Made by a program: the position numbers and the translations under genes
In this document: positions 1 to 64,000 of the stretch, in pieces
Position numbering within the stretch: position 1 is the stretch's first letter
Layout of the letters: each line of letters starts with the position of its first letter
Notes under the pieces: model-generated
Databases searched by the model: none
Told to the model about the DNA's origin: nothing
Seen by the model: only the letters and a program-made list of their open reading frames with translations
Assembly (NCBI GenBank): GCA_018175075.1
Contig: GCA_018175075.1_4100.1
DNA: 64,000 nt
DNA from: a phage
Reading direction: 5' to 3' (one strand)

Positions 1-165
1 CCTATTAGGAGTGGCAGTGTGAATAACAAAGAGTGGGAAGATTACCGCAAGAAGTGCCGAGAGTTTGATAAAGAACTCACAGGTGCAGTGAACGGGGTAA
101 TGTGGGTATCTGCAATTATTGCAGTACTTGGTTTGGGTGCTATTATTATTAATAAATTATTGTAA
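1..165 (+). CDS. 3' end of CDS entering from upstream; C-terminal TM helix
   Basis: frame 1 open from window edge to TAA 163-165; ...VMWVSAIIAVLGLGAIIINKLL. Confidence 0.4.
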   Translation, partial: PIRSGSVNNKEWEDYRKKCREFDKELTGAVNGVMWVSAIIAVLGLGAIIINKLL

Positions 166-173
166 GGACTAAT

Positions 174-374
174 ATGTTTACTTTATATCTTGCAGTAGTA
201 CTAACTAATGGTGAAATCACTCGCACCGTTGGTGAAGGTGTATATAAAACACCTGATCAGTGTTACTCTGTAACTCATTGGCCTCGTGATGCTGGTGATG
301 AATCTCGCACTGAATACAAATGTATGAAGGTTAAAGGTGACTTTGTAAATCTAAAGGTTATTGAGACTAAGTAA
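174..374 (+). CDS. hypothetical protein
   Basis: 66 aa; AAGGA SD; TAATG overlap with next gene. Confidence 0.6.
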   Translation: MFTLYLAVVLTNGEITRTVGEGVYKTPDQCYSVTHWPRDAGDESRTEYKCMKVKGDFVNLKVIETK

Positions 375-892
375 TGGATATTAATGAGTTGTTGAAATTA
401 GTGTTTAATCGTGAACGCCGCGATACAAGACCAATTGAATATCAAGATGTGATACGCATTGAAACTGATTTCTGTTATGGTAAAACAACTCATGACCTTT
501 TGAATCTCTCTGGAAAACGCTATGCTGATGTTTGTTTTTCAGAGAGAAGTGATGGTTCGGAAATAACGAGTACTGATATTGTTTGTTACGCACGCAGTGC
601 TGATAAATCTTATGAAATAGAACTTATATATTCCCCTAGTTCTAAAACAAATCATCACCGCCATATTTTATATGATGTTTACACACCACCTGGTATTGCT
701 GAATATTTTGTTATTGATTATAGTACTGAAGAAAATGTGTTTCAACAAAGTTTGATTCATAACTTTGAGGTGAATGATCCATTAGTACCAAAGTTGTTCA
801 AACTACTTGACACCATAGATGTTGATTTTGAATTTGTTATGTGCATTAGAACTTCTTTATTCAATGAATTCATGGAACTTTTTAATATATGA
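374..892 (+). CDS. hypothetical protein
   Basis: 172 aa; start/stop coupled to both neighbours. Confidence 0.65.
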   Translation: MDINELLKLVFNRERRDTRPIEYQDVIRIETDFCYGKTTHDLLNLSGKRYADVCFSERSDGSEITSTDIVCYARSADKSYEIELIYSPSSKTNHHRHILYDVYTPPGIAEYFVIDYSTEENVFQQSLIHNFEVNDPLVPKLFKLLDTIDVDFEFVMCIRTSLFNEFMELFNI

Positions 893-1110
893 ATAGATAC
901 TATGTTGTGTATGAACACGTCTCTGAATTTAATAACATACGCGGGTTTTCCAGAGTAGTCACCAAGATGGATGTATTCATTCGTGCTCTTAGTGAAGTAG
1001 ATGCACTGTTTAAATTGTTTGATGAAATTACAAAGTATAACACACCTAAAACACACCGCTATGTGGAAACTGTACATAGCATTATGCTAACTGAAAGTGA
1101 TGAGGAATGA
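889..1110 (+). CDS. hypothetical protein
   Basis: 73 aa; ATGA overlap with upstream stop. Confidence 0.6.
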   Translation: MNRYYVVYEHVSEFNNIRGFSRVVTKMDVFIRALSEVDALFKLFDEITKYNTPKTHRYVETVHSIMLTESDEE

Positions 1111-1113
1111 TAA

Positions 1114-1332
1114 ATGAATTTATATCTAGTTGAAGGTTTAGTACAAGTCTATAAACCAGAAGGTGAAGGTCAACGTTTTTCACACGTAGAAGAATTTAAG
1201 TACGTTGTACAGGCTGATGGTCAGTACGATGCGGAAATTCAAGTAGATGAATCATTCCGTAAGAAAAATGAAATTGGTAAATTTCAATACCAGAACTTAC
1301 AATATAAAGTATGGCCTAGTATAAATGACTAA
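1114..1332 (+). CDS. hypothetical protein
   Basis: 72 aa; GAGGA SD. Confidence 0.6.
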   Translation: MNLYLVEGLVQVYKPEGEGQRFSHVEEFKYVVQADGQYDAEIQVDESFRKKNEIGKFQYQNLQYKVWPSIND

Positions 1333-1540
1333 GATGTGGTGGTGTCATGGTGTATATAACGTGTATGTAAATGGTAGATATAAAATGTCTAGTACCTATG
1401 CAAGACGTGTTAATGCGAACAACCAAGTTGATGCTGCTTGTGAGATCATTGAGTGGTATGCTGAGTTCAATGCACCTGACTATATGTACGAAATAGTTAC
1501 AATAAATGTTGTACAAATCGATACATCTTTGATACAATAA
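1325..1540 (+). CDS. hypothetical protein
   Basis: 71 aa; 8-nt overlap upstream; alternative ATG at 1385. Confidence 0.45.
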   Translation: MTKMWWCHGVYNVYVNGRYKMSSTYARRVNANNQVDAACEIIEWYAEFNAPDYMYEIVTINVVQIDTSLIQ

Positions 1541-1572
1541 CCACATCAAAAAAATTGCATCTGAGGATACTT

Positions 1573-2235
1573 ATGTTAGTTAATCTTAATTTCATCACTT
1601 CACCTGACTGGGCATTACGTGGAGTTTCTTTAAACTTCAAGGAAACTATGTTTGACTACATTGGTGAGTGTACATTGGTAAATGCAACTTTTGATCCAAA
1701 TCATCCGTTTTGGGCTGAAATTCATGATCCAAATGTAAACAACAATACATCTGTTATGACTATTGTCCAGACTAAACATGCAGGTATCCTTGCAGGTTAT
1801 CGACCTGCACATGCAATTGAACACTTCACTGATTACGATGTCGTGGATGAATACCCAATGATCCATGAAGATGGAAGTCTATACACATCTGAAGACTTCC
1901 GTGCTATCTTTAATAGTACTGATGATATTCTACCAAGTGGACGTCCACGTCCTGAGTCTTATCTTATGCATCCATCTTATGGTGTAGCAGATACGCTTGA
2001 ACAGATTATGAATAAGTACAAGAACCTAATTGAAGGTCCAGAAGAAATTGTCCTGTGCTATCACCCAGTACTGAAGTCTGAACAACCAAAGGATGGTGGA
2101 TGGCGTTGGCATAAGAATGGTGATTATATTGGTACTAAACGAAGTAAAGAACGTTTTGAGTACTTGTATGATGAACCAGATGTTGATGTGGTTTTGTGTT
2201 ATAATTTTATTAAGGTGAAAAAGAAATGTATCTAG
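1573..2235 (+). CDS. hypothetical protein
   Basis: 220 aa from first ATG (track uses TTG at 1555). Confidence 0.65.
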   Translation: MLVNLNFITSPDWALRGVSLNFKETMFDYIGECTLVNATFDPNHPFWAEIHDPNVNNNTSVMTIVQTKHAGILAGYRPAHAIEHFTDYDVVDEYPMIHEDGSLYTSEDFRAIFNSTDDILPSGRPRPESYLMHPSYGVADTLEQIMNKYKNLIEGPEEIVLCYHPVLKSEQPKDGGWRWHKNGDYIGTKRSKERFEYLYDEPDVDVVLCYNFIKVKKKCI

Positions 2236-2465
2236 TACTAAGTTTTGTTGTTGCACTATTGTTTATGTTTTATCCTACACTAGTAGCATTAGCCACTAAA
2301 CGACCGATTGTAGATATCACTACTGTATTCTTGCTAAACGTGGCATTAGTACTGGTTTCTATTATCATTCCCGTGAGCTTTACTGTTATTGATATTATTT
2401 CGGTATTACTCTTCGTAATCAGTTATCTTATGCTTATTGAAGAAAAACCAGTTGACAACCATTAG
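2226..2465 (+). CDS. small membrane protein
   Basis: 79 aa, three hydrophobic helices. Confidence 0.6.
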   Translation: MYLVLSFVVALLFMFYPTLVALATKRPIVDITTVFLLNVALVLVSIIIPVSFTVIDIISVLLFVISYLMLIEEKPVDNH

Positions 2466-2479
2466 TAGTACTGTATAAT
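2452..2479 (+). promoter_or_regulatory. sigma70-type promoter
   Basis: TTGACA-N16-TGTATAAT with AGTACT abutting the extended -10; overlaps the 3' end of 2226 gene. Confidence 0.55.
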
Positions 2480-2525
2480 GGTTCCTGTAGTCTGAAACTT
2501 AACACTTAAACTTGAGGTAAAAAAT

Positions 2526-2852
2526 ATGCTATCAGTACTAATTTCAATTCCGTCTTTAATTCTGATTTGGCTTCTGGTTTACGAATGCTTTATTACTGAT
2601 GATAATGATAAAAAAGAGTTCTCTGAGTTGTTTATGCTTGATTCACCGATTGTGCGTATTTTCTATACAGTCGTTGTGGTTTCAGTAATTGTATGGGTTT
2701 TGAGTTTTATCTTCCCACTCGGTGCAGTAGTTAAAACTTTGGATTTAGTTGAGAACTTTGTTGCAATTATGTGGCTAATCAAAGCACTATTTGCAGGAAA
2801 TGTTAAAATTTGGATTGATATTATCAAATTCAAGTTCACGAATAAGATGTAA
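2526..2852 (+). CDS. small membrane protein
   Basis: 108 aa, hydrophobic helices; GAGG SD. Confidence 0.6.
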   Translation: MLSVLISIPSLILIWLLVYECFITDDNDKKEFSELFMLDSPIVRIFYTVVVVSVIVWVLSFIFPLGAVVKTLDLVENFVAIMWLIKALFAGNVKIWIDIIKFKFTNKM

Positions 2853-2878
2853 CAGTCAAAATACCTCTATAGTATTAA

Positions 2879-2915
2879 ATACTTCTGTACATATATATAG
2901 TACAGAAGTATTTCT
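2879..2915 (+). terminator. intrinsic terminator
   Basis: 12-bp stem ATACTTCTGTAC/GTACAGAAGTAT followed by TTTCT. Confidence 0.6.
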
Positions 2916-2930
2916 CGTTAGAGGTTTGTT

Positions 2931-3290
2931 ATGAAAAGTTATATAAAATTAATAGCACTTGTGTGTGCATTATTTTCATGTTTTAGTTATGGTGCAGCAG
3001 CAGAAACATATTGTCGTAGTACTAAGGGAACGTGGCATGTATTGACTAACGACCCTAGAAATGGTAAAAATATAGTTGTTGATGGCGTGATTTATCGTTT
3101 TAAAGTAGAAAGTATTATTGGTAATAAAAAAATCTCGACTTATAGAGATGATTCTGGTACATTAGCAAACGTAATATTAATTGTAGACCCAAGAACTGGT
3201 AATGGTGATATCTATATAGTAATTTACTTGGACTCATCGGTACGCCGTGACCTAGATATAGATAAATTGAACTTACACTGTGAAATATAG
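2931..3290 (+). CDS. secreted small protein, two-Cys family
   Basis: signal peptide MKSYIKLIALVCALFSCFSYGAAA; Cys near both ends of mature part (YCRS...LHCEI). Confidence 0.65.
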   Translation: MKSYIKLIALVCALFSCFSYGAAAETYCRSTKGTWHVLTNDPRNGKNIVVDGVIYRFKVESIIGNKKISTYRDDSGTLANVILIVDPRTGNGDIYIVIYLDSSVRRDLDIDKLNLHCEI

Positions 3291-3301
3291 GACTTAAAAA
3301 A

Positions 3302-3679
3302 ATGGTAAACACTATTTTACTTTTGTTGTTGAATATTCCAATTATTCTGTCTTTTTTAATTTCTATTTTTATGGCAGGATATTGTTTAGTTGCAGTAATT
3401 CATTTTATTTTAACAAACAAATATGTCCTAATTTCTAAGCTTGATTCTATTTTTGCTTGCGATTCAATGGCTTATAACTTATGGTTAATTTGTTCTTGCA
3501 TTATGGGAGTAACTTTCCTTCTGCATGTATTTGATGTCCTTGACCAAAAGTTCGTATACATCAGTACTGGATTGGCTCTTTATCCTGCTACGTGGTACTT
3601 GATTTACGTTGGTGATATATGGTATAGTACTTATAAAGAATATCAGTACAAGAAATCACTTAACGTTGGAGGAAAATAA
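3302..3679 (+). CDS. membrane protein
   Basis: 125 aa, about 4 hydrophobic helices; AGGA SD. Confidence 0.6.
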   Translation: MVNTILLLLLNIPIILSFLISIFMAGYCLVAVIHFILTNKYVLISKLDSIFACDSMAYNLWLICSCIMGVTFLLHVFDVLDQKFVYISTGLALYPATWYLIYVGDIWYSTYKEYQYKKSLNVGGK

Positions 3680-3681
3680 TC

Positions 3682-4032
3682 ATGAAAATTATTTTATTTT
3701 TTGTATGTATGTTAATGTGTGGATTGTCATATGCTGAACCATTGGAAGGTTTAGTTTGTACAGATGGTAATATTAAACATATCTATCAAGGTGATAGTGA
3801 CGATCGAGATATTGTATATATTGATGGACAATCATATACGTTTGTTAAAGAGCATACAGTAGGCGACATTAGCTTCACTGAGTTTTCTAACGACACAGAC
3901 CCTAACTTCTTAGCGTTTATTGAAGTAGATGTATATGAAGATAGTAATGGCACACAATATGCTAAATTAGTTATGATGCGTCGTGGTGCTAAAGAAACTA
4001 GTTTTGGTGGCTTGTGTAAATATAAGGATTGA
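3682..4032 (+). CDS. secreted small protein, two-Cys family
   Basis: signal peptide ...MCGLSYAEP; LVCTDG...GLCKYKD; GGAGG SD. Confidence 0.65.
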   Translation: MKIILFFVCMLMCGLSYAEPLEGLVCTDGNIKHIYQGDSDDRDIVYIDGQSYTFVKEHTVGDISFTEFSNDTDPNFLAFIEVDVYEDSNGTQYAKLVMMRRGAKETSFGGLCKYKD

Positions 4033-4036
4033 TATT

Positions 4037-4228
4037 ATGTTGATTTATCAAAGTGATAATATTCGTGTTATGCAGCATCCCTACTTACAAATCTTTGATG
4101 TGCAGCAGTATATGGAAGGTGATGACCCAAGAACCTATGGTCGTAAGTATGATTACTTCACTGTAAAGCAGTGTAATAATATTAACGAAGTACGACAATT
4201 AGTTCAAGAACTTCAAAACAAAGGTTGA
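4037..4228 (+). CDS. hypothetical protein
   Basis: 63 aa from ATG with AAGGA SD (track start 3983 overlaps upstream gene). Confidence 0.55.
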   Translation: MLIYQSDNIRVMQHPYLQIFDVQQYMEGDDPRTYGRKYDYFTVKQCNNINEVRQLVQELQNKG

Positions 4229-4254
4229 CTTCGGTCAGCCTTTTTTGTTATAAT
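4223..4254 (+). promoter_or_regulatory. fused terminator-promoter hairpin module
   Basis: GGTTGAC-TTCG-GTCAGCC + T6; TTGACT in the stem is a -35, TATAAT 18 nt downstream. Confidence 0.65.
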
Positions 4255-4282
4255 TCTCTTAATAAATTAGAGGATTTTAATT

Positions 4283-4723
4283 ATGTATGTATATCGTTTT
4301 GAACTTAAATTTAGTTACATTGAACCTAACTTAGATCCTGCACGAACTGTAGGTCCGTTTGCACGGTATTCAACCAGATACAGTACTAAAAATGGATTTG
4401 ACCGTTTGCTCATGACTACACCTTCTCAATTCCAACCTGAACCAACTGAGGATGGGATCTATTCAATCAAAAGTGGATGGGTATTTGGCTGTCAAAGTTT
4501 GAAAGATTTGTTCAGATTCTTCACTATGGACTTAGGTAAATTGCATCGTGCTGGGTTTGCTATATCTGTATATGAAGTTCCAGACCACCATGTAGACATT
4601 GGTCGTAATCAGGTTCAGTACTATTGCGGTAGTGCTAAATTAGTTCGTATCATGTCAGTTAAGGAAGCAAAGGATGAGTTCCGACAAAGTAAAAGAGAAA
4701 CACATGAGGTAATATATGGATAA
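4283..4723 (+). CDS. hypothetical protein
   Basis: 146 aa; AGAGGA SD; first gene after hairpin-promoter at 4223. Confidence 0.65.
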   Translation: MYVYRFELKFSYIEPNLDPARTVGPFARYSTRYSTKNGFDRLLMTTPSQFQPEPTEDGIYSIKSGWVFGCQSLKDLFRFFTMDLGKLHRAGFAISVYEVPDHHVDIGRNQVQYYCGSAKLVRIMSVKEAKDEFRQSKRETHEVIYG

Positions 4724-5060
4724 AACTCAAATAGAATTAAAGAAATTTGTTTCATTCTATCTTCCTGATGACCCACGTAATTCACAAAAAGATATTGAAT
4801 ATTATAATATCCTATCTAAACAGTTAATGAGAAAGTTTCAACAGTGTTTAACTATATTCAATACAGATGGAAGACGTAGATACCGAATCGTTTCAATGAA
4901 TGATGAAAACGCAAATTTCTTTGATTACGATGTGGTTTTTAGAGCATATAATGATGATCGTATAAAATTAAATTATGATCAAATTATACTTGACCTGAAT
5001 GTTATATGTGTTATAATCACTCACGTAGCCGAACTTAATGGTTTTAAAGAATGGTATTGA
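4716..5060 (+). CDS. hypothetical protein
   Basis: 114 aa; GAGG SD inside upstream gene. Confidence 0.6.
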   Translation: MDKTQIELKKFVSFYLPDDPRNSQKDIEYYNILSKQLMRKFQQCLTIFNTDGRRRYRIVSMNDENANFFDYDVVFRAYNDDRIKLNYDQIILDLNVICVIITHVAELNGFKEWY

Positions 5061-5074
5061 ATAGAGGATAACAT

Positions 5075-5341
5075 ATGAAGCTTAAATTACAATATAATGG
5101 ATTTACTTTACGTAATGATACTGAATTTATTAATCGTTCTCCTGGTGCTGAACTGTTTTTACGAGAGATGAACATTCCTTTCATCATTACTACAGTGGGC
5201 GACCGTGAAGTTCTACAATACGCAGAGCATCCGATCATTGATGTTCCTTGGTACTCTGAGCATATGTACATGGATATGGCACGTCGCTACAACTGTAAGT
5301 TCGTAGTTGAAGGTGATAAAATTACAGTCGAATTTAAATAA
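5075..5341 (+). CDS. hypothetical protein
   Basis: 88 aa; AGAGGA SD. Confidence 0.6.
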   Translation: MKLKLQYNGFTLRNDTEFINRSPGAELFLREMNIPFIITTVGDREVLQYAEHPIIDVPWYSEHMYMDMARRYNCKFVVEGDKITVEFK

Positions 5342-5352
5342 GGTAAATTAAA

Positions 5353-5646
5353 ATGATCAGTACTTCAGTTAATGAAAGCATCGTCGCTGACGTAGAAATG
5401 GTTAAAGAATGTGCAGATGAAACTCTTCGTGATATGTACATTAATGATTTAATTACTGAATACGGTAGTCGTGGTGTACACGAATTTATTCGTTTAAGTG
5501 GAGAGTTGATGAAAAATCGAATTCGTATGAAGCTTAACGTACATCCAAAAGCATGGGCATTTACATTAAAATACGCAGAAGATATTGTTAATTTGCGTCG
5601 AACTGAAGTATATGAACGTTTGCACAATGGTATGTTAGATAAATGA
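5353..5646 (+). CDS. hypothetical protein
   Basis: 97 aa; AAGG SD; followed by terminator. Confidence 0.6.
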   Translation: MISTSVNESIVADVEMVKECADETLRDMYINDLITEYGSRGVHEFIRLSGELMKNRIRMKLNVHPKAWAFTLKYAEDIVNLRRTEVYERLHNGMLDK

Positions 5647-5655
5647 TTGTAAAAT

Positions 5656-5682
5656 AGGAATTCTTAAATGAATTCCTTTTTG
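5656..5682 (+). terminator. intrinsic terminator
   Basis: AGGAATTC-TTAAAT-GAATTCCT + T5. Confidence 0.65.
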
Positions 5683-5698
5683 TTTATAAGGTATAGTA

Positions 5699-5920
5699 AT
5701 GAAATATATAGTACTTGTACTGATATTATTCAGTACTGTTGTAAGTGCTAAACAAAAAGAATATGTTAAATGTATAAATTATGAAGAGAAATATGTTGAA
5801 ACATATAAAAAAAGTATAATTAAAAACGTTTCGATTACTAACAGAGCAACAATCATTGTACTTAAAAATGGGTTAATTATGCTATATAAACCACACGTTA
5901 AATGTGAAATTATTAATTGA
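5699..5920 (+). CDS. secreted small protein, two-Cys family
   Basis: signal peptide MKYIVLVLILFSTVVSAKQ; YVKCIN...HVKCEIIN. Confidence 0.6.
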   Translation: MKYIVLVLILFSTVVSAKQKEYVKCINYEEKYVETYKKSIIKNVSITNRATIIVLKNGLIMLYKPHVKCEIIN

Positions 5921-5927
5921 GGAAATT

Positions 5928-6500
5928 ATGAATCGTAAAGGTCGTTTTAAAGTATCAAAAAAGAACAAAAGTTCTAGGTTTAAACCTATTGTTTTAACAG
6001 TTAAATCTAACAAAGATTTAACTGCACTTAGTAAAAAGATAATTTCATCTAAGATTGAAGTATCATACGTAAATTCATTAAAATATATGAATGTCAAACC
6101 ACTGGACCAACTCATTTCACTTATATTTGAACGTAATGATTTTGAGATATCAGTAGATGATTATAGAGCCTATAATGCTGGTTTCATTAATGTTACTTGT
6201 AATAAAAAACTAACTGAGTTGGAAAATTTGTCATGTATAATAAATCTAGATAAAGGTGTTGTGAAGTACCATTTTGTACATTTCACTAATATCAATAATG
6301 GAATGGGTGTACAATCCAGACCTATAGTGCCTACGTGTGATGTTACTAAATTAGCAAAGCTCAATGATGAAGAATATTTTCAAGAAAGCATTGTAACTGA
6401 GCATTTAGATGATATAATAGCTACTTACAAAGAATGCATATGGGTGTTGAATGCTATAAAACCTAAATTGTGTTTAATGAATATTGTTCGTGATTTATGA
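5928..6500 (+). CDS. hypothetical protein, basic N-terminus
   Basis: 190 aa from ATG with GAGGA SD (track start 5904 overlaps upstream stop). Confidence 0.6.
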   Translation: MNRKGRFKVSKKNKSSRFKPIVLTVKSNKDLTALSKKIISSKIEVSYVNSLKYMNVKPLDQLISLIFERNDFEISVDDYRAYNAGFINVTCNKKLTELENLSCIINLDKGVVKYHFVHFTNINNGMGVQSRPIVPTCDVTKLAKLNDEEYFQESIVTEHLDDIIATYKECIWVLNAIKPKLCLMNIVRDL

Positions 6501-6513
6501 ATGGGGAATCGTA

Positions 6514-6957
6514 ATGAGTTGGGTAAATGTTAATAGTATTGAACTTAACGAACAAGATATTTTTGCATTTGTAAATTTAACTAATAACACAGTACTAAAA
6601 GGGCGTTTGTTCAGTGCTAGTGATGGGTACAAATGGATCTCTTTGATGGATGATAGTGGTGTGATTTATAATGTAATGCAATTACCCCAATGGGTATATA
6701 GTAACACTGCTGACGATGTTCTTACCGCAGTTATGCGTGAGTTTGAAAAACTCCCAGGTGGTGATATCAAAAACAAAGTTTTTAATGCAGAACGTAAAAA
6801 TTATACAGCACAGCAATTGGAATCCCTTGCCATTGCTGCTTATCAAGCTGCTATTAAGAAGCCAGAGTGCGTTATTCTTAAGTATGTACCAGACTTAAAA
6901 CTTACGTTGGAAAACATGGATGCATTCATTTTTACATCTGAACTTGATCAGTACTAA
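6514..6957 (+). CDS. hypothetical protein
   Basis: 147 aa from MSWVNV; track start 6484 overlaps upstream gene. Confidence 0.6.
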   Translation: MSWVNVNSIELNEQDIFAFVNLTNNTVLKGRLFSASDGYKWISLMDDSGVIYNVMQLPQWVYSNTADDVLTAVMREFEKLPGGDIKNKVFNAERKNYTAQQLESLAIAAYQAAIKKPECVILKYVPDLKLTLENMDAFIFTSELDQY

Positions 6958-7072
6958 TTTAACTTTGGGACAACCATTCTTATTATGATATAATGTTTTA
7001 TGTCATTCGATATAAATGACAACGGAACTATAAATATTATAGTAAAATTTATCTCTTATAGGAGTTATAAAA

Positions 7073-7456
7073 ATGGTTGATAAATGGAATAAGAAAGATC
7101 CATCACATGATGTTGATATTTCTGGTCTAGACAATGCACATAAGCACAAGTATCTAGATTCACTAGGTCTTCTAAAACCAGACCAAAGTCTTGCACATGA
7201 TCGTCCATCCCGTGAAAAAGCATTTAGCCTAGAATCACTAGGTCATGAGCTTAATCGTGTGTTTGAGGATCACCCAATCTATGTACGTGATATTATCGAG
7301 AAACTTAAAGTAACTCCTAAAGAGCACTTTAAAGCAACTGTACACTCTGCATTCCGTGCATTACATGAATCTCTAAAGAAAACTCACAATCTTCGTAAAA
7401 TTCATGATGAAATCGTGAATGCAATCGAAAGTGAAAAACATAAGTTCAAGAAGTAA
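7073..7456 (+). CDS. hypothetical protein (short paralog of 8800..10059)
   Basis: AGGAG SD; KYLDSLGLLKPDQ and IIEKLKVTPKEHFKA motifs shared with 8800 gene. Confidence 0.65.
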   Translation: MVDKWNKKDPSHDVDISGLDNAHKHKYLDSLGLLKPDQSLAHDRPSREKAFSLESLGHELNRVFEDHPIYVRDIIEKLKVTPKEHFKATVHSAFRALHESLKKTHNLRKIHDEIVNAIESEKHKFKK

Positions 7457-7461
7457 TAAAA

Positions 7462-7494
7462 GGGTTGACTAAGGTCAGCCCTTTGTTGTATCAT
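7462..7494 (+). promoter_or_regulatory. fused terminator-promoter hairpin module
   Basis: GGGTTGAC-TAAG-GTCAGCCC + TTTGTT; TTGACT -35, TATCAT -10. Confidence 0.55.
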
Positions 7495-7523
7495 AACTTC
7501 TCAATATAACTGAGGTATCATAT

Positions 7524-7637
7524 ATGCAAGGTTTGAAATTTGTAGTTGCTGCACTCATCGCTGCTGTTGTAGTGGGTACAGTATGTTATTCAATTGACAC
7601 CTATATCAATACACCTAGTGTTGAACAAACCAAATAA
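7524..7637 (+). CDS. 37-aa single-pass membrane peptide
   Basis: below track cutoff; GAGG SD; VVAALIAAVVVGTV helix; first ORF after hairpin-promoter at 7462. Confidence 0.4.
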   Translation: MQGLKFVVAALIAAVVVGTVCYSIDTYINTPSVEQTK

Positions 7638-7645
7638 GGGATATC

Positions 7646-7909
7646 ATGGCTGAAACATTATCACTATATGCGTTAGTACTGTTATTTGTCGGATTTCTTC
7701 CCGCACTCATTACAGCCATTCGTGTTGTTAAACATGAAGCTGCATTGATTGTATGTAGTATTGGGTCGAACATTCTATTGTATTTCTTTTTGACAAATAC
7801 TATTGTACTGTTTGCTTTCTTTATCATGATTCTGTGGGTACTTGTAATTCTCGGATTCTTCATTTGGTCATTGGTTGATCCTAAGAAAAAATCAGGAGAA
7901 GTGAAATGA
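7646..7909 (+). CDS. small membrane protein
   Basis: 87 aa, three hydrophobic helices. Confidence 0.6.
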   Translation: MAETLSLYALVLLFVGFLPALITAIRVVKHEAALIVCSIGSNILLYFFLTNTIVLFAFFIMILWVLVILGFFIWSLVDPKKKSGEVK

Positions 7910-8202
7910 AATTAATTATAGCAATGATAATGTGTTTGGCTTTCCCTGTACTGGCTACTCCTAATCTGGACTGCACACTGTTGCGTTCAGATGGTGACAC
8001 ACTTGAAATCAACACATATGAACTCTTTGGTCCAAGTGTAGTGGAGAATGAAACCACCTACAATTTCAAAGCTATTGACTTTGAAGGTAATGTTCCAGTA
8101 CTAACTACAATGACTATTGACAAAACTACTTTACTCGGACGAATCACCACACAACGCGGAGAAAGTAAAACATTCACAGCGAAAGCTGACTGTAACTACT
8201 AA
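7906..8202 (+). CDS. secreted small protein, two-Cys family
   Basis: signal peptide MKLIIAMIMCLAFPVLATP; LDCTL...KADCNY. Confidence 0.65.
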   Translation: MKLIIAMIMCLAFPVLATPNLDCTLLRSDGDTLEINTYELFGPSVVENETTYNFKAIDFEGNVPVLTTMTIDKTTLLGRITTQRGESKTFTAKADCNY

Positions 8203-8223
8203 TGGTATAGTACAGTGAAAATA

Positions 8224-8254
8224 GGGTTGACTTCGGTCAACCTTTATATATAAT
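8224..8254 (+). promoter_or_regulatory. fused terminator-promoter hairpin module
   Basis: GGGTTGAC-TTCG-GTCAACCT; TTGACT-N16-TATAAT. Confidence 0.6.
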
Positions 8255-8267
8255 GGAAGAAATAAAC

Positions 8268-8795
8268 ATGGAACGTTGGAAATTAATTCCTGATTATGAC
8301 TATTCAATTTCTGATCATGGAAGAGTAAGAAACGAACAAACTGGATATATAAGTTGTGGATTTAAAAATAAAGATGGGTATGTGAAGGTCGATTTGTATC
8401 GCAATTCTGTGAAAAATAGAAAGGCGATTCATCGACTAGTAGCTGAAGCATTTTTACCACCACCCACACAGAAACAGTTACAGTGGGCGAGTAGAACAAA
8501 GAAAAAAGTTGTTCACATAAACCATAAAGATTGTAATAGAAGTAACAATCACTATTTGAATTTGGAATGGAACACAGCATCTGAAAACGTACTATATTCT
8601 TATTCACATGGTAACGCAACAACTAATCGTGGTGCTGCTGTGTTGACATGGGAAATTGTAAGAGAAATAAGAAAAGATTATAATGATAATTATAATGATG
8701 TGATAGAATATGCACGAGAAAATTGTAATAAATACCGTGTATGTAAAAAAACAATACGTCGTATTTTATACAATCAAACATGGATAGAGGATTAA
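8268..8795 (+). CDS. HNH homing endonuclease (NUMOD4-like N-terminus + HNH_3-type core)
   Basis: WKLIPDYDYSISDHGRVRN...; VVHINHKDCNRSNNHYLNLEWNTASEN; the 8253 ATG lies in the -10 box, so 8268 is preferred. Confidence 0.85.
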   Translation: MERWKLIPDYDYSISDHGRVRNEQTGYISCGFKNKDGYVKVDLYRNSVKNRKAIHRLVAEAFLPPPTQKQLQWASRTKKKVVHINHKDCNRSNNHYLNLEWNTASENVLYSYSHGNATTNRGAAVLTWEIVREIRKDYNDNYNDVIEYARENCNKYRVCKKTIRRILYNQTWIED

Positions 8796-8799
8796 AAAT

Positions 8800-10059
8800 A
8801 TGCCACAAGATAATGGGGATATGAAACATCGTAATGGTGGACTAGTACAACACTCGGATAAATGGGCCGACCGAAATCGTCGCAAAAATAGTTATCAAGC
8901 AGGACAAGGTTCACGTGGTTCCAGAAACCAAGGAACGGGACTTGCTGGTAAGGCAAACGCAGAAGCAGGTGAAGTTAAGAGTACTGAGAACATGACTGAG
9001 CTAGAAAAGCTACGTTATGTTAATTCATTGGGACTTCTTAATGCTACACAAAAACAACGTCTAGCTGATATGGAACGTGAAGAAAAAGAAAAGTCTGCTC
9101 CTGCGAAAGAAGAACCAAAACAAGAAGCACCAAAGGCGGTTAACCCTGTCAAAGAACTGTCTGATAAGTTAGGTAAGATTTTTGCTAATAAACCACAACT
9201 TATCCAAGGTATTGTGAAAGAATTGCAATCTGTACCTAAAGAAGAATTAAAAGTCAAAGCACAAGCTGTACTTGATGCAATGAGTGGAAATACCAGTACT
9301 GAACCAACTGAAGTATTCAGTACTATAATGCGTGCACTTGAAGGTACGCAACAAGGTGATGTGCCTGCACAAGAGGAAGTAAGTCTTGAAAGCGTACTTA
9401 AAACATTTGATAGTATTGGTAAAGAAGACCGTGCTAATGCTCAACAAGTTAAGAATGTACTAGCTAAGTTAGAAAACCGTCTGGAAGGTAAAGACGATAA
9501 GATTAAATTAGTATCTGATGCAGTTAACGATGCACTTAAATCTTATGTACAAGGTGAAAAGAGTCGTTTTGTAACTGCAATGGATGCTGCATTCAATACT
9601 ATGAAAAAGTATGAAGCTGATCATGGTGAGAAGGTTACACGAGATGGTTATCTGATGCGTGATGATGAAGAAGGTGCAGTAGAACAGAATGATGTTCATT
9701 CAGACGAAGAAATTGATGACATGGAAGCTGAACTGTCACAAGACCGCCAAATGACTGAAAAATCCCATAACGAACTACAGAAATTAATGCAATGGGTTGC
9801 AGATGTTGGTGAAAAAGCTGGTGCTGATAAGAAGAGTATAAACCGAAATCTTAGTTGGATTAAAGATAAAGTTGGTAACAACGCTCGTAAACTACAAAAA
9901 GCGTGGACTGATGTAGTGAATGGTGCTGTTGACATTGATGTTGAATCCGGTGAGGCATATGATTATGCATTGACTACACTTGATGACTCTTTCCGTGATT
10001 ACGAAAATGGAAATGTAACTCCTTGGGAAAAGGATATCATGAGCAAATACGGTAAATGA
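8800..10059 (+). CDS. acidic low-complexity protein
   Basis: 419 aa, E/K/D/A-rich; AGAGGA SD; LRYVNSLGLLNATQ motif. Confidence 0.65.
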   Translation: MPQDNGDMKHRNGGLVQHSDKWADRNRRKNSYQAGQGSRGSRNQGTGLAGKANAEAGEVKSTENMTELEKLRYVNSLGLLNATQKQRLADMEREEKEKSAPAKEEPKQEAPKAVNPVKELSDKLGKIFANKPQLIQGIVKELQSVPKEELKVKAQAVLDAMSGNTSTEPTEVFSTIMRALEGTQQGDVPAQEEVSLESVLKTFDSIGKEDRANAQQVKNVLAKLENRLEGKDDKIKLVSDAVNDALKSYVQGEKSRFVTAMDAAFNTMKKYEADHGEKVTRDGYLMRDDEEGAVEQNDVHSDEEIDDMEAELSQDRQMTEKSHNELQKLMQWVADVGEKAGADKKSINRNLSWIKDKVGNNARKLQKAWTDVVNGAVDIDVESGEAYDYALTTLDDSFRDYENGNVTPWEKDIMSKYGK

Positions 10060-10069
10060 TAAAACAAAA

Positions 10070-10095
10070 GGTTGACTTCGGTCAGCCTTTTTTTT
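10070..10095 (+). terminator. intrinsic terminator of the same hairpin family
   Basis: GGTTGAC-TTCG-GTCAGCC + T8; no good -10 downstream. Confidence 0.65.
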
Positions 10096-10131
10096 GTAAA
10101 TACAAAAGAGGAATTAAGAAGAGGGATTACA

Positions 10132-10383
10132 ATGAAAAAATATATTATATTTGGAATTGTATTATTTTCCAGTACTGCTTATGGTGCAGATTATCATTGC
10201 TCCGTAGCAAGGCAGGATTTCAGAAATGGGGAGTTCTATACTACCTCATACACAAAAGGAATAATACACGACACCGACAGAACTATTGGATTTAATGTGT
10301 TTGACAACAAAGATTCATATACTTCAGGTATACTATCTGAGCATAAGACTGATGTAATGGGAATAGAAAAAGAGTTCCGGTGA
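10132..10383 (+). CDS. secreted small protein (two-Cys family, possibly truncated)
   Basis: signal peptide MKKYIIFGIVLFSSTAYGADY; only the N-proximal Cys is present. Confidence 0.55.
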   Translation: MKKYIIFGIVLFSSTAYGADYHCSVARQDFRNGEFYTTSYTKGIIHDTDRTIGFNVFDNKDSYTSGILSEHKTDVMGIEKEFR

Positions 10384-10393
10384 TTCAGTAGTA

Positions 10394-10717
10394 ATGTGCA
10401 ATGACATTGAAAGTACTAAAACAATTTATTATAATAATGAACGTAACTATCGTTTTCATAATTTAACCACAAATAAAAGTTTACTATTTTACAATTGTAA
10501 AGAAGTAATACTCCCATCAGACAATAGCTGTACTCCAACTAATCAACCCCCAGCACAATGTAATACTCCCTCTGAACCTGATAAAAATAAAAAAGACAAA
10601 GATAAAGATAAAAAAGAAGACAAAAAACCTTTAAAAGATAAAAAGAAAGATAAAAAACCTAATCCGTTTAAAAATAATAAACCAGCACAACCCGATATGA
10701 CATGTAAAATAAAATAA
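10394..10717 (+). CDS. hypothetical protein with KD-rich tail
   Basis: 107 aa; no SD; FYNCKEV then KDKDKDKK repeats. Confidence 0.4.
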   Translation: MCNDIESTKTIYYNNERNYRFHNLTTNKSLLFYNCKEVILPSDNSCTPTNQPPAQCNTPSEPDKNKKDKDKDKKEDKKPLKDKKKDKKPNPFKNNKPAQPDMTCKIK

Positions 10718-10726
10718 GGATATATA

Positions 10727-11146
10727 ATGAAAAAGATTTTTTTAAGTATTATTTTAGTACTTTTTAGTTTTAATGTATATGCAGCAGATGCTAAACAGGT
10801 TGCAAATACAGTAAAAGATGTTATAGTAGATAATGCTCCTACATTAGAGGAAATTGGGGTAAAAACTTGTGATATAGTAATATATAATTTAGTTAATGAT
10901 GAACGAGTTATGTTGAATACGTATGAACAAGTAGTCCCATTGGTTGAATCTGGTGATGCTTTTAGCTTTACATATAAAGTTAAATTAACAGGAGGGGTTG
11001 AAGTTAATCTTGACATTGATACCGCTTCAGTACTAAAAGATAAACTAGGATATGTGTTCAATCGTATTCGTGAAGAAGGTCATCTTAAGTATGTTTATGA
11101 AAGTAAAATACTAAAACGTGCAATAGTTATAGAAAACTGTAAATGA
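10727..11146 (+). CDS. secreted small protein, two-Cys family
   Basis: signal peptide ...FSFNVYAADA; internal Cys and C-terminal ENCK. Confidence 0.65.
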   Translation: MKKIFLSIILVLFSFNVYAADAKQVANTVKDVIVDNAPTLEEIGVKTCDIVIYNLVNDERVMLNTYEQVVPLVESGDAFSFTYKVKLTGGVEVNLDIDTASVLKDKLGYVFNRIREEGHLKYVYESKILKRAIVIENCK

Positions 11147-11154
11147 TAATAAAA

Positions 11155-11187
11155 GGGTTGACTTCGGTCAGCCTTTTTTGTTATGAT
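11155..11187 (+). promoter_or_regulatory. fused terminator-promoter hairpin module
   Basis: GGTTGAC-TTCG-GTCAGCC + T6; TTGACT-N18-TATGAT. Confidence 0.6.
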
Positions 11188-11215
11188 GTTGGTATTAACT
11201 ACAGAGGATAAAGTA

Positions 11216-11857
11216 ATGACTAAGCAAGACATATTCAAAACTTTAATTGACATTTTGCGTCCATCAAAAACTCGTTGTGCGATGGAGTTTGATATTCCTT
11301 ATGCTGAACGCGTAATCTTTCCACAAGTTAAAGCTGCTGGACTTACTTTGCTTGGAATGGGGATGTACTCTGTAGTAGTTGAACATAAAAACTATCATGG
11401 ACGTGCATTTAAAGTAACCACTTCACGCTGGGATGGTTTTCGTGCTTATGCAAAGTACTGCATTGAAAACGCAGGAACCAAGTTTCTTCCAGTGATCTAC
11501 AGTGCCAACGAACAAGGAAACTTTGGATGGTATGAGATGGACAAGTACTATCCTATAATTAAACAAAAAAATAATTATGATGACTTTGTTAGTACTAAAA
11601 TTGGAGATTTATATTCTTATGCACATGCTGGTCAGTACGCTACTTCAGTGAATGATATGCGTGGAAATTCTGAAGAGATTGCTATTGCAACGGTCGCTGC
11701 TAACATCATGAAAGAGTTTCACGGGCGTTTTGTACCAGACATTCATTCAAGTAATGTGATGATGGATAAAGATGGCAATGTATTCATTACTGATCCTCTT
11801 TCGTGTGATGTACGTAGAGAAATACCAGTTACTGAAGAAGATCCAGTTTTTTATTGA
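11216..11857 (+). CDS. protein-kinase-like protein (mini-kinase 1)
   Basis: LLGMGMYSVVV...RAFKV (G-loop/Lys), PDIHSSNVMMDKDGNVFITDP (catalytic loop, DxG); GAGGA SD. Confidence 0.55.
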   Translation: MTKQDIFKTLIDILRPSKTRCAMEFDIPYAERVIFPQVKAAGLTLLGMGMYSVVVEHKNYHGRAFKVTTSRWDGFRAYAKYCIENAGTKFLPVIYSANEQGNFGWYEMDKYYPIIKQKNNYDDFVSTKIGDLYSYAHAGQYATSVNDMRGNSEEIAIATVAANIMKEFHGRFVPDIHSSNVMMDKDGNVFITDPLSCDVRREIPVTEEDPVFY

Positions 11858-11918
11858 CAGAACTGATGTTCTGGTGTATTCTTAATAAACCATAAAAATT
11901 GCGGTAAAGGATAAAATC

Positions 11919-12200
11919 ATGCGTTCATTTGAAAACTTAATAGGTAAGCATCTTTTATCTGAAATTGATGCAGACGTTAAAGAATTATCCAAATCAAAAA
12001 GTTACATTCATTTGGATGAACTGTTTATTAAGTACGGTGAGATTGGTTTTAAGTCATTATTTGTTTTTACTATGAAAGTACATAGTTTAAAGTACTTCGA
12101 TTTGAGTTCTAAAGATGGTGAACCGAATCTATATTACATGTATTACCTTAAGAACAAAGATGAAGCTAATACATTACTCTCTGAATATATATTGGGGTAA
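11919..12200 (+). CDS. hypothetical protein
   Basis: 93 aa; AAGGA SD. Confidence 0.6.
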   Translation: MRSFENLIGKHLLSEIDADVKELSKSKSYIHLDELFIKYGEIGFKSLFVFTMKVHSLKYFDLSSKDGEPNLYYMYYLKNKDEANTLLSEYILG

Positions 12201-12202
12201 AA

Positions 12203-12541
12203 ATGGAACAATATTTTGAATTAATAAACAAAGTATCATTTTATGTAGTATCTTTGGTTTGGGTGTATTATATGTTTTGCTATATTATTGCATTCTTCCG
12301 ATATACTACTTTATATGAACGTATCTACTATGATGCCCCAATTTCATTCTTGATGTTTTGTGCATGTACGTGGGGAATATTAGAAGTACTGATATGTGGG
12401 TATAGTACTGATGAATTAAATCTGGTATCGGTGTTGACTGGGTTTTCATTTGTTGTTATGATAGCTGCCGTTCCAGTATGGTTGTTCTTTGGACTAGTTC
12501 ATCGCATTGATATATGGCGTTCTAATATCCCTGAAAAGTAA
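12203..12541 (+). CDS. membrane protein, TM-FK paralog family
   Basis: 112 aa; TM1 then AFFRY motif; tail WRSNIPEK. Confidence 0.65.
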   Translation: MEQYFELINKVSFYVVSLVWVYYMFCYIIAFFRYTTLYERIYYDAPISFLMFCACTWGILEVLICGYSTDELNLVSVLTGFSFVVMIAAVPVWLFFGLVHRIDIWRSNIPEK

Positions 12542-12550
12542 GGATTGGAA

Positions 12551-12892
12551 ATGATTTATTACACTAACATGTTTGCCTATGCTGTTGCTTGCATTTACAT
12601 TGTTTACTTCTTATTCGGTGGAGTACTGTGCTTCTTTAAGTACAAAACGTTGTTCAACCGAATGTACCCAAATCATCCAATTGTAGTTGTACTTTTGATT
12701 CTTTCAGTTTCTCAAATAATCGTTGAAACTACAATGGGTATCAGTAGTGTACATTATAGTTTTGGCACTATAGTAATTATTACTATGCTTATTGCATACA
12801 TTTTAGTACTTGGATATGGTATCTTTGGTAATATTGGTATGAAAATGTATCATCGAATTAAAACATTACGTGATAATCTACCGGAGCGTTGA
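12551..12892 (+). CDS. membrane protein, TM-FK paralog family
   Basis: ATG start (track uses TTG at 12545); CFFKYKTLFNRMYP; tail LRDNLPER. Confidence 0.65.
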   Translation: MIYYTNMFAYAVACIYIVYFLFGGVLCFFKYKTLFNRMYPNHPIVVVLLILSVSQIIVETTMGISSVHYSFGTIVIITMLIAYILVLGYGIFGNIGMKMYHRIKTLRDNLPER

Positions 12893-12893
12893 T

Positions 12894-13238
12894 ATGTATA
12901 ATTTGAACCTAATCTCATATATTATAACAACACTGTTTACATTCTATGCCTTTGTTGGTATAATCCTACTGTACTTTAAATTTTATAAAGTGTTTAACCG
13001 TTTCTATCCTTCAATGGAGAATGAGTTTTTCTTTGTGTTGTACGTAGGTTACACATTAATGGCTACATGTTTCACTGTAGCCGATGGTGTCATCGGCATT
13101 AAAACTGATTCCCCAAATGGTAGTACGCTGGTTGCATTTATTCTTACTGGATTCCTTGCAACTTATATTGCCTTCATTACAACATGGTCAGTGGTTGAAT
13201 TTCTCTTGCGACTACGAAAGAATATGCCGAATCGATAG
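12894..13238 (+). CDS. membrane protein, TM-FK paralog family
   Basis: GGAG SD; LYFKFYKVFNRFYP; tail LRKNMPNR. Confidence 0.65.
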   Translation: MYNLNLISYIITTLFTFYAFVGIILLYFKFYKVFNRFYPSMENEFFFVLYVGYTLMATCFTVADGVIGIKTDSPNGSTLVAFILTGFLATYIAFITTWSVVEFLLRLRKNMPNR

Positions 13239-13247
13239 GAGACATAT

Positions 13248-13502
13248 ATGTTTGCGTTGCGTAATAAAAACACTAAAGAATTATTATGTATTGATACCGT
13301 ATGGGATTGTGCGGGATCAACTACAGTTCTTGAAGAAGGAACTGGATATTGCGTGTTTGTTGTTCATGATAGGAATGAACTCGAATTATTACTTGCTGAG
13401 TTCAATGCTGGTGGTAATCCTAACAGTACTGAATACCCTGAGATTATCAATCCAGCACCACCAGGCTCTTATGAAATTCTACAACTGTGGGAGTTGAAGT
13501 AA
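13248..13502 (+). CDS. hypothetical protein (paralog of 15366..15635)
   Basis: 84 aa; AGGAG SD; MFALRNKN... resembles MYALYNKE... Confidence 0.6.
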   Translation: MFALRNKNTKELLCIDTVWDCAGSTTVLEEGTGYCVFVVHDRNELELLLAEFNAGGNPNSTEYPEIINPAPPGSYEILQLWELK

Positions 13503-13882
13503 TGCGTCAAATGCACAAAGTAACCGAGCTAAACAAGCGTCTGGTTAAACAATCAATGTTCGAGGATAAAGAGTCTTATTATAACTTTAAACGTGCTGTA
13601 GAGGCTGCTATCCACATTCAGAAGCTTAAAGAACGTGGTTGTATTATTCTGGAAAATGGGTCGGAAGTTGTAACGGATGACTTTAGTGTAGCGTTTGATG
13701 TTTCACCTGACGGGACGCTATCAATGCCCCGCTTAGGAACTGGAAACATGACTGTTTGGGTTGGCTTCACTATGGGGAATGTACCTGGTACTGTGTACGT
13801 AGATGATGCGGAATTGAAAGACAGTTTCAAAAACTTATCTTATCTTGAACCACAATACGCACATGAAATGAATTTATTTTGA
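13502..13882 (+). CDS. hypothetical protein
   Basis: 126 aa from MRQMHK; TAATG coupling. Confidence 0.6.
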   Translation: MRQMHKVTELNKRLVKQSMFEDKESYYNFKRAVEAAIHIQKLKERGCIILENGSEVVTDDFSVAFDVSPDGTLSMPRLGTGNMTVWVGFTMGNVPGTVYVDDAELKDSFKNLSYLEPQYAHEMNLF

Positions 13883-13883
13883 G

Positions 13884-13941
13884 TTGACAAACACATTCAG
13901 TACTGTATAATGCTTATCAAGGGGATGAACTTCTCATCCCT
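13884..13941 (+). promoter_or_regulatory. promoter + 5'UTR hairpin unit
   Basis: TTGACA-N16-TGTATAAT, then GGGATGA-ACTTC-TCATCCC, then GAGGA SD. Confidence 0.6.
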
Positions 13942-13958
13942 ACAATCGAGGAACTACC

Positions 13959-14513
13959 ATGATTACTTTTAAGAAAACTGCTAACCACATCCATGAAATC
14001 TACATTAACGGTCACAAAGCTGGCCTTCTTCGTTTACTCGCCCATCATCCTGATGTTACCGTATCTGATAATGAACCTAAAGATTGGCGTGTATTTTTCT
14101 TTGGAAAGTACAGTGATTTTCAAGTATCAAACCTGAAGAACATTCGTTCAGTATGCACGTTAACTGAAATTAAAGAAAAGTTAGAAAAAGCATTGAAAAC
14201 TAATCCAGATGGTGTTCTTCCACCTGATAACTTTGTAGAGAAAGGTTATGCATTAGCTCATTTCAAAGATGGTACTATTCAATCTATCAGTACTGAATAT
14301 GAATATCAATGGACTGAGTACTTCACTTATGGATCGCGTAATACATTGATGGCTTCACGTAGTAAATTGGAAGAAGTACTGACTCGTATGAATGAACGCG
14401 AACGTCAATTTTATGACAAACCAGAAATGTGGAGTTCAACTTACATTGACCGTATTGACTATGTTATTATGACTCCAATCTTTGACACTGCTTACTATGA
14501 TTCTTTGAAATAA
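13959..14513 (+). CDS. hypothetical protein
   Basis: 184 aa; own promoter + GGGATGA/TCATCCC leader hairpin + GAGGA SD. Confidence 0.65.
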   Translation: MITFKKTANHIHEIYINGHKAGLLRLLAHHPDVTVSDNEPKDWRVFFFGKYSDFQVSNLKNIRSVCTLTEIKEKLEKALKTNPDGVLPPDNFVEKGYALAHFKDGTIQSISTEYEYQWTEYFTYGSRNTLMASRSKLEEVLTRMNERERQFYDKPEMWSSTYIDRIDYVIMTPIFDTAYYDSLK

Positions 14514-14524
14514 GGATAACTTAT

Positions 14525-14701
14525 ATGAAACTACGTACTCGTAATCGACTGATGGATGCACTGTACCATGAACAGCTTTCACTGAATGAAGTGAAGCGAC
14601 AGTTAATGTACACATATCTGTTACCCGCTCGCATTGCAAAACAACGTGCTAAAGAATTGCTGAAAGAAGCAATCGAGTACTGGGAATCTGATTCGTACTA
14701 A
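14525..14701 (+). CDS. hypothetical small protein
   Basis: 58 aa, below track cutoff; AAGGA SD; MKLRTRNRLMDALYHEQ... Confidence 0.45.
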   Translation: MKLRTRNRLMDALYHEQLSLNEVKRQLMYTYLLPARIAKQRAKELLKEAIEYWESDSY

Positions 14702-14729
14702 TTGTCACGTTAATTAAGTGAGGCGATAA

Positions 14730-14981
14730 ATGAAAATTTTATTAGTTCTAATACTACTAATTGTTTTACCATTTACGTTAGTATCCCCTGAACTTGCATG
14801 GAATGTGTTTGTGTACTTACTATGTACTATTGTAGTAAATGGTATCTTGTTCTTAGTTCTATTCATAAATGGAATAGGACACGGTGGAGGATGGACCAGT
14901 ACTGCTGATATTGTACATAAAACCACTATGTCTTTATTTGTAGTGTGGAATTTATTCTGGACTTGGTTTGTGTTCTTCTAA
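14730..14981 (+). CDS. small membrane protein
   Basis: 83 aa, three hydrophobic helices; GAGG SD. Confidence 0.6.
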   Translation: MKILLVLILLIVLPFTLVSPELAWNVFVYLLCTIVVNGILFLVLFINGIGHGGGWTSTADIVHKTTMSLFVVWNLFWTWFVFF

Positions 14982-14992
14982 TTAAAAAAAAT

Positions 14993-15364
14993 ATGAATAT
15001 AGATTTGAAAGGTGCAACACGAACTGTCATACTCATTGGGGAATATGCTATCAAGATTCCAACCTTTAAAAGTTGGAAGCTATTCTTAACAGGGATGATA
15101 GCTAACCTCAATGAATGTTCGTGGATGCAGTACTCCAAGCGTAGTAATAGTGGTATCTGCCCTACGTTGTGGTCATCATGTACTGGACTAGTAACTGTAC
15201 AGAAACGTTGTAAGCCAGTACAACATAGGGGTTTATTTTGGGTGGAGTTGTGTGCTTTAGCATTGGATTCAGAGTTAAGTACTGACTTCTTCTATTCAGA
15301 TGCGAAGCCAGAAAACTTTGGGTATCTGTGTGGTAAGTTGGTTAAACTTGATTATGGAGATTAA
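14993..15364 (+). CDS. protein-kinase-like protein (mini-kinase 2, 123 aa)
   Basis: GEYAIKIP (VAIK-like Lys), SDAKPENFG...KLVKLDYGD (DxKxxN + DxG); start at MNIDLKG. Confidence 0.45.
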   Translation: MNIDLKGATRTVILIGEYAIKIPTFKSWKLFLTGMIANLNECSWMQYSKRSNSGICPTLWSSCTGLVTVQKRCKPVQHRGLFWVELCALALDSELSTDFFYSDAKPENFGYLCGKLVKLDYGD

Positions 15365-15365
15365 T

Positions 15366-15635
15366 ATGTACGCACTGTATAATAAAGAAAAGAAACGATT
15401 TGCTAAGGTTGAAATTTCGATTGATACATTTGACATGTTGGAGTACTGTATTGTAACGGACTTATATGCTAACTTGTATTACGTTCTTGATGACGTATCA
15501 GTACTGCAACGATTGCTTGAGAATTCCAAAAGTCAATGCCAGGACATCCATGATGGTTCATCTTATGAAACACCTGAGTGTCCCCACGGGCAACTCGATG
15601 GGTATGAGATTGTTAAGTTGGGAATTGTTGAGTAA
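15366..15635 (+). CDS. hypothetical protein (paralog of 13248..13502)
   Basis: 89 aa; GGAG SD; start at MYALYNK. Confidence 0.6.
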   Translation: MYALYNKEKKRFAKVEISIDTFDMLEYCIVTDLYANLYYVLDDVSVLQRLLENSKSQCQDIHDGSSYETPECPHGQLDGYEIVKLGIVE

Positions 15636-15641
15636 AAGGTA

Positions 15642-15670
15642 TTGACACCGTACTCATTTAACTGTATTAT
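15642..15670 (+). promoter_or_regulatory. sigma70-type promoter
   Basis: TTGACA-N17-TATTAT. Confidence 0.55.
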
Positions 15671-15700
15671 GTATGTACACCAACTAATGAGGAATCGGAA

Positions 15701-16060
15701 ATGGCATCTTTATCTGAAATCACTGAACTGAATCCACTGGTAATTAGTACTGTTCAACGCACCAAGACGTTTTACTTCCGTCCTGCTGATGGATGGAAAC
15801 GTGGAATGAATGGTGACTATCGAGTACTGGAAGATTCGCTCATCGAGCGTATCAACTCTGAACTACAGAAGTATGAAGGTGTTAAAGTTGTCCGTTCAAC
15901 TTCTCGTTATTTTGAGTACTACATTGAGTCTTCAACTGTAAATGAAAACTCATCATTCTCGGTGGATAACACTGATATTCTTCGCAATGCAGTTGGTTTG
16001 CTATGCAACATTGCAGAAGAAATGGGATTAACTATCACCACAATGAGTGAGTTAGAATAG
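15701..16060 (+). CDS. hypothetical protein
   Basis: 119 aa; TTGACA-N17-TATTAT promoter at 15642; GAGGA SD. Confidence 0.6.
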   Translation: MASLSEITELNPLVISTVQRTKTFYFRPADGWKRGMNGDYRVLEDSLIERINSELQKYEGVKVVRSTSRYFEYYIESSTVNENSSFSVDNTDILRNAVGLLCNIAEEMGLTITTMSELE

Positions 16061-16070
16061 AATAAAAAAA

Positions 16071-16102
16071 GGGTTGACTTAGGTCGGCCCTTTTGCTATT
16101 AT
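16071..16102 (+). promoter_or_regulatory. fused terminator-promoter hairpin module
   Basis: GGGTTGAC-TTAG-GTCGGCCC + T4; TTGACT-N17-TATTAT. Confidence 0.65.
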
Positions 16103-16130
16103 ATCTATATCGAAACGAAGGAGACAAACC

Positions 16131-16904
16131 ATGACCCGTCAAGAGAAAGCAATCCAAATCGAAAAAAACTTCAATAGCATGATGGCTGCACTGGAATGCC
16201 TTCTTGATACACAAGCTAACTCTATCAACTCTCTGATCGTATCAGGTAAAGGTGGTGTTGGTAAAACTTATAACGTTGACCAACGGTTGCAGAAAGCTGA
16301 TGATAACTTTGAAATCGACTACAAGAAAATCAGTGGTAAAGTAACTACTTTGGGTCTGTACGAAGCACTGTATCGTTCACGTCATGCCGCATCAGTACTG
16401 TTACTTGATGACGTTGATATCTTCTCTGACGAGACTAACATTGATTTGCTTAAAGCTGTGTTGGATACGTCAGAGAAGCGTGTAGTTTCTTACGCGACTT
16501 CTGCTAAGTACCTGGAACAGCAGGGTATCCCTAAGCAGTTTGAATTCCGTGGTAAAGTAATCTTTCTGACTAACAAAAACCTGTCACAGATTGCTAAAGG
16601 TAAAAGCAGCTTAGCACCACACATCGATGCACTGATCACTCGTAGTATCTTTGTTGACCTGCAACTGTTCACCAACGAAGAAGTGATGATTCACATTGAG
16701 AACATCATGAACAAAACTAACATCCTTGAAAACAATGGTGTTAACAAAAATGGTTGTAAAGCAATCCTGAATTGGATGCTGAACAACGAAGAACGTTTGC
16801 GTAGTCCATCACTGCGTATGCCAGTACTGATCGCTGGTTTGTATAATAAATTCCCATACGATTGGGAATCAATGGCAGAGAATATGTTCCTTGAGAAAAT
16901 TTAA
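16131..16904 (+). CDS. P-loop NTPase (AAA-like)
   Basis: Walker A SGKGGVGKT, Walker B VLLLDDVD; AAGGAG SD. Confidence 0.8.
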   Translation: MTRQEKAIQIEKNFNSMMAALECLLDTQANSINSLIVSGKGGVGKTYNVDQRLQKADDNFEIDYKKISGKVTTLGLYEALYRSRHAASVLLLDDVDIFSDETNIDLLKAVLDTSEKRVVSYATSAKYLEQQGIPKQFEFRGKVIFLTNKNLSQIAKGKSSLAPHIDALITRSIFVDLQLFTNEEVMIHIENIMNKTNILENNGVNKNGCKAILNWMLNNEERLRSPSLRMPVLIAGLYNKFPYDWESMAENMFLEKI

Positions 16905-16913
16905 TTACATGTA

Positions 16914-16942
16914 TTGACAGTACTACACTATGGTAGTACTAT
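16914..16942 (+). promoter_or_regulatory. sigma70-type promoter
   Basis: TTGACA-N17-TACTAT, two AGTACT sites in the spacer. Confidence 0.5.
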
Positions 16943-16971
16943 AACTTAATATTCACCACCGGAGATACGAT

Positions 16972-17310
16972 ATGCTTGAGTTTTTTAATTCAGATACAAT
17001 GATTAGTATTACTTTGATTTATCTGTTTGGTTTTTTCTTTTATCATGCACTGGTTGTAGTACTGTGGTATTTTAAAAAGAAAATTGTTTTTAAACTGTAT
17101 CCAGTAAGGAATTCATCACTAGTTCTTTACACACTAGTTCAAGGTTTGTTTGCAATTGTTGGTCTTATGGCACACTTAATTTATTGTGCCAATCCTCACT
17201 TGAACTCAATCTCACAATATATTGTATTCTTTGGGTTGTTCATTTGGTTAGTTGTATACTTAATCCATCTCATTATTCATGGTAGAGATAAAATTCGCGG
17301 AGACTTCTAA
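16972..17310 (+). CDS. membrane protein, TM-FK paralog family
   Basis: 112 aa; VLWYFKKKIVFKLYP; GGAG SD. Confidence 0.65.
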   Translation: MLEFFNSDTMISITLIYLFGFFFYHALVVVLWYFKKKIVFKLYPVRNSSLVLYTLVQGLFAIVGLMAHLIYCANPHLNSISQYIVFFGLFIWLVVYLIHLIIHGRDKIRGDF

Positions 17311-17657
17311 TGTTTGAAGCTTATCTTGAGTTTTTAAGGAGTAGTTCAGTTGCACATTCACTTGCAGGGATTATTCTAACAACTTATGTATCATTTTGGG
17401 TAGTTATGTTTCTAGGATGGTATTTTAAACGACAATTCTATAAACGTAATGGTGAAGATTTTATGAATTCTGCCATTAATCAATCGTTGTTTGCATCAAC
17501 ATTGATTGCATGTATTGTAGCAACACTCACAGGAAAGGTACTACCAGCTTTTTCCGCAGTTTACGGCACACTTGGGATGATATGTTTAACTTTTATATTG
17601 ACCATTAAAATTTGTTGTGTTATGATTGAACTTCGAAATAAGATACCGGAGGAATGA
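17310..17657 (+). CDS. membrane protein, TM-FK paralog family
   Basis: 115 aa; GWYFKRQFYKR; tail LRNKIPEE. Confidence 0.65.
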   Translation: MFEAYLEFLRSSSVAHSLAGIILTTYVSFWVVMFLGWYFKRQFYKRNGEDFMNSAINQSLFASTLIACIVATLTGKVLPAFSAVYGTLGMICLTFILTIKICCVMIELRNKIPEE

Positions 17658-17992
17658 TGGAGTACTTTATTGATTTACTGCCGTGGTATATGAAAGTTAG
17701 TACCATGTACTATATTATTAGTGCTGGATTCTACTTTCTGATGTGGTTCTTTAAACGACCAATTTCAGTATTCATCGCTGATAACATGCTGCAATTAAAA
17801 TTACACGCATGGTTTGGTATGGCGATGATTATGCCTATTATTCACTACTCAATGATTAGTAGAGGTTTCCGTTCTAATGGTGAACCAATTGTATTAGTAT
17901 TCTATTGGGGTTCAACTATTGCATATGTAAGTTTGTTGTTGTTCCCAGTCGTTCATAAGTTACGTGCTAAAGTTCCTGATGCGAGGTACTAA
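17654..17992 (+). CDS. membrane protein, TM-FK paralog family
   Basis: 112 aa; MWFFKRPISVF; tail LRAKVPDARY. Confidence 0.65.
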   Translation: MMEYFIDLLPWYMKVSTMYYIISAGFYFLMWFFKRPISVFIADNMLQLKLHAWFGMAMIMPIIHYSMISRGFRSNGEPIVLVFYWGSTIAYVSLLLFPVVHKLRAKVPDARY

Positions 17993-18306
17993 TGGATATA
18001 GTAACATTGATTTACACGTTGTATTCATTCTATTTCATTATGTGTTGGGTTGGATTTTTATTTGTACTCAAGATGTTTGATTATGTTGAAAAACAGATAA
18101 AAGAATTTTGTATTCCTTTTATCGGTTCAACCATTATTAGTGTTTCTTGTGTGTATTTTTTGGTTTTTGATCCACCAGATAACACTGCAATGATTGACTT
18201 GATGTTACTACCAACAACTGTTACTTTTTTATGTAGTCTGATGCCGCCGATTAGCCGTGGACTAACAGAATTTAGACGCAATCAAAAGCGTAAACGAGGG
18301 ATGTAA
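17992..18306 (+). CDS. membrane protein, TM-FK paralog family (diverged)
   Basis: 104 aa; tail RRNQKRKRGM. Confidence 0.6.
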   Translation: MDIVTLIYTLYSFYFIMCWVGFLFVLKMFDYVEKQIKEFCIPFIGSTIISVSCVYFLVFDPPDNTAMIDLMLLPTTVTFLCSLMPPISRGLTEFRRNQKRKRGM

Positions 18307-18674
18307 TGGAAATTGCTCTTATTATCTTAACTGCTATGCTGTTTATTAGTACTGTGGTTATAATTGGTAAATTCTTTTGTGTATCATTTTTAGAAACGGT
18401 ATACGATGAAATTGCTGATGATTATGAATTACAAGCCGGATTTTTCATTACGTATTGGCTTAGTTTATTTTGTCTAGTCATTGCTTGGATTTTACATATC
18501 TTTAAATGGGGTATGGTAGACGGTGATCCTATTATGGCAATTATTGTTCTAGTGTTTGGTATCCTTGGTGGTGCAGTGCATAATCTAATGGTTATCTGGC
18601 AAACTGTTCAATATGTTTTGGTTCCCTATTTCGAAAAGATGCACAGTACAATTAAAAAACGTAAACGAGGTTAG
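18306..18674 (+). CDS. membrane protein, TM-FK paralog family (diverged)
   Basis: 122 aa; tail IKKRKRG. Confidence 0.6.
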   Translation: MEIALIILTAMLFISTVVIIGKFFCVSFLETVYDEIADDYELQAGFFITYWLSLFCLVIAWILHIFKWGMVDGDPIMAIIVLVFGILGGAVHNLMVIWQTVQYVLVPYFEKMHSTIKKRKRG

Positions 18675-18675
18675 T

Positions 18676-19038
18676 ATGAACGGGATAGAATTATCTTTTG
18701 TTGGTCAATTACTAGTAATGGCGTATACATTTATCTTCTCACTGAATGCATTCGTGTGCATTGGGAAGTACTTCCATAAGCGACCATTATCAAATATATA
18801 TGATGTAATCCAAAAGAGATATAGTCCAGCATATACTGTGTTGGGTACAGTATTCAATTTTGGTTTTATTGTATTAATAATTGGACTGTTCACATCCTCT
18901 TTGAATACAATAACCTTCGGTCTTATGATATGTTCATTGGTATTAGCCGTAATTATATGTTGTTTAGTACTGCACCTTGTGGTACTATTGTATATAAAGA
19001 TCTCTGAAATCCACCAACGTTTGGGTATGAGGAAATAA
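18676..19038 (+). CDS. membrane protein, TM-FK paralog family
   Basis: GAGG SD; start MNGIELSF (track start 18613 overlaps upstream gene); GKYFHKRPL. Confidence 0.6.
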   Translation: MNGIELSFVGQLLVMAYTFIFSLNAFVCIGKYFHKRPLSNIYDVIQKRYSPAYTVLGTVFNFGFIVLIIGLFTSSLNTITFGLMICSLVLAVIICCLVLHLVVLLYIKISEIHQRLGMRK

Positions 19039-19039
19039 T

Positions 19040-19411
19040 ATGAGTTACCGTGAGATATTTTCCATTATTTCAATTATTATGTTCAGTACTGGAACACTGG
19101 TATGGTTATTATACTTCTTCTGTATTAATCCAGTGTATAATATGTTATGTAATATTAAATCAAGTGCCGGATATATCACTTTTATGGTCTTTATGGGATA
19201 TTATTGTCTAAGCATTTTAGGTGTTGTTTTGGTTGTTATATTTGATGTGGGACCAAATAGTGATGGTATGGAAATACATGAATTAATAACCATGTTTGGA
19301 TGTATGATACCAACAGCACTACTGTTTGTAGCTACTGGTAGTGGATTGATAAAATTATATAATTATTTAAAATCCATTCATAATTCCATTCATAATAAGC
19401 GTATGTCATAA
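19040..19411 (+). CDS. membrane protein, TM-FK paralog family (diverged)
   Basis: 123 aa; GAGGA SD; hydrophobic helices, basic tail. Confidence 0.6.
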   Translation: MSYREIFSIISIIMFSTGTLVWLLYFFCINPVYNMLCNIKSSAGYITFMVFMGYYCLSILGVVLVVIFDVGPNSDGMEIHELITMFGCMIPTALLFVATGSGLIKLYNYLKSIHNSIHNKRMS

Positions 19412-19428
19412 TAAAAAATCCAGTACTA

Positions 19429-19450
19429 TTAAGTACTGGATGTATAAGGA
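19429..19450. terminator. palindromic hairpin between convergent gene blocks
   Basis: TCCAGTAC-TATTAA-GTACTGGA, no U-tract. Confidence 0.4.
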
Positions 19451-19453
19451 GTT

Positions 19454-20116
19454 ATGATGAAATCAAAATTAGGTTTGTTTTATAAAAACTATTTTGTTAA
19501 ACAACGTAAATTTATAAAAAAATATTTCTCTGGCGAGAAGTCTAGTCCTATAATCTTTAAAAGACCAAGTTATAATACTTACTTAGCTGGTGCTAAACAG
19601 TCTAAGAAATTTATTACTCTTTTACATAAAAACAAAATTAAAGCTTCTTATGTTGAAACGAGAAGAAACTCATCAATAACTCCTGGTGATTTTATTGAGT
19701 ACGGATGTTTCAATATTAAGTACAATGATAATACATACTTTATGGATATTGATTGTAATACATCCAATCTTTTTAACATTGTAGTAAATCCATTAAAACA
19801 ATATAATGTTTATGGTGATTCTATTATCAAATTAATCAAAAACAAAGATAGCTTTGATTTTGAAATAAATGTTTTAGATGATAATTTTGACGAAGTACCA
19901 GTAAACCCTGAAATCTGTGATATTTTAAACAGTTTAAAAGGTAGTACCTACACTATATCATCTGATTTAATGTTTCAGTACTCATTAATCCATAAAGATA
20001 TTGAAAAGTATATTGAATGCTCCAAAATTTTGAATTATCTTTACGATGAATTTAAAAAGAGTTCTAAAATAACCGCATACACTTTGTACAATATTCCTAA
20101 AATGGTGAATCTTTGA
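19454..20116 (+). CDS. hypothetical protein, basic N-terminus
   Basis: 220 aa; AAGGAG SD; last + strand gene, converges on the - strand array. Confidence 0.6.
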   Translation: MMKSKLGLFYKNYFVKQRKFIKKYFSGEKSSPIIFKRPSYNTYLAGAKQSKKFITLLHKNKIKASYVETRRNSSITPGDFIEYGCFNIKYNDNTYFMDIDCNTSNLFNIVVNPLKQYNVYGDSIIKLIKNKDSFDFEINVLDDNFDEVPVNPEICDILNSLKGSTYTISSDLMFQYSLIHKDIEKYIECSKILNYLYDEFKKSSKITAYTLYNIPKMVNL

Positions 20117-20993
20117 CAAATACAGTACTGGCAACTCCACCGTCTGTAACATATTGTCCAGTACTGTAAATTTGTATACCATCGGTTAAGTAAGTTCTGT
20201 ATAAAGTTGCTGTAACATATACGTTATTCATATTCATCTCTATTGGTAGTACACATTTGGTATAGGCTGAGACATCTGTTTGTGTACCTATACCTAATTG
20301 ACCTGCGTTATCGCCTGTGTTATAACCAGTTGCGTAAACACCTAATGAAGTTATAATATGATTAGAAAAATATGAATAACCCACACTGCTTCTTATTATA
20401 TCACCTGGTGCTTGTGTTGTTTGTCTTAACGAAATATATGTTTGTGATGTAGAACCATTTGCTAACTGACCAAAGTATTGTCCACCACCATGATATGCAA
20501 ATAATTTATTACTACTATTATTACTTGCTATAGCAAAAGCGAAGTAACTTGAGTTTGTTGTATAATCTTTCACCGTATAGGTATTAGTTATTTGAGAACA
20601 TAACGTGTACTTTGAATATAACGTCATGTCGGTTGTACCTACGCCTGATATTGCACCAGTATAATACAATCTCCCATCGGTTCCAATAAATCCTTGCATA
20701 AGAAAATTTGCCAGTATTTTGGATGGTGTTACTCCAGTAGGTACTGTTCCTTGTACAAATGATGAAAGTGAATCGGTACTTCTACCATTTCCCAGTTGTC
20801 CATAACTACCATAACCCGTATTCCATATCGTGTTGTCTGTACATAATACGCTTAATGCACCTGCACTAACTGCAATTTGTTTTATTGTTTTTCCAAGTGC
20901 TGTTATCCTATCAAACACTATCTTTGCAGAAGCCCACGTTGTTGACTTATCAGTTGATAAACCGAATGATGCACCATTTCCAGCATACCACAT
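20097..20993 (-). CDS. RCC1-like repeat protein, C-terminal part of a frameshifted gene
   Basis: GYGSYGQLGNG, DNAGQLGIGT; frame stays open upstream of the listed Met to about 21058. Confidence 0.7.
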   Translation of the reverse strand: MWYAGNGASFGLSTDKSTTWASAKIVFDRITALGKTIKQIAVSAGALSVLCTDNTIWNTGYGSYGQLGNGRSTDSLSSFVQGTVPTGVTPSKILANFLMQGFIGTDGRLYYTGAISGVGTTDMTLYSKYTLCSQITNTYTVKDYTTNSSYFAFAIASNNSSNKLFAYHGGGQYFGQLANGSTSQTYISLRQTTQAPGDIIRSSVGYSYFSNHIITSLGVYATGYNTGDNAGQLGIGTQTDVSAYTKCVLPIEMNMNNVYVTATLYRTYLTDGIQIYSTGQYVTDGGVASTVFVKDSPF

Positions 20994-21024
20994 CGTATTA
21001 TCTTTCTTTTTAATTAATGTTGAC

Positions 21025-21249
21025 TCATACCCGAACCCATAGATCTTCTACGTTTGTATTGCACAAAACCCATTTGGTTTGTGTTATAATATTACCTATA
21101 CCCATTTGCCCAAACTCTTGAGAGCCTCTACTGTACAACGTACCATCTGACATAAGGGCAAAAACTGTTGTATCAGATGAAGCTATTTTTGTAACAGAAG
21201 GTTGTATGTTCTTTTTTGATGATGTGATAATTCTTCCAAAGGGTAGCAT
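21025..21249 (-). CDS. RCC1-like repeat protein, N-terminal fragment (MLPF leader)
   Basis: GGAGG SD; MLPFGRIITS...QEFGQMGIGN; ends EDLWVRV* where paralogs continue. Confidence 0.65.
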   Translation of the reverse strand: MLPFGRIITSSKKNIQPSVTKIASSDTTVFALMSDGTLYSRGSQEFGQMGIGNIITQTKWVLCNTNVEDLWVRV

Positions 21250-21320
21250 TGTATCCTCCAAATGTAAATCGTTATTATATTTAGGACAAAAAAATGCCAG
21301 TACAAAATACTGGCTTTATT
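21250..21320 (-). promoter_or_regulatory. RCC1-array cassette (diverged copy)
   Basis: GCCAGTAT-TTT-GTACTGGC hairpin, TATAAT, GGAGG SD. Confidence 0.5.
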
Positions 21321-22526
21321 TTATATACCACGACTGGGTATTTTATATAATTGAAATTTAGTGTAATAATCAGAAACTGTTGTACCTGTCGCTTGTGGGA
21401 TATAGCCACTCAAATACACATCCCCTTGATTATCCATATACACATTTGTACATTCACTTGGACAGAATAACTCGATGCTGCCAACTTTAGGTGCATCAAC
21501 TGGAACTACAAATGTAGTACTTGATGTTGTATTACCGCGACCGAGCCTACCATATGTGTTTATACCACACATATAAAGTGAATTGTTAGTTTTAACCGTA
21601 AGACCACCATATGTTAATGAATTTGATTTCATTATCATATCATCTGATATTGGTAGAGTGGAGATTGTAGATAATACTGTCCCTGATGAAGCGGCTGAAC
21701 CATTACCCAAGTTACCTTCCGATTGAATCCCACTTGCACGAACTGTATATGTATTATTCGTGTTGTGTTTAGATACAACCCATGATGCACTCCCACCAAG
21801 TTCATAATGTATAACAGTATTGTTGGCTAATGCACCCATTTGTGTCCATACTCTAATGTTAGTTTCACCATTACTTATACCAAGTGAACCCCATGTGTTT
21901 TGACCAGTTACCCAAAGTGTTTTATCAATTTTCTGCACAATCACTGCACTTGAACCTGTTTTTACACTATCCACATTCGTATTAATTGAAGTAAATGTTG
22001 ATAATCTTGTGGTTGTGTTATTACCAAAATATCCCTGTGTATTTGCCCCCATTCCATATAGCGTACCATTTTGAAGTAAAACAAAAATACCCTCCCCTAC
22101 AATTTGAATGTCCTTAATTTGCGACAATTGTGTTGCATTGAATACTGATGTAAAATATGAAGTACAATCAGTATAAGTACTGACAGTACTTAATCCTGCA
22201 CCAATAGCTCTACCTACGCCACTGTAATAAAATTTATTATCTTCGGTTTGGATTAAATTAAAAGAACCTTGGGCTGTTCTAAAACGTTTTACATTTTGGT
22301 ATATTAAAGTCCACTCTTTTACTTTCGCATTAGGTACACCATTTCCGAATCCATAGTTTTGTGAACTAGTTCCACCTATACCCATTAAGTCTCCATTTTT
22401 ATATAATAGTAAGAGTGCTGTTGCTGGAATAACTGACGCACTATAACCATTGTAAATAAAGATTTCTTTCACTTCAGGAACTTTCATTTTATTTGCGTAT
22501 TTTATCATCCTTGGAAAAGGTAACAT
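21321..22526 (-). CDS. RCC1-like beta-propeller protein with MLPF leader
   Basis: MLPFPRMIKYAN; NTWGSLGISNG, GINTYGRLGRGN, QSEGNLGNGS. Confidence 0.8.
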   Translation of the reverse strand: MLPFPRMIKYANKMKVPEVKEIFIYNGYSASVIPATALLLLYKNGDLMGIGGTSSQNYGFGNGVPNAKVKEWTLIYQNVKRFRTAQGSFNLIQTEDNKFYYSGVGRAIGAGLSTVSTYTDCTSYFTSVFNATQLSQIKDIQIVGEGIFVLLQNGTLYGMGANTQGYFGNNTTTRLSTFTSINTNVDSVKTGSSAVIVQKIDKTLWVTGQNTWGSLGISNGETNIRVWTQMGALANNTVIHYELGGSASWVVSKHNTNNTYTVRASGIQSEGNLGNGSAASSGTVLSTISTLPISDDMIMKSNSLTYGGLTVKTNNSLYMCGINTYGRLGRGNTTSSTTFVVPVDAPKVGSIELFCPSECTNVYMDNQGDVYLSGYIPQATGTTVSDYYTKFQLYKIPSRGI

Positions 22527-22597
22527 AAAATCCTCCTTTATTCATTATACTATATTTAATCAAAAAGAAAAGCCAGTGTTAAGTACTGGCATAAAAT
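22527..22597 (-). promoter_or_regulatory. RCC1-array cassette: hairpin + promoter + SD
   Basis: mRNA sense GCCAGTACTTAACACTGGC...TTAAATATAGTATAATGAATAAAGGAGG. Confidence 0.6.
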
Positions 22598-23767
22598 CTA
22601 AGCAGAAGGCATATTCTTCATCTTAATAAATGAAAATTGTGTACCAGTATTTGTGGTTTGATCAGTAAAATATGAATTACTCCCAGCCCAGTACAATTCA
22701 TTATTGACTATACAATATATAACAGAACTCGAACTCTGTGAATACACACGACTTATATTTGATTGTTCTACTCCAGTACTGAACTGAACTACCCCCAACT
22801 GTGAACTTGGTATTACATTAGTTGGTCTACCTAAACCGTTAACACCCGCTCCACCACCACATGTATATACTCCAGTACTATCAGTTGATATATTAACATA
22901 ACCATTTCCGGCATTTTCAAATAGTATTTCACTGGGAACAACACCAAATCCTGTAAGATCTATTTTCCTGAATGTAGTGTAAACAGTAGAACCACCAACA
23001 CCTCTTCCACCATAATCATTAGAACCAGCCATATAGATACTATATCCAGAACTTCCTAAACATAATAACTGTACGTTGTCATATAAAATTTGCATAGATA
23101 TAACGTTATCAGGAATACTCAATACCGTAAAAGTAGTTAAAGAAGAACTTCCAATATTACTACCAACCGATGTTCCACATCTGTAGTACTTACCGCCTTT
23201 TATATAATGGAACGATGAACCGCCTAACTTATGTGCTCCTATTTCACTTACCCCAGTATCTATAAGAATGGGAGATACAACTTTGTTATTAACACCTAAC
23301 TCAGATCTACTGTTCATACCGAACCCATATAAACGACCATCTAACATCAATATTAGTGTACTACCTGACGTACCTGCTGACGTAAATTCTATATTCTTTA
23401 TTTGCGACACGTCAATACCTACAAATAATGAAGTTACTTCAGTCCAGTTAACATATGAACCACTAGCCCCAAAATATCCACCCATGTATAGTCCGGCACA
23501 ATATAACTTATTATCAACCGTCTTTATTAATGTACCGGATACACACGCCCAAAAATCATCAACTTCATAGGGTACATGTACCCAACCACCTAATACATCA
23601 CTATCATTCCCTGTTCCTAATTTGTAGTTCGATCCAGAACCACGCATATACATATTCCCTGTACTATAAAGTAATCCGACATGTAATTGACTACCATCCA
23701 ATTTCTTTATTTCGGGAAGAGTTGGTTTAATATTTCCGTACTTTAACATTCTTCCAAAAGGTAACAT
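22598..23767 (-). CDS. RCC1-like beta-propeller protein with MLPF leader
   Basis: start at MLPFGRMLKYGNI behind GGAGG; GSNYKLGTGND, NSRSELGVNN. Confidence 0.8.
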   Translation of the reverse strand: MLPFGRMLKYGNIKPTLPEIKKLDGSQLHVGLLYSTGNMYMRGSGSNYKLGTGNDSDVLGGWVHVPYEVDDFWACVSGTLIKTVDNKLYCAGLYMGGYFGASGSYVNWTEVTSLFVGIDVSQIKNIEFTSAGTSGSTLILMLDGRLYGFGMNSRSELGVNNKVVSPILIDTGVSEIGAHKLGGSSFHYIKGGKYYRCGTSVGSNIGSSSLTTFTVLSIPDNVISMQILYDNVQLLCLGSSGYSIYMAGSNDYGGRGVGGSTVYTTFRKIDLTGFGVVPSEILFENAGNGYVNISTDSTGVYTCGGGAGVNGLGRPTNVIPSSQLGVVQFSTGVEQSNISRVYSQSSSSVIYCIVNNELYWAGSNSYFTDQTTNTGTQFSFIKMKNMPSA

Positions 23768-23845
23768 AATTCCTCCTTTATTCATTATACTATATTTAAT
23801 ACAAATAAGAAAGCCAGTACAAAGTACTGGCATAGTTTTATAGTA
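23768..23845 (-). promoter_or_regulatory. RCC1-array cassette: hairpin + promoter + SD
   Basis: GCCAGTAC-TTT-GTACTGGC then TTAAATATAGTATAATGAATAAAGGAGG. Confidence 0.6.
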
Positions 23846-24955
23846 TTATTTCGGCATTGTAATTGCAGACCATGAGTTCGTGGTAATAGGACCTGGCACA
23901 TACAAAAAAGAACCACAAGCATAAATTTGATTATTACCATCAAATACTATACTAAAATGTGCACATGTGTATAATGCTGATTTTTCTGGGTTGTAATTAT
24001 CTAAAGTTAGTGTATTGGTGAATCTACTCAAACCACCACCAGAACCATTTCTACCAAATTCACCAGTACTGTATATCTTTCCTTCGGTTGTTGCGTACAT
24101 ATTAACATATGAAGTCGCACTTGATTTTGATATTTTATGTATCTTACTATCAATAGTAGTGGAGTTAAATGCAAATGGATATACTTGTGTGTTCGTTGTA
24201 ATACCGTTACCAAGTTGACCAATATACTGCCAACCTGCGTTGTATATATTGCTGGCTGAATAAGCAAGAGTACCAGTACTGTTACCACCAAATAGTTTAA
24301 CACTTGTTAACCTGCTTACTAGTGTAGTATACTGTCCGGGACTTACGCCAAGTGAACCATATCCACTGCTCCCGCAACCGAGAAGTTCATTATTTGATGT
24401 TAATATTAATGTGTTATTCTGTGTACCCAATATATCAAGGACTGTATTAGCTCCGGTATTAACAACTGAAACAAAAGTACTCTGAACCGTGGAATACCCA
24501 CCACCGAGTGAATAGTTACCATTCATGCCTCTACCATAAACAATCGAACCACTAGCATCAACGTAGTGCATTGTATCTGCACCAATTGATATCATTTTAA
24601 TATTAGATATATGTGGAAATGAAGAAGTAACATTCAAACCACCCAACGGAATCATAGTATTTCCTGTGCCTAATTGTGTGGTAACTCCATGCATTATGAA
24701 TTCTTCACCCTTGAGATAAAGAATATTGTACGCACCAGCCCATGCATCAGTAACACCTTCTGAAATTAATATCCAAGTATTTCTTGTTGCTGTATTTTCA
24801 ACGTTTAACTGCAAATACGTATTAACCCCACAACCATAAAGTGAGCCATCGCCATAGAGGACGTACAAATTATCAAGACCGCACAGAACTTTCTTTATCT
24901 TTGGAGCTTCAGGTGCAATATTTCCGTACTTAACCATTCTAGCAAAAGGTAACAT
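23846..24955 (-). CDS. RCC1-like beta-propeller protein with MLPF leader
   Basis: MLPFARMVKYGNI; SGYGSLGVS, QYIGQLGNGIT. Confidence 0.8.
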   Translation of the reverse strand: MLPFARMVKYGNIAPEAPKIKKVLCGLDNLYVLYGDGSLYGCGVNTYLQLNVENTATRNTWILISEGVTDAWAGAYNILYLKGEEFIMHGVTTQLGTGNTMIPLGGLNVTSSFPHISNIKMISIGADTMHYVDASGSIVYGRGMNGNYSLGGGYSTVQSTFVSVVNTGANTVLDILGTQNNTLILTSNNELLGCGSSGYGSLGVSPGQYTTLVSRLTSVKLFGGNSTGTLAYSASNIYNAGWQYIGQLGNGITTNTQVYPFAFNSTTIDSKIHKISKSSATSYVNMYATTEGKIYSTGEFGRNGSGGGLSRFTNTLTLDNYNPEKSALYTCAHFSIVFDGNNQIYACGSFLYVPGPITTNSWSAITMPK

Positions 24956-24965
24956 AAATTCCTCC

Positions 24966-25367
24966 TTAAATTTGTGGCAATTGGTATTCAGTTAAAGTCC
25001 ATGTACCAACAACTGTCCCTACTGGAGACATACCAGTGTAGTATAATTTCCCACTCACATATGCAAATAATGCATTGTCATTCGCAGCAACCAACGATGT
25101 TGACGGATCATAAACTACAGAATTTGGAAATTGTGCTTGGACGAAAATTGAAGCATTATTAGATGAATTGTTACCAAGCTGTCCATAATTATTATACCCT
25201 GTTCCAAAAATACGACTTCCATTTCTATATAATAATCCCCTAGGGTTTTGTGAATATGTTTGTATAAATTCAAAATCGGAAACATTAGTTAATTGTAAAT
25301 AAGTACTTTGTGGCGTTAAAGATATCTTATTAGTATTAGATAGAACACCATTTCCTAATTGTCCGTG
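24966..25367 (-). pseudogene. RCC1-like protein, displaced C-terminal 133 codons of the 25336..26145 gene
   Basis: stop-free frame, no usable ATG: HGQLGNGVLSNT...NNYGQLGNNSS...TLTEYQLPQI*. Confidence 0.65.
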
Positions 25368-26145
25368 AATTTTGTGACCCTACACCATATAGCGGATAAG
25401 TATTATCTACATTAAGAACTATACCCAACATATTGTTATATGAAATTATATCAACTGGGTACTGGCCTGTAGGAAAACTATACTTTGTCCAACTCGTCAA
25501 AGTATCAGTAGCAGAACCAGTTAACAATGTACCAGTACTAGTTTTACCACATCTCCATGCTGAATTATCATTTTTAATTATCCAAGTTGGACTATTGAAA
25601 AATGAACTAACCTTTTTAACATTAATATTAACCTGTGTAAATGATGTAAGTGTAGATGAACTACTACCCAACTCATAGGTTGAATTATCACCTATTGCGT
25701 AAAGAACACTATCATTTGTTAGTAAAAACATATTACGAACATTTGGATATATCTCCTTGATATTATCCACATTAAAACCTGAAAAATAAGACGTACAATC
25801 AACAAATGTAGTACTTTGAACTGCCCTAGATGTACCAGTCCAAAAGTTCCAACCTGCATAATAAAATTTATTATCATTGGTCTGAACTAAGCTATATGAA
25901 GCATTCCTTGTGCACCAAAAATTTTTCACATTTTGCATTAAGCGAACCCATTTGGTCTGTGTCGTTGTATTTCCAAGACCGAATATACCAGCATTGTTAC
26001 CGCCAATACCCCACAAATCACCGTTCTTATACAGAATCATCAATGTGTTGTTGGTAAAAGCCGATGGTGCTTGCATTTTAATTACATTAGATTCATATAC
26101 AGGTGCTATATTCCCGTACTTTAACATTCTCCCAAAAGGTAACAT
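25336..26145 (-). CDS. RCC1-like repeat protein with MLPF leader, truncated by frameshift
   Basis: MLPFGRMLKYGNI; NNAGIFGLGNT, DNSTYELGSSS; ends GVGSQNSRTIRKWCSI* inside a repeat motif. Confidence 0.75.
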   Translation of the reverse strand: MLPFGRMLKYGNIAPVYESNVIKMQAPSAFTNNTLMILYKNGDLWGIGGNNAGIFGLGNTTTQTKWVRLMQNVKNFWCTRNASYSLVQTNDNKFYYAGWNFWTGTSRAVQSTTFVDCTSYFSGFNVDNIKEIYPNVRNMFLLTNDSVLYAIGDNSTYELGSSSSTLTSFTQVNINVKKVSSFFNSPTWIIKNDNSAWRCGKTSTGTLLTGSATDTLTSWTKYSFPTGQYPVDIISYNNMLGIVLNVDNTYPLYGVGSQNSRTIRKWCSI

Positions 26146-26153
26146 ATTCCCTC

Positions 26154-27329
26154 CTATTCCGGTAAAATCATTTTCTTCATTTTAACTTGTTGTGTACCTG
26201 GACTCTGTTCCTGAAACATAGACCCGTTACCACACCAGTACACCTCATTAGTACCCACTAACGCGTATAACACACCAGAACCACCTTGTACTGAAAATGC
26301 ATTAACATCTGGTGCAACATCCATATCCTCATATTGTACCTGGTGGTAATAAGATCTTTCTGATGCAGTAGTAACAGGCCAACCAAGAGGAACACCACTA
26401 CCACATGTATAAAGTTTACCATTCTGTGTCATTGCCATTATAAAATAATTCAAACTGTGATTGTTCATCGACCCAGCATCTGGTATAATACCACTAATTG
26501 CAGGAGTGGTACTAAATGGACTCATGATAATAGTAGTGTCGCCATACCCTATTCCTAAACAATAATCAGTGTTTTTTCCAGCAGTATATACATTAATCTT
26601 ATTTCTATTGGATGTAAGTACTGAAGTGGTTTCAGGAGTACATGAAATACCAATAACTGTTCCAGATATATCAGTACTTACTGTAAATGTGGATAGTTTA
26701 GATGAACTTGAACCTAGGTTATAACTTGCATTATTACCACATCTGTAATATTGTCCATTTTTTACAAAATGGAAAGCACCACCCGACTGTGTTCCTGCGA
26801 TTAAAGTAACACCCGTGTTAATCAAAATAGGTGTTGATTTTATTCCAGTAACACCCAATTCACCCCCAGCATTACGGCCTATCCCATATAAGTTACCATC
26901 ACTTAACAGAATTAACAAAGAACCATTGGATGCGGTAGTTTCGGTAGAAGCTATATCTTGAACTGTAGTAAGGCTTGGAATTGTAGACAATATAGATGTA
27001 ATATTAGTCCATCCGGGAACAGGTGATGCAGATACACCGACATAGTTCATTTGCCCTGCTAAGTAAAATTCTCCGTCAGTCGTAAGTATAATTGTCCCTG
27101 CGAATAAACACCAAACATTAGAAACTTTATATGGACACTGTACCCACCCATTTTGTACATACTCCGTACTATTATTTCCTAGCCTATAATGTGCACCACT
27201 TCCACGTAGATATAAGTTACCACTATCAAATAACATACCCATATGTGATGACGATGTACTAATCTTTAATACACCAGAAGGTGCAGGTTTAATATTTCCA
27301 TACTTAACCATTCTTGCAAAAGGTAACAT
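26154..27329 (-). CDS. RCC1-like beta-propeller protein with MLPF leader
   Basis: start at MLPFARMVKYGNI; GAHYRLGNNS, RNAGGELGVTG. Confidence 0.8.
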   Translation of the reverse strand: MLPFARMVKYGNIKPAPSGVLKISTSSSHMGMLFDSGNLYLRGSGAHYRLGNNSTEYVQNGWVQCPYKVSNVWCLFAGTIILTTDGEFYLAGQMNYVGVSASPVPGWTNITSILSTIPSLTTVQDIASTETTASNGSLLILLSDGNLYGIGRNAGGELGVTGIKSTPILINTGVTLIAGTQSGGAFHFVKNGQYYRCGNNASYNLGSSSSKLSTFTVSTDISGTVIGISCTPETTSVLTSNRNKINVYTAGKNTDYCLGIGYGDTTIIMSPFSTTPAISGIIPDAGSMNNHSLNYFIMAMTQNGKLYTCGSGVPLGWPVTTASERSYYHQVQYEDMDVAPDVNAFSVQGGSGVLYALVGTNEVYWCGNGSMFQEQSPGTQQVKMKKMILPE

Positions 27330-27399
27330 ATTTCCTCCTTTATTCATTATACTATATTTAATCAAAAAGAAAAGCCAGTACTCTGTACTGGCCTATATT
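27330..27399 (-). promoter_or_regulatory. RCC1-array cassette: hairpin + promoter + SD
   Basis: same ~70-bp cassette. Confidence 0.6.
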
Positions 27400-28137
27400 T
27401 TAGACTGAATTGTTAGGATAATATCTCCCACGTCCCCATATTATTCGCACAGCACCACCACCAGCAGCCGTATAAGAAAAATTATCCCATATACTACCAC
27501 CACCACCATACATCTTACCAGCACCACCACTACCAGCACCACCATTATATGAACCATCGTATCTACCGCCAATACCATTAGCACCTTGAACAATGATACC
27601 AGTACCACCACCCGTACCAATGAACGAGGTATTATAGAATGCACCACCACCACCGCCGCCGCCAGCACCATTTTCACCAGTGATTGCATCTCCGTTACCA
27701 CCTTTACCAGTGTAGCCACCAGCACCACCACCAATGACTGCACCACCACTTACACCAGCGTTGCCCCCATTACCACCACCATCATTAATAGCGTTAGCAG
27801 CTTTCCCACCTAGTCCACCAACCCTATATTCACCAGTGAAGCTAACACATAGTTTTTCAGTTCCACGATATAAACCGTTTTCAACTGCTGTAGTAGTGTT
27901 GGGATGTGTAAGAGAAACACTTAAGTACTCACCACTAGTAACCGGAATATTATTACGCCACGATAAGCCGCCACCAGCACCACGTTGACCACCCGGCGAA
28001 ATAACACATACTGATATTTCGGTAACGCCAGCAGGAACTGTAAATTGTGTTGTTCCTATTGTCGTGATTAATTGTTCACCATGTGGCTTATATTCAATTT
28101 TATTCCCGTACTTAACCATTCTTCCAAAAGGTAACAT
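27400..28137 (-). CDS. glycine-rich (Gly_rich-type) protein with the same MLPF leader
   Basis: MLPFGRMVKYGN; FTVPAGVTEISVCVISPGGQRGAGGG then GGxGG tracts; no RCC1 motifs. Confidence 0.75.
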   Translation of the reverse strand: MLPFGRMVKYGNKIEYKPHGEQLITTIGTTQFTVPAGVTEISVCVISPGGQRGAGGGLSWRNNIPVTSGEYLSVSLTHPNTTTAVENGLYRGTEKLCVSFTGEYRVGGLGGKAANAINDGGGNGGNAGVSGGAVIGGGAGGYTGKGGNGDAITGENGAGGGGGGGAFYNTSFIGTGGGTGIIVQGANGIGGRYDGSYNGGAGSGGAGKMYGGGGSIWDNFSYTAAGGGAVRIIWGRGRYYPNNSV

Positions 28138-28210
28138 AATTCCCTCCTTTATTCATTATAATATATTTAATACAAAAAAGAAAAGCCAGTACTCTGTACT
28201 GGCTTTTACA
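28138..28210 (-). promoter_or_regulatory. RCC1-array cassette: hairpin + promoter + SD
   Basis: same ~70-bp cassette. Confidence 0.6.
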
Positions 28211-29401
28211 TTACAATTGTCTAGGTGTATCCAGTACATATCTATTTGTACGAGGACCACCATCATCATGCGTTCCGGTTGAATATATATTTTTCATATC
28301 AGCAGTTAGGAAAGTACGATACGAACCGCGATATATTTTAATTTTATCATACATAGAATATGTTATTCCTGACGGCAATGGACATGCAGTAAATTTACCA
28401 ATGGTAACATTAGAACCAACACCTAATGTACCAGCATAACCACTCGCATTTAAACCAGTTGCATATACACCTGTACTCGTAACTAGTATACTAGATTGTG
28501 ATGCATATCCAGTATGGATTGAATAATAAGTTCCTGATGGTAATGTAGTACTATTATTCCCTAATACTGCTAGTGCTGTACTATTCGTAGTGTTATTACC
28601 CCATGCCCCATTATTAGCTAATCCACCAACTAGAAACTGACGTGCTCCTGTATTTGGATTCTCCACTAAAGCACTGACAGCACCAAATGAACAAACAGTA
28701 TATTGTAATGTTTTTGTATATGTGGTACTTGGCTTATACAAAGTATATTCATTAAATGGTGTCCATGTGGTACTAGTACTTATGCCAGATGTACTACCAC
28801 CAATATATAAATTATTTTGTGTATCAAAAAACATTGCACAGTAATTTGTTGACTGTATTTGTGCAATATCTACATCTGGTGTTACCGCTTTAACAAATGA
28901 ACCATCTGATATTTGATAAGTAGTTCCTGTACCATCTGCGAATTGTCTAGCACTATTCCACCCTGTACTCCATATTGTATTATTATCCATTAAGAAAGTA
29001 AACCACGTAGTACCTGCATACATCTGTTTAATTGAAGTACTTGAACTTTGTGTGTACAAATTTTCAATATATTGGTTATAACTTAAAAATGATGTAGTAC
29101 TAGTTTCTAAACCAATATGACTACCATATCCACAATAAAAATAATTTAAGTCATTATCTTGTACTAACAAAGTTCCTTGTGTCATCCAGCAATCTTTGAC
29201 ATTTTCTCTAATTAATGTCCACGACCTTACTGCATTATTATTTCCTCTACCAAACTTCCCATAACTATTACTGCCTCGTGCGTATAGTTGACCGTCGGTA
29301 TAAAGTACAACAACCTCAGTATCAGTTGGTATTATTTTCTTAATTTGTAGTGGTACAGGCACAATATTCCCATAATTCATCATTCTTGCAAAAGGTAACA
29401 T
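28211..29401 (-). CDS. RCC1-like beta-propeller protein with MLPF leader
   Basis: MLPFARMMNYGNI; SNSYGKFGRGNN, GYAGTLGVGS. Confidence 0.8.
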   Translation of the reverse strand: MLPFARMMNYGNIVPVPLQIKKIIPTDTEVVVLYTDGQLYARGSNSYGKFGRGNNNAVRSWTLIRENVKDCWMTQGTLLVQDNDLNYFYCGYGSHIGLETSTTSFLSYNQYIENLYTQSSSTSIKQMYAGTTWFTFLMDNNTIWSTGWNSARQFADGTGTTYQISDGSFVKAVTPDVDIAQIQSTNYCAMFFDTQNNLYIGGSTSGISTSTTWTPFNEYTLYKPSTTYTKTLQYTVCSFGAVSALVENPNTGARQFLVGGLANNGAWGNNTTNSTALAVLGNNSTTLPSGTYYSIHTGYASQSSILVTSTGVYATGLNASGYAGTLGVGSNVTIGKFTACPLPSGITYSMYDKIKIYRGSYRTFLTADMKNIYSTGTHDDGGPRTNRYVLDTPRQL

Positions 29402-29472
29402 AATTCCCCTCCTTATTCATTATACTATATTTAATACAAATAAGAAAGCCAGTATCAAGTACTGGCCTATAT
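29402..29472 (-). promoter_or_regulatory. RCC1-array cassette: hairpin + promoter + SD
   Basis: same ~70-bp cassette. Confidence 0.6.
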
Positions 29473-30642
29473 TTAAACTGGCGAATCTAATATAAATTCT
29501 AAACTACTAATGCCACCATATGTGACATCTGTTCCCGTGCTATATACAAAATTACCATCAGTTATATAAGTTCGGTTATAACTACCTGCCATCTGTGACT
29601 TACTATAATCAAACCCATCAGGTACGATTGCTTTGGTATATACTAATGCATTAGTAGATGTACCAATACCTAACATACCAGCTTGTGTAGATTGATTGTA
29701 GCCGCAACAATATATACCATCTGTTGTAGCAATAACTTGGTTATAATATGAAGTATTGTTAGCAATGCTTACTACATCACCAGGTGGCATTAGTGATGCT
29801 GTTTGTACCTCAAATGCTCTATAATCTTTGAGAGAACCATCTTTCCCATCTGCTTGTGCACCAAATATTCTTGAACCACCATTTGCGATGATAGTTTTAC
29901 CAGTGGGATCAGTGCCTATTGCCATTGCCATTGAAGTACCATTATTCACATAGTACTTTATATTAATTGTATTACTTAAGCTGGTAGGAGCACCATAATA
30001 TATATTATATAACTTACTTCCTGAACTTGTAACTGCATTGACTCTTCCTGTATAAAATAACCATCCTTGGTTTGTAACATAACCGTGCATTAAATTACTT
30101 GCAAACAATTTAACAGGTAATTGATTTGCTGCGGTAGGAACAGTACTTTTGACGAATCTACCAGAAACATGGTTAATTGTTGTCCCATCACCCAACTGAC
30201 CATCCGACCCTACTCCAGTACTCCATATTGTTTGGTCTGATAGTAACACACTTGTAGTCTGATAACTAACGGCTATATCTAATATTGGTAATGTTAATGT
30301 ATTGAATATAGGCATAGCAGATGTCCATATTGATACTCCTGACCCTTTCATACCAACAGTTGTTGAACTTCCACTGTACCATATTTCATTATTGCTTTTC
30401 TTAACAACTATCGACGTGGCACCCATCCAAAAATCTTCAACACCAGAAGTACTAAAAGTCCATGTAGTAACAGTATTTTTGTGACCTAAACCCAAAATAC
30501 CATATGCATTATCACCACGCACATATAAATCACCACTGTTTGTTAAAACAGCAACATTATAGTTGTTAGCAAGTATTTTTTTAATATTTGGTTTATCAGG
30601 TGCAATATTCCCGTACTTAAACATCCTCGCAAAAGGTAACAT
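29473..30642 (-). CDS. RCC1-like beta-propeller protein with MLPF leader
   Basis: MLPFARMFKYGNI; DNAYGILGLGH, GSDGQLGDGT, TQAGMLGIGT. Confidence 0.8.
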   Translation of the reverse strand: MLPFARMFKYGNIAPDKPNIKKILANNYNVAVLTNSGDLYVRGDNAYGILGLGHKNTVTTWTFSTSGVEDFWMGATSIVVKKSNNEIWYSGSSTTVGMKGSGVSIWTSAMPIFNTLTLPILDIAVSYQTTSVLLSDQTIWSTGVGSDGQLGDGTTINHVSGRFVKSTVPTAANQLPVKLFASNLMHGYVTNQGWLFYTGRVNAVTSSGSKLYNIYYGAPTSLSNTINIKYYVNNGTSMAMAIGTDPTGKTIIANGGSRIFGAQADGKDGSLKDYRAFEVQTASLMPPGDVVSIANNTSYYNQVIATTDGIYCCGYNQSTQAGMLGIGTSTNALVYTKAIVPDGFDYSKSQMAGSYNRTYITDGNFVYSTGTDVTYGGISSLEFILDSPV

Positions 30643-30711
30643 ATTTCCTCCTTATTCATTATACTATATTTAATACAAATAAGAATGCCAGTATCAAGTA
30701 CTGGCATTATG
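30643..30711 (-). promoter_or_regulatory. RCC1-array cassette: hairpin + promoter + SD
   Basis: same ~70-bp cassette. Confidence 0.6.
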
Positions 30712-31821
30712 TTATTTTGGTAAATCAATTTTAGTAAAGACTGCAACATCTGCACTTGCACCTGGAATGGCGTAATACGATCCAGTACTATATACATTCC
30801 CGTCTTTGGTTAATAATGATGTTAATCCGTCACTAAAAGCAACATCACTAATCTCACTAACTTCTACAGGTAATTGTAAATTAGCAGCACTATAGATAGC
30901 ACCCGTTTGAGAATTGTTTAATCCCAAACCACGGTTTCCCCCAATACCTTTCTGATATGCACTAGTTAATATAATTTGCGTAGCCGTGCTTGTTGCCTCT
31001 GAATTTGTCATAAACAAAGGTGAATTATTAGGTAAAGTACTTACAGGAACTGCTTTGAATGTAGTTGAATCTGAACTAAGAAAGTTTGGAGTTGTACCAC
31101 ATGTGAAATATGATGTACCATTATAGTAATTGAGTGTATGTCCACCAATAGCTGCATCTATTACACCAGAACTACGCAGTCCCCAAATGTTAACTTGTGT
31201 TCTGTTCCCTGTGCCATGTAATCCACGGTCATTCCACCCTGAACTATATAACTTATTATCTATGCTAATATACATACTATCATTAGGAGTAGACATAACT
31301 TTACGCACATTAGAAGCACATAGTGTTAATGTATATATTGATGAAGAACCAATCCCCAATACACCACGGTATCCATTAGCCCCAGCACCATAGAGTACTG
31401 AACTTGAACTTAGTACAAATATTACACCACTATTGCATACAATATTAGCAATTTGATTCACTGGTATTGTATTTGTAAACCACTCGGTTCTATCAACTAA
31501 TGTAGTACTGTAAGAAGTAGTTGTAGAAGATGTGAACCAGTACGTTTGACCTGATGTCCATATCGTATTATCATTTTTAATAATAACAAGTGTTCGTCCT
31601 CCAGTGAAAAAATTAGAAACATCTGCACTTACTAATATCCATGAAGATACCGTGTTGGTATTACCATTTCCAGATTCACCACCTTGATTTCTGCCTATGT
31701 AATACAATTCATGTGAATCAGTCAATACGAATTGACCTTGAGTAGAAGCACCAACTTTAATTATATTTTTAGGACCAGAGGTAATATTCCCATAATCAAA
31801 TAGTCTTACAAAAGGTAACAT
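30712..31821 (-). CDS. RCC1-like beta-propeller protein with MLPF leader
   Basis: start at MLPFVRLFDYGNI behind GGAGGG; RNQGGESGNGNT, NGYRGVLGIGS. Confidence 0.8.
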   Translation of the reverse strand: MLPFVRLFDYGNITSGPKNIIKVGASTQGQFVLTDSHELYYIGRNQGGESGNGNTNTVSSWILVSADVSNFFTGGRTLVIIKNDNTIWTSGQTYWFTSSTTTSYSTTLVDRTEWFTNTIPVNQIANIVCNSGVIFVLSSSSVLYGAGANGYRGVLGIGSSSIYTLTLCASNVRKVMSTPNDSMYISIDNKLYSSGWNDRGLHGTGNRTQVNIWGLRSSGVIDAAIGGHTLNYYNGTSYFTCGTTPNFLSSDSTTFKAVPVSTLPNNSPLFMTNSEATSTATQIILTSAYQKGIGGNRGLGLNNSQTGAIYSAANLQLPVEVSEISDVAFSDGLTSLLTKDGNVYSTGSYYAIPGASADVAVFTKIDLPK

Positions 31822-31829
31822 ATTCCCTC

Positions 31830-33032
31830 CTATTGTTGCCATAACTGCGTTGGCATTAATGTTAGTGTAGTAATACTATAAGTGCCATCAGGCAATCTAC
31901 CACCATTACCATTCCAGCCACCACATGCATATAATTTATAATCTTTAGTAATTATTATGGTTCTGCTCCAATCTTTAGATGCCATAAGAACATTGTCATA
32001 ACCACCACTTATTGCACTAAGATTAAAAATAGCCCAAGTCTTAACTAATGTATTAGTTCCATTACCTTCTTGACCATATGAGTTAGGACCACTACTTCTA
32101 ACATATGGTGCGTATTGTGCCATAGGTGAACCAATTGATGCATTTCCCATATTACTTGGACAAATAAAATTACTGTACTTACTTACATCAACCGTGACCG
32201 ATGTATTCCTAATTGGTGTTAGCTGATTTACTGATGTAGTCGTACCATTACCAGCTTGTCCAGTATTGTTAGACCCACTATAATATACAGGCCCACCAGT
32301 AGTAAACCACCAAGTAACATTGTATGTAGTACTAATATGTTCTACATTACTAATCACGAATTTGTTCAAATATACAACAGAACTACCACCACATCCACTT
32401 TCACCAAAGTTATCCTTACCACAAAACCATGCATCTTTATTTGATTTAATATAGTGCGTTCCTTGTAATGAACATGCCATATCTATAACTTCACCCATAT
32501 TAGTCATAACTGTTAGTGTAGGGATTGAATTTTGATTACCCGACCCACATTCACCATTAGTATTTTTTCCACACGCAATTACTCTACCATCTGTTAATAA
32601 TATTCTAGTACTTTCACCTATATATACACTCTTGATCATATTAGCCATTACGCCAATTTTATTAAATGAAGCAGTAACATCAGTCCATGTTCTCAAATAA
32701 CCACTAACAGGTGTTGCATCTCCATAATCAGAAAATGCACCCACCGACCCAGTGTAGTATATTTTATTATCCAAATCAACCATCAATGAACCATGAACAC
32801 CCAGCCAATAGGCTGCACAGTTACGTGCAAGTACAGTAAATGACGGAACTGCTGCTGAATTCCCAAGACCAAATTGAGACATGTTATTACTACCATAACC
32901 ATATAAAGTATTAGTTGGGCTATGTAGATACATACAGTTTGTATAATGTTGTTGTAAAACATCTGAGAACTCTATAGGTTCTGGCCCTGGTGCAATATTA
33001 CCGTACTTAACCATTCTAGCAAAAGGTAACAT
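31830..33032 (-). CDS. RCC1-like beta-propeller protein with MLPF leader
   Basis: MLPFARMVKYGNI; NNMSQFGLGN, NNTGQAGNGT, NSYGQEGNGT. Confidence 0.8.
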   Translation of the reverse strand: MLPFARMVKYGNIAPGPEPIEFSDVLQQHYTNCMYLHSPTNTLYGYGSNNMSQFGLGNSAAVPSFTVLARNCAAYWLGVHGSLMVDLDNKIYYTGSVGAFSDYGDATPVSGYLRTWTDVTASFNKIGVMANMIKSVYIGESTRILLTDGRVIACGKNTNGECGSGNQNSIPTLTVMTNMGEVIDMACSLQGTHYIKSNKDAWFCGKDNFGESGCGGSSVVYLNKFVISNVEHISTTYNVTWWFTTGGPVYYSGSNNTGQAGNGTTTSVNQLTPIRNTSVTVDVSKYSNFICPSNMGNASIGSPMAQYAPYVRSSGPNSYGQEGNGTNTLVKTWAIFNLSAISGGYDNVLMASKDWSRTIIITKDYKLYACGGWNGNGGRLPDGTYSITTLTLMPTQLWQQ

Positions 33033-33104
33033 ATTTCCCTCCTTTATTCATTATATTATATTTAATCAAAAATAAAAGCCAGTACTTGAGTACTGGCATA
33101 TCAA
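33033..33104 (-). promoter_or_regulatory. RCC1-array cassette: hairpin + promoter + SD
   Basis: same ~70-bp cassette. Confidence 0.6.
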
Positions 33105-34271
33105 TTACGAAAAACGTGGATCATCAAGAACAAACACGGTACTACTTGGACCACCTTGTGTGGTGACAGCACTAGTACTGTAAAGAAAGTTACCATCTGT
33201 CATATAAGTTCTACGATTCGTACAAATAACTCTTACTTTATTCATATCGATATCAGGATTAGGTAATGGACATGAAGTATACACTGATACATCAGTACTT
33301 GTTCCTATTCCCAGCGTACCTTCATTTGTGGTTGAACCGCTATTCAACCCACTAGCATATATACCACTGCTTGTAATAACAAAAGTGGCGTAGAATGGAG
33401 AACCTTCACCTATATTTAATTTAGTTCCAGGTGGTTGTCTTGCCGCAGCAACCGCACCATATGCTTTCCCACCAGATGTGGCAAGATTACCAAGAGCACC
33501 ATACTGTTGTTGTCCACCATTATACACTGTGTTAGTGCCATCACTGTTAGTGTGGATACCAATAGAATTATAGTTACTGTTGCTATATACTAAAGCGGCA
33601 TTAGAAGTAACTGTATTTCGTGTATATACTTTATATTGTTGGGTAAAATTACCACTAGTGGACGTACCCTGTACAGTTCCAGTGTAGTATATATATCCGT
33701 CTGTACCAATGAATGAGTGCATAACACTACCTGCAAAAATTTTTTCTGGAGTAACACCTGACGGTATTGTTGATTGTACAAATCTACCCACTACATTTGT
33801 TGTTGTATTATTTCCCAATTGACCGGAGTCACCATAACCACTTGACCATATGGTATTGTTCTCAAGAAGAACACTAATTGATAATCTTGATAAAGCTATT
33901 TCTTTAACATCACTTTCTAATGTATCAAAAAATGAAGTACAATTTGTCCAAGTGTTCACTACGCTAGAACTAACACCAATTTGTTTATTATCACCAGAAC
34001 TATAATAATTCCCATCATATGTTTGTATAAGTATAACAGAACCACCAACCCATACTTTATCAACTGAACCAAACGTTCTTGTCCATGTGGTAACTATATC
34101 CCCGCTATTATTACCCAATCCAAAGCAACCACTACTATCTACGCCTCGTACATATAAATCTCCTGAAGTCATCAGAACTGCACAGAATGATTGTGCACCT
34201 TTAACATCTTTAATTGGCTCTGGTTCAGGTGCAACATTTCCATAATCAAACATTCTAACAAAAGGTAACAT
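33105..34271 (-). CDS. RCC1-like beta-propeller protein with MLPF leader
   Basis: start at MLPFVRMFDYGNV; DSSGCFGLGNN, GDSGQLGNNT, NEGTLGIGT. Confidence 0.8.
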   Translation of the reverse strand: MLPFVRMFDYGNVAPEPEPIKDVKGAQSFCAVLMTSGDLYVRGVDSSGCFGLGNNSGDIVTTWTRTFGSVDKVWVGGSVILIQTYDGNYYSSGDNKQIGVSSSVVNTWTNCTSFFDTLESDVKEIALSRLSISVLLENNTIWSSGYGDSGQLGNNTTTNVVGRFVQSTIPSGVTPEKIFAGSVMHSFIGTDGYIYYTGTVQGTSTSGNFTQQYKVYTRNTVTSNAALVYSNSNYNSIGIHTNSDGTNTVYNGGQQQYGALGNLATSGGKAYGAVAAARQPPGTKLNIGEGSPFYATFVITSSGIYASGLNSGSTTNEGTLGIGTSTDVSVYTSCPLPNPDIDMNKVRVICTNRRTYMTDGNFLYSTSAVTTQGGPSSTVFVLDDPRFS

Positions 34272-34319
34272 ATTTCCTCCTTTATTCATTATATCATATT
34301 TACCCCATAAACAAAACCC

Positions 34320-34348
34320 TTGACAACCTTCCAGTACTGGTGTACTAT
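34320..34348 (+). promoter_or_regulatory. sigma70-type promoter of the small-gene array (divergent from RCC1 array)
   Basis: TTGACA-N17-TACTAT, CAGTACTGG in the spacer. Confidence 0.55.
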
Positions 34349-34373
34349 AGAAGGAATATAAGGAGAACTACAC

Positions 34374-34601
34374 ATGACAAATACTCTTAAGTACTACATT
34401 AATACTCTAAATGAACTAGAGTACGCGAAGTTTCTCGCGGATAGTTCGTGGCTAATTGAGCTAAAAAATTATAATAGTCCAGGATGCACCCTTATGATGA
34501 ACAATGCAATTGATACCCTCATTGTGAGTATTTTACACAGCAACATCTGCGGGGATAGAAACAAACAATTATCAAAAATCTTAGTACTGCTATCTATATG
34601 A
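34374..34601 (+). CDS. small protein, YY/LIYRY tandem family
   Basis: 75 aa; AAGGAG SD after the 34320 promoter; MTNTLKYYINTL... Confidence 0.6.
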   Translation: MTNTLKYYINTLNELEYAKFLADSSWLIELKNYNSPGCTLMMNNAIDTLIVSILHSNICGDRNKQLSKILVLLSI

Positions 34602-34801
34602 ATATCGAACAGTACTACATCGATGCACTACCAACAAAAGGTCTACGTGAAAGCCTACTGCATACACAAACTAATTTCAAACACCTCAAACGTAGCCCTA
34701 AACTCCTGAACTCGTACAGGAATAATAACATAAGAAATGCTTTACAAGGGGTAGAATGTATGCAATACTATTACATCCTTACCCTATTAATCGAGTACTA
34801 A
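34598..34801 (+). CDS. small protein, YY/LIYRY tandem family
   Basis: MNIEQYYIDALP...LTLLIEY; ATGA coupling. Confidence 0.6.
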   Translation: MNIEQYYIDALPTKGLRESLLHTQTNFKHLKRSPKLLNSYRNNNIRNALQGVECMQYYYILTLLIEY

Positions 34802-34802
34802 T

Positions 34803-35012
34803 ATGAATACTGAACATAAAGAATTCTACACCAAATACCTTAGCAACGAAGAACAATTGTTTCTAAGGAGTGTATCACCTGTAAGTACCAATACTCAATT
34901 CGGTAGAGATTGCTTTAATAATTGTATACGTAGTACTCTAGAAGCAATCGAATGCAATAACAAAAATATTATGTACTCAGGTTTAATAGGACTAATATAT
35001 TTCTATGAATAA
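34803..35012 (+). CDS. small protein, YY/LIYRY tandem family
   Basis: MNTEHKEFYTKYL...GLIYFYE; close paralog of 38188. Confidence 0.65.
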   Translation: MNTEHKEFYTKYLSNEEQLFLRSVSPVSTNTQFGRDCFNNCIRSTLEAIECNNKNIMYSGLIGLIYFYE

Positions 35013-35199
35013 TCATAAAGATTTCTATTGTAGTAAACTACCCAAACAAGAACAGCTATCATTCTCTTTAGCACCACCTATGAGAAAGGATAATCTGTAT
35101 TATAATTACGATTTCAGGATGGTGACACGTTATGCAATAGAACATCAGTTCCCTGAAACTAAGTACCGCTCTATCCTGAACCTCATCTTTAAGTTCTAA
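35005..35199 (+). CDS. small protein, YY/LIYRY tandem family
   Basis: MNNHKDFYCSKLP...; paralog of 38390. Confidence 0.6.
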   Translation: MNNHKDFYCSKLPKQEQLSFSLAPPMRKDNLYYNYDFRMVTRYAIEHQFPETKYRSILNLIFKF

Positions 35200-35251
35200 A
35201 AGGTACACCAGGGACCGAGTACTTTAATATAGTAAGGCTAATTACATTATA

Positions 35252-35437
35252 ATGAATCATATAAGCTACTACTACCAACAACTATCCGACAGAGACAAGT
35301 ACAGTCACAACTCCCATGTGTGGTACTACAAACGCGGCAGTATAAGAGACAAACAACATTACTTCTGTATTTCTATTAAAGAAGCACTGACAACTAAGTA
35401 CACGTACCGAGCAGTACTTAAACTTATTGAAATGTAA
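35252..35437 (+). CDS. small protein, YY/LIYRY family (VLKLI subgroup)
   Basis: MNHISYYYQQLSD...YRAVLKLIEM. Confidence 0.6.
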   Translation: MNHISYYYQQLSDRDKYSHNSHVWYYKRGSIRDKQHYFCISIKEALTTKYTYRAVLKLIEM

Positions 35438-35447
35438 AGAGAATACT

Positions 35448-35630
35448 ATGAACATTGAATTGTACTTAAGTAAATTACAGCCTGGCGATAGATTCATCTA
35501 CAATAAGTTCGAATTCAACTACAAGAACGGGAGCAACAAATATCGTCGAGGATACCTATATACAAGCACAAGAGATGCACAAAACGAAAAGTACACATAC
35601 AGAGAAGTACTTAAACTAATCTCTATTTGA
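35448..35630 (+). CDS. small protein, YY/LIYRY family (VLKLI subgroup)
   Basis: MNIELYLSKLQP...EKYTYREVLKLISI. Confidence 0.6.
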   Translation: MNIELYLSKLQPGDRFIYNKFEFNYKNGSNKYRRGYLYTSTRDAQNEKYTYREVLKLISI

Positions 35631-35638
35631 GGTAATAT

Positions 35639-35824
35639 ATGAATACATTTGAGTACTATACCAATAAACTATCTATGCCTGAAAGATCTCATCTCTATGT
35701 GTGGAGAAATGCGTATAAAAGCGGCAATAAACTTATACAAAGAAATTCCCTTACAGTGTGTACAAATTTAATTAAAGCAGAGTACCGCACATATATTGAA
35801 GTACTGAAACTAATCTCTATCTAA
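35639..35824 (+). CDS. small protein, YY/LIYRY family (VLKLI subgroup)
   Basis: MNTFEYYTNKLS...YIEVLKLISI; GAGG SD. Confidence 0.6.
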   Translation: MNTFEYYTNKLSMPERSHLYVWRNAYKSGNKLIQRNSLTVCTNLIKAEYRTYIEVLKLISI

Positions 35825-35832
35825 GGTACTCT

Positions 35833-36012
35833 ATGCAAGAATTCTATATCTATAAACTTCAGCACAAAGATAGATACAACTATAATAAATTCCAAAGGTA
35901 CTACACAGTCGGGAACAAAAGAGATAAAAAACGATACTTTCTATCATGTACAGTAGAAGCACAAAACGAAAAGTACACGTACAGAGAAGTACTGAAACTC
36001 ATCTCTATGTAA
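35833..36012 (+). CDS. small protein, YY/LIYRY family (VLKLI subgroup)
   Basis: 59 aa, below track cutoff: MQEFYIYKLQ...EKYTYREVLKLISM; AAGG SD. Confidence 0.55.
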   Translation: MQEFYIYKLQHKDRYNYNKFQRYYTVGNKRDKKRYFLSCTVEAQNEKYTYREVLKLISM

Positions 36013-36020
36013 GGAATAAT

Positions 36021-36200
36021 ATGCAAGAATACTATATAGAACACATAAGCATTAAAGACCGTTTCATGTACGACACCTTCGTGAAGTACTACAACCTGGC
36101 AACTAACAGTACTAAAAATATTAATCTCAATAGCTGCATTCATCACGCACTAACAAAAGATAATCCCTTCAGGGAAATCCTCGCACTAGCATCTGTATAA
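36021..36200 (+). CDS. small protein, YY/LIYRY family (VLKLI subgroup)
   Basis: MQEYYIEHISIK...FREILALASV; AAGGA SD. Confidence 0.6.
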   Translation: MQEYYIEHISIKDRFMYDTFVKYYNLATNSTKNINLNSCIHHALTKDNPFREILALASV

Positions 36201-36210
36201 AGGAAACCAA

Positions 36211-36870
36211 ATGAAACTTAATGCACACAGCAAACAATACCTTAAGCACTTTAAGTACCTCAACAGTATTCAAGCAGAATCTTTTACACCAGCATATACG
36301 TATCACCCAAATGTACTAAAGAAACGAAATAAAAAGAAAAAATCCAGAAATGTTCTCGTATCTAAGAACCTCAAATCGTACTTGAAGAAAAATAATATAG
36401 CTCTTGCTTTTATTAATATCTATAATACTGATTTAAAAGTATTGAGTACTAATACCAGCACAAAAGCACTAAAGAATGCATCTATCTATATACACATGGA
36501 TAATATCCCGTGCACTATAATTCTATCTTTCGGGAATGTATACTTCTTCGGGAATTGTAATAGCACCCATGATATCAGTACTGCACAATTCCAAATCGGC
36601 GATATGTACTGCATGGGTTCAGAAAAAATACACGATAACATGCACTTCTTCCAAAAGCAACGTACTAACGAAACTGATACAGTACTGCAATTCCTCAAAG
36701 AACTAGAACACAAAGAATTATCCGAGGAAGAAGAATTCATGTACAGTACTGTAATCGATAATCCAGAACTCTATAAAAACGCGTACAAACTAACAAAACA
36801 TGTACAGGAACTTATCAGTACTGATAAGAAATTTCATCACCTCATTACGTATATTTCAAACTATGTATAA
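36211..36870 (+). CDS. hypothetical protein, basic N-terminus (interrupts the small-gene array)
   Basis: 219 aa; AAGGA SD. Confidence 0.6.
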   Translation: MKLNAHSKQYLKHFKYLNSIQAESFTPAYTYHPNVLKKRNKKKKSRNVLVSKNLKSYLKKNNIALAFINIYNTDLKVLSTNTSTKALKNASIYIHMDNIPCTIILSFGNVYFFGNCNSTHDISTAQFQIGDMYCMGSEKIHDNMHFFQKQRTNETDTVLQFLKELEHKELSEEEEFMYSTVIDNPELYKNAYKLTKHVQELISTDKKFHHLITYISNYV

Positions 36871-37045
36871 AGAATACTACAAAGATAAAATCCCAATGCA
36901 TCTACAACACCATATACCAAACGTTGCATTGGGTATCAAAGATCACGCAAAGATAATGTTCCAACAATGTACTAAGTACACGCTCATATACGATGATAAT
37001 CCATATATGCTGTACTACGTAGTAATGCTAACATTCAGGTACTAA
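36863..37045 (+). CDS. small protein, YY/LIYRY tandem family
   Basis: MYKEYYKDKIPMHL...VVMLTFRY. Confidence 0.6.
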   Translation: MYKEYYKDKIPMHLQHHIPNVALGIKDHAKIMFQQCTKYTLIYDDNPYMLYYVVMLTFRY

Positions 37046-37046
37046 T

Positions 37047-37226
37047 ATGAATACTTATAAAGAATTCTACCTCTCGTACCTTAATTCCGATATAGTAACA
37101 TCCAATACATTCAGTACTAAAATTATCTATAATGAATTAATGAAAGAATGTATTAAAGGTGCTATTAACCCTAAAGATACGTATGACTTGTACTATGCAG
37201 TACTAACCCTTGTTTTCACGAAATAA
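37047..37226 (+). CDS. small protein, YY/LIYRY tandem family
   Basis: 59 aa, below track cutoff: MNTYKEFYLSYL...AVLTLVFTK. Confidence 0.55.
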   Translation: MNTYKEFYLSYLNSDIVTSNTFSTKIIYNELMKECIKGAINPKDTYDLYYAVLTLVFTK

Positions 37227-37234
37227 CACATAAT

Positions 37235-37426
37235 ATGAATAACCACAAAGAATACTACATAGAGAAACTCCCAATGTATCTCCAACACCTTGTACCAACA
37301 GAACCATTGGGTATAGAAAAAAACTACGAAAAAGACTACTTCATTCAGTGCACTAAATCCTCGATATATATTGAAGACTATAATCGAGTACTGTATCACA
37401 TCCTTTTACTAATATATAGGTACTAA
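37235..37426 (+). CDS. small protein, YY/LIYRY tandem family
   Basis: MNNHKEYYIEKLPMYL...ILLLIYRY. Confidence 0.65.
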   Translation: MNNHKEYYIEKLPMYLQHLVPTEPLGIEKNYEKDYFIQCTKSSIYIEDYNRVLYHILLLIYRY

Positions 37427-37427
37427 T

Positions 37428-37610
37428 ATGCACAAAGAATACTACACACAATTTCTCCCCAGCATTTTTGAACACTACGCCAGATACAAAGTCCCTATGG
37501 ATAACGATTTGGCAGTACTGGGATTCAATAACTGCATAGAACGAAGTATAGAAAATAGTAGTAGTTATGACCAGCTATATAACACTATCCTACTTATATT
37601 CAGGTACTAA
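37428..37610 (+). CDS. small protein, YY/LIYRY tandem family
   Basis: MHKEYYTQFLP...TILLIFRY; AGGTACTAATATG junction. Confidence 0.65.
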   Translation: MHKEYYTQFLPSIFEHYARYKVPMDNDLAVLGFNNCIERSIENSSSYDQLYNTILLIFRY

Positions 37611-37611
37611 T

Positions 37612-37800
37612 ATGCATAAAGAATACTACACAAAATATTTCCCAATGTACCTCAGTACTAATCTATTAGATAAACCTCGCGGTATCAATGCACAAAACGA
37701 TAAAGTGTATTTTACTATGTGTACTAAAGCATGTATACTAGATTTTGACAGCTACCATCGAGTACTGTATCATACCCTGTACCTAGCTTTCGTATTCTAA
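37612..37800 (+). CDS. small protein, YY/LIYRY tandem family
   Basis: MHKEYYTKYFPMYL...; same junction. Confidence 0.65.
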   Translation: MHKEYYTKYFPMYLSTNLLDKPRGINAQNDKVYFTMCTKACILDFDSYHRVLYHTLYLAFVF

Positions 37801-37809
37801 AAGAACAAT

Positions 37810-37995
37810 ATGCATAAAGAATTCTACTTAAGCCATCTCGATCTAAACTCCCAAATGCTTATACCACTAATCCCAATAGATATCAAGGATAAGAAAAATA
37901 CCGAACAATTCATTTACCATACACAGTGTGCGATCACCCCAAATTACATTCCATATGAATTGTACTACATTATCGCCCTAATATATAGGTACTAA
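37810..37995 (+). CDS. small protein, YY/LIYRY tandem family
   Basis: MHKEFYLSHL...IIALIYRY. Confidence 0.65.
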   Translation: MHKEFYLSHLDLNSQMLIPLIPIDIKDKKNTEQFIYHTQCAITPNYIPYELYYIIALIYRY

Positions 37996-37996
37996 T

Positions 37997-38182
37997 ATGC
38001 ATAGAGAATACTACACACAATTTGTTAAAGGGAACTACAAACATGCCGTACCCAGAACCCCTTTAAATTCTCATGACCCAAGTACTATATTCTTGTTTAA
38101 TGACGCAATACGTACAGTACTCAATACTAAAGATGAAGATGTGCAGTACGTATTCTTACTATTACTTATATACAGACACTAA
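37997..38182 (+). CDS. small protein, YY/LIYRY tandem family
   Basis: MHREYYTQFV...FLLLLIYRH. Confidence 0.65.
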   Translation: MHREYYTQFVKGNYKHAVPRTPLNSHDPSTIFLFNDAIRTVLNTKDEDVQYVFLLLLIYRH

Positions 38183-38187
38183 CTAAT

Positions 38188-38397
38188 ATGAATAAAGAAC
38201 ATAAAGAATTCTACTCCAAATACATAAGCCCCTCAGAACAAATGTTTCTAAGAACTACTCCACCTTTAAGTACTAATACATTTTTCGGCAGAGTATGCTA
38301 CAATAATTGTATTCAAATGACTTTAAACGCAAACGAAGATGGTAACAGTACTAACCTGTACTCAGGTATCATAGGTATACTATTCCTGTATGAATAA
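38188..38397 (+). CDS. small protein, YY/LIYRY tandem family
   Basis: MNKEHKEFYSKYI...GILFLYE; paralog of 34803. Confidence 0.65.
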   Translation: MNKEHKEFYSKYISPSEQMFLRTTPPLSTNTFFGRVCYNNCIQMTLNANEDGNSTNLYSGIIGILFLYE

Positions 38398-38581
38398 TTA
38401 CAAAGACTTCTATTTGAATACACTACCTACTGTACTTTCTCTAAGTGCTCAATGTAAAATCCCGCTGGATAATGCTTACGCCAGATATAGCTATTCCATA
38501 ACTGTTAATCGATGTATAGAGAATCATTGCAGTACTAACACTAGTACTATCATATTAATTAATAGAGAATACTATGTATAA
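38390..38581 (+). CDS. small protein, YY/LIYRY tandem family
   Basis: MNNYKDFYLNTLP... Confidence 0.6.
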   Translation: MNNYKDFYLNTLPTVLSLSAQCKIPLDNAYARYSYSITVNRCIENHCSTNTSTIILINREYYV

Positions 38582-38765
38582 AAACTTCTATATAAGTAAA
38601 CTAAAAGAAAATGAACAAGTATGGATTAGATCTATAATTCCACTGGCATTTAATAGATATGCATTTAACAGATGTACCGAGATTGCTATAGACCCTTATA
38701 ATATTAAAGAGAATGTACAGTATAATCAGTACTACTATATCTTAATGCTTATATATAGAAAGTAA
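38574..38765 (+). CDS. small protein, YY/LIYRY tandem family
   Basis: MYKNFYISKLKE...YILMLIYRK; last gene of the array. Confidence 0.6.
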   Translation: MYKNFYISKLKENEQVWIRSIIPLAFNRYAFNRCTEIAIDPYNIKENVQYNQYYYILMLIYRK

Positions 38766-38782
38766 TTAAACACATAGAGACA

Positions 38783-38872
38783 GGGGAAGCTCCTAGTGAA
38801 CAACCTTTATGTACAGGCGAATTGTTAAAATTCAGCCTGGACAAATGCGATCACTAGGATTCTCCCCAGGCT
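38783..38872 (+). other. long-range inverted repeat / structured element after the small-gene array
   Basis: GGGGA..TCCTAGTGA (38783-99) pairs with TCACTAGGA..TCCCC (38851-67); AGCCTGG/CCAGGCT alternative stem. Confidence 0.4.
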
Positions 38873-39403
38873 AAACCCCGTAATCATAGGTAGTCATAAG
38901 TAATCATATATAAACATTTATATGAGCACCGTAGAATCACAGAATGATTATATATGATTCAGTACTGATTAGTATAGACAAGATTGCTCAAGAATGCACG
39001 GAAATGTGTGTGAATGATTCAGTACTGATATCCCACTAAGTAGGCAGAGGAAGTCTGCCGTACTTTGTAGTTTCCAAGCTCCTTTTCCATTTTGCAAATT
39101 ACATCAAATGTAATCAAAAGTAATCACACAATGATTAGTACTGAATTATTACTTTCACCTTAATTACAATTACCCTTTTACCCTTCGGGGTAAAATTCCA
39201 TTACCCCTTGAGGCTCCAGCAAAAAGTTGGTTAGTACTCCATCCTAAATCTCGATCCTAAAAATTTTGGAGTACCTATGAAATAAAAGTTGGATCTTCGA
39301 AAGTTGAAATTTACGTTGGGACGTTTATGATTTGTGGGATATAATGATGTTTGTAGTCGGGTAGTTCTCAAGAATATCAGTACTGAATGATGAAAGAAAG
39401 CTA

Positions 39404-39431
39404 TTGACTTTATGATTCAGTACTGTATAAT
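39404..39431 (+). promoter_or_regulatory. orphan promoter in the ORF-free hub
   Basis: TTGACT-N16-TGTATAAT-GTTTTACAT, same class as the mini-gene promoters. Confidence 0.55.
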
Positions 39432-39437
39432 GTTTTA

Positions 39438-39550
39438 CATAGAGAGATGAGTTGCCGCAAACAATTCATTCACTCTACTTCCTGTCGTGAGACAGTACAG
39501 AAAGATAGTTCCTCCTATGGGTGGTACATCTTTTAGAACCTCTTTTTTCG
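39438..39550 (+). ncRNA. candidate non-coding transcript (or 29-aa peptide mRNA, ORF 39447..39536)
   Basis: runs from the orphan promoter to T6 at 39543-48; contains CTGTC-GTGA-GACAG hairpin. Confidence 0.3.
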
Positions 39551-39819
39551 TAATATGAACAGTACTGATATTAACAGAATGGTGTCAGTACTGATTTTAA
39601 TTTAATGCATTATGCCACCAGCACAAGCTGGTGGATTCCCTCTAACAGTATTCAGTACTACATGATGGTCTTCATCCTCCTAGGGTAACATAGTGAGGGC
39701 TATGATGGCAGTACTGAATACTCCCTTTCAAAAGATAGATCTATGGTATAGTACTGACGGATTTTGGGCGTAGTTACCCTGGATGGATTTTGGGCGTAGA
39801 TATGTCTAGCCCTCCAGAA

Positions 39820-39950
39820 GTCTGGAAGTAAAGATGGCTATCCATCTAGACGGCTAAACGGCTAGATTTCTGGATGGCTGGATGGCTAGACGTTTGGACG
39901 GCTAAACGGCTAGATGGTTACACGTCTGGAAGTATAGACGGCTAAATCAA
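39820..39950 (+). repeat. iteron-like direct repeats
   Basis: GACGGCTAAACGGCTAGAT x2 (39849, 39897) + GACGGCTAAAT (39938); GGATGGCT x3; GTCTGGAAGTA x2; A/T tract follows. Confidence 0.6.
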
Positions 39951-40094
39951 AATTTTATTTTGTTTTTTCCAATAGTTCCCCTACCGCGTGGGGATAGTTT
40001 CCCCGCAGTATCTGGTGTTAGATTTTTCTGAATCTGGAATCATTATCTTATAAACTGGGGGCAATGTCAACGGCCTGGACGGATATTTTTAAAA

Positions 40095-40195
40095 ATTTTT
40101 TCAGTACTGAATTTTGGGCGTAACTATGCACCCGGTGGGCTGGAGTCTTTCTCGACTTGATGGAACTATTATACAGTACTGGAAAAATAAAGCAA
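40095..40195 (-). ncRNA. GGGTGC-core promoter-proximal RNA element, copy 1 (with promoter)
   Basis: TTGCTT-N16-TATAAT then ..GUCGAGAAAGAC..AGCCCACCGGGUGC..UACGCCCAAAAU. Confidence 0.35.
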
Positions 40196-40319
40196 TACCC
40201 TGGATGAAAAAAGTTTTAATTAATTTGCTTGCCATCCTGGGCCGGACTATGGTACTATAATTCAGTACTGAGAAAGTGCGTTAACCTGCTAGGGTGCGGG
40301 AGTGTATCCTTTTTTTATA

Positions 40320-40410
40320 TCTTGAATTTTGGGCGTAATTCCGCACCCTCTGGGGTTTCCGCTTTCTCGCGTCTATGTAGTAATTATACGCTTTTTCAGG
40401 ATCAAGTCAA
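40320..40410 (-). ncRNA. GGGTGC-core RNA element, copy 2 (with promoter)
   Basis: TTGACT-N16-TATAAT then ..CGCGAGAAAGCG..CCCCAGAGGGUGC..UACGCCCAAAAU. Confidence 0.35.
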
Positions 40411-40561
40411 TACCTAAAAACAAATAATTGAAAATAATTTAACGCGTTTAAACGGCCCGTAACGCCCTGGAATGATTAGAATGGTGCAAATGTATAGCTT
40501 AGGTGTATTAATGCGTTAGAATGCGTCTGAGGCCGTTTTATGGGGTGTAGTAGTGATTTGG

Positions 40562-40654
40562 TTGATTCAGTACTGAATAATAGTACTCCTATATAGAAAG
40601 ATAGTTCCCCTGGATTGATTCAGTACTGAATAATAGTACTCCTATATAGAAAGA
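40562..40654 (+). repeat. tandem direct repeat, period 53 bp
   Basis: TTGATTCAGTACTGAATAATAGTACTCCTATATAGAAAGA at 40562 and 40615. Confidence 0.7.
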
Positions 40655-40685
40655 AAACTATTTTAAAAGTACATGTAGAAAGTAC

Positions 40686-40745
40686 TTGCACCGTACTGAT
40701 AAAAGCGTATAATGTTTTACATCGAGAGCGGGAACACTTCCCGCT
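40686..40745 (+). promoter_or_regulatory. mini-gene promoter + 5'UTR hairpin unit
   Basis: AGTACTTGCAC..TATAATGTTTTACATC + AGCGGGAA-CAC-TTCCCGCT. Confidence 0.6.
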
Positions 40746-40768
40746 ACACTTTAAAAGAGATGAAAACG

Positions 40769-41131
40769 ATGGCGACTCAAATCAATAAAATCATGCTTAA
40801 CCTGGTAAACTTCCGCGATGAGATGAAAGGTCTTCCGGCTGAAACTGTAAAAATTCACATTGCAGCTTATCGGGAACTTATTGCAATGTTGCCGCTTAAG
40901 CGTGAACAATACGCCGCTACTTTGATGCTGGATTCAATGATCCATGTAATGATCTCAAATGATTTAACGATGGTTTATCAGTACATGGGAGAAAATTTCG
41001 CGGTGTGTAGTAAGCCAGTACCAGGGATGGCAACTACTGAGGAATTGCACGGTTTAAATTTAAAGCAAGATGCATGGGATAATATGCCTCGTTTCCTGGT
41101 ATGGGCTGACAGTGGCAAAATTTACAAATAA
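40769..41131 (+). CDS. hypothetical protein
   Basis: 120 aa from MATQINK; the track start 40712 lies inside the -10 box. Confidence 0.6.
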   Translation: MATQINKIMLNLVNFRDEMKGLPAETVKIHIAAYRELIAMLPLKREQYAATLMLDSMIHVMISNDLTMVYQYMGENFAVCSKPVPGMATTEELHGLNLKQDAWDNMPRFLVWADSGKIYK

Positions 41132-41145
41132 GTTTAATAAAGTAC

Positions 41146-41204
41146 TTGCAAACTATGTTTAATGGCGTATAATGTTTTACATCAGGTGGGGAATAGTTCC
41201 CCAC
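41146..41204 (+). promoter_or_regulatory. mini-gene promoter + 5'UTR hairpin unit
   Basis: TTGCAA-N16-TATAATGTTTTACATC + GTGGGGAA-TAG-TTCCCCAC. Confidence 0.6.
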
Positions 41205-41224
41205 TATATAAGAGGATTAAAAAA

Positions 41225-41464
41225 ATGGCTAAATCAAAAATGTTCTTAGGTCACAAAAACAAAACTCATTGGAATGTAAGCCTGTGGATTAATAACGATG
41301 AGGGATTGTATCGGTTGGCCCTGGATTTTATTAACGACAACACTAATCGCAATGATGCGGCCCGTCATATGATGTTATTTTTAGAACAGACTGGACAAGA
41401 TAAAACACCGGACGGATTCAAATATAGCACTACTGCGATCCGTGCGGCGATGGTTGGAATGTAA
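41225..41464 (+). CDS. hypothetical protein (paralog of 43265..43504)
   Basis: MAKSKMFLGHKNKTHWNVSLWINNDEGLY...TPDGFKYSTTAIRAAMVGM. Confidence 0.7.
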   Translation: MAKSKMFLGHKNKTHWNVSLWINNDEGLYRLALDFINDNTNRNDAARHMMLFLEQTGQDKTPDGFKYSTTAIRAAMVGM

Positions 41465-41554
41465 TAGAATAGAATTTATTTAAAGTACTATCGCAAAAAA
41501 TGATAGTACTTTATAATAGTGTTTTATTCATACACCAACGATAAGGGCAACAGC

Positions 41555-41818
41555 ATGAATATTAAGTATTTTGCGACGCGTGAACAAGCTCGGATCGCTG
41601 CACGCCAGGACGGGGCAACGTTTAAAGATATGGGCGTACAATCGGAACGTGGTAAACGTTGGGCCATTGTAAAGCGTAGTACCGCCAGATCATTACAGTA
41701 CTGGTTAGCGGCCTTAAAAAGTCCCGATAGTGTATCGCGTCGAGTGGTAGAAATAAAGCTCGACCGAAAGGGCAACCGCGTGACCGTGTACCGTACTAAA
41801 AAGATTGCAGTACTATAA
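41555..41818 (+). CDS. hypothetical protein (paralog of 54831..55226)
   Basis: MNIKYFATREQARIAARQDGATFKDMG...DRKGNRVTVYRTKK. Confidence 0.65.
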   Translation: MNIKYFATREQARIAARQDGATFKDMGVQSERGKRWAIVKRSTARSLQYWLAALKSPDSVSRRVVEIKLDRKGNRVTVYRTKKIAVL

Positions 41819-41826
41819 AAAAGTAC

Positions 41827-41885
41827 TTGCAAACTCTGTTTAATGGCGTATAATGTTTTACATCGAGAGCGGGAACACTTCCCGC
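41827..41885 (+). promoter_or_regulatory. mini-gene promoter + 5'UTR hairpin unit
   Basis: TTGCAA-N16-TATAATGTTTTACATC + GCGGGAA-CAC-TTCCCGC. Confidence 0.6.
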
Positions 41886-41906
41886 CTATAACCTGGAGTA
41901 ATAAAA

Positions 41907-42137
41907 ATGACTAATATGTATATGACTGAAGTTAAAACCGTAAAAGATACTACCACAAATAAAGTTACTTACTTACAGCGGATCTGTGGTGTATGGCAAC
42001 GTATCAGCAAATCAAAGTACTATAAATTAACATCATATGCAAACCGTTCTGATTCATTCAGTACTGAAATAAAAGGTAATAAAGTACACCAATACGGCAC
42101 TTATTATTATTACAGCCTGGACGCGATTGCAGTATAA
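41907..42137 (+). CDS. hypothetical protein
   Basis: 76 aa; promoter + GCGGGAA/TTCCCGC hairpin + GGAG SD. Confidence 0.65.
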   Translation: MTNMYMTEVKTVKDTTTNKVTYLQRICGVWQRISKSKYYKLTSYANRSDSFSTEIKGNKVHQYGTYYYYSLDAIAV

Positions 42138-42167
42138 GCAGTTTACAAATCTTTACAATTGCCGGTA

Positions 42168-42260
42168 TTGACTTATTTTGTCAGTACTGGCATAATGTAT
42201 TCATTGGCAGATAAGCCGTAGCCCATAGGGTGCGGGAGTGTATCTATAGAAAAATTAGTT
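42168..42260 (+). ncRNA. GGGTGC-core RNA element, copy 3 (with promoter)
   Basis: TTGACT-N17-CATAAT then ..GGCAGAUAAGCC..GCCCAUAGGGUGC. Confidence 0.35.
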
Positions 42261-42340
42261 TAGTATAGTTACAATTGTGCACCCGGTGGGTTAGCTGTTG
42301 TCATGGGGTATATTATGCCAGTACTGGATAGTGCTGTCAA
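42250..42340 (-). ncRNA. GGGTGC-core RNA element, copy 4 (with promoter), convergent with copy 3
   Basis: TTGACA-N17-CATAAT then ..ACCCACCGGGUGCACAAUUGUAACUAU. Confidence 0.35.
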
Positions 42341-42384
42341 TACTTTTTTAATATTCAGTACTGAAAACTATTTTTAAAAAGTAC

Positions 42385-42530
42385 TTGCAAACTATGTTTA
42401 AAGGCGTATAATGTTTTACATCAGGACGGGGAACGAAATAAGTAACTTCCCGTTAAGTAGCCCAGGAGTAAGGCACACGAAAAACTCCCCTGATAAAATA
42501 GTTTGACAATTGTTTTTAAAAGCGTATAAT
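42385..42530 (+). ncRNA. conserved ~80-nt leader RNA L1 between tandem promoters
   Basis: TTGCAA..TATAAT, AUCAGG..ACGGGGAA/UUCCCGU..UAAGUAG..GGAG/CUCC..CCUGAU, then TTGACA-N16-TATAAT. Confidence 0.4.
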
Positions 42531-42562
42531 ACTTACATCAACTACTGAATGAGGGTTACAAA

Positions 42563-43174
42563 ATGAAAACTATCACTACTACTACTTTCGTTATGGATTT
42601 TTCTGAATTGAACGCAGAACAAAAAACGTCAGCTATCGAACTGGTTCGGGAACGTGAAAAAAACTCAAACGACAATTATTTTTCTGAAAGTGAAATTGAA
42701 TACTATAAAGAAACAGTACTACCGGAATATGGCATTAATGACGCTGAAATACAATTCAGTGGCTTTTGGTCCCAGGGTGACGGTGCATCAATCAGTACTG
42801 ACCACGTTGACGCAGTGAAGTTTTTACGCAAGGTAAGAGCATTAACTAAGTATCGCTCAATCCGTCACCTGCTGAATGAAGATGATTTGGCGATGAGTGT
42901 AAAGCGTTCGCACTCCCACTACTCGCATGAGAATACTGTAAGCGGGTACATTGAATCGGCTTACACTGATTTAACCGCAAAACAAGAAACGTTAGTTAAT
43001 GAGCTTGAGGAACTACTCACTGAAACTATTCGTGAATTGTCCCGCAAGTTGTACCGTGATTTAGAGAATGCATATGAGGATCAATTCACCACTGAAAACA
43101 TTACGGCACTGATTGAGGGTAACGAATATCAATTCAATGTTATTGATGGCGTAGTAGAATCAATCGAATATTAA
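42563..43174 (+). CDS. hypothetical acidic protein
   Basis: 203 aa; FSGFWSQGDGASI motif; tandem promoters + conserved leader upstream. Confidence 0.7.
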   Translation: MKTITTTTFVMDFSELNAEQKTSAIELVREREKNSNDNYFSESEIEYYKETVLPEYGINDAEIQFSGFWSQGDGASISTDHVDAVKFLRKVRALTKYRSIRHLLNEDDLAMSVKRSHSHYSHENTVSGYIESAYTDLTAKQETLVNELEELLTETIRELSRKLYRDLENAYEDQFTTENITALIEGNEYQFNVIDGVVESIEY

Positions 43175-43185
43175 TTTAAAAAGTA

Positions 43186-43245
43186 CTTGCAAACTAAGTT
43201 TAAAAGCGTATAATACTTTATATCGAGGCGGGGAATGGTTCCCCG
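43186..43245 (+). promoter_or_regulatory. mini-gene promoter + 5'UTR hairpin unit
   Basis: TTGCAA-N16-TATAAT + GCGGGGAA-TGG-TTCCCCGC. Confidence 0.6.
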
Positions 43246-43264
43246 CTCAAACGAGGATTTAAAA

Positions 43265-43504
43265 ATGGCTAGTACTAAAACTTACAACGGTCACAAAAAC
43301 AAAACTCATTGGAATGTAAGCCTTTGGATTAATAACGGTGAGTCATTGTATCGGCTTGCTCAAAGTTGCATCGCACAAAGTAGAACTAAAGATATTGCTG
43401 CGGAATGTATGTACCGCAGATTAAAAGCCAACGGTACTACTACAACGCCGGACGGCTTTAAGTATAGCACTACTGCGATCCGTGCTGCAATGGTTGGAAT
43501 GTAA
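43265..43504 (+). CDS. hypothetical protein (paralog of 41225..41464)
   Basis: MASTKTYNGHKNKTHWNVSLWINNGESLY... Confidence 0.7.
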   Translation: MASTKTYNGHKNKTHWNVSLWINNGESLYRLAQSCIAQSRTKDIAAECMYRRLKANGTTTTPDGFKYSTTAIRAAMVGM

Positions 43505-43561
43505 TATTCAGTACTGAGATAATGGCGGGGAATGGTTCCCGCCTTTACTGAGGGTTATCTA

Positions 43562-43849
43562 ATGAGTAAAGTAATAAAGTACAATGTGTTAAGTAAATCA
43601 TTGTCTATCAGTGAATGCACCGATGGTTTTTGGATGTACGATGAAACGCGTGGCATGAATTTAGCTATGCGTGCAAAAACTGCTGAGGCGGCGTATATTC
43701 AAGCACTGGAATACTACCAGGAACGTTTAAAGGAAGTAGAAGAAGATTATAAAAGCCTCAAAGCGAAAGTAGATCATTTCGTCGGTCAATTCGTGGAAGA
43801 CAACGACGAGGACGGGCACTACTGCGACCGTTGCGGATCTTACAGTTAA
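43562..43849 (+). CDS. hypothetical protein
   Basis: 95 aa; leader hairpin GGCGGGGAA/TTCCCGCC; GAGGG SD. Confidence 0.65.
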   Translation: MSKVIKYNVLSKSLSISECTDGFWMYDETRGMNLAMRAKTAEAAYIQALEYYQERLKEVEEDYKSLKAKVDHFVGQFVEDNDEDGHYCDRCGSYS

Positions 43850-43866
43850 GTACTAAGGATTATATA

Positions 43867-44079
43867 ATGAGTGATTTAATTGAACGTATCAAAGAGCTTG
43901 AAGAAAAAGAATTGCAGTTGATCGGGTTACGGAATAAAGTATTCCATGATTTAGGTGGCTTTATTAATGCCTGGGATAGTGGCGATCCTGATGCGTTACC
44001 TGCTAACCGCCAGGCGATGATCAATGATGTGCGTGGTGTCTTTGAGTATGTTTTAAAAGTACTAGACACTAAGCAATAA
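43867..44079 (+). CDS. hypothetical protein
   Basis: 70 aa from MSDLIERIKE; AAGGA SD. Confidence 0.6.
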   Translation: MSDLIERIKELEEKELQLIGLRNKVFHDLGGFINAWDSGDPDALPANRQAMINDVRGVFEYVLKVLDTKQ

Positions 44080-44140
44080 AGGCGTATAATACTTTATATT
44101 GGTACTGACAAACATTATAAGCGATTCAGGAGCTTTAATC

Positions 44141-44326
44141 ATGACAACATTATCTGAGGTTATCCGCGTTCAAGCTGCAAAGGCTGGAATGACTGTTATC
44201 AATGTAGGGATCAAGATTGAGATCTCCCCTAACGAGTTGCAAGGGATTCCCGATCCTACTAGCTGGGATCGTGCTGGGCGAATGATGCGTAATGCTTCAT
44301 TACTGGACGGTACAAAATTTAATTAA
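44141..44326 (+). CDS. hypothetical protein
   Basis: 61 aa from MTTLSEV; AGGAG SD. Confidence 0.6.
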   Translation: MTTLSEVIRVQAAKAGMTVINVGIKIEISPNELQGIPDPTSWDRAGRMMRNASLLDGTKFN

Positions 44327-44333
44327 AAAGTAC

Positions 44334-44392
44334 TTGCAATTAGTTTTTAGTACTGTATAATGGTTTACATCAAAGGGAGAAATGGTTCTCCC
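44334..44392 (+). promoter_or_regulatory. mini-gene promoter + 5'UTR hairpin unit
   Basis: TTGCAA-N16-TGTATAAT + GGGAGAA-ATGG-TTCTCCC. Confidence 0.6.
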
Positions 44393-44411
44393 TGGTAATG
44401 AGGAAAATAAA

Positions 44412-44633
44412 ATGGCTAATATCACTACTCTTTCCCAACTGGAAGCACTGGTTAAATCTATGCGGGAACATGCCGACAAAATCGGCGTACAAGATCCAGC
44501 CGTTTGCTTCTGCGACGAAATGAATGATGATACACTGGTAATAGCAGAAGTCCAGGACGTTTCTAACTATTCCTCGCGTTACACTGGCGGCGTAGCAAAT
44601 AAAGGTGACTTCTGTTTATACCTTACAAAATAA
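44412..44633 (+). CDS. hypothetical protein
   Basis: 73 aa from MANITT; promoter+hairpin; terminator follows. Confidence 0.65.
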   Translation: MANITTLSQLEALVKSMREHADKIGVQDPAVCFCDEMNDDTLVIAEVQDVSNYSSRYTGGVANKGDFCLYLTK

Positions 44634-44638
44634 CAACG

Positions 44639-44668
44639 CGGGGAGATAATAACTCCCCGTTACTTTTT
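44639..44668 (+). terminator. intrinsic terminator
   Basis: CGGGGAG-ATAATAA-CTCCCCG + TTACTTTTT. Confidence 0.6.
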
Positions 44669-44768
44669 CAGTACTGAATCATTTAATAGACGGATCTCGG
44701 CACCCGGTGGGTTAGTGACTGTTTCGTCTTGATGTAGTAATTATGCCAGTACTGGATGCACTTGTCAA
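44639..44768 (-). ncRNA. GGGTGC-core small RNA candidate, copy 5 (promoter to hairpin)
   Basis: TTGACA-N17-CATAAT (44763-44740); ..GACGAAACAGUC..ACCCACCGGGUGC..; ends at CGGGGAG/CTCCCCG hairpin. Confidence 0.4.
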
Positions 44769-44876
44769 CAACTATTTTTCAAATACTTTTTATTAAAATA
44801 CTTGCAATTAGTTTTTAAACGCGTATAATGTTTTGCATAGGGGGAGCGGTTCCCCTGGTAACTAAGGAATAATAAA

Positions 44877-45113
44877 ATGCTTGAACAAATCAAATCAACG
44901 TCTGCGAATGTAACGGGAACGGTAGCACACTTTACTAGTGATGAATCGCGGGGCGTTCCCTATTGTGCTGTACATGTAAACACTGAGGGTAACTACTGGT
45001 TTACGGTTTACGGATCATATTCATTTGGACGGCCTGGACATCAAAAAATTCTGGATAAAGTACAGCCAACGGGTAAAAATATCACTGCTGAAATGTTTTA
45101 TAAAAAATCATAA
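44877..45113 (+). CDS. hypothetical protein
   Basis: 78 aa; promoter+hairpin+AAGGA SD. Confidence 0.65.
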   Translation: MLEQIKSTSANVTGTVAHFTSDESRGVPYCAVHVNTEGNYWFTVYGSYSFGRPGHQKILDKVQPTGKNITAEMFYKKS

Positions 45114-45198
45114 AGTACTTGATAATAGTTTTTAGTACTGTATAATATTTTACATCGCAAGGGGGGAGCGGTTCCCCCTGGTAACTAAGGATAATCAA

Positions 45199-45498
45199 AT
45201 GAAAATTGCAATCATCGCCCTGGCTTTATCTGTTTCCTCTTTCGCTGTTAATGCGTCGTTAGATGTAAGTAGTGAAAAATTCATTCAGTGCACTGTAGCG
45301 ATGACCAATGAAAGTACTGGCGAGATTGTTTTAAAGGATTTAGAGATCCAGCCAGAAGCATTTAAAAACGGGCCGTTCCATGAAGAAGACGAAAAAGGTA
45401 GCACGACAATTTATTACGATGCAAGTACTAAACGCGGTTCGGTCACTGTTATGGATACTGAGAAAGTAACGCATTCCGGCGTTATTAATTGCCGTTGA
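45199..45498 (+). CDS. secreted small protein, two-Cys type
   Basis: signal peptide MKIAIIALALSVSSFAVNAS; FIQCTV...GVINCR. Confidence 0.65.
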   Translation: MKIAIIALALSVSSFAVNASLDVSSEKFIQCTVAMTNESTGEIVLKDLEIQPEAFKNGPFHEEDEKGSTTIYYDASTKRGSVTVMDTEKVTHSGVINCR

Positions 45499-45519
45499 TA
45501 GATACTACGGGGTAACATC

Positions 45520-45750
45520 ATGACTAAGCGAATTGTTTTACTTAACGAAAGCAGTACTACACAACTACTTAACGCCGTGCATTATGATATTGAAACGAGC
45601 GTTAATCTTATCAGTACTGTAGTACTGTTGGACACTGGAAAGGTCGCCAATGATAAAGCGATTGCAGGTATATTAACGGATCTTGAGCCTGGTAGCAGTG
45701 CACCAATAACGTTAAATGGTAAAGTGTTTAATATTTTACTCACTGATTAA
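45520..45750 (+). CDS. hypothetical protein
   Basis: 76 aa; followed by strong terminator. Confidence 0.6.
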   Translation: MTKRIVLLNESSTTQLLNAVHYDIETSVNLISTVVLLDTGKVANDKAIAGILTDLEPGSSAPITLNGKVFNILLTD

Positions 45751-45756
45751 GTACAT

Positions 45757-45779
45757 AGCCCACCTGGTGGGCTTTTTTG
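45757..45779 (+). terminator. intrinsic terminator
   Basis: AGCCCAC-CTG-GTGGGCT + T6. Confidence 0.7.
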
Positions 45780-45867
45780 TTTTTGTAGTATCGTAGTACT
45801 GAGATACTTTGAAAATAGTTTTAAAAAAATAGTTGACATTACCGCAAAAAGGCGTAGAATATATTAC

Positions 45868-45940
45868 ATCAAGACGGGGAGCACTAAGTAGACCGCCAGT
45901 AAGTCGAACGAAAAACTGGACACGTCGAGAAAACTTTGAT
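45868..45940 (+). ncRNA. leader RNA L3 (diverged copy)
   Basis: AUCAA-GACG..UAAGUAG..CCAGU-loop-ACUGG..CGUC..UUGAU nested pairs after TTGACA-N16-TAGAAT. Confidence 0.35.
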
Positions 45941-45983
45941 ACACTAATAAACGTAAACTAAACTTTAATTGAGGATTTATAAA

Positions 45984-46466
45984 ATGGCTAATGTAAAATC
46001 ATTCATCAAAGCACTGGTAGCAAATGAAACTAACGTCGCGGCTGAGATCCTGGCTGAACTGGATAACGATACCATGAAAGCGGTACGCAATAATTTTAAC
46101 ATCGCTTACAGTACTGCGAAAGAACTACAAGCAAATAAAGCGGCAGAAATTGAAGCGGCAAAGGCGGCCCGTGAAGCAGAACTACAAGCAACAATTGAAA
46201 GTATTCAGGCGGCAGTAGTTGGATTGGATCTGGAAGTAGTTACAGAGATGGCACAAAAAGCCCTGGCGAAAAAGTACGGTGAAGATAAGCCAGAAGTAAA
46301 AGCTAAAAAATGGATTCAAGAACGTGTAGCGGTAGTACTTGATAACGGGGAAGAATATCTGATTCCGGTGCGTGGTAACTGCATTGCGGTAGTACTGGAT
46401 GCGATTAACTCCAGTGGTATGACTCGCGAGGAATGGATCGAAGCTCATCGCAAAGTTGAAGCATAA
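45984..46466 (+). CDS. hypothetical Ala/Glu-rich helical protein
   Basis: 160 aa from MANVKSF; GAGGA SD; ~110-nt structured leader. Confidence 0.65.
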   Translation: MANVKSFIKALVANETNVAAEILAELDNDTMKAVRNNFNIAYSTAKELQANKAAEIEAAKAAREAELQATIESIQAAVVGLDLEVVTEMAQKALAKKYGEDKPEVKAKKWIQERVAVVLDNGEEYLIPVRGNCIAVVLDAINSSGMTREEWIEAHRKVEA

Positions 46467-46487
46467 CAATTAAAGTACTGAATCATT

Positions 46488-46514
46488 AGCCCACTTATAC
46501 AGTGGGCTTTTTTG
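46488..46514 (+). terminator. intrinsic terminator
   Basis: AGCCCACT-TATAC-AGTGGGCT + T6. Confidence 0.7.
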
Positions 46515-46750
46515 TGTTTATCGTTTACCAGGCCACCAGCACCGCCTAGAAACGATTCTAACGTATTAAACTGTTTATCTGATGCATTGCCCTAGCTGGT
46601 GGCGTTAAAGTCGTTAGAATGCGATTGAGTGCGTTTAAAGTATTTTGCAAAAAGTAATAAAAAGTACTTGCACGATTAAGAGATTAGCGTATAATGTTTT
46701 ACATCGAGAGGGGGAAACGGTTCTCCTTCCAAATCAAAGGAATCAAAACA

Positions 46751-46978
46751 ATGGCTATTATCATTACTCGCGTATCTGGTACTACTGGCAACGAACAAGT
46801 AGTTGCAGTCATTACCAACAAGGAAGGTGCGGAATTGCAAAATGCAATGAATACCTGGGCCGTTAATGAGTTCGGTCAGTGGGCAAGTGTAGCATACATT
46901 GAAACCTATCAAGTGCCGTCGATTAGTTTAACTGATTTGGGCGTTGAGCGTATCCTTTGCCTTGATGAATTAAATTAA
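46751..46978 (+). CDS. hypothetical protein
   Basis: 75 aa from MAIIITRV; track start is a -10 box artefact. Confidence 0.65.
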   Translation: MAIIITRVSGTTGNEQVVAVITNKEGAELQNAMNTWAVNEFGQWASVAYIETYQVPSISLTDLGVERILCLDELN

Positions 46979-47064
46979 AAAAGTACTTGCAAAGTAAATC
47001 GAATAAAGTATAATACATTACATCAAGGGGAGAAAATGGTTCTCCCCACTACAAGGAAACTAAA

Positions 47065-47208
47065 ATGAAAACTTGTCAATGTGGTCAGAAATCTATTACT
47101 GGTTTAAAGCGGGGCGTTGCTCTTTGCCAGTACCATTATAATTTACAAGTATGGGGTAAAGAATGGGCCGACCAGGTGGAAGCAGCAAAGAAAGCAAAAA
47201 GTAAGTAA
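47065..47208 (+). CDS. 47-aa Cys-rich small protein
   Basis: below track cutoff; promoter+hairpin+AAGGA SD; MKTCQCGQ...ALCQYH. Confidence 0.5.
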   Translation: MKTCQCGQKSITGLKRGVALCQYHYNLQVWGKEWADQVEAAKKAKSK

Positions 47209-47268
47209 AAATATTATCACAGTACTATTGACATAGTTTGATAGTACTGGCATAATAGATTTTATCAA
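47207..47268 (+). repeat. type-2 ~60-bp promoter repeat
   Basis: AAAATATTATCACAGTACTATTGACATAGTTTGATAGTACTGGCATAAT..; TTGACA-N17-CATAAT. Confidence 0.6.
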
Positions 47269-47287
47269 AACAACTGAGGAAAATAAA

Positions 47288-47500
47288 ATGGCTATCATCA
47301 CTAAAATCAAAGTTAACAAGACTATCGTTAAACTGGCAGAAGTGAAAGAAGGTTATAAAGTATCTTGGTGCGGTATGTATCGGACGTTCGCAGATATAGA
47401 TGATGCAATCAATTACTACACTGACACGGTTAAAAACTTTGTTCGTGCTGATGTGGTTATGGCAGTGGCAACATATAAAGCAGCGAAAGAAAGTAAGTAA
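47288..47500 (+). CDS. hypothetical protein (paralog of 50419..50598)
   Basis: MAIITKIKVNK...; type-2 promoter repeat upstream. Confidence 0.65.
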   Translation: MAIITKIKVNKTIVKLAEVKEGYKVSWCGMYRTFADIDDAINYYTDTVKNFVRADVVMAVATYKAAKESK

Positions 47501-47560
47501 AAATATTATCACAGTACTATTGACATAGTTTGATAGTACTGGCATAATAGATTTTATCAA
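47499..47560 (+). repeat. type-2 ~60-bp promoter repeat
   Basis: near-identical to 47207 copy, including the upstream gene's last codons (AGTAAGTAA). Confidence 0.6.
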
Positions 47561-47589
47561 GACAACATATTAATTTAAGGAATACAAAA

Positions 47590-47913
47590 ATGGCTAAAAC
47601 TATCATTAACACCGTTTCCCTGGCTGCAATCCGTGCAATCAATGTTGACGGTAAACGTTGGACTGATTCATATGGCAATACTTATCATTCTTGTCATGTA
47701 AGCGTTGAACTGGATAACGGTTTGAATGATCTGGCGGTTGAATCATTTACTTATGGCTATGAAGATGCATATCAACAAACGGCGTTATCTCTCTTAAAGG
47801 AATCAGTAGACGGGCTTAATACTGATGAAACCTCCCTTACTCGTTTGTGTAATGATTTGTCTATCCCGTTGCATTGTACTGTACAGAATGTTAAACGCAA
47901 AAAAGATCTTTAA
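47590..47913 (+). CDS. hypothetical protein (paralog of 54412..54735)
   Basis: DGKRWTDSYGNTYHSCHVS...FTYGYEDAY...VKRKKDL. Confidence 0.7.
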   Translation: MAKTIINTVSLAAIRAINVDGKRWTDSYGNTYHSCHVSVELDNGLNDLAVESFTYGYEDAYQQTALSLLKESVDGLNTDETSLTRLCNDLSIPLHCTVQNVKRKKDL

Positions 47914-47993
47914 TTAGCTTTACTTTATGCAGATACTTTGATATAGTGTCTGCATAGGGGAAAGAAATTAAATTAACTTAAGAGGATCGTATA

Positions 47994-48263
47994 ATGAAAA
48001 ATATCAGTACTTTAATCGACGCAGGTACACATGTTCGGCGGTCTATGGTTGCAACCAGTACTACAAAACAAGTAGCGAGCGGTTATCTTGTATTTGTGCA
48101 CGATGGTAAACTCCTGGAACGTTCAATCAATTTTGATGTTAAAAACAATTGCCGTTTTATTATCTTTAAGCGTGAACAATATAAAATCGATTTGCCAGCA
48201 AAGCCCATTAGCGGGGCGTACAACGTGCAATCATTGTTTGAGCGTCAACCTTACACCTATTAA
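47994..48263 (+). CDS. hypothetical protein
   Basis: 89 aa; AGAGGA SD. Confidence 0.6.
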   Translation: MKNISTLIDAGTHVRRSMVATSTTKQVASGYLVFVHDGKLLERSINFDVKNNCRFIIFKREQYKIDLPAKPISGAYNVQSLFERQPYTY

Positions 48264-48314
48264 TCAAAACATCGTTAGCGGTCGTTTTAGGCCGCTTATA
48301 TTGGGGATTATACC

Positions 48315-48587
48315 ATGAACGTTAATCAAGTACTGAATGAGATCGAAAGCATCATTAAACCGATGAAGCGTACTGATGCTATGTTAACACCGGAAGAATG
48401 CCGCCTTTATGAGCGTTACAGCGTCGAACAAGTCCAGGCAATGGCTATGGCTACCCCAGCCGTTAAACCGCCTGAGAATGCGTTACAGGACGTTACAGGG
48501 GATTATATCATCAATCCAGTACTAGGGAAGATGGCTGCAATCACCGAAGATCAACAAGACTACTTAAGCCAGTACTTAAAAGGTTAA
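48315..48587 (+). CDS. hypothetical protein
   Basis: 90 aa. Confidence 0.6.
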   Translation: MNVNQVLNEIESIIKPMKRTDAMLTPEECRLYERYSVEQVQAMAMATPAVKPPENALQDVTGDYIINPVLGKMAAITEDQQDYLSQYLKG

Positions 48588-48592
48588 TTAAT

Positions 48593-48802
48593 ATGCTTAC
48601 TGTACAGGATAAGATCGACATCTTAAAGGTTAATATGTATGTGATTGATGCAGTACCTGGTAAAGTATTTGCATACGATGACACCACTGTAAGCGATTTC
48701 TACTATAGCCAGGCCGTGGGGGATCTTTCTGTACAGTCGGTTATTGAAAACGTAGTTAATGCAGCGTATGAGCATTTACTTTCAAATAGTACTTGCAATT
48801 AG
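48593..48802 (+). CDS. hypothetical protein
   Basis: 69 aa; last codons (STCN*) double as the next -35 region. Confidence 0.6.
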   Translation: MLTVQDKIDILKVNMYVIDAVPGKVFAYDDTTVSDFYYSQAVGDLSVQSVIENVVNAAYEHLLSNSTCN

Positions 48803-48871
48803 TTTTTAAACGCGTATAATGTTTTACATGAAGGGGAGAAATGATTCTCCCCACTAATTAAGGAATATGAA

Positions 48872-49018
48872 ATGAAAGCATCAAAAAAGAGTACTAACAA
48901 GAAAGCACGTTCAACCTTAGATGGGGTATTCCCTTTACGTTTCGTTGATGAAGTGGTTTCCTACCCGCCTGGCCTTACTCCTGAGATGGTAGAAAGTTTG
49001 CGTAAATCTAAAAAATAG
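48872..49018 (+). CDS. 48-aa basic small protein
   Basis: below track cutoff; promoter+GGGGAGAA/TTCTCCCC hairpin+AAGGA SD. Confidence 0.5.
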   Translation: MKASKKSTNKKARSTLDGVFPLRFVDEVVSYPPGLTPEMVESLRKSKK

Positions 49019-49021
49019 TAC

Positions 49022-49081
49022 TTGCAATTAGTTTTTAGTACTGTATAATGTTTTACATGAAGGGGAGAAATGATTCTCCCC
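49022..49081 (+). promoter_or_regulatory. mini-gene promoter + 5'UTR hairpin unit
   Basis: TTGCAA-N16-TGTATAATGTTTTACAT + GGGGAGAA-ATGA-TTCTCCCC. Confidence 0.6.
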
Positions 49082-49099
49082 AATAACAGGAGAAACAAA

Positions 49100-49252
49100 A
49101 TGAAACAATACAACGCTCGGTTTGATGTTACTATCGGTAACGGCAAAGGTCAATTCTCTTTCAGTACTCGCCGCAGTTATACAGAAAACTTCCTGCGTAA
49201 TTGTGCACTGACCGCCGCACAAATTAAACATTACTTTCAGGCTAAAAAATGA
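49100..49252 (+). CDS. 50-aa small protein
   Basis: start MKQYNARF after promoter+hairpin; track start is an artefact. Confidence 0.55.
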   Translation: MKQYNARFDVTIGNGKGQFSFSTRRSYTENFLRNCALTAAQIKHYFQAKK

Positions 49253-49338
49253 AATCATTAGCTTATTACAGTTCGGCCCTGGTCGGTGCATTGATCGCGG
49301 CATTGTTAGTAACCTATCTATTCTTTATGGTGATTTAA
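49249..49338 (+). CDS. 29-aa single-pass membrane peptide
   Basis: ATGA coupling; MKSLAYYSSALVGALIAALLVTYLFFMVI. Confidence 0.4.
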   Translation: MKSLAYYSSALVGALIAALLVTYLFFMVI

Positions 49339-49473
49339 ATGAATCCTAACGGTATAATTTACAGTACTCCTAAAACGAAAGCAGACAAGGTAAACGCTAA
49401 AAAAGCGAAAGTAAAGGAGTACATCAAGCAAGGCATGACGCGAAAGGCCGCAGTACTTAAAGCTAAAAAATAA
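49339..49473 (+). CDS. 44-aa Lys-rich small protein
   Basis: ATG directly after upstream TAA; followed by hairpin-promoter at 49484. Confidence 0.4.
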   Translation: MNPNGIIYSTPKTKADKVNAKKAKVKEYIKQGMTRKAAVLKAKK

Positions 49474-49483
49474 ATGAAAAAAG

Positions 49484-49570
49484 TGGTTGACTTCGGTCAG
49501 CCATTTTGCTATTATATATTCATTGAGAGATAGCTCACTAGCCCACAGGGTGCGGAAGTGTATCTATTAT
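49484..49570 (+). promoter_or_regulatory. fused terminator-promoter hairpin + GGGTGC-core element, copy 6
   Basis: TGGTTGAC-TTCG-GTCAGCCA; TTGACT-N17-TATTAT; ..UGAGAGAUAGCUCA..GCCCACAGGGUGC. Confidence 0.55.
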
Positions 49571-49687
49571 ATAAGTATTGAGTACTGAAAACTATTTTTA
49601 AAAAGTACTTGCAAACTATCTCAATAGGCGTATAATGTTTTACATCGAAAGGGGAAACGGTTTCCCCTGGTAATAAGGAAACAAATC

Positions 49688-50029
49688 ATGACTATTGCAA
49701 TTGCTCAATCTAACTTTGAAAATGAAATCATCGCTCAGACACTGCGTTTAAGTGATGGTCGGGCCGAAATTAATTACGGTTTCAATTCAGGCGGTTGTGA
49801 AAAATATCAGTACTTTGTAACGGCTGATGGCGGTGTCCTGGGTATCAATACAGTTATTGTAAACATACAGAAAATTAATTTCAATGATCCAGACGATAGC
49901 CAGTTTTACATCACAGGCGTAGACGTGAACTATGAGGATGACTCACTAACTGATGATCACACTGGCGAGCGGTTAGAAAGTGCATACGGTGAAGATGATT
50001 ATCAGTCCGGTCCAGAAGATTTCGAATAA
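49688..50029 (+). CDS. hypothetical acidic protein
   Basis: 113 aa; promoter+hairpin+AAGGA SD. Confidence 0.65.
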   Translation: MTIAIAQSNFENEIIAQTLRLSDGRAEINYGFNSGGCEKYQYFVTADGGVLGINTVIVNIQKINFNDPDDSQFYITGVDVNYEDDSLTDDHTGERLESAYGEDDYQSGPEDFE

Positions 50030-50122
50030 TATAAAAAATAGTTTGACAATAGATTATAGTACTGTATAATAGTTTACATCAAGGGGAGAAATGATTCTCC
50101 CCACTAACAGAGAGAAAACAAA

Positions 50123-50335
50123 ATGGCTAATATCTGCACTGTACTGAAAAATGCAAAACAAGTTTTATTTTCTGATCACGATCATTTAAACAAGGATATT
50201 ACTGGCGTTCGGAATATCAAAGATGTAAAAAGTGTTATGGGTATCTATTGCAATATGAAACGTGTTGGAACGTTCGGCGACAAAGTACTATACCAGGCAG
50301 GGGATTACAATTTTACACTGACTATCATTAACTAA
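50123..50335 (+). CDS. hypothetical protein
   Basis: 70 aa; promoter+hairpin. Confidence 0.65.
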   Translation: MANICTVLKNAKQVLFSDHDHLNKDITGVRNIKDVKSVMGIYCNMKRVGTFGDKVLYQAGDYNFTLTIIN

Positions 50336-50395
50336 AAATATTATCACAGTACTATTGACATAGTTTGATAGTACTGACATAATAACTTTTATCAA
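50334..50395 (+). repeat. type-2 ~60-bp promoter repeat
   Basis: same repeat; -10 CATAAT. Confidence 0.6.
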
Positions 50396-50418
50396 CTACA
50401 CTACTAAGGAATTAAAAA

Positions 50419-50598
50419 ATGGCTATCATCGCAAAAACTGAAATCGTTGGTCTGGATTCTATCATCATGACGTTTGAAGATCAAAAAGGTATGTATGTAG
50501 TTTCATATGGTGATTATGTTCGGGAGTATGAAACGGTAGACGAAGCCTTTGAAAGTTATATTCGCCAGGTGAATAAAGCATACGACGACTACCGCTAA
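50419..50598 (+). CDS. hypothetical protein (paralog of 47288..47500)
   Basis: 59 aa, below track cutoff: MAIIAKTEIVG...; type-2 promoter repeat. Confidence 0.55.
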   Translation: MAIIAKTEIVGLDSIIMTFEDQKGMYVVSYGDYVREYETVDEAFESYIRQVNKAYDDYR

Positions 50599-50655
50599 AA
50601 TATATTACCAGTACTATTGACAACGTTTGATAGTACTGTATAATAAGTTTTATAA
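50597..50655 (+). repeat. type-2 promoter repeat (variant)
   Basis: ..CCAGTACTATTGACAACGTTTGATAGTACTGTATAAT. Confidence 0.55.
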
Positions 50656-50688
50656 ACAGTAGTTAACTTAACCTAAGAGAGAAATAAA

Positions 50689-50832
50689 ATGATCGCACTG
50701 GATTCATTCATCGACGCAGTACTGGCAAAAACTGGCGAGGATCTGACCGCAGAACAATACGCAATGATCGAGCAATGCCAGCAAGACGGTAAATCGGTGA
50801 AAGATACTGTTAAGATTATCCGCAAGATGTAA
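50689..50832 (+). CDS. 47-aa small protein
   Basis: below track cutoff; AGAGAG SD-like; MIALDSFIDAVLAKTG... Confidence 0.45.
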   Translation: MIALDSFIDAVLAKTGEDLTAEQYAMIEQCQQDGKSVKDTVKIIRKM

Positions 50833-50937
50833 TATTATAGCCCACTGGTTAACGCTGGTGGGCTTTAATTCATTACCCTATACAATGCCAGTACTAAACC
50901 GTTTATCTCGTTAGAATGCATTACAGGACGTTTGACA

Positions 50938-51135
50938 ATGATTAGCATGAAATCAGTACAAAAACAAATAGAAACATTATCAAAAATTAAACGTAAACAG
51001 TACTCGTTAGAATATACAATCAATGGTAACTATCATCTAATGAAAGAAAATAATTTTATAGTCATTGATGAATCATTGCAAATCATTAGTATAGTACTGA
51101 AAGCATTAATTAATGATAGAAAAAAATTAAAATAA
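50938..51135 (+). CDS. hypothetical protein
   Basis: 65 aa from first ATG; atypically AT-rich; weak signals. Confidence 0.35.
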   Translation: MISMKSVQKQIETLSKIKRKQYSLEYTINGNYHLMKENNFIVIDESLQIISIVLKALINDRKKLK

Positions 51136-51139
51136 TCTA

Positions 51140-51235
51140 TTGACAATATCCTCCAGTACTGGCATAATACTTACATCAAGACGAGAACGTCACTAACCCA
51201 TAGGGTGCACAAATGTAACTATATAACATCGATCA
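51140..51235 (+). ncRNA. GGGTGC-core RNA element, copy 7 (with promoter)
   Basis: TTGACA-N17-CATAAT then ..GACGAGAACGUC..ACCCAUAGGGUGCACAAAUGUAACUAU. Confidence 0.35.
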
Positions 51236-51303
51236 ATAAATGATCAAAAAAGTACTGGATCAATTTAGCATAAGGCGTATAATTCTGATCAATTCTTGAT
51301 CAA
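51231..51303 (+). promoter_or_regulatory. GATCAA cluster around a promoter (operator / Dam-site candidate)
   Basis: five GATCAA in 73 bp; TATAAT at 51278-83; palindrome TGATCAATTCTTGATCA at 51286-51302. Confidence 0.45.
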
Positions 51304-51464
51304 AGGCAATATACGCAGTTGAATTTATATAGACAGTACAAAGGCGTTACTATCCGTGGTAATGCTGGTGGATATGTAGTATCATGTGGTTTGAATAAGA
51401 TTAGCACTAGTAGTATTATTGTAGCATTACAGTACTATAGTATTTTTATAATGAGGTTAAAATA

Positions 51465-51722
51465 ATGGCAGTAGGATACGCGAAAGACGGGGCCGAACAA
51501 GACGAGATTAACGCAGTGATTCAGGCCGCCGTTAACCACGCTAGAAAGCAAATTAACGCACAAAGAGAATCACTAGTACATTGCCTCGACTGCGGCGATA
51601 AAATCCCTGAGAATCGACGCCAGGCCGTTATAGGGTGCATGTATTGTATTACTTGCCAGGCGGATCATGATAGTACTTTTAAAAGAGATCCGCGTAATTG
51701 TTGGCATAGATCTATGAGATAA
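51465..51722 (+). CDS. TraR/DksA-family C4 zinc-finger protein
   Basis: CLDCGDKIPENRRQAVIGCMYCITCQ = CxxC-N17-CxxC with the IPxxRR motif. Confidence 0.8.
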   Translation: MAVGYAKDGAEQDEINAVIQAAVNHARKQINAQRESLVHCLDCGDKIPENRRQAVIGCMYCITCQADHDSTFKRDPRNCWHRSMR

Positions 51723-51786
51723 AAAGTAATTGACAGTACTGAAAGATAGTGTATAATGTTTTATATCTTAAATGAGGATAGAAATC

Positions 51787-52143
51787 ATGGGAATACAACA
51801 TATCACGCGTACTACTGACAATGGCGAGATCACTGGTTATCAGGTACAGGGCAAAGTAGCACAATTGCAGTACTGGTTTGTTAAACGTGGAATCATTGCA
51901 CCGGATCTTGATTATGACCGTGTTGCTTTCATTGATTCTCTTTATGTTGATCCTGATAGTCGGGGCAATGGTGAAGGTAACGAATTAATGAATGCCTTTA
52001 TCGATGCCGCCGATGATTCAGATTGTATCATCTTAGAATGCGATACGGGAGAAGATAACGCCTTTAATCTTAAAGAATGGTACGAAGGTTTCGGATTCGA
52101 GGTATTGATAGATAGTGAATATCCTATCATGATTTTATCATAG
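51787..52143 (+). CDS. GNAT-family N-acetyltransferase
   Basis: YVDPDSRGNGEGNELMNAFID (motif A-like), WYEGFGFE; GAGGA SD. Confidence 0.7.
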   Translation: MGIQHITRTTDNGEITGYQVQGKVAQLQYWFVKRGIIAPDLDYDRVAFIDSLYVDPDSRGNGEGNELMNAFIDAADDSDCIILECDTGEDNAFNLKEWYEGFGFEVLIDSEYPIMILS

Positions 52144-52215
52144 TACTTGCATTTAGTTTTCAGTACTGTTATAGTACTTACATCAAGGGGAAACATCTTC
52201 CCCTACTAAGAGGAA

Positions 52216-52410
52216 ATGAAAATGGAAAACTTATCAAGTATTTTAGTACAAGATGATTTCGGTAATCCTGGAAGTGCTATCATAGTTCGGGGCAATAAAG
52301 CAACGTTTGTTATTGCTGGTGGACCCGTACAGCGTAGCATTAAAAATAATGCTGTTACCATTAATAATGTACGCTATCGCTTAGATAAAGAATTAATTCA
52401 TAAACTGTAA
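52216..52410 (+). CDS. hypothetical protein
   Basis: 64 aa (or start 52222); promoter+GGGGAA/TTCCCC hairpin. Confidence 0.6.
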   Translation: MKMENLSSILVQDDFGNPGSAIIVRGNKATFVIAGGPVQRSIKNNAVTINNVRYRLDKELIHKL

Positions 52411-52437
52411 TATTAATTTAATAGAGGATAACAATAA

Positions 52438-52761
52438 ATGTACATTCATACTACTATCACAAAGGAAGTCCGTTGCCAGTTCGAAAGTATTCCGGGCGTA
52501 TGTTTCATCACTGGTACGTTTTCCCCTGGTGATCGTGATAATCCAGTACTGTTACAATTACGCCATCCATCATGGGATAAAGCATTTGATCTACCGTTGA
52601 ATGAATTCGCAACTACTGCTGAAAAGTACATTAAAAATATTCGCGAGAATGATCGACTATTCATTAATGCTTTTAGTGATTCCGCGTTAAGCGAGATCCA
52701 CGGTGTATTGGTTGCAATCATGGAATCAATGGAGAAAACTAAATTCAAACAAGGTGAATAA
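52438..52761 (+). CDS. hypothetical protein
   Basis: 107 aa; AGAGGA SD. Confidence 0.65.
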   Translation: MYIHTTITKEVRCQFESIPGVCFITGTFSPGDRDNPVLLQLRHPSWDKAFDLPLNEFATTAEKYIKNIRENDRLFINAFSDSALSEIHGVLVAIMESMEKTKFKQGE

Positions 52762-52844
52762 AAACTATTGACAAGATAATCTAGTACTGTATAATAAGTT
52801 ACATGAAGGGGAGAAATGATTCTCCCCACTGAGAGGAAAGAAAA

Positions 52845-53057
52845 ATGCAAGGTCAACTAATCGTTCGTAAATGGTCTGATACTAACGCTAAACCGTGGGA
52901 TGTACAATACATCGGCCCCAATGGTGAATCCAGATATCAACCAGGTGTAACGCATAGTACTGAGCAATTCGCCGCCGCTCATCGTGAACGTCTGTTACAA
53001 TCAATGCAGCAAGGTTCCGGTGAAAAATTCATTCAGGATCATTGGCTGAAAGATTAA
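52845..53057 (+). CDS. hypothetical protein
   Basis: 70 aa; promoter+hairpin+GAGAGG SD. Confidence 0.65.
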   Translation: MQGQLIVRKWSDTNAKPWDVQYIGPNGESRYQPGVTHSTEQFAAAHRERLLQSMQQGSGEKFIQDHWLKD

Positions 53058-53143
53058 AAAGTACTTGCACAGTACTGAATAAAGTGTATAATGTTTTATA
53101 TCGGAAGGGGAATAGTTCCCCTCCCAACAAAGAGGAAAGTATA

Positions 53144-53317
53144 ATGATCCAAGTAGAATTATCAGTACTGAAAGATCTGTTTTATCGGTTAGGTACTAAT
53201 GGCGAGTATCCTAAAAGTGATACCGCAAAACTTTTTGTATCACTCGACTTATGGCAACGCGAACAATTAGTAATGTCCTGGCGTAAAGGTAAAGCAGATC
53301 GCGAGGTGAAAGCATGA
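53144..53317 (+). CDS. hypothetical protein
   Basis: 57 aa from MIQVELSVL; promoter+hairpin. Confidence 0.55.
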   Translation: MIQVELSVLKDLFYRLGTNGEYPKSDTAKLFVSLDLWQREQLVMSWRKGKADREVKA

Positions 53318-53463
53318 AAGAATTCTTATTCGAAGTAGTGTTTCAAGGTGTCGGTAGTAACCAACTGATTCGATCAAGTGGTTACAATGTCAACCAGGCA
53401 TGGAATAACATTAAACAAATGTACCCGAACGCTATCACCTATCGCAACCCGAAAGAAGTTTAA
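53314..53463 (+). CDS. 49-aa small protein
   Basis: ATGA coupling; MKEFLFEVVFQGVGSNQ... Confidence 0.45.
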   Translation: MKEFLFEVVFQGVGSNQLIRSSGYNVNQAWNNIKQMYPNAITYRNPKEV

Positions 53464-53477
53464 AAATAATTGAAAAA

Positions 53478-53560
53478 GGGATTGACTCCGGTCAGTCCCT
53501 TTGCTATTATATACGCATAGAAACAAATCAGCCCACCGGGTGCATAAATGTATCTATTGT
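53478..53560 (+). promoter_or_regulatory. fused terminator-promoter hairpin + GGGTGC-core element, copy 8
   Basis: GGGATTGAC-TCCG-GTCAGTCCC; TTGACT-N17-TATTAT; ..GCCCACCGGGUGC.. Confidence 0.55.
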
Positions 53561-53600
53561 TTGCTGGTGGCTAGTACTGAAAACTATTTTAAAAAAGTAC

Positions 53601-53744
53601 TTGCATTGTACTTAGAATAAAGTATAATGTTTTACATCAGGACGGGGAACGAAACAAGTAACCCCGTTAAGTAGTCCAGGAGTAAGACATACGAAAAACT
53701 CCCCTGATAAAATAGTTTGACAATAGAAAGTAAACGAGTATAAT
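53601..53744 (+). ncRNA. conserved ~80-nt leader RNA L2 between tandem promoters
   Basis: near-copy of L1 with ACGGGG/CCCCGU stem variant; downstream gene unrelated to that of L1. Confidence 0.4.
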
Positions 53745-53777
53745 ACTCACATCAACCACTGATAAGGAAACATAAAA

Positions 53778-54053
53778 ATGCGGATTCTACTGACAGCTAA
53801 CGAAATCGAACAAGTACTGACTACTAACCTGGAAGACTGGAAACGTGAAGCAGATATCCAGGCGGTTCAACAGCTTAACGATGAGTTAACGCCGGATGAC
53901 TTAAGCAAGATTGTAGATCCTCAATTCTACGAAGATATCCACGACACCGCGTTAAGCGTCGAGGATGTACTAGATAAGCACTACATTGATATTGATTTGC
54001 AGGTTTACGGTCGTAAAAACTTTATCACTATTCACGACATTTACAATAATTAA
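53778..54053 (+). CDS. hypothetical acidic protein
   Basis: 91 aa; tandem promoters + conserved leader upstream. Confidence 0.65.
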   Translation: MRILLTANEIEQVLTTNLEDWKREADIQAVQQLNDELTPDDLSKIVDPQFYEDIHDTALSVEDVLDKHYIDIDLQVYGRKNFITIHDIYNN

Positions 54054-54056
54054 GTA

Positions 54057-54118
54057 TTGACAAAGTATCTTAGTACTGTATAATAGTTTACATCGAGTGA
54101 GGGGAAACGGTTCCCCTC
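54057..54118 (+). promoter_or_regulatory. mini-gene promoter + 5'UTR hairpin unit
   Basis: TTGACA-N16-TGTATAAT + GAGGGGAA-ACGG-TTCCCCTC; near-identical copy at 54328-54390. Confidence 0.6.
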
Positions 54119-54141
54119 CTAACAAAGAGAGAGAAATAAAA

Positions 54142-54324
54142 ATGGCTAAGTGCACTATCTGCAAGAAAGAAATAGTATTAGTTCCAAGTGCCCGTGAACG
54201 TGCCGCTCGGTTCGGTGGCAAAGCGTCAGACTATACAAAAATGTTTACTACCCATGCAGCTTGCCAGGTAGCAAAACGTTCACAAGAAAGCGTAGAATTA
54301 ATGCGTAAACTTTCCAAAAAATAA
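54142..54324 (+). CDS. small Cys-containing protein (possible Zn ribbon)
   Basis: MAKCTICKKEIVLVP...THAACQV; promoter+hairpin. Confidence 0.6.
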   Translation: MAKCTICKKEIVLVPSARERAARFGGKASDYTKMFTTHAACQVAKRSQESVELMRKLSKK

Positions 54325-54411
54325 GTATTGACAAAGTATCTTAGTACTGTATAATAGTTTACATCAAGTGAGGGGAATGGTTCCCCTCCTAACTAAAAGA
54401 GAGAAATAAAA

Positions 54412-54735
54412 ATGGCTATGATCCTTGCCCAGAAAGTAGAATTGAAAATTGTAACCTCATTTGACATTAACGTTAATCGGTGGACTGATTCACACGGCAA
54501 TACTTACCACTCTTGCTACGTGTCTGCGTTAATTGGCGACCGCTGGGAAGACCTGGGACATGAAACCTTTACATACGGTTACGGCACACAAGGCGAATAC
54601 ACGGGCTTGGAGATCATTAAAGAAACCGTTATAGGTTTCAACCCGAAAGAAAAAGTTATTCACCAAATCGAAAAAGAGATTAACAAAGAAATAACAGTTC
54701 GATACAACGATGTAAAACGTAAGAAAGACATGTAA
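54412..54735 (+). CDS. hypothetical protein (paralog of 47590..47913)
   Basis: NRWTDSHGNTYHSCYVS...FTYGYGTQ...VKRKKDM. Confidence 0.7.
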   Translation: MAMILAQKVELKIVTSFDINVNRWTDSHGNTYHSCYVSALIGDRWEDLGHETFTYGYGTQGEYTGLEIIKETVIGFNPKEKVIHQIEKEINKEITVRYNDVKRKKDM

Positions 54736-54830
54736 TAGAATCCATTTAAAGTACTATTTGACATTGCCCAGATAGTACTTTATAATAGACTCTAACTTGT
54801 AGTACTAACTTAACTAATAGGATGTATACC

Positions 54831-55226
54831 ATGATTACTAAATTCTACGCTACCCGTGAAGCTGCCCGTATTGTTGCACGCGAGGAAGGAGCAGCATTTA
54901 AAGACATGGGCAAAGATGCACCGAAAGGCCAACGCTGGGCCGTACAGTTCAAAGAGATCTCTGATATTGTGAATTCACCTGAGCCAGTACTAACAGCAGC
55001 AGAACTAAAACGAGCGGATATGCTGGCGGCAATACTTGACGCACAAGATGAGTTTATCGCTGGTTCTGATATCAAAGTACAGGTAAACCACACCGCATGG
55101 ACTCACGCGGATCACCTGGCAAACCTTAAGCGTCCAAGTGAACTGATTCGCAACCAGAAAGAGATCCGACATGATCGTAAGGGTAATCGTGTAACAGTAT
55201 ACAGTAAACGCCGCCAGGTTATCTAA
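54831..55226 (+). CDS. hypothetical protein (paralog of 41555..41818)
   Basis: MITKFYATREAARIVAREEGAAFKDMG...DRKGNRVTVYSKRR. Confidence 0.65.
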   Translation: MITKFYATREAARIVAREEGAAFKDMGKDAPKGQRWAVQFKEISDIVNSPEPVLTAAELKRADMLAAILDAQDEFIAGSDIKVQVNHTAWTHADHLANLKRPSELIRNQKEIRHDRKGNRVTVYSKRRQVI

Positions 55227-55248
55227 TAACTTGCAGTACTAACAACAC

Positions 55249-55273
55249 GGCGGGATCAGTTCCCGCCTTTTTT
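55249..55273 (+). terminator. intrinsic terminator
   Basis: GGCGGGA-TCAG-TTCCCGCC + T6. Confidence 0.7.
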
Positions 55274-55287
55274 ATAGGACAAACAAA

Positions 55288-55542
55288 ATGATTAAGGTTC
55301 AACTATATAAAGATAACATCTTACGGGTACACTATAAAGCACCTCAGAGAATCATCACAAAGGCCGTACAGCTTGCTAATGAGTTTATTAATGGTAACCT
55401 ATTACCTAGGAAGTTAAGCAACGGGAAACTGCGTGTAATCGACGTGGACACTAACAACAGGATAGTAATCGAGAACACAGGAAAGATAAACCTTTATGAG
55501 CATCAACAATACAATAAGAAAATAAAACTAATATCACGTTGA
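55288..55542 (+). CDS. hypothetical protein
   Basis: 84 aa; follows terminator at 55249. Confidence 0.6.
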   Translation: MIKVQLYKDNILRVHYKAPQRIITKAVQLANEFINGNLLPRKLSNGKLRVIDVDTNNRIVIENTGKINLYEHQQYNKKIKLISR

Positions 55543-55595
55543 CAGTACTCAAATGTTTTAGTACTATGTACACATACCAACACGGGAGAAACAAA

Positions 55596-55814
55596 ATGAA
55601 ATTATCTAAAATCGAAAAGAAAACTATTGATGAAGCAGTTAAGCACGGTTATACCTTTCGTAATGATTCACATTTTACCAATTTTCAACAAGGGTATCGT
55701 ACTATTAAAAAACTAATTGACAAAGGTTTATTAGTTGAAGTCAATAACGGTAACGGTATCGAGTATCAACCAACACAAGACGCATTTTATTTTAAGAAAT
55801 ATAATATTATCTAA
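55596..55814 (+). CDS. hypothetical protein
   Basis: 72 aa from MKLSKIEKK; TTGACA-N17-TACTAT promoter at 55540. Confidence 0.6.
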   Translation: MKLSKIEKKTIDEAVKHGYTFRNDSHFTNFQQGYRTIKKLIDKGLLVEVNNGNGIEYQPTQDAFYFKKYNII

Positions 55815-55872
55815 TTGACAGTACTCAAATGTTTTAGTACTATATGTACATACCAACACGGGGAGAAACAAA

Positions 55873-56115
55873 ATGATTACTTTAGAAAAACGTATCAAAG
55901 AAACTACATCGCTGGTGGAACTGTTAACAGTACTGAAATGTAAAACAACACCATTCAGCACGCCGGACTTTATTAATATGGTTGATGTTAATGGTCGCTA
56001 TCGTATCACGGTCGTGAATGGTGCGGCGAAAGTATTCAGTACTAAAAACACTAAGGAAGTGATCCACGCCGTTAATGTTAAAAAAGTAGTTGCCATTGAT
56101 AGTAAAGTACTGTAA
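55873..56115 (+). CDS. hypothetical protein
   Basis: 80 aa; near-identical copy of the 55540 promoter upstream. Confidence 0.6.
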   Translation: MITLEKRIKETTSLVELLTVLKCKTTPFSTPDFINMVDVNGRYRITVVNGAAKVFSTKNTKEVIHAVNVKKVVAIDSKVL

Positions 56116-56146
56116 GATAGTTTCATTAACTCAAGGAGTAAATGCA

Positions 56147-56731
56147 ATGCGTAATTATACTAAATTCATCCGTACACTGTCAGAAATGGAAACCAACAAA
56201 GAGATCCTTTCAGCTTGTCGGTTAGCTGGCCTGGAGATCATCGGGGCGGGATCTTCCCGTATAGTTTTCGCTTTAAATGATCGGTTAGTGATTAAGGTCG
56301 CGAATTGTGATGCGGGTGTAGAACAAAATGAAACTGAATGTAAGGTATGGAATTTTTTAGACTATGACCGCCCTCAGTTGAAACAGTACTTTGCAAAGGT
56401 GCATATGCATTTATGCGATCCTGATAATATGTTTATCGTTATGGATCGGTTGAGTACTGCAAGCAAAGGCAGTGTGAAGCACGTTAACGCGTGCAATGAA
56501 TTAAAGTACAATATTAAACGTAATGCAATCGAACGCCAGCACCGCTTTGCTGATGCACTACAACACGTTGATGATACATTATCAACACTAACGATAAGAG
56601 ATATCAGAAAACAGAATATCGGCCAGGATCGTAATGGACTTATTAAAGTACTTGATTACGGTTTAACCCGCAATATCTGGAATCAGTACTATAAAAAGCG
56701 TGATGTAGCAGCAAGTAAGGTAACACGATAA
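56147..56731 (+). CDS. protein-kinase-like protein (mini-kinase 3)
   Basis: IIGAGSSRIVF...LVIKVA; RDIRKQNIGQDRNGLIKVLDYG; AAGGAG SD. Confidence 0.55.
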   Translation: MRNYTKFIRTLSEMETNKEILSACRLAGLEIIGAGSSRIVFALNDRLVIKVANCDAGVEQNETECKVWNFLDYDRPQLKQYFAKVHMHLCDPDNMFIVMDRLSTASKGSVKHVNACNELKYNIKRNAIERQHRFADALQHVDDTLSTLTIRDIRKQNIGQDRNGLIKVLDYGLTRNIWNQYYKKRDVAASKVTR

Positions 56732-56745
56732 AAAAGATTAAAAAA

Positions 56746-56832
56746 GGGATTGACTCCGGTCAGTCCCTTTGCTATTATATATTCATTGAGAGATAACTCA
56801 CTGACCCATAGGGTGCATAAGTGTATCTATTA
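56746..56832 (+). promoter_or_regulatory. fused terminator-promoter hairpin + GGGTGC-core element, copy 9
   Basis: same hairpin; TTGACT-N17-TATTAT; ..UGAGAGAUAACUCA..ACCCAUAGGGUGC. Confidence 0.55.
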
Positions 56833-56953
56833 TATAAGTATTCAGTACTGGAAACTATTTTTAAAAAGTACTTGCATTGTACTTAGAATCAAGTATAATG
56901 TTTTATATCGAGAGGGGGAAATGGTTCTCCCTGGTACATTAAGGAATAAAATC

Positions 56954-57175
56954 ATGACTACAATGACTTGCATTCACGCTTCAAACCTGCTTAATGATGC
57001 GGCCTTTAATGTTGATTCAGAATATCAATGTTATCGGGATGAAAATAAAAAAGTTTTTGTAGTTGATAATAATGGTTTCCATATTGAATTACAATCCGGC
57101 TTCACTGGTGTTGATGGTAAATCAGTATGGGGCGTACAGGATGATAAAGGTACATATCATTTTAAACGTAATTAA
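56954..57175 (+). CDS. hypothetical protein
   Basis: 73 aa from MTTMTCIH; the long track ORF runs through the regulatory module. Confidence 0.6.
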   Translation: MTTMTCIHASNLLNDAAFNVDSEYQCYRDENKKVFVVDNNGFHIELQSGFTGVDGKSVWGVQDDKGTYHFKRN

Positions 57176-57261
57176 GTATTGACAAAGTATATCAGTACTG
57201 TATAATAGTTTACATCAAGGGGAGAATAGTTCTCCCCACACCAATAAAAGGAAACAAAATT

Positions 57262-57534
57262 ATGTCCAGCTACTCCGCTACTATGATCATTAAAGATATG
57301 AACGGTAATCCTACTTCTGCTGGTGGATCATTTGGAAACATTAATTTAGATGGTCGGTTATCCATGCAATCAGCCATTGATGCAGCTAAAGAAGTTTTTA
57401 AGAATGAATGTACTGTAAGCAAGCTGGATTATATGGGATTCGCTATCGAGAAAACTAATCGTTTTGTGAACTACAAAAAGCCTATGATGATTGATACTAA
57501 CCTGAAAGCTAACGAAGTGGAATACTTATTATGA
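57262..57534 (+). CDS. hypothetical protein
   Basis: 90 aa; promoter+hairpin. Confidence 0.65.
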   Translation: MSSYSATMIIKDMNGNPTSAGGSFGNINLDGRLSMQSAIDAAKEVFKNECTVSKLDYMGFAIEKTNRFVNYKKPMMIDTNLKANEVEYLL

Positions 57535-57722
57535 CAGTAGAAGAAGTTAAAAAAGTACTGGCAGTACTACGCTATCATAATCATTGTAAGGTGAAGAATG
57601 ATCCTGATTATCTTGATTCATCCCTGGAGGAAGACACCTTAAACGCGATAAGCTATATGCAAACATTAGCAAAGCGTATGACCGAAAAGAATAGGCCGGA
57701 CTATATAGGAAATAAAATTTAA
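57531..57722 (+). CDS. hypothetical protein
   Basis: 63 aa; ATGA coupling. Confidence 0.6.
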   Translation: MTVEEVKKVLAVLRYHNHCKVKNDPDYLDSSLEEDTLNAISYMQTLAKRMTEKNRPDYIGNKI

Positions 57723-57809
57723 AAAGTACTTGCATTGTAGTTAGATTAACGTATAATGTTTTATATCGAGAGGGGGAAATGGTTTCCCCTCAAGTCCAGG
57801 AGATACACC

Positions 57810-58073
57810 ATGAACACTATCGAAATCACTATCAATGCACACGTATACGACAACGTAGTACTGCAAACTACTATGACCGCTAATGATACCAGTACTTTGC
57901 GGAATACTGTTATTAGTGCCGTATGTGCTGCAATCGGTGATGTCGCCCTGGAAAATGCAAAACACGTAAACGATGGTTTCACTATGTGCAAACGTGATAA
58001 CGCAAAACATATCATCGTGGAAGGTTACGGCGGTGTAGAATTTAATGTTTATATGAAAAAAGTACTTGCATAA
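57810..58073 (+). CDS. hypothetical protein
   Basis: 87 aa from MNTIEITI; 3' end (KKVLA*) overlaps the next -35. Confidence 0.65.
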   Translation: MNTIEITINAHVYDNVVLQTTMTANDTSTLRNTVISAVCAAIGDVALENAKHVNDGFTMCKRDNAKHIIVEGYGGVEFNVYMKKVLA

Positions 58074-58140
58074 TAACTAAAACAAAGTATAATGTTTTGC
58101 ATAGGGGGAGATATCCTCCCCCACTAAAAGGAGTAATAAA

Positions 58141-58365
58141 ATGGCTAACTTTGATGAACTGATGCGGGAAGTAGCTACCCTGGCAGAAGAGAAGAAATCA
58201 TTCGATTCTATCTATAACACCGCTCACCGTGATTCAGTACTGGCATGTACTCAGGATCAAAAAGATGAACTAATCGCCACCTATCATGAAGCATGGAAGT
58301 ACTACCGCCAATGGGAGAAAGAAGAAAGCGAGTCTACCATCAACGGCATCAATAATCTAATCTAA
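58141..58365 (+). CDS. hypothetical protein
   Basis: 74 aa; promoter+GGGGGAG/CTCCCCC hairpin. Confidence 0.65.
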   Translation: MANFDELMREVATLAEEKKSFDSIYNTAHRDSVLACTQDQKDELIATYHEAWKYYRQWEKEESESTINGINNLI

Positions 58366-58371
58366 AAGTTT

Positions 58372-58425
58372 TATTTCAGTACTATTGACATAGCTTGATA
58401 GTACTGATGTAATAACTTTACTAAC
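58372..58425 (+). repeat. type-2 promoter repeat (variant)
   Basis: ..TCAGTACTATTGACATAGCTTGATAGTACTGATGTAAT. Confidence 0.55.
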
Positions 58426-58441
58426 TACAAGGGGAAACATC

Positions 58442-58699
58442 ATGGAACAATTCACACAATATCGGGTAAATCCTCAAGCTATGGCCTACGTAGAAGACCA
58501 TAAAACGTTACCAGTACTGCAACCAGTTAAAGGCCATATCTATCGTGGCCTTGCCTGGGATACGGCCCAGGATGGATATAAAACCGTCGCAGTGGGGATG
58601 TATTGCGGGAATGGTGAATGGTTTGATCCTAACAATCCGATTGCACTTGACAGTACTGAAAAAATGAAATGGGCCGACTACATCGAAGATATTTCATAA
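58442..58699 (+). CDS. hypothetical protein
   Basis: 85 aa; type-2 promoter repeat upstream. Confidence 0.6.
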   Translation: MEQFTQYRVNPQAMAYVEDHKTLPVLQPVKGHIYRGLAWDTAQDGYKTVAVGMYCGNGEWFDPNNPIALDSTEKMKWADYIEDIS

Positions 58700-58789
58700 A
58701 AACTATTTGACAGTACTAACCAGTAATGTATAATGTTTTACATAGAGCGGGGGAATAGTTCTCCCGCCAATAGTTTGGAGTAAAACATT

Positions 58790-58990
58790 ATGTCTATCGC
58801 TATCGCCCTGGTTGAAGTACTGAAAGAAGCTAAAGCCAACCTTATCGATGTACAGATTAAGGAATTGCAAAACGGCTTAATCGGCTGTACTTGTACCGCT
58901 GGCGGTGCGGCAGACTATCGAGAACACGAATCACTCGAATCACTGGTTCGGTATCTTACCATGATCGTTGATGATTGGAGAATCATCTAA
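58790..58990 (+). CDS. hypothetical protein
   Basis: 66 aa; promoter+hairpin. Confidence 0.6.
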   Translation: MSIAIALVEVLKEAKANLIDVQIKELQNGLIGCTCTAGGAADYREHESLESLVRYLTMIVDDWRII

Positions 58991-59009
58991 CAAAAAAAGA
59001 ATAAAAAAA

Positions 59010-59090
59010 GGGATTGACTCCGGTCAGTCCCTTTGCTATTATATACGCATAGACAAAAACTAGCCCACAGGGTGCATAAGTGTATCCAAA
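59010..59090 (+). promoter_or_regulatory. fused terminator-promoter hairpin + GGGTGC-core element, copy 10
   Basis: same hairpin; TTGACT-N17-TATTAT; ..UAGACAAAAACUA..GCCCACAGGGUGC. Confidence 0.55.
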
Positions 59091-59238
59091 ATATATAGTT
59101 AATAACGGTGAGTAACTATCTGCTGGTGGAGTGAAAACTATTAATAAAAAAAAGTATTGACAAAGTATATCAGTACTGCAATAATGTATCTCGTAGGGCG
59201 GCAATGGTGCGACGGCCCACAAAGTTAGGAGATTCAAA

Positions 59239-59571
59239 ATGACTACTTCAATCGCTATCGTTAAAGCTTTCATCCGTACTAATGTTTCCTCTGTATTCAT
59301 CGACGGCCTCGACCGTAACGTAGAATACTCAATCATTATCGCACAAACGGCAAACGGTTCTCGGTACATCCTGAATGATAGTGAAGCAAATCACTACTAC
59401 TTCACTAAAGCCACTGGCTTTAAACGCATCGATGCTGATGTAGTATACGCTAAGATGAATAAGCTGGTAGACAAGATTAACGCGAAAGGTACTATCGATT
59501 TACAGTACTGGACCGAAACCGATCCAGAATATGGATCTCACCGCTACCTGAATCCAGGTATTAAAATGTAA
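59239..59571 (+). CDS. hypothetical protein
   Basis: 110 aa; TTGACA promoter at 59158; AGGAG SD. Confidence 0.65.
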   Translation: MTTSIAIVKAFIRTNVSSVFIDGLDRNVEYSIIIAQTANGSRYILNDSEANHYYFTKATGFKRIDADVVYAKMNKLVDKINAKGTIDLQYWTETDPEYGSHRYLNPGIKM

Positions 59572-59578
59572 AAAGTAC

Positions 59579-59640
59579 TTGCATAGTACTTAGAATCAAG
59601 TATAATGTTTTACATAGAGAGGGGGAAATGGTTCTCCCTC
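59579..59640 (+). promoter_or_regulatory. mini-gene promoter + 5'UTR hairpin unit
   Basis: TTGCAT-N16-TATAATGTTTTACAT + GAGGGGGAA-ATGG-TTCTCCCTC. Confidence 0.6.
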
Positions 59641-59660
59641 CTACTTTAAGGAGTATTATC

Positions 59661-60062
59661 ATGACCTTCACTATCACTTCTTACGCTGACGTTTTAGTAC
59701 TGGCCCGGACTTTTGGTAAAGCTGGCCTTGAACACGCTGTAAGTAATGGTCATATGCACCCTGAATATTGCCGCATCATTGGAAGCTGTAAACGTTGGGC
59801 CGTGTCCCGTAACATTGAGATTGAAAACTTCAATGACGGTAACAACGAATATACAGTTGATGCAGTATTCGAATCCGTTGATCTCGGCGGTATCTATAAC
59901 ACTAACCTGAATGATGTGCGTATCGTTCGCACGGGGTTCGGTGCTTATGATGTATCTATCCGTGAAGCTATGGACAAGGGATACATTAGCAAGGACCAGT
60001 TAGCTTACATCATGCAGCAAACTAAGGAACGTAACGAAGCACGTACTATCTTAGGGCTGTAA
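59661..60062 (+). CDS. hypothetical protein
   Basis: 133 aa from MTFTITSY; promoter+hairpin+AAGGAG SD. Confidence 0.65.
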   Translation: MTFTITSYADVLVLARTFGKAGLEHAVSNGHMHPEYCRIIGSCKRWAVSRNIEIENFNDGNNEYTVDAVFESVDLGGIYNTNLNDVRIVRTGFGAYDVSIREAMDKGYISKDQLAYIMQQTKERNEARTILGL

Positions 60063-60130
60063 GCAATACACATCACCAAACATCATAGGCCGCTCTCTAG
60101 CGGCCTTAACTATATCAGGAGGGCATACAT

Positions 60131-60340
60131 ATGTTCTATACAGTATACAGCGTTCTAGGCACTATTGCAGGCGTACATGATAACGTCAATGATGCTATGC
60201 GTACAGTACTGCAACAGGTTCCACTAAAGCCTAAGACCATTAAGCAGATGACAGCACGACTAACCAGGGCGACCGATGGCGTGGAAGTATGGCAGGACTA
60301 CGGGGATACACAGATAATCGTTAGCGTAACGAAGGATTAA
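60131..60340 (+). CDS. hypothetical protein
   Basis: 69 aa; AGGAGG SD; last gene of the G+C-richer block. Confidence 0.6.
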   Translation: MFYTVYSVLGTIAGVHDNVNDAMRTVLQQVPLKPKTIKQMTARLTRATDGVEVWQDYGDTQIIVSVTKD

Positions 60341-60368
60341 TGCGTAAAGGGATCTAGTACTGATTCAG

Positions 60369-60434
60369 AAAAAAGTCAAGGCGTTTTTAAAATTATGCGT
60401 TAAAAAAATGCATAGGTAATCCCTTGACTTTTTT
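60369..60434. repeat. 13-bp inverted repeat at the block boundary
   Basis: AAAAAAGTCAAGG (60369-81) / CCTTGACTTTTTT (60422-34). Confidence 0.5.
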
Positions 60435-60531
60435 GAAATAAAAGGGATTGGACTATGGCAAAATGCGTAGGGGGCTAAAGGGCGGGTAACCTTAGCGACT
60501 TCGATAAAGGGGTATTACGAATAAAATGTTA

Positions 60532-60559
60532 TTGACTTTTTATATGAATCGTATAAAAT
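60532..60559 (+). promoter_or_regulatory. sigma70-type promoter of the GTNYQ array
   Basis: TTGACT-N16-TAAAAT, about 30 nt upstream of 60590. Confidence 0.45.
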
Positions 60560-60589
60560 ATGATTGATATTAATTTTAAGGGAGTCCCT

Positions 60590-60787
60590 ATGCGTATTTT
60601 AACTAAAGAACAGCACCACGAAAGACTTATCAATAACATGGCTATGATAATGTATAAGTCCCATGACCGTGGTATTGCCTATAAGCGTGAATTAATTATG
60701 GCACTATTCATTGGAACTAACTTTCAGGAAAGGTATGTCAACGATTGGATTTGGTATTTAATTGAAGATATAACGAGTAAACTATGA
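60590..60787 (+). CDS. small protein, GTNYQ tandem family
   Basis: MRILTKEQHHERL...FIGTNFQERYV...ITSKL; promoter at 60532. Confidence 0.65.
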   Translation: MRILTKEQHHERLINNMAMIMYKSHDRGIAYKRELIMALFIGTNFQERYVNDWIWYLIEDITSKL

Positions 60788-60984
60788 AAATGCGTATTTT
60801 AAATAAAGAAGAATATCAATCACTGTTACGTAAAAACTACGTAAAGATTTACAACACAGACACACATGTAGAACGAATGGAGTTATACCTTTTGATTACA
60901 TTGGGAACAAACTATCAGGGTAGATGGGTGTGGCAATATATGGATACATTGAAAAATAAAATATTGTCCACGAGGAAACAATGA
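60784..60984 (+). CDS. small protein, GTNYQ tandem family
   Basis: MKMRILNKEEYQSLL...TLGTNYQGRWV; ATGA coupling. Confidence 0.65.
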   Translation: MKMRILNKEEYQSLLRKNYVKIYNTDTHVERMELYLLITLGTNYQGRWVWQYMDTLKNKILSTRKQ

Positions 60985-61190
60985 AAACTATAACACGAAC
61001 CCAATCATACGGTCTTATCTTGAAATACATGGACTTAATGGTGGATATCAGCAAAGACCTGCCTAAAACTGAAATTGAAGTTGCAAGAGCAGAGATCCGC
61101 ATGTTGGCTGTACTGAACACAAACCATCAGGAAGAGTATGTTCAAGATTGGATTCGATTTTTAATAGAAGATATTAAGAGTAAACTATGA
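60981..61190 (+). CDS. small protein, GTNYQ tandem family
   Basis: ...IRMLAVLNTNHQEEYV...IKSKL. Confidence 0.65.
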   Translation: MKTITRTQSYGLILKYMDLMVDISKDLPKTEIEVARAEIRMLAVLNTNHQEEYVQDWIRFLIEDIKSKL

Positions 61191-61399
61191 TTATATTAAC
61201 ACCTGAAGAATATAAGAAACGTTTTAAATCTGTCCAGGCTGAAATATTACTTATATACCTTTCAAATGCAGATCTTAACTTATCAAGGGTAATGGAGAAG
61301 GATTTACTTATGGGTGCATTTTTGGATACAGACTTTCAGGAGTATTATGTAGGAGAATACTTTATTGCACTTCAGAACCACATTAAGAGTAAACTATGA
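61187..61399 (+). CDS. small protein, GTNYQ tandem family
   Basis: MIILTPEEYKKRF...FLDTDFQEYYV...IKSKL. Confidence 0.65.
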   Translation: MIILTPEEYKKRFKSVQAEILLIYLSNADLNLSRVMEKDLLMGAFLDTDFQEYYVGEYFIALQNHIKSKL

Positions 61400-61611
61400 T
61401 TATTCTAGAAAAATCATATCAATATACTGAACGCATCGCTGCCAGACAACTTGAAATCCTCATAATATACGAAGAGACTTCTGATTTAAACTTAGCCGAG
61501 GTATTGGAAAATGAAATACTTTTGGGTGCATTCTTGGGAACAGACTATCAGGAGTATTATGAGGAAAAGTATTTGTCATCTCTTGAGAAATACGTCAGGA
61601 GCAAACTATGA
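61396..61611 (+). CDS. small protein, GTNYQ tandem family
   Basis: MIILEKSYQYTERI...FLGTDYQEYYE...VRSKL. Confidence 0.65.
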   Translation: MIILEKSYQYTERIAARQLEILIIYEETSDLNLAEVLENEILLGAFLGTDYQEYYEEKYLSSLEKYVRSKL

Positions 61612-61835
61612 AACATTTAAGTAATATAGAGAAGAATAAAATTATCATTGCTGTAATAAACAAATATTTTACACTTCCACAAAAAGAATGTTTATCTATA
61701 AGGGAACACAGGATAAACACCACCGAGATTCGCATGTTGGCTGTACTGGGGACTAACTTCCAAGAAGGCTATGTTCATGAGCACATCGTTGCACTCACTA
61801 ATTACATAATGGACAAATGTAATGAACATCATTAA
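61608..61835 (+). CDS. small protein, GTNYQ tandem family
   Basis: ...IRMLAVLGTNFQEGYV. Confidence 0.65.
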   Translation: MKHLSNIEKNKIIIAVINKYFTLPQKECLSIREHRINTTEIRMLAVLGTNFQEGYVHEHIVALTNYIMDKCNEHH

Positions 61836-62046
61836 TAACTTTGAATACGAGGCCCGTGCTAAGAGTGCCAGAAAAAAAGAGAACACCATTTACTTCACTA
61901 TGATGTACTTACAATGGACTGAAATTGAAGAAAAGGTTGCTGAAGTATGGATGTTGGAATTCATGGGGACGCAGTATCAGAATAGGTTTGCGGGTGAGTA
62001 TATCAATGTTCTTATGAAACAAATAGAAAGAAAGGAAAAGAACTAA
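61822..62046 (+). CDS. small protein, GTNYQ tandem family
   Basis: ...MLEFMGTQYQNRFA. Confidence 0.6.
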   Translation: MNIINNFEYEARAKSARKKENTIYFTMMYLQWTEIEEKVAEVWMLEFMGTQYQNRFAGEYINVLMKQIERKEKN

Positions 62047-62204
62047 TGGTTTTCATTAACATATCTGACCAACTCGATACTAAACTAGAAGTCGAGCAGA
62101 GTGAGGGATGGATGTTGTACTTTCTTGGAACTTCTCATCAGAATTTTTATATCCATGAACACATAGTTGCACTCACAAATCTAATAAGGGATAAATGTAA
62201 ATGA
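62046..62204 (+). CDS. small protein, GTNYQ family, N-terminally truncated member
   Basis: 52 aa, below track cutoff: ...MLYFLGTSHQNFYIHEHIVALTNLI. Confidence 0.45.
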   Translation: MVFINISDQLDTKLEVEQSEGWMLYFLGTSHQNFYIHEHIVALTNLIRDKCK

Positions 62205-62458
62205 AACACTTGACGAACGATGAATATTCACTTAGAATTCGAAAGCTCACCCCAGAAGCAAGAGTAATCTACGATGACGATGCACTTTCATGGAACGAGA
62301 TGAAAGTTAAAGTTCATGAGCTATGGTTGCTGTACTTTGTGGGAACCCAATATCAAGAGAAATATTGTACCGATTATCTTGAACAACTAATGGATCTTAT
62401 ACAGATAAAACTAAATGAACGAATTGTGGAAAAATATGAAAACTTTATCAAGCTCTGA
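62201..62458 (+). CDS. small protein, GTNYQ tandem family
   Basis: MKHLTNDEYSLRI...LLYFVGTQYQEKYC. Confidence 0.65.
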   Translation: MKHLTNDEYSLRIRKLTPEARVIYDDDALSWNEMKVKVHELWLLYFVGTQYQEKYCTDYLEQLMDLIQIKLNERIVEKYENFIKL

Positions 62459-62687
62459 GTATCAAGCCGCCCTCTTCTCTATTCTTAACACCCTTAGAAA
62501 AAACTATGCATTACATGGTGCACCTGAATTGGATGTTATCAACGGTGATGTTTATCTTATGAAATTCATTGGAACAAACTATCAAGAACTGTTCATTCTA
62601 CGATACCTATCAGCATTAAGAAACCAAATCCAATATAAAACCGTCAAGGCCAAAAAAGAATGGAATAAACAATGCGACAAAGACTAA
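62436..62687 (+). CDS. small protein, GTNYQ tandem family
   Basis: MKTLSSSEYQAAL...MKFIGTNYQELFI. Confidence 0.6.
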   Translation: MKTLSSSEYQAALFSILNTLRKNYALHGAPELDVINGDVYLMKFIGTNYQELFILRYLSALRNQIQYKTVKAKKEWNKQCDKD

Positions 62688-62923
62688 ATCACAAAATGTA
62701 TTGTAAACTATTGCAGACACTGGCACAGAAACACTATGACACTGTATCTGAAATATTACCCTATGATATCATGCGTTTAATTCATAGTGAGGCAGAGATG
62801 CTTGTACTGATGACAGGCACTGATAAAAAAGCAATTGCCAAATCAATAGATATGTTCATCGAAGCACAATGTCAACACATTAGAACCGAGATATGGAGAC
62901 GAGAGAATGATAACACTAAATGA
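62672..62923 (+). CDS. small protein, GTNYQ family (diverged)
   Basis: ...EMLVLMTGTDKKAIA; same size and position. Confidence 0.55.
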   Translation: MRQRLNHKMYCKLLQTLAQKHYDTVSEILPYDIMRLIHSEAEMLVLMTGTDKKAIAKSIDMFIEAQCQHIRTEIWRRENDNTK

Positions 62924-63122
62924 GTTTCAGTATCATTGGAGGTTACAAGCTATAAGAAGGAAAGTTGTTAGTATTTCTTTAGACAAGTCTATTGCACAAG
63001 AGGACAAATGTGTTATAATAGCTGAAATGAAGTTGGGTGCTTTCGTAGGAACAAACTATCAAAACATCTACACTGACGTATTGTTAAGTGCCTTACGTAA
63101 CAAGGTGATATCTAAAGAATGA
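62907..63122 (+). CDS. small protein, GTNYQ tandem family
   Basis: MITLNEFQYHWRL...LGAFVGTNYQNIYT. Confidence 0.65.
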   Translation: MITLNEFQYHWRLQAIRRKVVSISLDKSIAQEDKCVIIAEMKLGAFVGTNYQNIYTDVLLSALRNKVISKE

Positions 63123-63337
63123 GAAAATTACAAGGCTTTGAATACATCAGACTCCTGAAAACATGTGCCAACAGAAGAGTAAAGATTCAATCTGATAAGA
63201 GCATCCCTGCCAACCTAAAACATGCAATGGTAGCTGAACTCTATGCAGGGGCACTCATAGGGACAAACTATCAACAAATGTATATAGACATGTGGGTTGA
63301 TGCATTAGTCAAGGTGACCCAAAGTAAATGCAAATGA
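63119..63337 (+). CDS. small protein, GTNYQ tandem family
   Basis: ...YAGALIGTNYQQMYI. Confidence 0.65.
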   Translation: MRKLQGFEYIRLLKTCANRRVKIQSDKSIPANLKHAMVAELYAGALIGTNYQQMYIDMWVDALVKVTQSKCK

Positions 63338-63546
63338 TTAATTTAAGTAAAGATGAATATTATGAACGTCTTGCAAAAACTTATCCAGCACGTAACGCCG
63401 TTTATAATAGTAACATTATTGAACGCTCAAAGAAGTTGATTGTAGTAAATGAGATTAAGATGCTTTCAGTCTTAGGAACAAACTATCAAGAGAATGCTGT
63501 ACTGTTGTTAATTGATGCCCTCCAGAGAGAGATACAAAGTAAATGA
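63328..63546 (+). CDS. small protein, GTNYQ tandem family
   Basis: MQMINLSKDEYYERL...MLSVLGTNYQENAV. Confidence 0.65.
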   Translation: MQMINLSKDEYYERLAKTYPARNAVYNSNIIERSKKLIVVNEIKMLSVLGTNYQENAVLLLIDALQREIQSK

Positions 63547-63791
63547 TTCATTTATCTTACCATGATTATCAAAAACGTTTAAATGCATCAAGGGATATAA
63601 GGATTCAAATCTTCAATAACAAAAAATTGAAACCTGACACCAGAAGAATCAAAATGATAGAAGCAGAGTTATGCAACTTCCTGGGGACGAACTATCAGGC
63701 AGGTAAGGTAAAAAACTATCTTAGAGAACTAATGATTTGTATCGAAAATAAATGTGAGGTTGATGAACATGCAAATGATCAATTTAAGTAA
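63543..63791 (+). CDS. small protein, GTNYQ tandem family
   Basis: ...ELCNFLGTNYQAGKV. Confidence 0.65.
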   Translation: MIHLSYHDYQKRLNASRDIRIQIFNNKKLKPDTRRIKMIEAELCNFLGTNYQAGKVKNYLRELMICIENKCEVDEHANDQFK

Positions 63792-64000
63792 AGATGAATA
63801 TACCGAGCGTATGACAAAAATTACGCACAAACGTAATACAATCTATCACAACCCAGAAATCCAACACAGTAAGAAAATGATTATGATGCGTGAGTTAAAG
63901 ATGGGTGTATTCTTAGGAACAAACTATCAAGATACAGAAGTAAATCGCTTAATCGCGGAGTTACTACTGGAAATCAAAGGTAAGCTGTACTTTCATCAAA
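63769..64000 (+). CDS. small protein, GTNYQ tandem family (3' end outside window)
   Basis: MQMINLSKDEYTERM...MGVFLGTNYQDTEV; open to window edge. Confidence 0.6.
   Translation, partial: MQMINLSKDEYTERMTKITHKRNTIYHNPEIQHSKKMIMMRELKMGVFLGTNYQDTEVNRLIAELLLEIKGKLYFHQ

Follow-up and report, generated by a model that had tools for sequence, protein, structure and literature searches.

A multi-copy family of promoter-proximal structured RNAs in the terminal repeat of RaK2/121Q-like jumbo phages

A multi-copy RNA family in the terminal repeat

The terminal repeat of a RaK2/121Q-like jumbo coliphage, an E. coli phage of ~350 kb, holds an RNA family that is real and apparently undescribed. Its members are independent transcription units, each combining a strong host sigma-70 promoter with a ~50-nt structured RNA module. 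In the window (the whole 64-kb stretch of phage DNA analysed here), the core sequence CCCANNGGGTGC is matched exactly 10 times, all within 40128-59075, with 4 matches on the minus strand and 6 on the plus strand. When up to one mismatch is allowed, chance predicts 0.86 matches, and none of 100 shuffles gave as many as 11. An earlier inspection of the letters (the sequence-only reading) had proposed a family of promoter-proximal structured RNA elements, which is confirmed by the ten exact cores where fewer than one is expected. It had counted about 10 copies and named a covariance-model search as a check. Our covariance model, R1, recovers all ten known copies in the 64 kb at 26-70 bits and adds a degenerate 11th that had been missed (40262-40315, plus strand, 17.2 bits, E 0.065); nothing beyond these 11 copies was found by R1 over the 64-kb window.

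The family is also present outside the window, with 115 distinct members collected from Escherichia, Klebsiella and Cronobacter phages and from uncultivated contigs. Genomes carry 8-14 copies in both orientations, and all copies lie inside the direct terminal repeat, as they do in all relatives. A complete 352-kb relative has 10 matches, which all fall within one 18.8-kb stretch. The 12-base core is invariant in the 115 distinct members, which represent at least five phage lineages, while the first hairpin of the module (H1) differs among them; two middle bases of the core are variable. Used as a 95-nt query, unit 7 of the window matched 44 phage records, all RaK2-like. A search of 185,579 bacterial genomes found no member. 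Rfam 15 at gathering thresholds gave no match in the 64 kb, permissive Rfam scans of two units returned chance-level matches only, none of them on the element, and ARAGORN predicted no tRNA or tmRNA gene in the window.

Transcription units of the window

The units of the window are as follows, in order of position.

Unit 1, 40110-40195, minus strand: promoter 40195-40168 (TTGCTT-16-TATAAT, TG); RNA 40161-40110 with exact core; tail ACGCCCAAAAUUC; R1 44.0 bits, E 3e-8
Unit 11, degenerate, 40229-40317, plus strand: promoter 40229-40258; RNA 40262-40315; R1 17.2 bits
Unit 2, 40325-40410, minus strand: promoter 40410-40383 (TTGACT-16-TATAAT); RNA 40376-40325; core CCCAGAGGGTGC; R1 27.5 bits
Unit 3, 42168-42251, plus strand: promoter 42168-42196 (TTGACT-17-CATAAT, TG); RNA 42201-42251; R1 54.7 bits
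Unit 4, 42261-42340, minus strand: promoter 42340-42312 (TTGACA-17-CATAAT, TG); RNA 42301-42261, without H1; R1 26.0 bits
Unit 5, 44639-44768, minus strand: promoter 44768-44740; RNA 44732-44682; R1 32.4 bits
Unit 6, 49480-49571, plus strand: hairpin 49480-49507 holding the -35 (49487); -10 TATTAT; RNA 49520-49571; R1 70.4 bits, E 2e-14
Unit 7, 51140-51226, plus strand: promoter 51140-51168 (TTGACA-17-CATAAT, TG); RNA 51176-51226; R1 35.7 bits
Unit 8, 53475-53561, plus strand: hairpin 53475-53502 holding the -35 (53482); RNA 53515-53561, without H1 and with an A-rich segment only; R1 35.6 bits; a Chi site lies nearby at 53563
Unit 9, 56743-56834, plus strand: hairpin 56743-56770 holding the -35 (56750); RNA 56783-56834; R1 69.8 bits
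Unit 10, 59007-59093, plus strand: hairpin 59007-59034 holding the -35 (59014); RNA 59053-59093; R1 40.7 bits; a Chi site lies nearby at 59122

The ten promoters proposed from the sequence are all present (40195-, 40410-, 42168+, 42340-, 44768-, 49487+, 51140+, 53482+, 56750+ and 59014+). All ten have the near-consensus sigma-70 form TTGNNN-16/17-nt-(T/C)AT(A/T)AT, nine of them with an extended TG, and in every copy the core starts 21-28 nt past the -10. The proposal that four promoters are embedded in hairpins also held, with the -35 of units 6, 8, 9 and 10 lying within the terminator hairpin of the upstream gene (49480-49507, 53475-53502, 56743-56770 and 59007-59034). Because the upstream terminator overlaps the promoter in these four units, their RNA always has a primary 5′ end. 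The probable transcription start is the A in a conserved CAU ~7 nt past the -10. The units have the initial transcribed sequence ACAUC... in common with the promoters of neighbouring mini-genes.

Fold and covariation of the RNA module

The module is 41-55 nt long and reads, from 5′ to 3′, AUWG, the H1 hairpin, a linker YUAR, the core CCC-AYA-GGGUGC, RGARRU and GYRYCY. H1 consists of a 3-5 bp stem closed by a purine/A-rich loop of 6-8 nt (for example AGAACAA, GCGAAA, AGAUAA or GAGAAA). Over 81 distinct members, 95% pairing is seen and 3-5 pair types occur at each of its 4 pairs, these covariation counts being inflated by multi-copy paralogues, and 0 of 500 shuffles reached the observed covariation score. 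H1 is missing in ~20% of copies. The first stem, whose covariation between copies had been noted, is real in eight of the ten window copies and covaries over the 81 members, but the copies at 42290 (minus) and 53532 (plus) lack it, and a weak UAG/CUA is the only stem at 59064 (plus). Folding of the 5′ segment yields -3.29 kcal/mol compared with -1.02 kcal/mol in shuffles (z -20.7), and RNAalifold, unaided, returns H1 together with RCCC/GGGU.

The core can form a hairpin of its own, RCCC-AYA-GGGU, with 4 bp and a 3-4 nt loop; it is 99% paired, and two CCU..AGG compensatory variants occur among the collected members. An alternative hairpin of 7 bp, GGGUGCR/UGYRYCY (H3), is 89.6% paired versus 28-60% when slid, with wobble-compatible changes only. 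Mean constrained energies are -10.1 kcal/mol for RCCC/GGGU and -7.2 kcal/mol for GGGUGCR/UGYRYCY. Since the core's GGGU has possible pairing partners on both sides, upstream and downstream, the fold is ambiguous. The G-U-rich pairs of H3 can be formed by the transcribed strand only, and this, together with the covariation of H1, bears out the suggestion that selection acts at the RNA level.

Orientation and downstream context

All open reading frames of the region lie on the plus strand, so that 4 of the 11 window copies are antisense to every gene and 7 are co-directional. Phages Muenster and GAP32 have a similar share of copies directed against genes, which overall comes to about a third. 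Unit 1 is directed toward the left genome end. Units 11 and 2 are convergent, as are units 3 and 4, whose cores are 45 nt apart. Degenerate unit 11 has lost its CCC strand, and its H3 hairpin with a run of seven T is terminator-like (40291-40310 followed by TTTTTTT). On the 3′ side of unit 5, an AU-rich spacer with CAGUACUG precedes a bidirectional terminator hairpin (44659-44639) with terminator-like features when read on the minus strand; for unit 5 we predict a discrete transcript of ~100 nt that runs antisense to the genes.

Downstream context was scored over 122 distinct units by crude criteria. Convergent pairs account for 34 units (28%); their spacing is fixed, with gaps between cores of 45, 56, 63 or 66-67 nt. 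A terminator-like hairpin stands 3′ of 16 units (13%), in 12 cases starting 34-41 nt past the core, and no gene lies beyond these hairpins. The next gene's own promoter follows 26 units, and by the same crude criteria 46 have none of the three contexts. A -10-like hexamer (A2, T6, at least 4 of 6 matches) occurs directly past the module, at a fixed offset, in 50% of 102 copies, and a U-rich tract follows the second hairpin in only 11 of the 102. It had been stated that no Shine-Dalgarno sequence or open reading frame follows the elements. The RNA itself is non-coding, but in co-directional copies the next gene's own promoter comes 55-57 nt past the core. Comparison of the genes that flank co-directional copies shows them to be mutually unrelated.

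Possible functions of the RNA

We tentatively favor the interpretation that the units are stand-alone, multi-copy, immediate-early small-RNA genes acting via the invariant core on a conserved candidate partner. A trans-acting small-RNA family had been the second choice of the sequence-only reading; it fits the architecture better than the put-like first choice discussed below, and neither is proven. The units would be small-RNA genes rather than gene leaders, with the RNA free and acting in trans. Once the repeat enters the cell, expression would be at a very high dose, since each copy occurs twice in packaged DNA. The invariant core, held on a compact fold, may bind and either titrate or recruit a putative partner, most likely a protein, conserved across Enterobacteriaceae or across these phages. 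H1 would mainly steady the 5′ end, and its A-rich loop may dock on the G-C helix. The 3′ end would arise at a terminator ~40 nt past the core, through a convergent twin that collides or pairs with the unit, or by processing of the AU-rich sequence past the module. The 26 units followed directly by the promoter of the next gene could just as well be 5′ leaders.

The other proposal was a cis-acting processive antitermination or anti-pausing RNA like HK022 put, in which the nascent element binds its own RNA polymerase and carries it through the early-region terminators. HK022 put works in cis, through the beta′ zinc-binding domain of the polymerase transcribing it, and suppresses termination unaided by protein factors; terminators lie further along its operon. 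We regard such a role for the modules as doubtful. The modules are promoter-proximal at a fixed distance, the seven co-directional window copies lie where transcription restarts right after a terminator in a terminator-dense region, and the invariance of the core among phages that infect different hosts would suit RNA polymerase, a highly conserved target. Like putL and putR, they are phage structured RNAs with more than one hairpin, made by host RNA polymerase and, like putL, located just past an early promoter. The -10-like hexamer found past half of the modules recalls the -10-like sequence in putL that causes sigma-dependent pausing (PMC9378689). HK022 put, however, is ~70 nt long, has two long stem-loops in a V shape with a triplex in stem I, and is present in two copies per genome, each in the direction of the operon it serves (PMC9378689), whereas the present modules have ~50 nt, stems of 3-5 bp and 8-14 copies per genome. 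The put-like interpretation is disfavored because of this mismatch in size and stems, the orientation of the copies (4 of 11 in the window and about a third overall face away from all genes), the head-on convergent pairs (34 of 122), the terminator-like hairpins with nothing beyond (16 of 122) and the unrelated flanking genes. In addition, downstream genes have their own promoters, and elements of the put or nut type work within a transcript and have no need of a dedicated upstream terminator. The modules do resemble lambdoid nut sites in having a short hairpin with a purine-rich loop and free stem sequence, adjoined by conserved linear sequence near an early promoter, but their copy number and orientation do not fit. 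Lambdoid nut sites carry a boxA of consensus CGCUCUUA / GCUCUUUA, which with up to one mismatch was found in 0 of 11 copies within the element and the 80 nt after it. The boxB hairpin of nut sites has a GNRA-like, purine-rich loop bound by an N protein; the H1 loops are purine-rich, with 6-8 nt. CUAACC, the hexaloop of phi21 boxB (PMC12550061), spans the linker and core of many copies, but not as a hairpin loop.

Three further explanations appear less probable still. A conformational switch or attenuator in a 5′ leader is improbable; the helices RCCC/GGGU and GGGUGCR/UGYRYCY would be mutually exclusive, a factor on the CCCA side would free the GGG, and the second hairpin would stop or pause polymerase ahead of the next gene. 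Comparative evidence backs both helices (99% pairing plus the two compensatory variants for one, 89.6% for the other), their constrained energies are close, and in some copies, such as 40291-40317, the second hairpin with its U run scores as a terminator. Against this, a U-rich tract is rare after the second hairpin (11 of 102), antisense and paired copies would have nothing to regulate, downstream genes have their own promoters, and the changes in the 3′ strand could equally be those of a conserved sequence motif drifting by transitions. It is likewise improbable that the units encode a base-pairing, antisense-type small RNA whose seed, CUAR-CCCAYAGGGUGC, would target some conserved transcript of the host or the phage. 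Seeds typically stand out as short invariant stretches in RNAs that otherwise vary, and some copies are laid out like a classical small RNA, with an AU-rich spacer and then an intrinsic terminator. Small RNAs of the Hfq type have a 3′ intrinsic terminator with a U tail, an AU-rich site before it and an accessible seed. The candidate seed here is largely buried in the G-C hairpin, two of its middle bases vary, and a terminator with U tail is confined to a minority of copies (16 of the 122 units have a terminator-like hairpin on their 3′ side). Apart from the copies themselves, no complementary site was found in the window or in the complete 352-kb relative. A DNA-level role, as part of the mobile cassettes of promoter and terminator, like those termed PeSL, by which early genes are shuffled, as a site of recombination or protein binding, or as a transcription-primed replication origin in the repeat, is very improbable. 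Four units are classic composite terminator/promoter cassettes (PMC4122927), and copies lie in both orientations between unrelated small genes of a hyperplastic region with Chi sites nearby; yet compensatory H1 substitutions keep the pairing, the G-U wobbles needed for pairing exist only in RNA from the transcribed strand, and position is fixed to the transcription start rather than to the cassette ends.

Comparison with other known systems

PeSLs of T4-like phages fuse a sigma-70 early promoter to a stem-loop of the A3-4G3-loop-C3T3-4 type between small unrelated open reading frames of a hyperplastic region, and have been described as regulatory and recombination cassettes flanking open reading frames (PMC4122927). 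Units 6, 8, 9 and 10, whose hairpins at 49480, 53475, 56743 and 59007 hold the -35, share this build in the promoter part only and not in the RNA. Unlike a PeSL, whose definition includes no conserved RNA product, the cassette here carries a conserved, covarying RNA free of open reading frames.

A precedent for the favored interpretation is offered by PA5oct, a Pseudomonas jumbo phage and distant relative, whose terminal repeat encodes ncRNA001 and ncRNA002, two single-copy RNAs of 236 and 451 nt without open reading frames that are abundant through infection, each at 1-5% of phage reads (PMC7318152). Both systems place RNA units, predicted ones in the present family, in a long direct terminal repeat. 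PA5oct ncRNA001 has no similarity to the family in sequence or by the R1 covariance model.

Two other candidates were rejected. For a CRISPR-repeat mimic, the best local scores against E. coli I-E and I-F and Klebsiella I-E repeats were within the range of shuffled repeats. Type III antitoxin RNAs of the ToxI kind are tandem repeats next to a toxin gene, whereas the copies here are dispersed over 19 kb, each with its own promoter; since the flanking genes compared are unrelated, no shared neighbor gene accompanies them.

Protein-sequestering RNAs of the CsrB/CsrC type, like viral decoy RNAs, are highly expressed and carry many repeats of a short conserved motif on variable hairpins, with CsrA needing GGA. 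As a functional analogy, the CAGGGUG of the present family may be likened to the CAGGAUG units of CsrB. Unlike in CsrB/CsrC, the repeats here are separate genes and have GGG in place of GGA, with one variant only carrying GGA.

Distribution and genomic context of the RNA family

The RNA family is real and statistically solid, and apparently undescribed. The element core CCCANNGGGTGC has 10 exact matches in the window, all within 40,128-59,075, and 0.86 matches are expected by chance for the core with at most one mismatch. R1, a covariance model of the element built from 19 family members, recovered these copies at 26-70 bits, bearing out the family of about ten members described by the sequence-only reading. 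The covariance search that it had proposed also returned a degenerate 11th copy absent from its list (40262-40315, plus strand, 17 bits), and nothing further over the whole window. Each element has its own strong host-type promoter, and we refer to one promoter plus one element as a unit, numbered 1-11. The core of every exact copy lies 21-28 nt past the -10 of a near-consensus sigma-70 promoter, the promoter coordinates agreeing exactly with those read earlier from sequence, and an extended TG is present in 9 of the 10 promoters. In four units the -35 is inside the preceding gene's terminator hairpin and the -10 inside that hairpin's T tract. The promoter/terminator part of these four is of the type found in PeSL cassettes of T4-like phages (PMC4122927), which, unlike the units here, have no defined RNA product.

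An 8-kb query from the region showed up to 97% identity to E. coli jumbo myophages of the 121Q/PBECO4/SP27 group. Phage vB_Ec-M-J has an annotated direct terminal repeat (DTR) spanning 1-21,525, and window position 39,039 aligns with base 1 of that phage; the window therefore runs from the right unique genome end through the junction into the DTR, at approximately 39.0-60.5 kb. Every convincing ORF beyond 40.7 kb is small and lies on the plus strand. Over the 64 kb, Rfam at gathering thresholds gave no match and ARAGORN no tRNA gene; no known RNA family matches the element, and its stem and loop sizes are also unfit for a tRNA-like RNA.

Outside the window, a 95-nt query matched only RaK2-like jumbo phages of Escherichia, Klebsiella, Salmonella and Cronobacter. 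When IMG/VR and metagenomes were pattern-scanned and then searched with R1, they gave 94 and 55 matches, respectively, which combine to 115 distinct family sequences. The element is restricted to the terminal repeat: in Klebsiella phage Muenster every match is inside the annotated 20-kb repeat, and in a complete 351,992-bp relative all ten matches fall within one 18.8-kb stretch, with none elsewhere. A host copy or host origin was rejected, since a 27-nt element pattern had no match in 185,579 bacterial and archaeal species genomes; a 52-nt query of E. coli genomes was also negative, in a search too insensitive for short seeds. We found no description of the element in the literature. In RaK2-like genomes the units currently carry no annotation or are overlaid by spurious 'hypothetical protein' calls, and R1 enables their annotation in every such genome. 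Coding capacity is not a property of the family: the copy at 42290 (minus strand) can be read as MTTANPPGAQL from an ATG, but others have an in-frame TAG in the core (CCA TAG GGT), and there is no SD.

Structure of the element

Judging from a conserved CAU located about 7 nt past the -10, the 5′ end of the RNA would read AUWG. The first hairpin (H1) has a stem of 3-5 bp and a purine- or A-rich loop of 6-8 nt (AGAACAA, GCGAAA, AGAUAA, GAGAAA). When 81 distinct sequences were aligned by fitting to the model, the four H1 pairs showed 95% pairing and 3-5 pair types apiece, and the H1 covariation score was reached by none of 500 shuffles, upholding the earlier proposal that the first stem covaries under RNA-level selection. 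An alignment-free comparison gave folding energies of -3.29 kcal/mol for the 5′ segment and -1.02 kcal/mol for shuffles (z -20.7). About one fifth of copies lack the H1 stem and keep the A-rich stretch.

H1 is followed by a YUAR linker and then the core. Unaided, RNAalifold predicts H1 and the core hairpin RCCC-AYA-GGGU, whose sequence is almost invariant. This hairpin is supported by a CCU...AGG double change in two variants (L022:7801 and L008:4521, in compared relatives), by 4-nt core loops in several variants, and by a closing base that is A or G facing U. An alternative helix, H3, is possible in which GGGUGCR pairs with UGYRYCY, located 4 nt downstream: pairing holds in 89.6% of cells, versus 28-60% with the partner slid. 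The 3′ strand of H3 changes only in ways that preserve G-U, G-C, U-A or U-G pairs; none of the 67 sequences breaks pair 34:45 or 35:44, and the two G36 variants both have C43 opposite. Being rich in G-U pairs, H3 can form solely in RNA of the transcribed strand. Both helices use GGGU and are thus mutually exclusive, with mean constrained energies of -10.1 kcal/mol for RCCC/GGGU and -7.2 kcal/mol for H3. On these folding models the pair may be a switch, or only one helix may be real. H1 type is tied to core-loop type, UCCAG-NGAAA-UGGA going with 4-nt loops, and this co-occurrence hints at a contact between H1 and the core loop. A helix closing the 5′ end on the tail (AUAGA/UCUAU) appears in many single-sequence MFE folds and is not a family feature, because cognate 5′/tail pairs barely beat non-cognate ones (-4.57 versus -4.19 kcal/mol, p 0.04, mean rank 28 of 67).

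Arrangement of units relative to genes

Three arrangements recur across every genus: a co-directional unit whose promoter overlaps the previous gene's terminator; a convergent pair with cores 45, 56, 63 or 66-67 nt apart; and a unit facing against the genes, particularly close to the left genome end. Among 122 distinct units, a convergent partner is present for 34, a promoter belonging to the next gene itself lies 39-67 nt past the core in 26, and a terminator-like hairpin is found downstream in 16; by these crude criteria 46 have none of the three. The terminator-like hairpins begin 34-41 nt after the core in 12 of 16 cases, despite differing hairpin sequences. An example from the window is:

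44768-44639, minus strand: unit 5, with a terminator-like hairpin downstream; predicted to yield a discrete RNA some 100 nt long that is antisense to the gene array.

Genes adjoining co-directional copies are unrelated to one another, and a leader of one gene family was rejected given that both downstream and upstream proteins are unrelated. A U-rich tract directly follows the second hairpin in just 11 of 102 copies, which excludes that hairpin as a general intrinsic terminator. In 50% of copies there is a -10-like hexamer after the module.

Possible functions of the element

There are several possible explanations for a family of this kind. We tentatively favor, at somewhat less than even confidence, stand-alone small-RNA genes whose products would be trans-acting, their invariant core engaging a conserved partner that is probably a protein. 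This reading rests on unit orientation being independent of genes, on dedicated terminators that precede the units and, for a subset, also follow them at fixed spacing, on convergent twins at fixed spacing and on unrelated neighboring genes. It further draws on a high copy number, doubled in the virion, and on the pairing of a freely varying H1 with a core that does not change among phages of different hosts. H1 occupies the position of the 5′ hairpins in neighboring mini-gene transcripts and probably protects the RNA 5′ end; docking of its A-rich loop into the CCC/GGG minor groove is conceivable. The partner probably has a key role in the opening minutes of infection. The nearest biological precedent, by analogy, is in the distant relative PA5oct, which has an abundant pair of ORF-less RNAs in its terminal repeat (PMC7318152); its ncRNA001 was rejected as a homologue for want of sequence similarity to the element.

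The sequence-only reading had preferred cis-acting antitermination of the HK022 put type, with a trans-acting sRNA family as its alternative. A put-like role accounts for the co-directional copies and the promoter-proximal position, and perhaps for the -10-like hexamer, but it leaves unexplained the antisense copies, the convergent pairs and the copies followed by a terminator-like hairpin, and the RNA does not have the build of put (compared with PMC9378689); we regard it as unlikely. The scarcity of U tracts makes a conformational switch or attenuator quite improbable despite the two exclusive helices, and we place equally little weight on a base-pairing seed, which would be buried in the fold and has variable middle bases. 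A role at the DNA level is the least probable of all, as compensatory and wobble pairing are present.

Returning to small RNAs acting in trans, a bolder and rather doubtful extension is that the element represents a new class of phage immediate-early RNA effector, a multi-copy, aptamer-like module roughly 50 nt long. With 8-14 copies in the terminal repeat, it would be present as 16-28 gene copies per packaged genome, and its consensus host promoters would fire it in the first moments of infection. It would then sequester or reprogram a conserved host protein, e.g. a transcription, RNA-decay or defense component, the two mutually exclusive folds of the core serving as an on/off device.

Several known identities were also rejected. 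As a nut-type site the element lacks boxA, and a phi21-like CUAACC lies outside any loop. The RfaH ops consensus is GGCGGTAGNNTG, which GCGGTAGTGT, present in a few copies, resembles, but that position is A in most. The core has GGG where CsrA needs GGA, and no similarity was found for a CRISPR-repeat mimic.

To our knowledge, phage small RNAs are few, with almost none of known function in virulent jumbo phages, and the RaK2-like group is now under development for therapy. The present family stands out for its number of distinct members, clear covariation, conserved 12-base core and terminal-repeat-only address, and for an unusual gene build in which each 50-nt RNA has a promoter to itself, one that often overlaps the terminator of the gene before it. 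Should the element target RNA polymerase, put-type RNAs would gain a second representative with a different structure; should it be a decoy, phage strategies for host takeover or anti-defense would gain an RNA arm.

Other features of the window and its relatives

The genome's first 1.7 kb (window 39039-40710) is non-coding and rich in repeats, and the homologous region of GAP32 has similar ones. Within it, repeats with an 8-bp period lie at 39816-39945, a pair of 53-bp direct repeats at 40562 and 40615, and a leftward promoter at 40070-40042; of its four GGATTTTGGGCGTAG repeats, two form the tails of units 1 and 2, and those at 39756 and 39782 are remnants. Two ORF-less promoter-driven stretches, 39437-39550 (plus strand) and 40040-39945 (minus strand), have more stable folds than shuffles do (z -2.7 and -2.8). 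A second ORF-less promoter-driven RNA, ACAUCAGGACGGGGAAC...CUCCCCUGAUAAAAU, occurs on the plus strand at 42419-42505 and 53637-53720, with a predicted closed two-hairpin fold (-19.4 and -19.7 kcal/mol); both copies are just 3′ of an element unit and just 5′ of another TTGACA promoter.

The palindrome AGTACT occurs 283 times in the window versus 21.6 expected (13-fold; the next 6-bp palindrome is at 2.3-fold), most densely at 36-60 kb, and CAGTACTG occurs 64 times versus 0.7 expected. Genome-wide in a complete relative, AGTACT is found 919 times versus 119 expected. Sites lie in many promoter spacers (CAGTACTGGCATAAT), at 31-41 nt past the element core, and within genes, and AGTACT looks like a DNA-binding or modification site. 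CCCGGG, CCATGG, CAGCTG, AGGCCT, AGCGCT and ACCGGT have zero occurrences in the 64 kb, and the absence of these GC-containing palindromes may reflect restriction-site avoidance. Chi is concentrated in the terminal repeat in one orientation, 9 of the window's 10 plus-strand GCTGGTGG sites being at 39627-59122, with an inverted pair at 39615/39627, about 580 bp from the left genome end. The relative OR844650.1 has 9 of its 16 one-orientation sites in the repeat versus 0.8 expected per genome, and in several relatives Chi lies in the element-promoter spacer. The Fur-box consensus is GAGAATGATAATCATT, and near-matches to it lie between or adjoining convergent element pairs in several relatives (L003 ~2890, L026 ~6080, L001 ~22640, L007 ~1290); on casual inspection none was noted beside the copies in the window.

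A promoter scan returned 106 promoter-like sites versus 68 expected, eleven with a perfect 12/12 match. Nearly all mini-genes at 40670-59200 have their own AAAAGTACTTGCAA...GCGTATAAT promoter, and their transcripts carry ACAUC and then a GGGGAA-loop-UUCCCC 5′ hairpin ahead of the SD, a layout resembling the PeSL organization of T4-like hyperplastic regions (PMC4122927). On the minus strand, 20097-34289 holds twelve consecutive genes of ~245-410 aa each, 5-19 kb from the repeat boundary, which read the same way as the leftward element promoters of the right-end repeat; RCC1-like repeat matches were weak and sub-threshold in one tested gene. The gene after unit 7 (51465-51722, plus strand) encodes an 85-aa DksA/TraR C4 zinc-finger protein (Pfam PF01258, E 5e-9, above cut-off), a candidate modulator of host RNA polymerase.

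Follow-up and report, generated by a model that had tools for sequence, protein, structure and literature searches.

Shared promoter-hairpin cassettes upstream of small, presumably early genes in the terminal repeat of an Asteriusvirus

The stretch of DNA analysed here (the window, 64,000 nucleotides) comes from an Asteriusvirus, a PBECO4/121Q-type jumbo coliphage, and is 94–97% identical to Asteriusvirus genomes. In the relative fEgEco12, restriction mapping confirmed both the termini and a 20,993-bp direct terminal repeat (DTR) (PMC13070987), and alignment places base 1 of that genome at window position 39039 and its base 20,993 at about 60492. Some 25 tiny, presumably early genes lie in the resulting ~21-kb DTR, and upstream of each stands a copy of one cassette of promoter, hairpin and ribosome site (Table 1). 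The genes served by these cassettes are small and for the most part orphans, and the only matches among the DTR proteins are to GNAT, to a DksA/TraR zinc finger and, weakly, to a kinase. By analogy with other phages that keep early genes in their terminal repeats, the DTR is taken to be the first DNA to reach the cell interior, and we infer early timing for its cassettes.

Table 1. Positions of the terminal repeat, the cassettes and the comparator leaders in the window
Feature	Positions	Strand	Parts and remarks
DTR, contains the cassette array	39039..60492	+	from alignment to fEgEco12
Cassette 1	40686..40771	+	-35 40686, -10 40708, hairpin 40727-40745 (AGCGGGAA cac TTCCCGCT), ATG 40769
Cassette 2	41146..41227	+	-10 41168, hairpin 41185-41205, ATG 41225
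Cassette 3	41827..41909	+	-10 41849, hairpin 41869-41885, ATG 41907
Cassette 4	43187..43267	+	-10 43209, hairpin 43227-43247, ATG 43265
Decayed cassette	43494..43564	+	degenerate promoter TTGGAA-18-GATAAT (intact in G17 orthologue), hairpin 43524-43543, ATG 43562
Cassette 5	44334..44414	+	-10 44356, hairpin 44374-44393, ATG 44412
Cassette 6	44802..44879	+	-10 44824, hairpin 44838-44857, ATG 44877
Cassette 7	45119..45201	+	-10 45141, hairpin 45160-45179, ATG 45199
Cassette 8	46668..46753	+	-10 46690, hairpin 46708-46729 with two G.U pairs, ATG 46751
Cassette 9	46987..47067	+	-10 47009, hairpin 47027-47047, ATG 47065
Cassette 10	48793..48874	+	-35 within upstream gene's end (STCN-stop), hairpin 48833-48852, ATG 48872
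Cassette 11	49022..49102	+	-10 49044, hairpin 49062-49081, ATG 49100
Cassette 12	49609..49690	+	-10 49631, hairpin 49650-49668, ATG 49688
Cassette 13	50043..50125	+	-10 50065, hairpin 50083-50102, ATG 50123
Cassette 14	52147..52224	+	TTGCAT-17-TATAGT, hairpin 52186-52204, probable ATG 52222, not 52216
Cassette 15	52768..52847	+	-10 52790, hairpin 52808-52827, ATG 52845
Cassette 16	53065..53146	+	-10 53087, hairpin 53106-53122, ATG 53144
Cassette 17	54057..54144	+	-10 54079, hairpin 54099-54118, ATG 54142
Cassette 18	54328..54414	+	-10 54350, hairpin 54370-54388, ATG 54412
Cassette 19	56872..56956	+	-10 56894, hairpin 56913-56932, ATG 56954
Cassette 20	57179..57264	+	-10 57201, hairpin 57219-57237, ATG 57262
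Cassette 21	57730..57812	+	-10 57752, hairpin 57770-57791, ATG 57810
Cassette 22	58066..58143	+	-35 within upstream gene's end (KKVLA-stop), hairpin 58104-58122, ATG 58141
Cassette 23	58707..58792	+	-10 58729, hairpin 58747-58767, ATG 58790
Cassette 24	59579..59663	+	-10 59601, hairpin 59619-59640, ATG 59661
Outlying left-arm cassette, outside DTR	13884..13961	+	TTGACA-16-TATAAT (unit at 13906), hairpin 13921-13941 (GGGGATGA acttc TCATCCCT, similar to K64-1 type), ATG 13959
Hairpin-less early cassette (comparator)	42503..42565	+	leader ~33 nt
Other hairpin-less early cassettes	-10 at 44085, 50639, 51752, 53739, 54781		

Twenty-four units follow one plan, AAAGTAC-TTGCAA/TTGACA, N16, TATAAT, GTTTTACAT, a hairpin of 7–9 bp, SD and ATG; TATAATGTTTTACAT, with at most two mismatches, occurs 26 times, always on the + strand, against 1.4 expected. 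A preliminary description of this DNA had placed such a hairpin before 25 listed start codons and before 13959 in the left arm, and the unit census found it upstream of every one, with a full sigma70-type promoter and N16 spacer in 24 units and a degenerate promoter at the unit with its hairpin at 43524. The leader hairpins (loop 3–5 nt, dG -9 to -15 kcal/mol) begin 12.1 ± 1.3 nt past the -10 and end 19.5 ± 2.7 nt before the ATG; the lone outlier in the latter distance (11 nt, for the gene at 52216) vanishes with the in-frame ATG at 52222, which is probably the true start, agrees with the fEgEco12 annotation and gives better SD spacing. A strong hairpin stands at 21 of 34 DTR promoters, compared with a mean of 0.155 for shuffled leaders and 1.1% for random windows. 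The covariance model proposed as a check (a hairpin model, searched unfiltered against the full 64 kb) gave + strand matches at E<0.01 exclusively in the interval 43.5–59.7 kb, which lies within the DTR. Promoters written inside the final codons of the upstream gene were likewise confirmed, for the genes ending in SNSTCN-stop and KKVLA-stop, and promoter, leader and SD form one module common to the units. The shared promoter-hairpin units are thus real.

That the stem sequences differ between copies and stay complementary was also borne out: in an ungapped alignment, with no model fitted, eight of nine pairs are altered on both sides, and the covariation score is 0.511, compared with 0.206 for shuffles and at most 0.20 when the partners are slid. 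Across 64 distinct hairpins, collected in a strand-symmetric search, the non-Watson-Crick pairs comprise 28 G.T and 4 A.C, so G.T is tolerated where A.C is not; sequence comparison therefore shows that selection acts on the sense-strand structure of the hairpin, for which RNA is the simplest form. The architecture extends to other phages, with stems GGGAATGAA/TTCATTCCC, AGGGGTACA/TGTATCCCT and AGAGATTCCA/TGGAATCTCT lying 10–14 nt past the -10 in Klebsiella phage K64-1, and it is also seen in fENko-Kae01 and Munch, so that Munch-like and RaK2-like phages follow the plan although their stem sequences are quite different; by this comparison the position of the hairpin is constant in at least three phage genera despite differing stem sequence. 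The loops differ in length and sequence, and their orientation is inverted between orthologues (cac/gtg, tag/cta), showing that loop sequence is of no importance; in the Asteriusvirus hairpins polarity is invariant, the G-rich arm being 5′.

The G.T excess is compatible as well with a hairpin in single-stranded + strand DNA. The covariation, for its part, derives partly from whole-hairpin swaps among cassettes and not from stepwise compensatory substitution, and palindrome-correcting template switching is possibly a further partial source.

Whether a given gene has the hairpin is a stable property: among 52 orthologue groups it is always present in 33, never in 16 and mixed in 3. About one third of early promoters do without it and have a leader of ~33 nt, and the hairpin is therefore dispensable for early expression.

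The cassettes are also where the array is rearranged. Twelve of 26 synteny breakpoints fall inside cassettes, which make up 17% of the DTR (p=5e-4), and most of the others lie at degenerate or other promoters. One additional gene in fEgEco12 is flanked by a duplicated cassette (cassette 20), hairpins of orthologous genes have been exchanged with those of other cassettes, and cassette 9 together with its gene is present too in the Vequintavirinae phage A7_1. Genome comparison thus shows that cassettes mark the points at which genes were gained, lost or replaced.

By analogy with T7 A1, whose mapped start is the eighth nucleotide past its -10, transcription would begin at the A of CAT, likewise the eighth nucleotide past the -10; the hairpin would therefore span RNA positions ~+6 to ~+27 in transcripts from its own promoter, and it would also be carried in read-through RNA coming from the upstream unit. 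The earlier estimate of ~10 nt between hairpin and RNA 5′ end thus shrinks, probably to ~5 nt, and this shift weakens the idea that the hairpin stabilises the mRNA 5′ end, as does the fact that a stem-loop orthogonal to the path of RNase E is readily bypassed by the enzyme (PMC9943677). The 5′-terminal stem-loops of ompA and papA stabilise E. coli mRNA (Emory, Bouvet and Belasco 1992, as cited in PMC3997798). The cassettes resemble them in having a stable hairpin near the mRNA 5′ end and 5′ of the ribosome binding site. Protection of the ompA/papA type depends on a 5′ terminus that is itself base-paired, and a few additional unpaired nucleotides abolish it; the cassettes, unlike ompA and papA, are predicted to have ~5 free 5′ nucleotides (range 3–7).

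A role in translation had also been suggested, with the 5′ arm serving as an anti-anti-SD: it would stop the C-rich 3′ arm from masking the SD. Part of this stands in a trivial sense, in that replacing the 5′ arm lets the 3′ arm pair with the SD in many leaders, and the mean predicted accessibility of the initiation region, 0.73 in the wild type, then drops to 0.61 (Wilcoxon p=4e-5), but deleting the whole hairpin leaves it at 0.72, as in the wild type, and no translational gain from the hairpin is therefore predicted. The alternative pairings (-1 to -10 kcal/mol) are moreover set against a native fold of -10 to -19 kcal/mol, transcription of one arm directly follows that of the other and leaves no kinetic window, and the same SDs work in hairpin-less cassettes. 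No switch is evident, because nothing could open a stem of -10 to -15 kcal/mol, and we rate such a switch as exceedingly improbable. The original reading of the promoter-early stem-loop (PeSL) cassettes of other phages, that the stem-loop stops or thins transcription, insulating small genes and throttling very strong promoters, draws on the finding that a PeSL stem-loop from RB49 that lacks an obvious U-tract lowered lacZ in a transcriptional fusion as much as rrnB T1 did (Arbiol et al., PMC2839356), from which attenuation may be the main activity. The stem and loop sizes seen here are those usual for terminator hairpins, and ARNOLD annotated one G17 leader hairpin as a terminator. Yet none of the 24 leader hairpins is followed by a T-tract (U-tract), while eight ordinary T-tract terminators serve within the same 20 kb, and the RB49 stem-loop sits inside or upstream of its promoter, whereas the Asteriusvirus hairpin is always 3′ of its own, so that a hairpin that terminated efficiently would cut short the mRNA of its own cassette. 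The hairpin is also retained in cassettes just past real terminators (8/16, vs 104/156 elsewhere; difference not significant). Judged by its sequence, then, the leader hairpin is no canonical terminator, and we hold attenuation as its function to be unlikely.

Recognition by a protein was proposed as well; a binder specific for the loop is unlikely, since the loops vary freely and invert between orthologues. In a broader form, a phage-encoded or virion-delivered protein would bind or cut the hairpin, and the immediate-early mRNAs so tagged would be jointly shut off, protected or activated, by a logic likened to that of T4 RegB and RegA. A single structural element that two thirds of the early mRNAs have in common, that stays with its gene from genus to genus and whose polarity is constant in Asteriusvirus would suit such a tag; but with loops variable in length as well as sequence, and with the K64-1 stems wholly different, only shape could be read, and there is no candidate among the DTR proteins with their few matches, all of which makes the proposal look quite improbable. 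It might instead be that the element matters only as DNA, the palindrome being a hotspot of recombination or template switching, or selfish DNA that travels with the cassette, with no role for its RNA form. The clustering of breakpoints in cassettes speaks for this, as do the hairpin swaps and loop inversions, which are signs of palindromes active as DNA, and Arbiol et al. speculated about a recombination protein binding the DNA. The strand asymmetry of the wobble pairs, however, is unexpected for a double-stranded or cruciform signal, the distances to the -10 and the ATG are fixed across genera whose stems differ, and breakpoints occur at hairpin-less cassettes too; we consider a DNA role alone very unlikely.

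Our best guess, to which we give about an even chance as a whole, is that the hairpin serves a mobile expression cassette as an RNA structural element of a generic kind. Each cassette combines an AT-rich/AGTACT upstream element with a near-consensus sigma70 promoter for the host polymerase; the RNA would start with AUCGAG/AUCAAG and continue into the GC-rich hairpin, after which an A/U-rich spacer leads to SD and start codon. As a sequence-independent structure the hairpin may favour the cassette's own mRNA, so that the 5′ UTR has no long single-stranded stretch from the 5′ end to where ribosomes cover the SD region, and in read-through RNA it may act as punctuation for the unit upstream, blocking 3′ exonucleases or weakly attenuating transcription. 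The whole ~90-bp cassette could at the same time provide homology for shuffling and duplicating orphan genes and for exporting them to other phages.

Arrays of early or host-takeover genes inside phage terminal repeats are known from the T5 pre-early region and the SPO1 host-takeover module. Like the Asteriusvirus DTR, these combine a long direct terminal repeat with many small genes whose host-type promoters and ribosome sites are strong and which are assumed to be expressed first; we know of no description of a conserved leader hairpin as a component of their units. T7 A1, an early promoter for host polymerase located at the end by which the genome enters the cell, yields RNA that starts with AUCGAGAGGG, as in many cassettes, and that carries a 5′-proximal GGGA...UCCC hairpin (predicted -15.9 kcal/mol, z -3.9). 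It differs in that this hairpin is longer and interrupted and is not part of a repeated cassette immediately 5′ of an SD; A1 is a single promoter with a long leader and RNase III processing far downstream.

A literature search found no published description of such cassettes in Asteriusvirus-type phages. The closest known counterparts are the PeSL cassettes of RB49/phi1, described in T4-like phages (RB49/phi1, PST/T4 and nt-1/KVP40; Arbiol et al. 2010, PMC2839356; Comeau et al. 2014, PMC4122927). They share the AT-rich upstream region, near-consensus sigma70 promoter, SD and ATG, and a G(n)-loop-C(n) stem-loop that includes G-T pairs; they too occur in dozens of copies upstream of small orphan genes in a plastic region, and indels and replacements among close relatives break at them. 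The stem-loop of RB49 lies in the -35/-10 spacer or across the -10, as in TTGAC[AGGGGATCggtGATCCCCT]ATAAT, and that of PST upstream of the promoter, so that it is missing from the cassette's own transcript, whereas the Asteriusvirus hairpin always begins 10–14 nt past the -10, inside the 5′ UTR. PeSLs lie in internal hyperplastic regions, while in Asteriusvirus, a Rak2-like jumbo phage, the array fills the direct terminal repeat. On this comparison, the Asteriusvirus units appear to be mobile early-expression cassettes of the PeSL kind.

A scan for promoter plus hairpin recovered every unit of the preliminary description, that is, every cassette in which a promoter is followed by a leader hairpin, a Shine-Dalgarno sequence (SD) and the ATG of a small early gene. 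The full promoter (TTGCAA or TTGACA, N16, TATAAT), preceded by AAAAAGTAC, is present in 24 units and matches the consensus at 12 of 12 positions in 11 promoters, and a search for the motif TATAATGTTTTACAT that tolerated 2 mismatches found it 26 times, on the + strand only, against 1.4 expected. It was likewise correctly noted that some -35 elements overlap the last codons of upstream genes (STCN*, KKVLA*). The hairpins have stems of 7-9 bp, loops of 3-5 nt and a dG of -9 to -15 kcal/mol, with the G-rich arm as the 5′ arm and 13 G.T pairs across the window set. Their placement is strikingly regular: 12.1 +/- 1.3 nt separate the -10 element from the hairpin start (range 8-14, all 24 hairpins), and 19.5 +/- 2.7 nt separate the hairpin end from the ATG, with a single outlier of 11 nt. 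This outlier is accounted for, and the usual distance restored, if the gene after the 52186 hairpin starts at ATG 52222 rather than 52216, which is more likely given an SD spacing of 8 nt versus 2 nt and agreement with the annotation of the close relative fEgEco12. Start codons and promoters in this region can thus be annotated by reference to the cassette.

A strong hairpin accompanies 21 of the 34 promoters of the direct terminal repeat (DTR), as compared with 0.155 in shuffled leaders, which is the unbiased measure of enrichment, and with 1.1% of random DTR windows. When a covariance model of the hairpin was run unfiltered over all 64 kb, + strand matches at E<0.01 were confined to 43.5-59.7 kb, and minus-strand mirror matches scored far lower.

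Over 40,000-60,000 the window shows 94-97% identity to the genomes of Asteriusvirus, jumbo coliphages of the PBECO4/121Q/G17 group with 350-385 kb. The genome ends of fEgEco12 and its DTR of 20,993 bp have been established via restriction mapping (PMC13070987), and comparable terminal repeats of ~20-22 kb are described for Sharanji and CBB. Since base 1 of fEgEco12 aligns with window position 39,039 and base 20,993 with ~60,492, the cassette array spans nearly exactly the DTR. Past ~60.5 kb the genes lie close together, the stop of one often overlapping the start of the next, and cassettes are absent. About 25 copies lie within 19 kb, and most products of cassette genes have no Pfam match; the family matches among DTR products are a GNAT acetyltransferase, a DksA/TraR zinc finger and a weak kinase match, the remainder being orphans. 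A tRNA search of the window returned zero tRNAs, a search of IMG/VR with the DTR kinase as query matched only phage 121Q itself, and the surroundings of the kinase homologue in Yersinia phage fHe-Yen9-04 hold tRNA genes and no such cassettes. The cassettes organise the expression of the first ~50 genes, almost all of unknown function, in a widespread group of giant coliphages that is under development for therapy; in practical terms, the cassette is a compact, very strong and naturally insulated expression part.

Positions of cassette features and of other repeated elements in the window
Position	Strand	Feature	Remarks
13906		Cassette unit	The one unit outside the DTR
39039-40700		First ~1.6 kb of the DTR	No convincing ORF; dense short repeats (GGATGGCT/ACGGCTA arrays, TTTTGGGCGTA, CAGTACTG)
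39404-39431		Cassette-type promoter (-35 to -10)	No gene after it; directed into ORF-poor 39039-40700
40735-40737		Hairpin loop, cac/gtg	Reverse-complemented between window and PBECO4 (~10095)
57227-57229		Hairpin loop, tag/cta	Reverse-complemented between window and fEgEco12 (~17731)
43524		Unit with degenerate promoter	Promoter of the G17 orthologue intact
56900-56925		Unit with first ten transcribed bases ATCGAGAGGG	Same as the T7 A1 early RNA start (T7 99-140)
42385-42502, 53601-53716; weaker copy 45833-45935		Cassette-type promoter and ~75-nt ORF-less segment	Second, hairpin-less promoter and gene next
49480-49515, 53475-53510, 56743-56778, 59007-59042; also 7459, 8223, 11151, 16067		Conserved terminator AAAGGGATTGAC-TCCG-GTCAGTCCCTTT, then GCTATTATAT	
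42168, 47228, 47520, 50355, 51140	+	Promoter TTGACA-N17-TGGCATAAT	
44768, 42340	-	Promoter TTGACA-N17-TGGCATAAT	
40128, 40343, 42279, 44700		(A)ACCCAnnGGGTGC element	
49553, 53543, 59075	-	(A)ACCCAnnGGGTGC element	
44660-44638		Bidirectional terminator	End of the transcript unit from 44768 (-)
39378, 40102, 42182, 57193		Palindrome AGTACT (examples)	283 in 64 kb versus ~21 expected from composition

A search of the literature on promoters, transcriptomes and leader hairpins of Asteriusvirus and RaK2-like phages found no transcript mapping or hairpin description, the CBB paper describing RpoD-like promoters with an UP element only. The cassettes carry an invariant CAT 7-9 nt past the -10 element, and the T7 A1 promoter has its annotated start (498) at the 8th nt after the -10; from this geometry we infer that +1 of the cassettes is the A of CAT. 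The RNA of T7 A1 starts AUCGAGAGGG, the same ten bases open many cassettes (ATCGAGAGGGGG...), and the T7 A1 leader has a predicted 5′-proximal GGGA...UCCC hairpin. In units such as the one at 56900-56925, the spacing from the -10 is equal to that of T7 A1 and a G-arm/C-arm 5′ hairpin comes next in both; this likeness could mean either that both converged on an initial transcribed sequence that is favourable or that phage early promoters have a common ancestry. With +1 at this A, the unpaired 5′ tail would be 3-7 nt, usually 5, which revises downward the ~10 nt that had been proposed between the RNA 5′ end and the hairpin.

That the arms stay complementary under selection on structure, as originally claimed, is borne out by strand-biased wobble pairing, by covariation and by conservation across genera. 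A strand-symmetric search that accepted G.T and A.C equally yielded 64 distinct hairpins from nine phage loci, whose non-Watson-Crick pairs comprise 28 G.T versus 4 A.C (p=2e-5). Since each of these pairs is one transition from a Watson-Crick pair, the excess of G.T indicates that it is on the sense strand that the structure matters, the simplest form being RNA. Covariation was assessed on equal-length subsets and on a covariance-model alignment, which replaced MAFFT alignments of whole leaders and variable-loop hairpins in which the pairing register was lost. Our main reliance is on 25 distinct loop-3 hairpins, drawn from four genera and aligned without gaps and with no model fit, in which 8 of 9 pairs have changed on both sides and the covariation score is 0.511, against 0.206 +/- 0.026 for shuffles (0/500) and at most 0.20 for slid partners; this set was chosen by the hairpin finder, which inflates its percentage of paired cells. 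The covariance-model alignment agrees with it, being itself model-fitted and including minus-strand mirror matches.

The strongest evidence for a selected structure is the conservation across genera seen in the Klebsiella phage K64-1 (Alcyoneusvirus), where promoter, 10-14-nt offset and distance to the ATG are all as in the window and the stems are GGGAATGAA/TTCATTCCC, AGGGGTACA/TGTATCCCT and AGAGATTCCA/TGGAATCTCT. The hairpin GGGGGAA-acatc-TTCCCCC is found in Klebsiella phage fENko-Kae01 and Salmonella phage Munch, and conservation of the hairpin cassette extends at least over Asteriusvirus, Alcyoneusvirus and the Munch-like group. Among close relatives, many hairpin differences are whole-hairpin swaps between cassettes (the G17 orthologue of the 57752 unit has a 58729-type hairpin), and in two orthologue pairs the sole difference is that the loop is reverse-complemented, which is a flip of the whole palindrome through DNA-level inversion or template switching at stem-loops. 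Covariation is therefore partly recombinational. Despite this recombination, the comparison shows that broken stems are retained in no lineage and that the sequence of the loop goes unread.

About a third of the early promoters are without a hairpin, and their leaders of ~33 nt have the same flanks (TATAAT-ACTTACATCAA-...-SD-ATG), so that the hairpin resembles a ~20-nt insert at about +6. Its presence is a stable property of the gene: among 52 orthologous genes seen in at least 2 phages, the hairpin is always there in 33, never in 16 and mixed in 3.

Once the other readings discussed below are set aside, the hairpin is left as a sequence-independent RNA structure at a fixed leader site. We give about even credence to a generic structural role that serves the mRNA of the cassette itself as well as read-through RNA: the hairpin would keep the stretch from the 5′ end to the SD region covered by the ribosome free of any long single-stranded 5′ UTR, it could act on the upstream unit as a 3′ barrier or as a weak attenuator, and the whole cassette may serve as a recombination linker. 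A serious rival, which we nonetheless regard as unlikely, is that the hairpin is an attenuator as such. Arbiol et al. found that a stem-loop without a U-tract, from the promoter-early stem-loop (PeSL) cassettes of T4-like phages, strongly lowers downstream lacZ; here, however, the hairpin follows its own promoter, so that efficient termination would defeat the cassette, and T-tracts are absent behind all leader hairpins, in a stretch of 20 kb with eight ordinary T-tract terminators. The hairpin is not a canonical terminator: a scan for intrinsic terminators (GC-rich hairpin and a U-rich tract within 0-2 nt) reported eight other + strand sites and no leader hairpin. Hairpins are present after 8 of 16 real terminators versus 104 of 156 promoters otherwise (p=0.27), a comparison in which the terminator finder missed sites and some promoter calls are spurious.

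The structural insight of the preliminary description was right, and its mechanistic suggestions are mostly unsupported. Its proposal that the 5′ arm acts as an anti-anti-SD holds in a trivial sense only, in that the 3′ arm pairs with the SD once the 5′ arm is disabled (predicted accessibility 0.73 to 0.61), but deletion of the whole hairpin gives 0.72; a switch that sequesters the SD through two folds of comparable stability was rejected, the native hairpin being ahead by 5-13 kcal/mol and accessibility being equal with and without it. Classic protection of the 5′ terminus (for general background see PMC3997798) is doubtful: stabilisers of the ompA type have a hairpin at or within very few nt of the 5′ end, in contrast to the probable free end of ~5 nt here, and RNase E passes orthogonal stem-loops (PMC9943677). 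A protein that reads the loop is unlikely, as loops vary and flip. Other candidates fared no better: the stems are too short for an RNase III site, the full sigma70 promoter with the hairpin downstream of it does not fit an N4-type promoter hairpin, size and shape are wrong for a put-like antitermination RNA, joint changes of the arms and strand-biased wobble pairs speak against an operator for a dimeric DNA-binding protein, and a G-quadruplex is precluded by single G runs. Rfam 15 gave 0 matches at the gathering threshold and nothing relevant at E<=1, with three sub-threshold, chance-level matches in the DTR, none at a cassette. Far more speculative, and in our view very improbable, is that the hairpin is a shape-only "self" tag on the immediate-early mRNAs of Rak2-like jumbo phages, which would be read by a phage factor that is injected or appears very early, or by the polymerase in the act of transcription, so as to selectively spare, boost or later destroy tagged transcripts during the elimination of host mRNA; if so, the untagged third of early genes would be a separately regulated class.

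The window holds further repeated elements. The palindrome AGTACT is highly overrepresented, and CAGTACTG occurs 64 times versus ~1 in shuffles, in coding and non-coding DNA alike and just twice in 60-64 kb. Within cassettes, palindromes of this type overlap the upstream edge of the -35 (AAGTACTTGCAA, 18 promoters) or immediately precede the -10 (AGTACTGTATAAT, 10 promoters); AGTACT could be a protein binding site or related to DNA modification or restriction. In the ~75-nt ORF-less segments at 42385-42502 and 53601-53716, AUCAGG at the predicted start pairs with a 3′-end CCUGAU (dG about -20 kcal/mol, z -1.9 and -3.4), and each could be either a structured leader or a small RNA; in the distant relative PA5oct, two non-coding RNAs of the terminal repeat are highly expressed (PMC7318152). 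Several promoters of a second class, TTGACA-N17-TGGCATAAT, including two on the - strand, run into ORF-less stretches with the repeated (A)ACCCAnnGGGTGC element, and because the unit from 44768 ends at a bidirectional terminator, it looks like a putative small-RNA gene of ~110 nt.

Gene content is shuffled at the cassettes. Against fEgEco12, G17 and PBECO4, 12 of 26 distinct synteny breakpoints fall in cassettes, which make up 17% of the DTR (p=5e-4), although cassettes occupy most intergenic space and any gene-wise indel tends to break there; the remaining breakpoints are mostly at degenerate or other promoters. In fEgEco12 an extra gene is flanked by two copies of the 57179 cassette. Escherichia phage A7_1 (Vequintavirinae, 145 kb) has three cassettes of exactly this architecture, at 12028, 12345 and 16402, one of which precedes a homologue of window gene 47065, pointing to transfer between families in which cassette plus gene move between unrelated phages.

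The closest described kind is the PeSL cassette, which joins a consensus sigma70 promoter and the AT-rich DNA upstream of it to a stem-loop of the form G(n)-loop-C(n), G-T pairs included, and to an SD and an ATG. It is repeated in ~50 copies before orphan genes of hyperplastic regions, and for it roles as terminator or attenuator of upstream transcription and as recombination linker for modular shuffling, with mini-circles, have been proposed (PMC2839356, PMC4122927). The cassettes here share the near-consensus promoter and its AT-rich upstream region, the adjacent stable polyG-loop-polyC stem-loop with G-T pairs, the SD and start of a small, usually orphan gene, the clustering of many copies in a plastic region, and the indel or replacement junctions between close relatives. 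The sole defining feature in which they differ is the position of the stem-loop, which in PeSL is placed so as to act on upstream transcription, either inside the promoter, ahead of it or immediately before the start site. In RB49, read directly, the stem-loop occupies the -35/-10 spacer or covers the -10 (e.g., TTGAC[AGGGGATCggtGATCCCCT]ATAAT) and is thus missing from the cassette's own transcript, whereas every stem-loop of the present cassettes belongs to the transcribed leader and begins past the inferred start. The classic geometry coexists with the leader-hairpin type: the conserved terminator AAAGGGATTGAC-TCCG-GTCAGTCCCTTT has a -35-like TTGACT in its stem and an extended -10 (TGcTATTAT) 17 nt later, a composite with its stem-loop over a promoter. 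We found no published description of such cassettes for these phages; one hairpin is annotated in G17, as a terminator. New relative to PeSL are the move of the stem-loop into the 5′ UTR and the array in the terminal repeat of Rak2-like jumbo phages. Seen as modules of the PeSL type, the cassettes explain the large differences in gene content of the terminal repeat between near-identical phages. They also widen the range of modular cassette shuffling, known from T4-like phages, to jumbo phages of the Rak2-like group and, beyond family limits, to a Vequintavirinae phage. The leader position, kept across genera with unrelated stems, points to a role at the RNA level beyond the PeSL model of terminator and recombination linker.
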